Virus record (IMG/VR): IMGVR_UViG_3300037112_000094 | Span: 51,220 to 71,219 of that record | Direction: 5' to 3' (one strand) | From: an uncultured virus (IMG/VR IMGVR_UViG_3300037112_000094) | Lineage: Duplodnaviria > Heunggongvirae > Uroviricota > Caudoviricetes | Length of the DNA stretch: 20,000 nucleotides | Part shown: positions 1-20,000 of the stretch, piece by piece | Layout: each line of letters starts with the position of its first letter | Position numbering within the stretch: the first letter of the stretch is position 1 | Translations under genes and position numbers: made by a program | The notes under the pieces: generated by a model | The model's input: the letters and a program-made list of their open reading frames with translations, nothing else | The model's database searches: none | What the model was told of the DNA's origin: nothing

Positions 1-123
1 CCTCTTCGTCACGATTTTCCTGCGTGTCCCCTTGCCTTTCTTTTTGCCTGAGAGCTTCGGAGCGCAGCAGGCCGACGCTTTTTTCACCGATTCCAAGTTT
101 GTCGCCCCGACTTCGCTCCCCAT
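1..123 (-). CDS. Small basic protein, runs off the left edge (MGSEVGATNLESVKKASACCAPKLSGKKKGKGTRRKIVTKR...)
   Basis: Manual translation. ATG at 123 lies 3 nt after the stop of 127..393 and the frame is open to base 1. Lys/Arg-rich tail like its neighbours. Not in the ORF track. Confidence 0.65.
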   Translation of the reverse strand, partial: MGSEVGATNLESVKKASACCAPKLSGKKKGKGTRRKIVTKR

Positions 124-126
124 CGT

Positions 127-393
127 TTACGCCTTCGAAGCGATGCGCTTGCCGTGGTGCTTTTTGCGGCCCTTGGCCTTCTTGATGTTGCCGTGCTTCG
201 CCTTCCCCATGAACCGCAGCGCCAGACGACCACGCGCGGACTTGCTCTTGTCGGGCGAGGATGCTTCGGATTCAGCTTCCGCAGTGGTAGATTTTCCGTG
301 AGCCTCTGCGGCTTTGGTCAAGCTCCCTTTGTGCTTAACCGCGCCCTGAATCCACTTCTTTGACTTCTTCGCGTGCTTCTTCTTATGCGGCAT
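127..393 (-). CDS. Small basic phage protein, 88 aa
   Basis: GGAGGAG RBS lies inside the 3' end of the upstream HNH gene. The KWIQGAVKHKGSL...ARGRLA pattern resembles, from memory, a widespread uncharacterised small phage protein (WIQxAIKxPGAL...RARLA). K/H-rich termini. Confidence 0.8.
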   Translation of the reverse strand: MPHKKKHAKKSKKWIQGAVKHKGSLTKAAEAHGKSTTAEAESEASSPDKSKSARGRLALRFMGKAKHGNIKKAKGRKKHHGKRIASKA

Positions 394-1051
394 ATCGAAT
401 CTCCTCCCACTTCTTTCCGCGCCATGAATCGTACTGGCATTTTCTGGAACAGAATTTCGATCCTGAAGCGTGACATTTTGGACGATAAAACTTAGCTTTA
501 CAAAATCTGCATTCGAGGTAAACTCCCGATCTCTGGCGAGGAATCATGATCATTCCTGCAAGATGTGGGTGCTCTTTCGCGTGGCAATCGGCGCAGATGA
601 TTTCTATGTTTTCCTCAGCGTCTCGCTTTTCTGGGAAATCGGCGTATGGAAGCCTATGATGTCCCTGAAGATTCGCGGTCGATCCACATCTTTCGCAGGC
701 TTTTCTCTTGCGCTTCACGCGAGCGATTGCGGTCCTGCTCTTCCACTCGCGATCAGAAATTCCGCCCTTCCAGTTCGGATTGTTATCTTTCGATAGCATC
801 ATTCCGACCGCGACCCGTGAACACTTTCTCGTGCAGTAGCGACGATCTTTCGATACTGATTTGTAGCATTCAAAATCGACCCCGCACACGTAGCACACAA
901 GCCAAACCTTCGGCCTCGGATGGTGAGTCTTAAAGGGTGCAGCGCAACTCCTGGAGCAGTATTTTTCGCCACGGCGCGGCTTCCCACAGGCGAGGCAGGT
1001 TCCCTTGAAGCGACGCTTTGAATACGGAAACGCCAATGTTCCTCCAAACAA
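383..1051 (-). CDS. HNH homing endonuclease with multiple Zn-ribbon repeats (likely true start TTG at 1036)
   Basis: CERCG...LQGHHR...ENIEIICADCHAKEH HNH core, NNPNWKGG motif, three CxxC...[YF]C[ST]RxC repeats. GGAGG lies just upstream of TTG 1036. Confidence 0.85.
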   Translation of the reverse strand: MFGGTLAFPYSKRRFKGTCLACGKPRRGEKYCSRSCAAPFKTHHPRPKVWLVCYVCGVDFECYKSVSKDRRYCTRKCSRVAVGMMLSKDNNPNWKGGISDREWKSRTAIARVKRKRKACERCGSTANLQGHHRLPYADFPEKRDAEENIEIICADCHAKEHPHLAGMIMIPRQRSGVYLECRFCKAKFYRPKCHASGSKFCSRKCQYDSWRGKKWEEIRYAA

Positions 1052-1124
1052 AAACGGCCCCGACTTTTACGTCGGAGCCGCCGCTTGTTTCCCGAGCCGG
1101 TCAGGATGGGATCGGGAAGGCACG
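1046..1124 (-). promoter_or_regulatory. Structured leader with intrinsic terminator, copy 1
   Basis: Minus strand reads CGTGCC, TTCCCGA..TCGGGAA hairpin, AACAAGCGG, then CGGCTCCGAC-gtaaaa-GTCGGGGCCG-TTTTTGTTT. The 14-mer at 1076-1089 is identical to 18292-18305. Confidence 0.7.
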
Positions 1125-1137
1125 TTGCTCACTGCTG

Positions 1138-1166
1138 TTTATACCGCAATCGAGAGCCGCTGTCAC
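1138..1166 (-). promoter_or_regulatory. Putative sigma70-type promoter
   Basis: GTGACA (1166-1161), 17 nt spacer, TATAAA (1143-1138), directly upstream of leader copy 1. The -10 lacks the conserved final T. Confidence 0.45.
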
Positions 1167-1172
1167 TGAAAA

Positions 1173-1352
1173 TCAGCGCTTTCGCGATACTCTCTTCTTC
1201 TGCGCTTTCTTGCGCTTCTTGCCGTGCTGAACCTTGTGGCATCCTTTGCCTTTGATGCAAACCTTTTCGGCGTGCGTGGGAATGCCGTGGATGTGCGTGT
1301 ACGCGCGGCTCTCGCGGTAGGCTTCCTCGCTCTTGAACGTCTCGGTTGGCAT
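1173..1352 (-). CDS. Small basic protein, 59 aa (MPTETFKSEEAYRESRAYTHIHGIPTHAEKVCIKGKGCHKVQHGKKRKKAQKKRVSRKR)
   Basis: Manual translation. ATG is 1 nt after the endolysin stop, with GGAG upstream. Basic tail ends KKRVSRKR. Not in the ORF track, which shows another frame. Confidence 0.75.
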   Translation of the reverse strand: MPTETFKSEEAYRESRAYTHIHGIPTHAEKVCIKGKGCHKVQHGKKRKKAQKKRVSRKR

Positions 1353-1353
1353 C

Positions 1354-1806
1354 CTACTTCTCCGTGAAAAATAACTGCCCAGCGATCTCGCACCGGTAAG
1401 TCACGACCGCAGGATTCCAGCCCTCCGGGAACGGCACCACGGTGCCACTTGGAAGTGTGAAGGTTGCCGTCGTCCGGATGCCTTTTGGGTTGTAGTAGAG
1501 GGTGCTGCCACCTGTGATATCTGGAAGCACCCCTGCGGAGATGTCAGCGGCCAGCGACAGGGAGGTGATGAAGGCACTCCAGTCTGGAGCGTTGAGCGCG
1601 TTTGGGCCGATTCCAAGTTCCTTATCGCCGGGTGTGGTCATGCTCGAAAACTGCTCAGGCCGCAACGCCTCCTCGTAGACGCTGCTCTTCGCTTTGGCCG
1701 CGCGGTTCACGAGCACGTTCAGGATCGAATGCATCCCTTGCGCGCCACCGCCGCGCGCTTCCTTCCATGCACAGATAGCACCTACGACCTGATCCTGAAG
1801 AGTCAT
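1354..1806 (-). CDS. Cell wall hydrolase, SleB/Hydrolase_2 family, probable endolysin
   Basis: WKEARG (catalytic Glu), NVLVNR, QFSSM, DITGGSTLYY and C-terminal IAGQLFF match the SleB-like pattern. Confidence 0.85.
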   Translation of the reverse strand: MTLQDQVVGAICAWKEARGGGAQGMHSILNVLVNRAAKAKSSVYEEALRPEQFSSMTTPGDKELGIGPNALNAPDWSAFITSLSLAADISAGVLPDITGGSTLYYNPKGIRTTATFTLPSGTVVPFPEGWNPAVVTYRCEIAGQLFFTEK

Positions 1807-1813
1807 CCGACAC

Positions 1814-2413
1814 CTACTTTATCCCTGCTGTCGCGGCCTTGATCATCGCCCTGTGCAAAATCATCCTTCGAAGCGCCATGCTCTTCGTTGCCTGCGGGTT
1901 GAAATAGTACGCGAGCCCGCTCGTCATCTCGATTGCGTTATTCGATCCGACACGCATGAAGTGTATGTCGAGCGTGGACCACTGAAGATTCGGAGTGATC
2001 CGATAGGACGCTCCACCGCCGAAGAGTAAAGCGATTTGGTTATTCGCTGTGAATGTCGCCAGTCCGCCCGCTCCTTGGATGAAGATTTGGAACGAATCTG
2101 CGGGCAGGTTTGTCTTCGCGAATAACGCCGAGAGATCGGGCGAGTACCGAACACCTCCGAAGTATGCGTTGAATGGCGACGCCGTAATTTCGTGGCCTTC
2201 TACTGAAAGGCTGTTCCCTTTCTGTACTCCCCAATCGATCAGGTCAAGTGATTCTGTTGTATGCGTGGCGGCTGTCCATGACTTCTGGTAGTCGAGAGCC
2301 GTAGCCTCGGCGGCACTCGAAAAAACGAGGCCGGATTGCGCGCTGGCGACTGTCGAAATTGCCAGCAACGCGATCCCGGCCCAAAGCATCTTGGTCATCA
2401 ATCCTTGTTTCAT
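1814..2413 (-). CDS. Exported protein, probable small outer-membrane beta-barrel
   Basis: Sec signal ending ASA|Q. Alternating amphipathic strands (YFGGVRY, IFIQGAGG, FGGGASYRI, GLAYYF) followed by a basic C-terminal extension. Confidence 0.6.
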   Translation of the reverse strand: MKQGLMTKMLWAGIALLAISTVASAQSGLVFSSAAEATALDYQKSWTAATHTTESLDLIDWGVQKGNSLSVEGHEITASPFNAYFGGVRYSPDLSALFAKTNLPADSFQIFIQGAGGLATFTANNQIALLFGGGASYRITPNLQWSTLDIHFMRVGSNNAIEMTSGLAYYFNPQATKSMALRRMILHRAMIKAATAGIK

Positions 2414-2427
2414 CGTTCGCCTCGATC

Positions 2428-3036
2428 TTATTGCAATTGGAATTTCTGGTATCCGTGAAGCCCGAGAACCGCGTTGAAGCTGGACTTCAAAGTGGCCGCA
2501 TTAGGCGGTTCGACCTTGCCTGTCGCGACCGCTGCCACAGCCCTCGCCGTCACCACTGCTGGCGCTGCGCCGGGAATGAGCGCCTGAATGCTGGACAGAG
2601 TCAAGATGGCCGTTCCCAAAGCCGCTACGATCACGGCGACGATGGATGGCGATACTGATCCAGCCGGGAGAGTTGCGATGACGCCCTGTACGTCGCTCTG
2701 TACCTTCGTCAGTGCCGCAATCAGCGCGTTTAGGTTGCCCTGCGACTTGTTCGCGTTGTAGGCGTTGGCCGCGTCTTGGAACGCGTTGAGCGAGGCAATC
2801 GCAACGTTCATGGCCGTCGTGAGAGCCGCTGCGACGCTTGCAGGCAGGCCCCCATTGCTGGTTGCCTCAGCGATCACCGACACCACGCTGTTCACGATGT
2901 TGATTACGACCGGTATATCGTCGATGACCGTCGTGATCCACGCTGTCGAGCATCCAGTCGTCAGCAATACGGTCGGTGCCGCCACCGCGACCGCTGCACC
3001 GGTTCCTGAGAGTTGCAAAAACATTCTACGATTCAT
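2428..3036 (-). CDS. Putative Tat-exported lipoprotein, helical and Ala/Val-rich (start re-assigned to ATG 3036)
   Basis: GAGGAG RBS before ATG 3036. MNRRMFL twin-arginine motif, hydrophobic h-region and lipobox-like LTTG|C. Confidence 0.7.
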   Translation of the reverse strand: MNRRMFLQLSGTGAAVAVAAPTVLLTTGCSTAWITTVIDDIPVVINIVNSVVSVIAEATSNGGLPASVAAALTTAMNVAIASLNAFQDAANAYNANKSQGNLNALIAALTKVQSDVQGVIATLPAGSVSPSIVAVIVAALGTAILTLSSIQALIPGAAPAVVTARAVAAVATGKVEPPNAATLKSSFNAVLGLHGYQKFQLQ

Positions 3037-3044
3037 AATGCTCC

Positions 3045-4382
3045 TCAAAAAATCTGTGAAAGTTTCTTCCCGATTGGCACACCCAGACCAGTGCATGGGC
3101 TCGGCTTCGGCCCAGCTTCGTACTGGCCGTTACCGCCCGTGGTAATGAGCGTGAAAGAGGGTGGATGATCCCAAAGCCTTGTCGAGATGAATCCAACCTT
3201 CCTACCCCACGCCGCGAACAGGCCAGCGTACAACGGTGCCACGGCGCTCGTTCCTCCAACAATCTGTTGCTGCCCCCCTTGAAAAATTAGGTACCCAGTA
3301 TCGGGATCGGCGTTGGCGGCAAGATCGGGGACCATGCGGCCCAGACCTTTGGGCGCTGGAGGGATGTCTACTTGCCAAGCCTGAGCCGGGAAAATGGTGG
3401 AATATCCGCCGCCAGTTCCAGAGCCGTCCGTTTTGCCGGGGTTGTTATTCCAAACCGTCTCGCTGCTTGCTGTCTTCGACGTGCCGCCGCATCCCACCAC
3501 GTGCGGGCATGACGCTGGGCAATCCACGTTGGCGGCATTGCGACCGCCGTCGCTTGAATCATTGTCTCCGGAAGCGGCAAACACTACCATCCCGGCATCG
3601 GTCGCGGCCTTTGCTGCAGCATCCATTTGCTTGCAAGCTTCCGATCCCCATGCGGCTTCGTCAGCGCCCCACGAGATAGAGCAAACGGCGCAGCCATCCT
3701 TGGAAGCCTTGGCGACCGCCGAAGCAATGTCCTGTGACCAGTACACGCGAATGGTGGCTGGCTTGCCGGTGGCCACGAAGTAGGCGGCACCCGCGACCTC
3801 AATATCGAGAGCAACCTCCATATCATTGTCGTTACCCGGAGAATTCTTCGTTCCATCGACCGACACATCTGTCAGAGATGGCGATGGCTGGTCGATGGAC
3901 TGGAAGTAGGCGTCAATGTCCGATTGCACCCACCCGCCGCCAAGCTCCACGATCCCGATGGTTCCTCCCCCTTTCAGACCGGTCGGCCACTCGTAGGCAG
4001 CGCAAAGGTCATCAACTTCCCACGCACCAGACGCGGTCGGGACTCCAGCGGCAAGGCGCTTCACGTATGGATGACAGTTGAATCGCGGCGACAGCGGCTT
4101 CACGTTCGTCTGGTTCAACGGCGGCGCGAGTGGAGGCGGCGTGGTGCCCTTCCCGTAGCCGAGCACGCCAGCCAAGACGGAGAAAAACCCAGCGGCGCTT
4201 ATGAGGTATGGTTGGTACTTGGCCGGAATCACCGAACTTGGAAGCGCCGCTAAAATGGCAGCGACGCCACCTATGATCCCTGTGATTGTCAGCAAGGTAT
4301 TTGGTTTGGTTCCAAATGCGCGTTCAAGGATGCTGGCGACCAATTGAGCAAGTAGCTGAATCCAGTTTCCCATCTCTTTCAC
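3045..4382 (-). CDS. S53 (sedolisin/kumamolisin-like) peptidase with N-terminal two-TM holin-like segment
   Basis: IGIVELGGG, EVALDIE (Glu/Asp), SISWG, FAASGD (oxyanion Asp), GRMVPDLAANADP, GGTSAVAP (catalytic Ser), CTGLGVP. The first ~80 aa are hydrophobic. Confidence 0.9.
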   Translation of the reverse strand: MKEMGNWIQLLAQLVASILERAFGTKPNTLLTITGIIGGVAAILAALPSSVIPAKYQPYLISAAGFFSVLAGVLGYGKGTTPPPLAPPLNQTNVKPLSPRFNCHPYVKRLAAGVPTASGAWEVDDLCAAYEWPTGLKGGGTIGIVELGGGWVQSDIDAYFQSIDQPSPSLTDVSVDGTKNSPGNDNDMEVALDIEVAGAAYFVATGKPATIRVYWSQDIASAVAKASKDGCAVCSISWGADEAAWGSEACKQMDAAAKAATDAGMVVFAASGDNDSSDGGRNAANVDCPASCPHVVGCGGTSKTASSETVWNNNPGKTDGSGTGGGYSTIFPAQAWQVDIPPAPKGLGRMVPDLAANADPDTGYLIFQGGQQQIVGGTSAVAPLYAGLFAAWGRKVGFISTRLWDHPPSFTLITTGGNGQYEAGPKPSPCTGLGVPIGKKLSQIF

Positions 4383-4387
4383 CTTTC

Positions 4388-4726
4388 CTAACGGTCGGAA
4401 AACCCATCGTGCTTCGAAGGACTCGGAAGCGGAATCCTGCTTGTATGCTCATCATGCAGCAGTGTGATCACGATATTCTGCTCCTCGTTGATCGTATAAA
4501 TCTGGTCCGAGAGCGCCGCATGTTGCTCCATGATTGCCTTCTCTCCGCTGTCGAGGCGATCCAGATGGTCGTTTATAGTGGTGAGCGTGGCTGACATATA
4601 CCACGCTCCCAGAGCAGTCGTGGTGAGGGCTGAAACGAGCGCGGATATGCCCCACTTCATCCACTCAGCCATTCCTTCGCTATTTGTTTTAGGTTCTGCC
4701 ACGATTGCCTCGCTTGTCGTGCCCAC
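4388..4726 (-). CDS. Single-TM protein with coiled-coil-like tail, lysis-associated or holin-like candidate
   Basis: Hydrophobic WGISALVSALTTTALGAWYM followed by heptad-like LTTINDHLDRLD...LSDQIYTI. Lies upstream of the lysis genes. Start uncertain. Confidence 0.55.
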   Translation of the reverse strand: MGTTSEAIVAEPKTNSEGMAEWMKWGISALVSALTTTALGAWYMSATLTTINDHLDRLDSGEKAIMEQHAALSDQIYTINEEQNIVITLLHDEHTSRIPLPSPSKHDGFSDR

Positions 4727-4767
4727 TTTCTTACCTTTCTCGAACGTAATTATAGATCGCGTTCAAC

Positions 4768-5304
4768 TTACAGACGTGGGTATGAAATCTTAACTGTTGG
4801 ACGTACCGCAACAGGAATCGAGTTGCTTGCGACTTGCTGTTCCGAAGCGTCTGGAAAAAGCGGAGGTGCAAGCTCGGCCACAGATGTTACCGAAGGCTGT
4901 CCCGGCGTGCCCGGATAGAGCGCAATCAACACGGGTGCTGACGCAGGAGAAGGTGCTCCGGTTGCTGGTTGTCCTCCAGTTGGCGTCTCCACAAACTGTA
5001 CCGTGTAGGCTTCGTATACTCCGGTCGGTGGCGCTGTGTCGGTGTACGTGTTTGTGGTGAGCGGGGAACTCGCCGTCTGTTTTGGCGTGTACGGTCCACT
5101 GCTGGATGGTGTTGGGCATACTGTGGCGCTCGTGCATGTGGCCGAACTGACGATGTAGCCGCAGCTATATCCAGTCGGGCATGGGAGAGCAGTCCAATTT
5201 ACAGTTGCCGATGGCGGTGGCGAGACCGGGGCCTGTGGCTTACAGCCAGCGGCTGCGAAAAGCAAAATCAGCAATGATGCGAACTTCAGATTTATCGACT
5301 TCAT
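4768..5304 (-). CDS. Putative lipoprotein with fibronectin type III-like domain
   Basis: GGGAGGAG RBS, lipobox AAG|C, VNW...GYIV...TYTDT...YTVQ...PS pattern of Fn3 folds, paired Cys. Confidence 0.65.
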   Translation of the reverse strand: MKSINLKFASLLILLFAAAGCKPQAPVSPPPSATVNWTALPCPTGYSCGYIVSSATCTSATVCPTPSSSGPYTPKQTASSPLTTNTYTDTAPPTGVYEAYTVQFVETPTGGQPATGAPSPASAPVLIALYPGTPGQPSVTSVAELAPPLFPDASEQQVASNSIPVAVRPTVKISYPRL

Positions 5305-5315
5305 AGAACTCCTCC

Positions 5316-5681
5316 CTACGGGTTGAACTTTACGGTTGGTTTAGACGGTGATGGCGGTAAGGCTGGAACTACGACACTAGCCACGTTCGAAGGCGCGCTT
5401 GTCACTCCACTCGCATCGACACTCTCGACAATGTAGTCGTAGGTAGATGCTTGAACTGTCAGATCGCTATAGGTAGTTGACGTGATCGCTGTTGTATTGA
5501 GTTGCTGATATGAAGTTCCTCCGCTTGGAGCGCGGAAGGCGTCATAACTGGAAACGGGATCAGGAGAACTTAGCGGCGCATCCCACGTCAGATTCACTTC
5601 GCACGTCGTCACCTTCGCCTGGCACACGGCAAGCGGGGCCGCAAGAGCCAGAACCGAGAGTGCCGCGAAAATGCGTTTCAT
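5316..5681 (-). CDS. Secreted single fibronectin type III domain protein
   Basis: AAGGAG RBS, Sec signal MKRIFAALSVLALAAPLA, and VNLTWDAP...SYDAFRA...TTYSDLTV...YDYIVESVDASGVTSAPSN, a classic Fn3 pattern. Confidence 0.8.
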   Translation of the reverse strand: MKRIFAALSVLALAAPLAVCQAKVTTCEVNLTWDAPLSSPDPVSSYDAFRAPSGGTSYQQLNTTAITSTTYSDLTVQASTYDYIVESVDASGVTSAPSNVASVVVPALPPSPSKPTVKFNP

Positions 5682-5696
5682 GTGTCTCCTTATTTG

Positions 5697-8600
5697 TCAG
5701 ATGACGCTCGTGCTAAGCAGATTTATCTCTGCAATGGTCCCTAATCCGCTATAGAAAGCAATCCCCCCAAAATCAATTGTGCCGACTGTCTGAGTTCCTA
5801 TCGTCTGATAGGTAGCGCCTCCGTCAGTCGAAACCAGATATGAGAGAATCGTCCCTGAAACAGACAGCTTCAAATGAATACTTGATCCAAACCACTCCGC
5901 GCCCTGATAAACAACACTACTCACAAAAGATGGGGCAACCGATCCGGGGCAAGTGCTTGTACAGTTATATTCTCCGATTTGGAGCGTTGCTGTAGAGAGA
6001 GAGGCATTTCCCTGCTGCCAACTCAGTGACCACACTAACCCATTTGTGTTGTCGTGAATCCAGATTCCTCCATTGCAATTATTCGTGCCAACAGCGGCGC
6101 ACAGTTGCCTGAAATCAATATCGATAGAACTGCTCAATGAAATTTTCGACCAATAATTTGTAGTCGCCGCAGTAGAGCTAAGAACGACATTCCCGTTCGT
6201 TCCGTTTGTGCAAGTCGGCCCTGTGCCAATGAAAACCTGAGAAGCGCATATCACTGGTTTTGTCACAGCAAACATATCGGGGTCGTAGAATGTCGAGCCA
6301 ATTTCGATGTATGGCGGCGCGGCTACTACAGTTGATCCTCCTCCAGCAGCCGCCGTATAGCAAGGATTCGGGGTGCTTGCGGTCGTGTACTGCAAATTCT
6401 GCCCCGTCGTCGGTGTAAAGCCGGTGCAGAAAGGGACGCCATTCAGTTGGTTTGCGCTGACTGTCCCCGTGCCGCTCGGAGCTAAGCTGGCTCCCGAACC
6501 AACGGCCATCGCAGCACTCGTATTGGTCCCGCTGGAGATGGCAGAAAAAGCAGTCGTCGTGGTGGCCGCAACGCCAACCTGCGCAGCCATAACCACAGTT
6601 GGCGTGCCAACGACGGTCCCGGTCGTGACAACTTGAATATCCAGCAAATCGAGCGATGCCGTCGTAAAGCTGTGCGTCGTGTCTGAGCATGAAGTAGCCG
6701 ATGCTCCGCTGATCGTACAGGTGAGCGTTTGGCTCGAAGCATTCTTGCGCCAAGTGAAAGCAATCGAATTTCCAACGCCCGGGGCGGTGCTCAATTGCAC
6801 CGTCATGTTCTGAATGGTGACCGCTGCCGGTGAATCGATATCCACATTCGTCTCGGTCGCACTCGACAAGCCGCCGCCGCCGATAGGGAAGTACAACGTC
6901 CCGGTAAAAGTCAGCGCCGGTCCCGAATAGGTGACGATGCCTGCGCCCGTCCCAGCCGCCGCAATAGCCGCCTGCACGAAAGCCGTGGTAGCAAGCTGCG
7001 TCGTGTTCGTGCCCCCCGTCGCAGTAGGGGCCGCTGGCGTTCCTGTGAAGGTCGGACTGGCCTTCGGAGCCAGCGATGAGAGGAGCGTGCTGCTATCCTG
7101 CTGTGTGCCAGCCGTGTCCACGTAGGTCACTACATCTCCTGCCACAGTTGCAGAAGTTGGTCCCGATGCCAGCCCCGCTCCAGTACCCGCAATAGCCTTG
7201 CTGCTGGTGATCGTGCTGGATGACCCAGCGACACCAACCTGAGTCGCTGTCATGCCCGAGAGGCCCGAGCTACCGCTAGCACAGCCGCTGGTTGTCAACG
7301 CGCCGCCCGTTCCGTGTGGGCATATGGGGCTTGTCGAAGGAGAAAGCCCTTGAATGACAACATTTCCGTTGCCATCAATCGATAAACCGTTTGCCCCATA
7401 CAATCCGAAAATCGCATAGTTAGAAGCTGAGCCCGCACCGGCATAATAAAATTGCATTCTCAACACATCGTTCGTTGCATTATCTCTTCCGAGGTCTTCC
7501 TTTATCGAATAGCCCGTTGGCATATTCGGGCCTAACACGCCAAAAATGGGGTAGTTAAAAGCCGTGCTCGAACTGCTAGGCTCCTGCACCGCCGCCGTAG
7601 AAGGATAATGATTTCCGCTGTTTTGACTAGTGCTGTTGAAGGTACTTGGAGAATCTGAATTGACAGTCAGGTGTTGGTAACCGAATAGCGTTCCCAAAGA
7701 CATGATCTGCGAGCCGAGAGTGCTTCCCGATGAAGCGGAAAACCACTGATAGGTGTAAACAGAATCGTAAGTGGGAATCTGCATGAAGCCGTTACCTACC
7801 CCCGCGACTCCGGGTGCCGAACCAAAATAGTCGCTCCGCTTGTCCAGTGGGTCACTCACGCCGGAGAGCAGCACATTCGCAATCTTTGCCGCTGCCAGGT
7901 TCACGCCGCCTGGGCCGAATCCGCCGTTCCCGGCAACGAGCGATGAGTTTCCCGGATCGTTGACCACACGAGCCACATCAACGAAACCATCCCAATACTG
8001 GCCGCTGGCCTGATTCGCCGCGCTCTTCCCTTGAAGAGGCAGCCATTGTTCCAGCGCGATCAGGGTCTGGTAGCCGGAGGAGCAGATTCCGAGGCCGGTC
8101 TGCCCGAGGTTGACGGCGTTCGTGCTCCAGACCACCACAGAGCTGCTGTCGGCATGTACCTGCGCCCATAGGGAGTTAAGCGCCGCCTCGATCGTTGCAG
8201 CCGAAGTGCAACCGTTCGCAAAGGCATCGTTTTCTAACTGCCCGAAGATGAAGTAGGTCGGCTGGCCGGTCACTGCCTCGCTCAGTGGGTGCAGGATTGT
8301 CGAGTAATAGGTGTTGAGCGCCTGCTCGGTGACAGGATTCGGGATCACCACATAGGGCGTCAGTTTGCCACTGAGCCCGGCCAGATTCGCCGTGTTGAAA
8401 GGCAGGTTATATGTGGCCTTGGCTGCGACGCCGCAGGTTGAGGCGCAGGTGCCGCTGCTGGCAAAACTAAACTCAAACTGCGTAGAACTTAAGCCGGATG
8501 AGAGTACCTTGAAAAGCGTGTATCCGGTCGAATAGCTGATGTCGGTCGGTGCTGAGAAGGTCGAAGTCCACGCGCTCGAGAAACGCATGTTGACCCAATC

Positions 8601-9695
8601 GCCAGCGGCCAGGTTGTTCGTCCCGCTGTTTGTCACCGTGCATGTGACGCCCGTGCAGGTGAATCCCGTCAAGGCGAACGTCGGCTCGATCACGTTGCCG
8701 TCGTCATCGTTGACGCTGTCTCCGGCAAAGATTCCATTAGCCGGTGTAAATCCTCCGCCACCGCCACTCGAATAGACCGGGATGTTGAGCGCGCCGGTCA
8801 CCGTGTTAAAGGCAGCCGCGCCACTCGACCCCGTAGTCGTCAGCGATGACACGCACGGCATATCCCCGAATACCGGCCCCGCGACGCCGCCGAGACAAAG
8901 GTTCAGTTGAGGGGGAAGGCCAGTAGGTGTATTCGTTCCGTTAGAAATCACTAAGTCTCCCGATGTAGGCCAAGTGACGCTGCTTCCACCAGTTGAGCTA
9001 ATCGTGCAGTCAGTCGAATTATTTCCGGGATTATCCACGCAGCTTACCGTGGAGTTGGAACCGGACTTGAGATTCAGCCTAGCCTCTTGCGTGAGGGAAA
9101 CGGTGTTCGCTTGGACGGTCTGGTAGAAGAAAGCGGAGGAGAGAATAGACGGCTGACAGTCAGAACTGCTGGTGCAATTGATGGCGTAGAGACCCGCCGC
9201 TGGATTTCCGAGAATGTTGGCTTGTGCGGCTGGCGCTGAGGTTCCACCTGTGCATCCAGCGGAGATGATGTTCGGTGAGCATGAGCCTCCGCTTCCGGTA
9301 CCGCCACTCGCAAATACATCAACAGCCGCCACAACCGGGGATGGGAATACGAGAGGTGGATCACCGCCGCTCAATTGAACGTCGTACCCTTGTCCCTGCG
9401 CCGCATAGAAGAGCCAGTGCCCGGTCTGTGTCGAAGAGATGGTCGTTGCTTTGAACGGGTTCGTAAGCGGTGTGTTGCTTCCGTCCTTGTAGATCGTCGC
9501 GAGAGTCTGGGAGTCCGTGAGGTAAACGCTGACCAGACAGTGTGGAATCACCCCTTGAAGATAATTGGATGAGTTGAGTCCGGCGATTGTGGCTTGCCTT
9601 CCACCAAGGTCGCAGTATCCCTGAATCGATCCCGTGGCCTGAGCGAGCACCGAGACTGGAGCGAGCAACGTCAGTAGGAAAATCAGGCGCTTCAT
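5697..9695 (-). CDS. Large tail fibre/tailspike-like protein with N-terminal signal peptide and SGNH-like domain
   Basis: AAGGAGG RBS. N-terminal VYLTDSQTLATIYKD..TPLTNPF...GHWLFYA..GYDV resembles podovirus spike head-binding domains. Tail-fibre repeat LAPKASPTFTGTPAAPTA..GTNTTQLATTAFVQAAI. IFAGDS block. Rich in S/T/G. Confidence 0.75.
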   Translation of the reverse strand: MKRLIFLLTLLAPVSVLAQATGSIQGYCDLGGRQATIAGLNSSNYLQGVIPHCLVSVYLTDSQTLATIYKDGSNTPLTNPFKATTISSTQTGHWLFYAAQGQGYDVQLSGGDPPLVFPSPVVAAVDVFASGGTGSGGSCSPNIISAGCTGGTSAPAAQANILGNPAAGLYAINCTSSSDCQPSILSSAFFYQTVQANTVSLTQEARLNLKSGSNSTVSCVDNPGNNSTDCTISSTGGSSVTWPTSGDLVISNGTNTPTGLPPQLNLCLGGVAGPVFGDMPCVSSLTTTGSSGAAAFNTVTGALNIPVYSSGGGGGFTPANGIFAGDSVNDDDGNVIEPTFALTGFTCTGVTCTVTNSGTNNLAAGDWVNMRFSSAWTSTFSAPTDISYSTGYTLFKVLSSGLSSTQFEFSFASSGTCASTCGVAAKATYNLPFNTANLAGLSGKLTPYVVIPNPVTEQALNTYYSTILHPLSEAVTGQPTYFIFGQLENDAFANGCTSAATIEAALNSLWAQVHADSSSVVVWSTNAVNLGQTGLGICSSGYQTLIALEQWLPLQGKSAANQASGQYWDGFVDVARVVNDPGNSSLVAGNGGFGPGGVNLAAAKIANVLLSGVSDPLDKRSDYFGSAPGVAGVGNGFMQIPTYDSVYTYQWFSASSGSTLGSQIMSLGTLFGYQHLTVNSDSPSTFNSTSQNSGNHYPSTAAVQEPSSSSTAFNYPIFGVLGPNMPTGYSIKEDLGRDNATNDVLRMQFYYAGAGSASNYAIFGLYGANGLSIDGNGNVVIQGLSPSTSPICPHGTGGALTTSGCASGSSGLSGMTATQVGVAGSSSTITSSKAIAGTGAGLASGPTSATVAGDVVTYVDTAGTQQDSSTLLSSLAPKASPTFTGTPAAPTATGGTNTTQLATTAFVQAAIAAAGTGAGIVTYSGPALTFTGTLYFPIGGGGLSSATETNVDIDSPAAVTIQNMTVQLSTAPGVGNSIAFTWRKNASSQTLTCTISGASATSCSDTTHSFTTASLDLLDIQVVTTGTVVGTPTVVMAAQVGVAATTTTAFSAISSGTNTSAAMAVGSGASLAPSGTGTVSANQLNGVPFCTGFTPTTGQNLQYTTASTPNPCYTAAAGGGSTVVAAPPYIEIGSTFYDPDMFAVTKPVICASQVFIGTGPTCTNGTNGNVVLSSTAATTNYWSKISLSSSIDIDFRQLCAAVGTNNCNGGIWIHDNTNGLVWSLSWQQGNASLSTATLQIGEYNCTSTCPGSVAPSFVSSVVYQGAEWFGSSIHLKLSVSGTILSYLVSTDGGATYQTIGTQTVGTIDFGGIAFYSGLGTIAEINLLSTSVI

Positions 9696-9696
9696 G

Positions 9697-9759
9697 TTAC
9701 CTCCTTACGGTGAGTGTTACCAAAACAGCGTTCCCGATAGACTTCATCCACGCGGCCAA
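9697..9759 (-). pseudogene. Stranded duplicate of the 3' end of gene 10055..10465
   Basis: Translates LAAWMKSIGNAVLVTLTVRR*, against VAGWMASLTNAVNVTLMVTR* at the end of 10055..10465. Shared DNA words gtggatg, gtaacact and aggtaaca. Confidence 0.75.
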
Positions 9760-9763
9760 TGTT

Positions 9764-10039
9764 CTAACTCAGGCCGATGTAGGTCAAGAAGATGGTGCAA
9801 TTGTTGACATTACCCGGAGCAGAAGAGAACGTCACAACGACAATTGTTCCGGAAATGCTGACGGAACTGCCGCCAATACCGAGATCGTTTACCACCGCTA
9901 CTGGAGGGTTGTCATTGAATACAAGATTGAATGGAGCCTTCTTGAGATCGAACGACATCGATGTGCTTGTGCCATCTCCAGCTATGTTCATGGTTATCGA
10001 GTTAACCGTTGATGTCACATTGTTAATGCCAATAGCCAT
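9764..10039 (-). CDS. Small beta-rich protein, probably structural
   Basis: Strong AGGAGG RBS. GDG...F...SISGTIVVVTFSSAP pattern recalls phage fibre modules. Confidence 0.7.
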   Translation of the reverse strand: MAIGINNVTSTVNSITMNIAGDGTSTSMSFDLKKAPFNLVFNDNPPVAVVNDLGIGGSSVSISGTIVVVTFSSAPGNVNNCTIFLTYIGLS

Positions 10040-10054
10040 TTGATTCCTCCTGTG

Positions 10055-10465
10055 TTACCTAGTTACCATCAGTGTTACGTTAACTGCATTGGTTAAGCTG
10101 GCCATCCACCCCGCGACATACTTTGGCCATAGATTGCTCGCCATGTCGTAGCGCCAGACAAATCCATTTGTTCCGGTTTGGCCAGTAGACCCCGTGCTCT
10201 TGATGCTTGCCAGTTGGATGTAGTTCGGTGCCGCGTCAATGTTGGCACCTAAAATATCTACTTCGAAGGTTCCGGGATTTGCTGAGAAGATCACTTCAAA
10301 CGAAGCTCCCCACGGGTAGAAAGCATTGTCGAGACGTTCCAGCAAAAACCCCTGACTCAGCGAACCCGGAAAGGTCCCCGCAGGAACCGTTTCCACGTTC
10401 CACAAGAATCCTTGGCGGTTGACACGAAGAAGCGTTGCTAAACCGGGTCCGGGATATGTGGGCAC
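10055..10465 (-). CDS. Hypothetical virion protein, 136 aa
   Basis: AAGGAGG RBS before GTG 10465. Beta-rich composition and position within the structural operon. Confidence 0.75.
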   Translation of the reverse strand: MPTYPGPGLATLLRVNRQGFLWNVETVPAGTFPGSLSQGFLLERLDNAFYPWGASFEVIFSANPGTFEVDILGANIDAAPNYIQLASIKSTGSTGQTGTNGFVWRYDMASNLWPKYVAGWMASLTNAVNVTLMVTR

Positions 10466-10536
10466 TAAAAACCTCCTTCAAGCTGCGGTAGAATGGAAAA
10501 GCGGTCGAACACCGCAATTCCATTCGAGGTGGAATC

Positions 10537-11097
10537 ATGGCCAAGCGTCCCGCCAAATACTGCGTCCAGCGAGAGCCTGTTGTCCAACCGCACGATCAGT
10601 CTATCAAAATAATCGCGCTGACTAGAGGCAAGACAACCGTTGTCGATGCAACCGACTACGAAAGGTTGATGATAAAAAACTGGGTTGCTCTCTGGGACGA
10701 TCACACGAAATGCTTTTATGCCAGAGGCACGCATGGTGGAACGGGAATGCACCGATACATTCTTGGCATAACCGATCCAAATGTGCAGGTAGACCACTGG
10801 GATGGCGATACTCTTAACAACCGCAGAATCAATCTTCGTGTGACCAATCAAAACGGCAACCGCCAAAATCGCGGCGTCTACAAGAACACAAACAGCGGCC
10901 ACGCTGGAGTTTCTTGGCGCGAACGAGATCAGGTCTGGATTGTGTACATAAACACTAATGGTAAACGCACTTATCTTGGACAGTATAAAGAAGATGACAA
11001 ACAAAAAGCCATAGATCGGCGCGTCGAGGCCGAACGCGAACAGCATGGCGAATTTGCTTTTGCGAATCGTCATAAAATTACCACATGCCCACGTTAG
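10537..11097 (+). CDS. HNH endonuclease with C-terminal AP2 domain
   Basis: IALTRGKTTVVD..DYE, MHRYIL...VDHWDGDTLNNRRINLR, NTNSGHAGVSW...W.VYI..NGKRTYLGQY, HGEFA. GAGGTGG RBS, TAGAAT upstream. Confidence 0.92.
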   Translation: MAKRPAKYCVQREPVVQPHDQSIKIIALTRGKTTVVDATDYERLMIKNWVALWDDHTKCFYARGTHGGTGMHRYILGITDPNVQVDHWDGDTLNNRRINLRVTNQNGNRQNRGVYKNTNSGHAGVSWRERDQVWIVYINTNGKRTYLGQYKEDDKQKAIDRRVEAEREQHGEFAFANRHKITTCPR

Positions 11098-12322
11098 CGC
11101 TGCCGTTTGTGTTCGTGAACGGCTCGCCTGCGTTGAACGGTACGCTCATTCCGGCCTTTGTGAAGTACAACTCCATCAAGTGCCGGTCCATAATCCTGAT
11201 CTGTCTCAGCAAGTCCTTGTACTCCTCGTGATGAGCCTGAACAAGGAATTGCCAGTTTGCTCCGGAGCCGCGCTCCATGTCGTCGCCCTTCTGAGATTCC
11301 TTCCACAGCGACACCATCTCGTAAGCTCTCTCCTTCACAAGCTCTTCGGTGAGAGGGTACGGAAGAGTATCGGTAGGAGCCGTTAGCGCAGGCCAATTGG
11401 CTTGGCACGCGAACGTGTAAGGCAACTGGGTAATCGGATGCGGCCACAACTCGAAAAGCATCTGGCCGAGCGTCGGGCTCCCCGGCCTGTTGTCGATCTG
11501 AAACGGAACAACGTACTCAGGCTGGTCGAATATCTCGCGCTGTGGGTCCTCTTCCGAAAGATCAATCTGCGTGTAATCCCACCAGTTCATCGCCTCGTCG
11601 TTGGTTGTGTCCCTAATGTTGAACCAGCGCTTAAAGTTCGGCGGCGCTGGATAGTAGGCTTGGTAGATCGCATACGGGCCGTTGAATTGCGGAGGCTCCA
11701 TCCAAGGCCGGTCAATCGTGATCGTCGCGATCAGCGTGACCGAGAACGTGGCCGGAGTTCCTCCCTCGGCGAACGTGATCGATGGGGTCTGGTAGTTGCT
11801 TCCCACAGCATTGACAATCGTCGGAAGCGTAACCGCCCCGCTCGCGTCGACGGTGATGATGACGGTCGCTGCCGCGCCGCCGCCGCTAAGGTCTGTGATC
11901 GGCACGGTGTAGGTTCCCGGCGTCTGTCCCGAGCCCGGAGTGAGCGTCGTGACGTATGCGACCGTCCCGTTGTTCCCCAAAGCGATGATGTTGTAGAGCG
12001 AGTAGTTTGGGCACCTGATCTGCTGCTGGGTGAGGAACGGAGGATAGGGGATTGGCGCGACCCACGCCATCGTCGCGGCCACGTCGGCGGTGATGGTTGT
12101 GCTGAATGGATTGACCGTGATCGTGCCGGGGCTCAGGAACGAGTTTTGGGAGGTTGGTCCCCCGAGAAGATTAGCGGTTAACCATCCTCCGGTGATGCAC
12201 TGGAAGGAAAAAACGTTCTCATTTTGTATTTTCTGAAATGCCTCGTTAATCCTTGTCGCGGCAAGCCCGCGATTCATTCCCGGCACTCCAAGCATCTCTT
12301 GCACCATGTTCACGAAGGCCAT
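11078..12322 (-). CDS. Putative head-tail adaptor/connector protein with inserted beta modules
   Basis: N-terminal helical MVQEML...TRINEAFQKI and C-terminal FELWPHP...YTF...LTAPTDTLP...ELVKERA match the usual layout of podovirus adaptor proteins. GGAGG RBS. Located after the capsid genes. Confidence 0.6.
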   Translation of the reverse strand: MAFVNMVQEMLGVPGMNRGLAATRINEAFQKIQNENVFSFQCITGGWLTANLLGGPTSQNSFLSPGTITVNPFSTTITADVAATMAWVAPIPYPPFLTQQQIRCPNYSLYNIIALGNNGTVAYVTTLTPGSGQTPGTYTVPITDLSGGGAAATVIITVDASGAVTLPTIVNAVGSNYQTPSITFAEGGTPATFSVTLIATITIDRPWMEPPQFNGPYAIYQAYYPAPPNFKRWFNIRDTTNDEAMNWWDYTQIDLSEEDPQREIFDQPEYVVPFQIDNRPGSPTLGQMLFELWPHPITQLPYTFACQANWPALTAPTDTLPYPLTEELVKERAYEMVSLWKESQKGDDMERGSGANWQFLVQAHHEEYKDLLRQIRIMDRHLMELYFTKAGMSVPFNAGEPFTNTNGSANVGMW

Positions 12323-12337
12323 TTAACTGCCTCCGAT

Positions 12338-12350
12338 CATGGTAAAATCA
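12338..12350 (+). promoter_or_regulatory. Putative extended -10 promoter for the HNH-AP2 gene, antisense to the operon
   Basis: TG-G-TAAAAT about 50 nt upstream of ATG 12398. Confidence 0.4.
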
Positions 12351-12397
12351 GAAATCAGTGCGGCTCTCTGCTGCACAATCTCTTTCACGGAGAGACT

Positions 12398-12937
12398 ATG
12401 GAGCCCAGAGTGAAACGTCACCCTGTTGAGCAGCCGCTCGATCAGTCTATCAAACTCATTCCCCTCACAAAAGGTAAAACGGCCAGAGTTGATGCCTCTG
12501 AGTACGAGAGAATTAGCGCTAATAATTGGATGGCGACTTGGAATAAGTACACACGTTCCTACTATGCCCGCCGCTACAGCAAAGTCAAGGATGGACCGCC
12601 AAGACGTATGATCGCCATGCAGAACGAAGTCATGAGCAATGGAAAGATAAATGACCATGCAGACCGCAATACTCTGAATAACGTGAAGAGCAATTTGCGT
12701 CCATCCACAGTTTCCCAAAATGGCGGGAACTGTGAGAAGAGAAAACACAATACGTCTGGATATAAAGGTGTGGTTTGGAACAATCGATGGAGGGCTCAGC
12801 TTCTCGTTAATGGGAAGAAATACCATGCTGGGTATTTTGATGATCCGATTGACGCAGCGCGAGCCTACGACCGCAAGGCCATCGAATTGTTCGGCGACTT
12901 TGCTTGCACCAATTTTCCGCGCTCCGATTACGACTGA
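12398..12937 (+). CDS. HNH endonuclease with C-terminal AP2 domain (start re-assigned to ATG 12398)
   Basis: GGAG RBS. The N-terminus aligns with paralog 10537 (QPLDQSIKLIPLTKGK vs QPHDQSIKIIALTRGK). DHADRNTLNNVKSNLR, NTSGYKGV, GYFDDPIDAARAYDRKAIELFGDFACTNF. Confidence 0.92.
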   Translation: MEPRVKRHPVEQPLDQSIKLIPLTKGKTARVDASEYERISANNWMATWNKYTRSYYARRYSKVKDGPPRRMIAMQNEVMSNGKINDHADRNTLNNVKSNLRPSTVSQNGGNCEKRKHNTSGYKGVVWNNRWRAQLLVNGKKYHAGYFDDPIDAARAYDRKAIELFGDFACTNFPRSDYD

Positions 12938-12956
12938 CACTCCCCACACTCCACTC

Positions 12957-13193
12957 CTACTTCCCCGCCACACGCTTTTTGGCTTTCCAAATCTTGTCGC
13001 CCGCCTTGCCGCGCGGGAATTTCTTGATAGATTTGAGTTGCCCACGCTTGACGCGTTTGTTGTTCGCTCGTACCGTCTCGTTGTAGCGAGTATTTCGCGG
13101 CCCGATCTTCTCCAAGAAGCGATCATCCTTGCCTGCTGGAGGCGGGATTCTGTCCTTTGGAGCCTTCGGAAGAATGCGTCCAGTGGTCGCCAT
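12957..13193 (-). CDS. Small basic protein, 78 aa (MATTGRILPK...KIWKAKKRVAGK)
   Basis: ATG 13193 lies 4 nt after the stop of 13198..13353. K/R-rich, ends KKRVAGK. Confidence 0.75.
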   Translation of the reverse strand: MATTGRILPKAPKDRIPPPAGKDDRFLEKIGPRNTRYNETVRANNKRVKRGQLKSIKKFPRGKAGDKIWKAKKRVAGK

Positions 13194-13197
13194 GTGC

Positions 13198-13353
13198 CTA
13201 TTTCCCCGAAACACGCTTCTTGCGCGAAGTTGTCTTGCCGTTCCCGCTTTTCCGGCTCATGCGGCCTTTCGGGAACACGACATCTGGTCTGCCAAGCGAC
13301 TTGGTGCCCGCGCCGATAAGCAGGTGCTTCGAACTTGCCTTGGGCTTCGCCAT
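13198..13353 (-). CDS. Small basic protein, 51 aa (MAKPKASSKHLLIGAGTKSLGRPDVVFPKGRMSRKSGNGKTTSRKKRVSGK)
   Basis: Manual translation. GGAG-ccgaaa-ATG. Fills the gap between neighbours exactly and ends KKRVSGK. Not in the ORF track. Confidence 0.8.
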   Translation of the reverse strand: MAKPKASSKHLLIGAGTKSLGRPDVVFPKGRMSRKSGNGKTTSRKKRVSGK

Positions 13354-13366
13354 TTTCGGCTCCGGC

Positions 13367-13531
13367 TTACGTCAGCAGGGTCTTGTGCGAACCCTTCCTG
13401 TGCTTCTTGCCGCCCTTAGCCTTCGCGACCGTCAGCTTCAGGTTCCCCTTCTTGTGCGCGTTCGTGGAAACCGCGTGCTTCGCGTAACGATGCTCGACGC
13501 CCTTGCGATTGCGAATCTTGATCTTCTTCAT
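13367..13531 (-). CDS. Small basic protein, 54 aa (MKKIKIRNRKGVEHRYAKHAVSTNAHKKGNLKLTVAKAKGGKKHRKGSHKTLLT)
   Basis: Manual translation. AAGGAGAAGAGG RBS, KAKGGK motif. Not in the ORF track. Confidence 0.8.
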   Translation of the reverse strand: MKKIKIRNRKGVEHRYAKHAVSTNAHKKGNLKLTVAKAKGGKKHRKGSHKTLLT

Positions 13532-13548
13532 GTCCTCTTCTCCTTAGT

Positions 13549-13626
13549 AAAAACGCCTCCCAACGGCGATTGGGTTCCGCAGGGAGGCGCTTGATAGTCT
13601 GCAACCGGGAGGGGTCTAGCAGACCT
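13549..13626 (-). promoter_or_regulatory. Structured leader with intrinsic terminator, copy 3
   Basis: Minus strand reads GGTCTGC-(tagacccctcccggtt)-GCAGACT, ATCAAG, then CGCCTCCC...GGGAGGCG-TTTTT, immediately before the RBS of 13367..13531. Confidence 0.65.
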
Positions 13627-13639
13627 TGTGAAAAGTCGT

Positions 13640-13978
13640 TTACGGACCGCCGACAACACCCAACTGAACGACTTCCGCCGCAAGATTGGCTGCTGATGCG
13701 GTGGTCAACGCTCCAGTGGCTTTGTTGAAAGCGTACCAGTAGAGAATCCAGCTTCCACCTTTGCCGGATACCGAAATCTGAGGGAACACAATGTAGTTCC
13801 CGCTCACGGAAATGCAGGGGCCGAGGACAGAATCGACGAAGAACGGCGTGAAGTTAACCGACAATGGATCACCATTCGTGGCGTTGTAGGACGCCGGTCC
13901 GGTCCCCGTTCCCACATAAACCTGCCGGTTCCCGATCCAGTTCGGGTAATAGACTGGAGTAAGCGTATTGAGAATCAT
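13640..13978 (-). CDS. Small virion protein, decoration-like
   Basis: GAGGAAG RBS. Beta-rich, GPASY..GD motif, lies downstream of the capsid genes. Confidence 0.65.
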   Translation of the reverse strand: MILNTLTPVYYPNWIGNRQVYVGTGTGPASYNATNGDPLSVNFTPFFVDSVLGPCISVSGNYIVFPQISVSGKGGSWILYWYAFNKATGALTTASAANLAAEVVQLGVVGGP

Positions 13979-14003
13979 CGTTTCTTCCTCTTCTCCCCTG
14001 CAT

Positions 14004-14855
14004 TTAGTCTTGGAAGATTGGCGTTGTCATCTGAATCTTGAACGGAGTGTGAGCCAGCGGTGCAGTCACCGGATCGATGACGATACCGAGATTGAGAATG
14101 CTGTAGCTCGCCGATGACGCGACCATCTCGCCTGCCGAACTCGTGGACGGAAGAGCGTTCTGGCTTTGCGCCTGCGTGTCTCCAGAGGCTGCGAGAACCG
14201 TCGCCACACCGCTCTCCTGAACGAAGCCGTAATTGCCCGGAGTGATGGAGTTCAGGAAGATCACAGGATGAACCGGACCGATGCCAGCGTTTGTCCCTGA
14301 AGGGGTCAACGCGATGTCCGCGCTCGTGACCACGTTCTGGCCGAGACCCAACTGTGCGACCACGGTACCCGGAGTTCCGCCCGTCGCCAAGGTGAAAGTC
14401 GGCGGGGAGACGTATCCGAATCCTGCGTTGAGCACAGAGACAGAAATCGCTGTGGGAGAAGTGACGATGACTTGGATGATTGCTCCCTGTCCACCGCCGC
14501 TTCCAACGGTCGCCGCTACTTGGTAGGTGCCGACCGTCTGGCCGGTTCCTTGGGTCAGGACGATGACCGACTTGACCGTCGATCCAGAGCGCACATAGCC
14601 GACTGTTCCCGTCTTCACGTTTGCGGCGGTCGCGCCCGAGTCAACTTGCACGAAACGGTAGCGCCCATTGTAGAGAATGCCGTTCGTCGTGTAGGCGGTT
14701 GCAGCTTCCTCGTTGGTCAGGTCGAAGTAATCGCCGAGATTCAGCCCGCCGCCTTCGTATGGGAATCCCGTCATGGGATCGGTCATGCCGGAGGGCGACG
14801 AGTTGTTCACGTTGTTCAGAGCAAGCCATGTAGGAAGTGCTGGCTGAAATGGCAT
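14004..14855 (-). CDS. Capsid decoration/cement-like protein with an inserted GxGY module
   Basis: Directly follows the major capsid gene, AAGGAG RBS. GRYRFVQ...ITPGNYGFVQESGVATV pattern is typical of cement proteins. Confidence 0.6.
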   Translation of the reverse strand: MPFQPALPTWLALNNVNNSSPSGMTDPMTGFPYEGGGLNLGDYFDLTNEEAATAYTTNGILYNGRYRFVQVDSGATAANVKTGTVGYVRSGSTVKSVIVLTQGTGQTVGTYQVAATVGSGGGQGAIIQVIVTSPTAISVSVLNAGFGYVSPPTFTLATGGTPGTVVAQLGLGQNVVTSADIALTPSGTNAGIGPVHPVIFLNSITPGNYGFVQESGVATVLAASGDTQAQSQNALPSTSSAGEMVASSASYSILNLGIVIDPVTAPLAHTPFKIQMTTPIFQD

Positions 14856-14909
14856 TTTGTTTCTCCTTGACTACTTCGTTCCGTCAATCAAAAACTGCTT
14901 CGCTCAGTC

Positions 14910-16190
14910 TTAGCCGATGGCGGTGAAGCCGAAGGCATATGCGTTCTGACGTGGTTGGTTACAGTACAGGTTCGTTGCCAACCGCATGAAGATCGTGTCG
15001 ACGCTCACGTTGTTCCACTGGCTCGTCCTGCGCACGCCGAAGTTCCATCCCGGCTTGTCCGTGGTCCTGAGCTTGAACGTGCTCGGCGTCAGGAAGTAGA
15101 CGGCCTCGGACGGCTGGATGATCGAGTTCGATGGCAAACCAGAGTTCGTCGGCGACAGAAGCGAAGGTGCGCCTGTGGTGCTGAAGAACTGCGGAGTCGT
15201 GTAAGCAATCGTCGTGGTGTTTGATCCCACGCCGTCGACCAAGGACGTGTTGCCGGAAGCCCCTGCGTTGCCGCTGAGCGGGATGTAGTACTGCGCTGTA
15301 GCGGATGGTGCGAGGGGATCGGAGTAAATCTGCGTCCCGTTGAATTCGAGCGCGTCCCACGTGATGTCGTGCTTCGTGTTCGAAATATCGCGCCGGTATG
15401 CATCGAGCGCAATCGCGATGGCCTTGAAGCCGAAGACGTTCGTGATGCCCAACTTCGGCTGTCCGCCCGTGACCTTGCACTGCGACCAAAGCTGGATCAA
15501 CGAACCGAAGTTGATCTGGCCGGGGTTGCTCGTTGACGGCGCTGCCGCCGTTCCGGTCGTAACCTGCTGGCCGAGGTAGAGCGGCGTCGTGTTGATCGCA
15601 ACGCCAACCGCGCCGTTACGAGCCTGCTGGCCGTAAGAGGTGTAGCGGTTGCCGTACAGCGACGTGTCGATGCCGTTGTTGAGGGCCTCGTCCAAGCCGT
15701 TCGACACCTTGTAGCGGTTGTCCTGAACGGTCGATGAAGATTGCTGCCCGTGGCGGAACGAGTCCATTTCGAGCATGGTGTTGATCTGCATCACGAGAGC
15801 TTCCATGAAGATCGCATACAGATCGAAAATGCGCGAGGGACCGGAGTTGATGACGCCGCCCGTGCCGGAGCCGTCGTCCATTTCCCAGTCGTCCATCGGG
15901 AACCAAGACGCGTACCCCTTCTCGTAGAACTTCAGCTTGTCGGTGATCTGCTGGCGCGTTACCGTGATCGTCTGACCCGGATTGACGCCTGCTCCCTGCG
16001 GACGACCGTAGAGGAAGGGCTCGGTCATGCCAGCGCCGCCAAGGTACGGATCGGCTACTCCCGCACGGCGTAGCTCTTCGAGGAACGGAGTTCCGACGAA
16101 GAAGTTATTCCAGACTACTTCCTTGCGGACGCTCTCCAAGTTCGAAGAATCAATTTCGTTGAAGAGAGGATCGGTCGGTGTCGTTGGCAT
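14910..16190 (-). CDS. Major capsid protein (HK97-fold inferred)
   Basis: 426 aa after the scaffold, strong C/G third-position bias. NNFFVGTPFLEELR...GGAGMTEPFLYG, LEFNGTQIYSD, VYFLTP..FKL and NLYCNQPRQN resemble podovirus capsid proteins. Confidence 0.8.
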   Translation of the reverse strand: MPTTPTDPLFNEIDSSNLESVRKEVVWNNFFVGTPFLEELRRAGVADPYLGGAGMTEPFLYGRPQGAGVNPGQTITVTRQQITDKLKFYEKGYASWFPMDDWEMDDGSGTGGVINSGPSRIFDLYAIFMEALVMQINTMLEMDSFRHGQQSSSTVQDNRYKVSNGLDEALNNGIDTSLYGNRYTSYGQQARNGAVGVAINTTPLYLGQQVTTGTAAAPSTSNPGQINFGSLIQLWSQCKVTGGQPKLGITNVFGFKAIAIALDAYRRDISNTKHDITWDALEFNGTQIYSDPLAPSATAQYYIPLSGNAGASGNTSLVDGVGSNTTTIAYTTPQFFSTTGAPSLLSPTNSGLPSNSIIQPSEAVYFLTPSTFKLRTTDKPGWNFGVRRTSQWNNVSVDTIFMRLATNLYCNQPRQNAYAFGFTAIG

Positions 16191-16236
16191 TTTGGTTTCC
16201 TTTTGGCTTGTTAGGCCGTTATTTCAATCGAACTTC

Positions 16237-17244
16237 TTACGCTACTGCTTGCTCGCGCTCTTCGACAGCCTTGTGGATGTTGTTGAGCGTCAACTCTCTG
16301 CGCTGTTGTTGGGTCAACTTCGTCGGATCGGGCCGCTCGCCAGCACTCGTCGCACGCCGTAAATCGGCGAACTTCGATGATCCCGGAGGCAACTTCACAT
16401 CGCCATTGCTTCCAGCTTGTTCGGCGCGGAGCCGTTCCTTCGCGTTGAACTCGTCCTGAAGTTTCTGAAGCTCCAGCTTGTGCGCTTCGTCCTTGGCCGC
16501 TGTCGCCGTCGCCGCGACCTGATCGTCGTGGGCCTTGGCCGCTGCTTGGCGTGCCGCCTCTTCCTTCTCGGCGAACTTGAACGTCCTCGACGCGTACTCC
16601 ATCGGGCTCAGTTTTAAAGCCGTCGCCTGCGTGATGAGTTCGCTCGGGGCCATTGGAAGCGGTGCGCCGCCGTAGAGCGACTGGTACTTCCACTGGATGT
16701 TCAGAAGTTCGTTCATGCCGTCACCGACGCGGCTGACTACCACGTTCGGGTCGACAAACTGAGGAGTGCCGGGTGTCGGCGGACTGGCAGGGTTCTTTGG
16801 GTCCGGGGTCGGGGCAACGAAGGTCGGCGCGCTTGACGGATCGATCTTGAACTCCTTCAGGTAGCCTTCTCTCTGTGTCTTATAGAACGCCGCTTCGGCT
16901 GCTGCGTCCGTGGCCTTCTTCGTCAACTCGTTGCGTTCCTTCTCCCACTGCGCGATGCCGGGATTGTAGGTGTTGTGCCAAAATTCGTCGACGCTGCGCT
17001 TGGAAAGTTCTGCCGCGTCCTGTGCGGCCTTTGCCGCCGCCGCCGAATCTTCAGCGGCTTTGCGATCAGCTTCGGCCTTTGCCGCCGCCGCCGTCGCTTC
17101 TTGCTCTTTCTGAATCGCGGTCGCCTCTGCTTGAGATGCCGTGGTCAGAACGGTATTGAGTCCGTTGACAGCTTTCGAATCAAGAGCGTCTATCTGCTCC
17201 TGCGTCCAGCCACTTTGTAAAAGAACTTGTCCTAAAGTCTTCAT
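16237..17244 (-). CDS. Capsid scaffolding protein (ATG 17244, alternative TTG 17250)
   Basis: Ala/Glu/Lys-rich coiled-coil segments with a Pro-rich linker, immediately upstream of the capsid gene. GGGAG RBS. Confidence 0.65.
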   Translation of the reverse strand: MKTLGQVLLQSGWTQEQIDALDSKAVNGLNTVLTTASQAEATAIQKEQEATAAAAKAEADRKAAEDSAAAAKAAQDAAELSKRSVDEFWHNTYNPGIAQWEKERNELTKKATDAAAEAAFYKTQREGYLKEFKIDPSSAPTFVAPTPDPKNPASPPTPGTPQFVDPNVVVSRVGDGMNELLNIQWKYQSLYGGAPLPMAPSELITQATALKLSPMEYASRTFKFAEKEEAARQAAAKAHDDQVAATATAAKDEAHKLELQKLQDEFNAKERLRAEQAGSNGDVKLPPGSSKFADLRRATSAGERPDPTKLTQQQRRELTLNNIHKAVEEREQAVA

Positions 17245-17261
17245 AGTCAATATCTCCCGGT

Positions 17262-17759
17262 TTATTGAATTGTTGGCTGTTCCCGCAGGTCCTTCCGACG
17301 AGAAGTGGGTGTTTTGAGCATTGAGAGTTGATCTCTCAGTTCCAACCGATGCTCGTAATTCTTTGGATCGTGGCCCTTGATTCCCGGCCTAAAAACCAAT
17401 CTTTGGTGAGCCAACCCAATCTCTGCCTGCTCGCGCTTGATAACAAAAAAATTAAGGCAATTTGTCAATATCGAAGCTGCGAGTGCGGCTGAGACCTGCC
17501 ATGCATAAGATTTCGCCCAGTTTTGTCCGCCGCGATCTACTAAATAAATCGCTCCTCCAAATCTCTCGCGGAGCCACTCCGGGAGACGGGGATCGGAATT
17601 GTAGACGGCCAATTTCAGGTACGTTAGTCTTTTCCCGCTTGGGTGCATCTTGTTGTCGATCGTTATCGAACCTTCTCCGTCGATGAAGGCGGATAGTCTC
17701 GCCCAATCGATCTCGCTCGGCTCCCGTGTTGGCTTTGGAAATTTCACTTTCAGATTCAC
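17262..17759 (-). CDS. Free-standing single-motif LAGLIDADG homing endonuclease (I-CreI-like)
   Basis: WARLSAFIDGEGSI motif, ERFGG.IY, YAWQVS and FFVIKREQAEI (compare I-CreI FLKLKQKQANL). Confidence 0.88.
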   Translation of the reverse strand: MNLKVKFPKPTREPSEIDWARLSAFIDGEGSITIDNKMHPSGKRLTYLKLAVYNSDPRLPEWLRERFGGAIYLVDRGGQNWAKSYAWQVSAALAASILTNCLNFFVIKREQAEIGLAHQRLVFRPGIKGHDPKNYEHRLELRDQLSMLKTPTSRRKDLREQPTIQ

Positions 17760-17776
17760 CGTTTTCCCGGATTTTG

Positions 17777-18088
17777 TTAGCCCATCATTGGTTGCTGTGC
17801 GCTAGGCGTCGGCTGTGAAGGCGTGACCATCGCAGTCTGTGCTTCGCCTATCGCCTGAACGATCTTGTTCATCTGCGAAGCGATTTGCGGGTACGCTTGC
17901 GCGACTTGCTGCGCGACGTTACTCCAGTTGCCTAGCAGTTGTTGGATTTGATTGGCAGGATTTTGGGACGGTGCTCCTGACTGGGAGCCGCCTGACGATG
18001 GCACCTGAGCCGAAGCGCCGCCACCCGGTGAGGGTGGAGCGGCGCTCGGACTCTGCTGATCTGGCGAAGGCATTCCTGTCGTAGCCAT
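17777..18088 (-). CDS. Pro/Gln/Ser-rich hypothetical protein
   Basis: GGGAG upstream of ATG. Disordered termini around a two-helix core. Head-module position. Confidence 0.7.
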   Translation of the reverse strand: MATTGMPSPDQQSPSAAPPSPGGGASAQVPSSGGSQSGAPSQNPANQIQQLLGNWSNVAQQVAQAYPQIASQMNKIVQAIGEAQTAMVTPSQPTPSAQQPMMG

Positions 18089-18124
18089 GTGCTTCTAACT
18101 CCCGTTCAGAGGTTGGCTACCGGA

Positions 18125-18226
18125 TTAAGCCTTGAGGGCTGACTTCTTGCTGTGGCGCTTGCTGCGACGCTTGCCGCCCTTGGCCTTCTTGACGTGTGCT
18201 CCCTTGAGCGATACGCGATGCTTCAT
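18125..18226 (-). CDS. Very small basic protein, 33 aa (MKHRVSLKGAHVKKAKGGKRRSKRHSKKSALKA)
   Basis: Manual translation. AAAGGAG-aatcacc-ATG. 10 Lys, 4 Arg, 3 His and no acidic residue. Not in the ORF track. Confidence 0.8.
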   Translation of the reverse strand: MKHRVSLKGAHVKKAKGGKRRSKRHSKKSALKA

Positions 18227-18257
18227 GGTGATTCTCCTTTGTGGTTTGAAGTTGGTT

Positions 18258-18324
18258 GCAAACGAAAGCGGCGGCTGAGCCGTTTCGCTCTAGCCGCCGC
18301 TTGTTCCCAAAGGAGGGGGGCACG
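18258..18324 (-). promoter_or_regulatory. Structured leader with intrinsic terminator, copy 2
   Basis: CGTGCC-CCCCTCCTTTGGG-AAC, then a perfect 11-bp stem AAGCGGCGGCT/AGCCGCCGCTT (18302-18292 with 18276-18266) followed by TCGTTT. Confidence 0.72.
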
Positions 18325-18343
18325 CGCTATGATTCAATTCCGT

Positions 18344-18372
18344 AACTTAGACCCTATCCAAATTCTTGTCAA
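18344..18372 (-). promoter_or_regulatory. Sigma70-type promoter for the head genes
   Basis: TTGACA (18372-18367), 17 nt spacer, TAAGTT (18349-18344) in an AT-rich intergenic stretch. Confidence 0.65.
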
Positions 18373-18434
18373 GCAAAATTTTTAGATAAGTCTAAGAGTT
18401 TCTTGTAACTGCGCTTTCCGAGCGCGTCCATGCG

Positions 18435-18674
18435 CTACAGAATCTCATCCTTGATCGCAATTAAATGGCGAACTTTTTCGGACTGCGTCTCGTTCAGCTT
18501 CGTATTCTGCTCCAAGTTTATTCCAGCAACGTGACCGCCATTGTAGAGAACAACCATCTTGCCGTTGCTCTCCATCGTCCGCATGATTTCGTCTGCTTCC
18601 GACACACTTGCCGGAAGGTCCAACGAAACCTCAGTTTTCAAGTAATCCCTTTGAACTTTGACCTTGATCGTCAT
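18435..18674 (-). CDS. Hypothetical protein, 79 aa
   Basis: AAGGAG RBS, directly downstream of the portal. Confidence 0.7.
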   Translation of the reverse strand: MTIKVKVQRDYLKTEVSLDLPASVSEADEIMRTMESNGKMVVLYNGGHVAGINLEQNTKLNETQSEKVRHLIAIKDEIL

Positions 18675-18691
18675 CCAATCTCCTTGTATCC

Positions 18692-19999
18692 CTAACTCGA
18701 TTCCTTCACAACCGTTCTCGCCTCACCGCCTGCTCCGCCTTTTTGCGCGAGCCTCGGCCCACGCTGACCTGAAGGTGGACGGCCTCCGGCGTGTGGTGCT
18801 CCACCTCCACCGCCTCCTCCCTTGCCGCCACCACCCTTGCCTCCGCCAGCGCCTCCGCCTTCTTCTGGAGGTTGCAGACCAAGCTTCTTCATTTCTTGCT
18901 GAGCGAGAGCCGCCGCTAGAAGCTTCATCTTCGTAAGCTCTAACTGCTCCTTGAAATACTTTTGCATCTCTTCTTTTGGATTGGCAATGTCGAGCTTCTT
19001 GAATACCGTGTCCCAACTGATCGGGCAATCTGGAGACCGCTTTAATTGCAGGAACTTCAGTTGCTCCTGCATGGCCGTGATCTTCAGCAACATGCTCGGT
19101 ACAGATATGAGCCTCAGCTTCTTGACGAAGAACTTTGCTCTGGTTGTCAAGTCATAGCGAGACTTTGTCTCCGGATAGAGACCGCTGATGAATTCATCCG
19201 GTAAGTGGCTTGGAACCATCTGGCTCGGATCGTAGTCAAACATTTCCTTGGCGATATTGTCTTGTCCGACGTAATCGATGAGCCTCGCCGCATCGAACCA
19301 CTGCGGGATAAGGAACTTGAGTCTTTCGCCAACGCGCTTGTTGGCCTTCTCGATTCTCATCGCGATTCCCTTCGCGATGGGACCAATCGACTCCAGCATC
19401 TTGTCGGCTGTTTCGTTGGCGATGTTCAGCTTGATGTTGGCCAAGTTTCCAACGTCATTGAGGCCAAGTTGCGCGAGTTCCTTATCGCCGAGGTACTTCA
19501 AAAATTCGCGATTCTCTGCGCCTACATCAACCTCTTTTGGAAGGATCGACTGGAATGTTTTACTCGGCTCGCCGCCCGCCAATCCGAGGCGCACGTCGGG
19601 CTCGAAGATGTCGAAGTGTTCGACCTTCGGTCCACCAGTGCTGTCCAAGTCGTAGCCCATCGGCGGATTGAGCCTAGCCGAGAGAACCTGATCGAAGAGG
19701 CGCTCGTGCTTGCGGATCGTCGACTCAATCGACGCCACGTTCCCAACAAGCGAGCGTCCAAGCGCTTCCCACGCCCAGTCGTCTACCGTGTACTGGATGA
19801 TCGGAATCTTGGAATCCCAATCGAATGAAGTGCCGTCGTACATCGGCCTGTCGAGTCCACCGGAAGATATAATGAGCCGGAGATTGGGGTAAATCCGGCA
19901 ATCCTCCACCATTGCAGGGCGATAGTAAGGTTGCCCATTTCTCATCCCTCCAAAAATTTCTTGACCAAGGTAAGGGACCTTGTAAAACCACGTCGTTCC
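18692..19999 (-). CDS. Portal protein, P22-like, 5'-partial
   Basis: The frame stays open upstream of ATG 19945 to the window edge (GTTWFYKVPYLGQEIFGG-M). IPIIQY..DDWAWEALGRSLV...DQVLSARLNPP and GPIAKGIAMRIE..QWFDAARL portal-like pattern. Gly-rich tail. Lies upstream of scaffold and capsid. Confidence 0.75.
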   Translation of the reverse strand, partial: GTTWFYKVPYLGQEIFGGMRNGQPYYRPAMVEDCRIYPNLRLIISSGGLDRPMYDGTSFDWDSKIPIIQYTVDDWAWEALGRSLVGNVASIESTIRKHERLFDQVLSARLNPPMGYDLDSTGGPKVEHFDIFEPDVRLGLAGGEPSKTFQSILPKEVDVGAENREFLKYLGDKELAQLGLNDVGNLANIKLNIANETADKMLESIGPIAKGIAMRIEKANKRVGERLKFLIPQWFDAARLIDYVGQDNIAKEMFDYDPSQMVPSHLPDEFISGLYPETKSRYDLTTRAKFFVKKLRLISVPSMLLKITAMQEQLKFLQLKRSPDCPISWDTVFKKLDIANPKEEMQKYFKEQLELTKMKLLAAALAQQEMKKLGLQPPEEGGGAGGGKGGGGKGGGGGGGAPHAGGRPPSGQRGPRLAQKGGAGGEARTVVKESS

Positions 20000-20000
20000 G

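Follow-up and report, generated by a model that had tools for sequence, protein, structure and literature searches.

Two mutually exclusive predicted RNA folds mark a candidate family of late-gene leaders at virion-module terminators of uncultured phages

The stretch of DNA analysed here (the window: 20,000 nucleotides, positions 51,220 to 71,219 of IMG/VR record IMGVR_UViG_3300037112_000094) comes from an uncultured phage with about 120 kb of DNA, of which it is the virion module; the host is probably a member of the Acidobacteriota. All features described below are on the minus strand. An earlier note on this DNA had listed three copies of one structured leader upstream of genes for small basic proteins, and the leader sequences do exist at the three sites, termed here A, B and C. 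Between leader A (1046-1130) and an 88-aa Lys-rich gene (127..393), originally the first gene behind this leader, is inserted an HNH endonuclease gene (383..1051; Pfam HNH, E 1.3e-8); it is missing in the relatives L042, L043 and L060, where the leader directly precedes the 88-aa gene, just as had been proposed for this copy once the HNH gene was disregarded. Three small Lys-rich genes (12957..13531) stand behind site B. Leader C (18260-18329) is followed by an RBS (18239-18234) and a 33-aa Lys-rich gene (together 18125..18239), which opens the scaffold and capsid block, and a conserved 79-aa gene (18435..18674) lies upstream of it.

At A, a promoter-like pair read from the sequence (1138..1166; -35 at 1166-1161, 17-nt spacer, -10 at 1143-1138) is followed by a predicted antiterminator fold (1075..1130), in which the 5' strand (1130-1120) and the 3' strand (1084-1075) of a helix, P1, enclose a variable hairpin, P2; the P1 3' strand is at the same time the 5' arm of an intrinsic terminator (1046..1082) with its U tract at 1052-1046. 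The corresponding elements at C, read in the same way, are a promoter-like pair (18344..18372; -35 at 18372-18367, 17-nt spacer, -10 at 18349-18344), a predicted antiterminator fold (18291..18329; P1 strands 18329-18320 and 18300-18291 around P2) and an intrinsic terminator (18260..18302) overlapping the P1 3' strand. The P2 loop of C (18315-18310) is anti-SD-like, and the minimum free energy (MFE) structure of the C 5' domain is the antiterminator fold (-11.4 kcal/mol). The 17-nt-spaced promoters of the earlier description are thus legible at A and C, with TTGAC found again upstream of the C orthologs; a consensus promoter scanner lists neither pair, and B is without a promoter-like site. An exact 14-mer, previously assigned to the first two copies, occurs twice (1076-1089 and 18292-18305), at A and C, so that it and the accompanying CGTGCC belong to the first and third listed copy and the earlier numbering slips. 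RNA-library contigs, which show neither transcript ends nor levels, span terminator C.

The motif A[AT]CAAGCG, to which the first description gave much weight, has six matches in the window against 2.03 expected by chance, a number reached in 4 of 200 shuffles, and three of the six lie inside genes; by itself it is weak evidence. Whole leaders fold more stably than their shuffled versions (z of -3.2, -4.0 and -4.7), the first hairpins alone reaching only -1.2, -2.4 and -0.1.

More informative was the comparison of 78 diverse copies in a MAFFT alignment not fitted to structure. Counting sequences rather than events (36 of the 78 rows are of one core type), 84.2% of the P1 cells are paired, as are 93.6% in its central five pairs, 98.1% at the P2 base and 89.8% in the terminator, on the strand that it has in common with P1. 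Double-sided changes were found in six of nine P1 pairs and in 7 of 10 terminator pairs, and the covariation of P1 was 0.336 compared with 0.158 in shuffled and 0.03-0.11 in slid controls. Since one strand is common to P1 and the terminator, and covariation is seen in both helices, the two predicted folds would be mutually exclusive. The terminator is the stronger of the two: its mean folding energy is -22.5 kcal/mol versus -11.3 for the 5' domain, a terminator pair is present in the MFE structure of 62/78 copies and a central P1 pair in that of the isolated 5' domain of only 38/78, and RNAalifold applied to the family alignment returned the terminator only. P1 is capped by P2, which varies in length and sequence among copies, and carries a conserved CY / AAYMA internal loop, whose unpaired positions are kept as well (the CC side in 63/78 and 60/78 copies, four A positions in 62-67/78).

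The conserved unit is, on this comparative evidence, a bulged long-range helix, the 3' strand of which would serve as the terminator 5' arm. It replaces the C-rich hairpin with CAAGCG proposed before: CAAGCG was rejected as a defining motif, varying with compensatory changes among the A/C homologs. An ANTAR-like local hairpin was likewise tried and rejected (covariation 0.245 versus 0.224 shuffled, none above shuffles; 4-nt loop). With a covariance model, A reaches 56.5 bits and C reaches 55. Scanning with Rfam gave no family match; the best hit in the window was Chloroflexi-1, with 24.3 bits against a gathering threshold of 80, and 60 kb of motif-rich relatives gave nothing relevant. The comparison therefore supports assigning A and C to one uncatalogued, putatively cis-regulatory RNA family with attenuator logic, as the earlier note had suggested, with two members in the window instead of three.

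Site B is, by sequence comparison, a separate conserved hairpin standing before a terminator, outside the A/C family. The predicted hairpin (13597..13629; GUC/GAC stem, YCCCG loop at 13611-13606) starts just past a stop codon and does not overlap the intrinsic terminator (13549..13591). Among 64 distinct B-position regions the YCCCG loop is present in 53, and 37 have a stem of 4 bp or more; A[AT]CAAGCG is present in a single one. With its filters switched off and E values of up to 5 allowed, the A/C covariance model listed nothing at B, and no P1 helix overlapping the terminator 5' arm was found there. Two RNA-library contigs among those listed stop at 13536-13537, just past terminator B; such stops are not transcript ends.

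The A/C element is repeated along the virion module. Of the complete relatives, G003 has 8 strong copies on the same strand and G004 has 7, all of them inside this module, and copies precede tail and other virion genes besides the major capsid gene, which directly follows 19 of the 119 distinct copies. The family is thus not specific to basic-protein genes, as had been supposed. A promoter-like pattern, defined loosely and without shuffle control, lies upstream of 78 copies and is missing at 41; the many copies devoid of it favour action in cis. An exact 18-mer scan of viral contigs gave 7 loci, two being copies of this phage and the remainder lacking the fold, and a gapped-pattern scan gave 28, with 7 real ones, all of this phage group. 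In 150 sampled genomes of the host phylum, with 31 candidates scored in each, there was no clear chromosomal copy; 11 of them gave weak matches only, which on inspection by eye are mostly ordinary terminators or due to chance, and the single clear look-alike is situated between portal-like and capsid-like genes of a phage. The cultured relative Tunturi 1 gave no model match (best 12.6 bits).

It was shown by comparison that both predicted helices are kept by covariation, exclude each other and recur at virion-module terminators, and we consider it highly probable that leaders of this type work as two-state switches. The nascent RNA would first fold the weak bulged hairpin, P1 capped by P2. Once transcribed, the terminator 3' arm would pair with the P1 3' strand, P1 would be displaced and transcription would stop; a factor binding and stabilising P1 would prevent terminator formation and let the polymerase continue. 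The default state would be off. Given the switch, its reader would quite probably be an RNA-binding protein encoded by the phage, which would act at every terminator independently; host-type promoters would in this way stay silent until late infection. On balance we favour, by a narrower measure of confidence, the whole reading in which A and C are cis-acting, default-off late-gene gates, opened terminator by terminator by such a factor.

Searches for the reader were made among the phage proteins. The CAT_RBD domain (PF03123) was found in 0/5 complete phage genomes, the control being positive in 4/14, and an ANTAR domain in 0/5, with the control silent. Pfam searches of selected ORFs (86 + 18, a part of the genome's ORFs) named no antiterminator and no Q family. 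The 79-aa protein upstream of C, one candidate, gives a confident model (pLDDT 89.7); it matched no Pfam family, its best fold match has Z 4.1, no viral match was obtained at E<=0.001, its Atlas entry was blank, and beyond phylogeny it does not follow the RNA core (partial rho 0.15), so that the tests lend it no support. For a conserved 131-aa gene upstream of the first gate, the protein model has pLDDT 66 and the best fold match Z 2.5, with no match among viral proteins. Either protein may still be the reader.

These empty searches would suit a ligand-free rheostat, in which kinetic competition between P1 and the terminator sets a fixed read-through or shields RNA ends, and thereby adjusts the stoichiometry in which virion proteins are made. 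The most invariant bases pair in both folds and would change slowly without any ligand, and the contigs spanning terminator C would also speak for it. We hold the rheostat to be unlikely nevertheless, since unpaired positions (the CC side and the four A positions) are conserved too, regulation more readily accounts for a terminator placed directly behind a promoter, and paralogs keep a genome-specific core. The latter is seen in the 19-nt core, which is 87% identical among copies of one genome (18 pairs) and 61% identical for same-position copies of different clades (75 pairs; five clades, assigned by hand and partly by motif type). Identity within the genome was higher in 11 of 12 genomes, G162 being the exception (0.47 vs 0.48). 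In the window, leaders A and C have cores 89% alike; the corresponding figure for C orthologs is 63-84% in the 10 relatives compared, all of which have capsid proteins at least 87% identical. Repeated duplication or gene conversion could be another cause of the likeness of paralogs.

The same drift weighs on the next explanation, by which the leader is an ON riboswitch, or is read by a host protein, and senses a metabolite or host state to license virion production. In transcriptional ON riboswitches P1 competes with the terminator, and the architecture found here (a promoter, a P1 that overlaps the terminator and an internal loop that is conserved) agrees with this general picture. A core which drifts between clades and is uniform within genomes is unlike a pocket for one small molecule; furthermore, there was no Rfam match and no clear host-chromosome copy, the context being only that of phages among the genomes searched. 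We regard this explanation as improbable.

That the small Lys/His-rich proteins are the readers, with feedback on their own leaders as the earlier note imagined, is credited with little probability. Bulged hairpins are often bound by basic peptides, and a small basic ORF follows 80/119 distinct copies, in a census lying mostly within 10 kb of the capsid gene and hence favouring basic-gene positions. In G003 only 3/8 copies precede basic genes, in Tunturi 1 the basic genes in similar positions go without a family match, and if stabilising P1 turns expression on, the feedback would be a positive one from products behind the gate; positive evidence for feedback was not obtained. Least probable of all is a role in trans, as a small RNA, for the short transcript of about 75-90 nt that runs from promoter to terminator and might act by its anti-SD-like loop. 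The frequent promoter-like pattern and a CUCCU loop in 28/47 C-position copies versus 10/68 others might suggest such a role; against it, internal copies without promoter are common, the loop complements the RBS of the leader itself, carried by 47/47 C copies, P2 is variable, and terminator formation breaks the conserved helix.

Returning to the cis-acting gate, its logic is probably best compared with that of the BglG/SacY/LicT proteins, where the RAT hairpin overlaps the terminator 5' arm and the bound protein prevents the terminator (PMC3575810). The antiterminator hairpin predicted here resembles that RAT in being weak, in its variable apical part and in its two asymmetric internal loops, and it too overlaps the 5' arm of the intrinsic terminator and excludes the latter. 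Compared with the 29-nt RAT of that text, the P1-P2 domain is longer, its stem and loop pattern is larger, and the Rfam scans list no RAT match; a CAT domain is missing from the five complete phage genomes, and the element stands among virion genes of phages, in up to 8 copies, instead of in sugar operons. Of ANTAR/EutV at the eut locus, PMC3369931 describes sites overlapping several terminators interspersed in one locus, as is also the case here, and a target in which two hairpins stand in tandem, their hexaloops having A at position 1 and G at position 4. In its commonest form, the 3' strand of the present family is similar to the 13-nt ANTAR site given there minus two bases; unlike that target, no tandem hexaloop hairpins are present and the covariation lies in the long-range helix instead.

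The similarity to lambda is more restricted. At pR'/tR', a terminator behind a host-type promoter holds the late genes off until Q acts, and Q-type factors are loaded at a DNA site and are processive. BrrG of the Bartonella gene transfer agent is Q-like according to its report (10.1101/2024.11.20.624540), and as in these systems a terminator behind a host-type promoter would hold late genes off here. In contrast to Q-type factors, the predicted RNA fold is found at each terminator, promoter-less internal ones included, so that local, non-processive antitermination would fit better than the lambda Q logic invoked earlier.

A literature search found no paper evidently describing the A/C motif; its words are absent from the part of the supplements of PMC10690425 (candidate structured RNAs in viruses) that was covered, and the motif may be among those candidates. 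The word 'phage' is not used in the main text of a review on RNA-binding antiterminators from 2025 (PMC12591593).

If the cis-acting gate is true, a covarying multi-copy element in peat and soil phages would be an additional late-gene strategy, and it would point to a so far undescribed RNA-binding protein and provide small orthogonal terminator switches directly testable in reporters. The textbook switches of phage late genes are new sigma factors, phage polymerases, promoter activators and processive antiterminators such as Q, and RNA antitermination site by site is known mainly from bacterial metabolic operons. As a more tentative possibility, which we would not yet rate as the probable one, a large group of Acidobacteriota phages may time their whole virion programme by a new family of RNA-binding antiterminators without a known fold, opening up to 8 dispersed terminators singly, with site B and the anti-SD loop at C as further layers; reader and RNA would then drift together, and each phage lineage would thus possess a private late-gene key.

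All three minus-strand leaders of the earlier note (A, 1046-1130; B, 13549-13629; C, 18260-18329) are present in the window sequence, nevertheless their assignment to one family could be kept only in part: a covariance model built on the common fold of the A/C family recovered these two in the window and gave nothing at B. Since A and C belonged to the training set, their scores are not independent and the absence of B is the informative part. The shared CGTGCC and exact 14-mer were confirmed as well, only the pair sharing them is A and C, not copies 1 and 2. The 8-mer regarded as a shared signature is barely beyond chance (6 matches against 2.03 expected, 3 of them within genes), and CAAGCG, expected to be conserved in B homologs, was present in 1 of 64 B orthologs.

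Homologous loci were collected by capsid-anchored searches (32 loci; the best 80 of 150, overlapping the first set; the best 80 of 152; and 3) and with the 88-aa basic protein as query (7 and 9 loci). An iterated HMM yielded 107 distinct plus-strand leader copies, of which 68 were left after redundancy removal at 88% identity; to these, 16 divergent leaders found through gene position were added; six copies were excluded (two with very long P2, three without terminator, one doubtful) and two rows were exchanged for the window's own copies, resulting in a final alignment of 78 rows.

The common fold of the A/C family consists of P1, a bulged long-range helix (three pairs, internal loop, three pairs, a one-base bulge on the 3' side, two pairs), followed by a CY / AAYMA internal loop beyond the last two pairs and by the variable hairpin P2. 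In the alignment, which was not fitted to the structure, 84.2% of the P1 cells were paired, both sides changed in six of the nine pairs, and the covariation was 0.336 versus 0.158 after shuffling and 0.03-0.11 in slid registers, all these counts being raw, without phylogeny correction, with one common core in 36 of the 78 rows; several distinct paired core types are present despite this dominant core. Pairing reached 93.6% in the central five pairs of P1 and 98.1% at the base of P2, while the pair at columns 7-61, held in just 23 of 78 rows, was subsequently dropped. The 3' strand of P1 is at the same time the 5' arm of the terminator and covaries with the 3' arm too (89.8% paired, 7 of 10 pairs, likewise uncorrected); covariation, the point of a check proposed earlier, was seen in these counts for both P1 and terminator pairs. 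Mean folding energies of -22.5 kcal/mol for the terminator and -11.3 kcal/mol for the 5' domain give the former roughly twice the stability. An ANTAR-like local hairpin within the P1 3' strand was rejected, there being no signal. The A/C leaders have good comparative support, at the level of sequence, as a real two-state family occurring twice in the window. As the earlier note had anticipated, Rfam gave no match in the window, where the best hit scored 24.3 bits (gathering score 80), and 60 kb of relatives yielded nothing of relevance; the family is uncatalogued, and may have been described earlier among the candidate structured RNAs of PMC10690425.

Strong copies numbered eight in the complete relative G003 (134 kb, with terminal repeats) and seven in the complete relative G004, all on the coding strand and inside the virion module, two each in the window's phage and G002, and one in G005. 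Copies stand ahead of the terminase and scaffold blocks, of the capsid gene, and of tail and other virion genes; several begin no more than 12 bases from the upstream stop codon. Among 119 distinct copies from the fetched loci, mostly less than 10 kb from the capsid gene, the next gene was a small basic ORF in 80, the capsid gene in 19, another ORF in 10, and none was called in 10; a loose promoter-like pattern stood upstream of 78 and was lacking in 41. Three loci carry the P1/P2 fold without a subsequent terminator hairpin (L101:19780-19835, L117:20815-20867, L095:16005-16060), and such copies could be decoys or translational sites. All six strong hits in three host-phylum assemblies lay on phage-bearing contigs. 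In 150 further host-phylum genomes weak hits appeared in 11 (24-28 bits, 31 candidates scored per genome), by eye mostly plain terminators or chance; among the weak hits is a divergent copy in a much more distant phage of the same gene order (L248, G070:C32), flanked by a portal-like gene on one side and by basic, scaffold-like and capsid-like genes on the other.

Regarding the reader, the factor proposed to recognise the leader, core identity was 87% between copies of one genome (18 pairs) and 61% between same-position copies across five clades assigned by hand (75 pairs), the within-genome value being higher in 11 of 12 genomes (exception: G162). Independently of clade labels, the cores of A and C in the window are 89% alike, while the figure for the C orthologs is 63-84% in the 10 relatives that were compared at a capsid identity of at least 87%. 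A genome-encoded reader would suit this greater likeness within a genome better than a metabolite would, although such likeness could also stem from duplication or gene conversion. The trigger of the A/C leaders is most likely a phage protein. The CAT domain was found in 0 of 5 phage genomes with a working control; the ANTAR search of phage genomes had no match, its control being likewise silent. Of 104 selected ORFs, none was assigned to an antiterminator family by Pfam, and fold searches with two conserved small proteins gave no match. The 79-aa protein was unsupported as reader, since it does not track the RNA core.

Q of lambda exerts processive control. The A/C family differs from Q-type control of this sort (for the Q-like BrrG see 10.1101/2024.11.20.624540). 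It has the same working logic as BglG/LicT-RAT antitermination (PMC3575810) and, like the ANTAR sites of the eut locus (PMC3369931), is dispersed over several terminators, but it did not qualify as a member of either system.

An extra layer may exist at C. CUCCU occurs in P2 of 28 of 47 C-position copies versus 10 of 68 others, these copies being related to one another, so that the Fisher p value overstates the difference, and an AGGAG RBS lies within 70 bases in 47 of 47 C-position copies. Since RNAfold pairs the CUCCU-bearing P2 loop with the RBS at window C, translation of the first gene may be coupled to the leader fold. Part of 12900-18700 is represented in nine RNA runs from peat metagenomes, in three of them with at least half of its words. 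In the four runs examined, contigs from two studies run across terminator C (16643-18324 and 17527-18441), which is compatible with read-through or with DNA in the libraries; contigs define no ends. Runs X1 and X3 have loose contig ends at leader C (18277-18324), the two of X3 reading like a relative's copy of leader C in the same library.

The window is the terminal part of a 71,219-base virus contig, and its capsid protein is 100% identical to that of a 121,714-base record whose completeness is rated at 100%. The minus strand carries portal-like, 79-aa, scaffold-like, major capsid (PHROG major head protein, E 2.8e-6), tail and endolysin genes and several homing endonucleases. Four homing-endonuclease-like genes were seen in the 20 kb (10537-11097 and 12224-12937, plus strand; 17262-17759 and 383-1051, minus strand), two of them antisense within the virion module; the region G000:C1 about 8600-19100, with few long ORFs, resembles a tRNA cluster interspersed with HNH-like genes. 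An S8 (subtilase-family) peptidase gene (3045-4382) lies inside the lysis and virion block. In this phage the large terminase-like gene (L231:9647-12586) exceeds its counterparts in relatives in length and matches an intein domain weakly (E 0.006). Tiny Lys/His-rich genes form clusters (12957-13531, 18125-18226, 127-393, 1173-1352 and upstream of position 126) and are kept at like positions throughout the phage group and in the cultured phage Tunturi 1; their family search gave no match above threshold, and they probably encode DNA-condensing core peptides. The host is likely a member of the Acidobacteriota, because three relatives are located in Acidobacteriota metagenome-assembled genomes and the sole cultured matches are the Tunturiibacter phages Tunturi 1 and 2 (capsid 25.6% identical).

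Among 64 B orthologs, anchored by gene position alone, a YCCCG-type loop was present in 53 and a GU..AC stem with four or more pairs in 37; the outer two pairs were demanded by the search pattern and the next two inward show some compensation. The hairpin does not overlap the B terminator. Judged from these comparisons, B is a real element distinct from the A/C family, situated where the capsid block ends; our guess is that it might be a second protein-binding or pause site acting on the same terminator. In Tunturi 1, terminase, portal, small genes and capsid follow one another as in the window's phage, and at the B position (L285:9290-9380) a GUC..GAC hairpin with a different loop is followed by a terminator. 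Tunturi 1 offers a culturable model for B-type elements.
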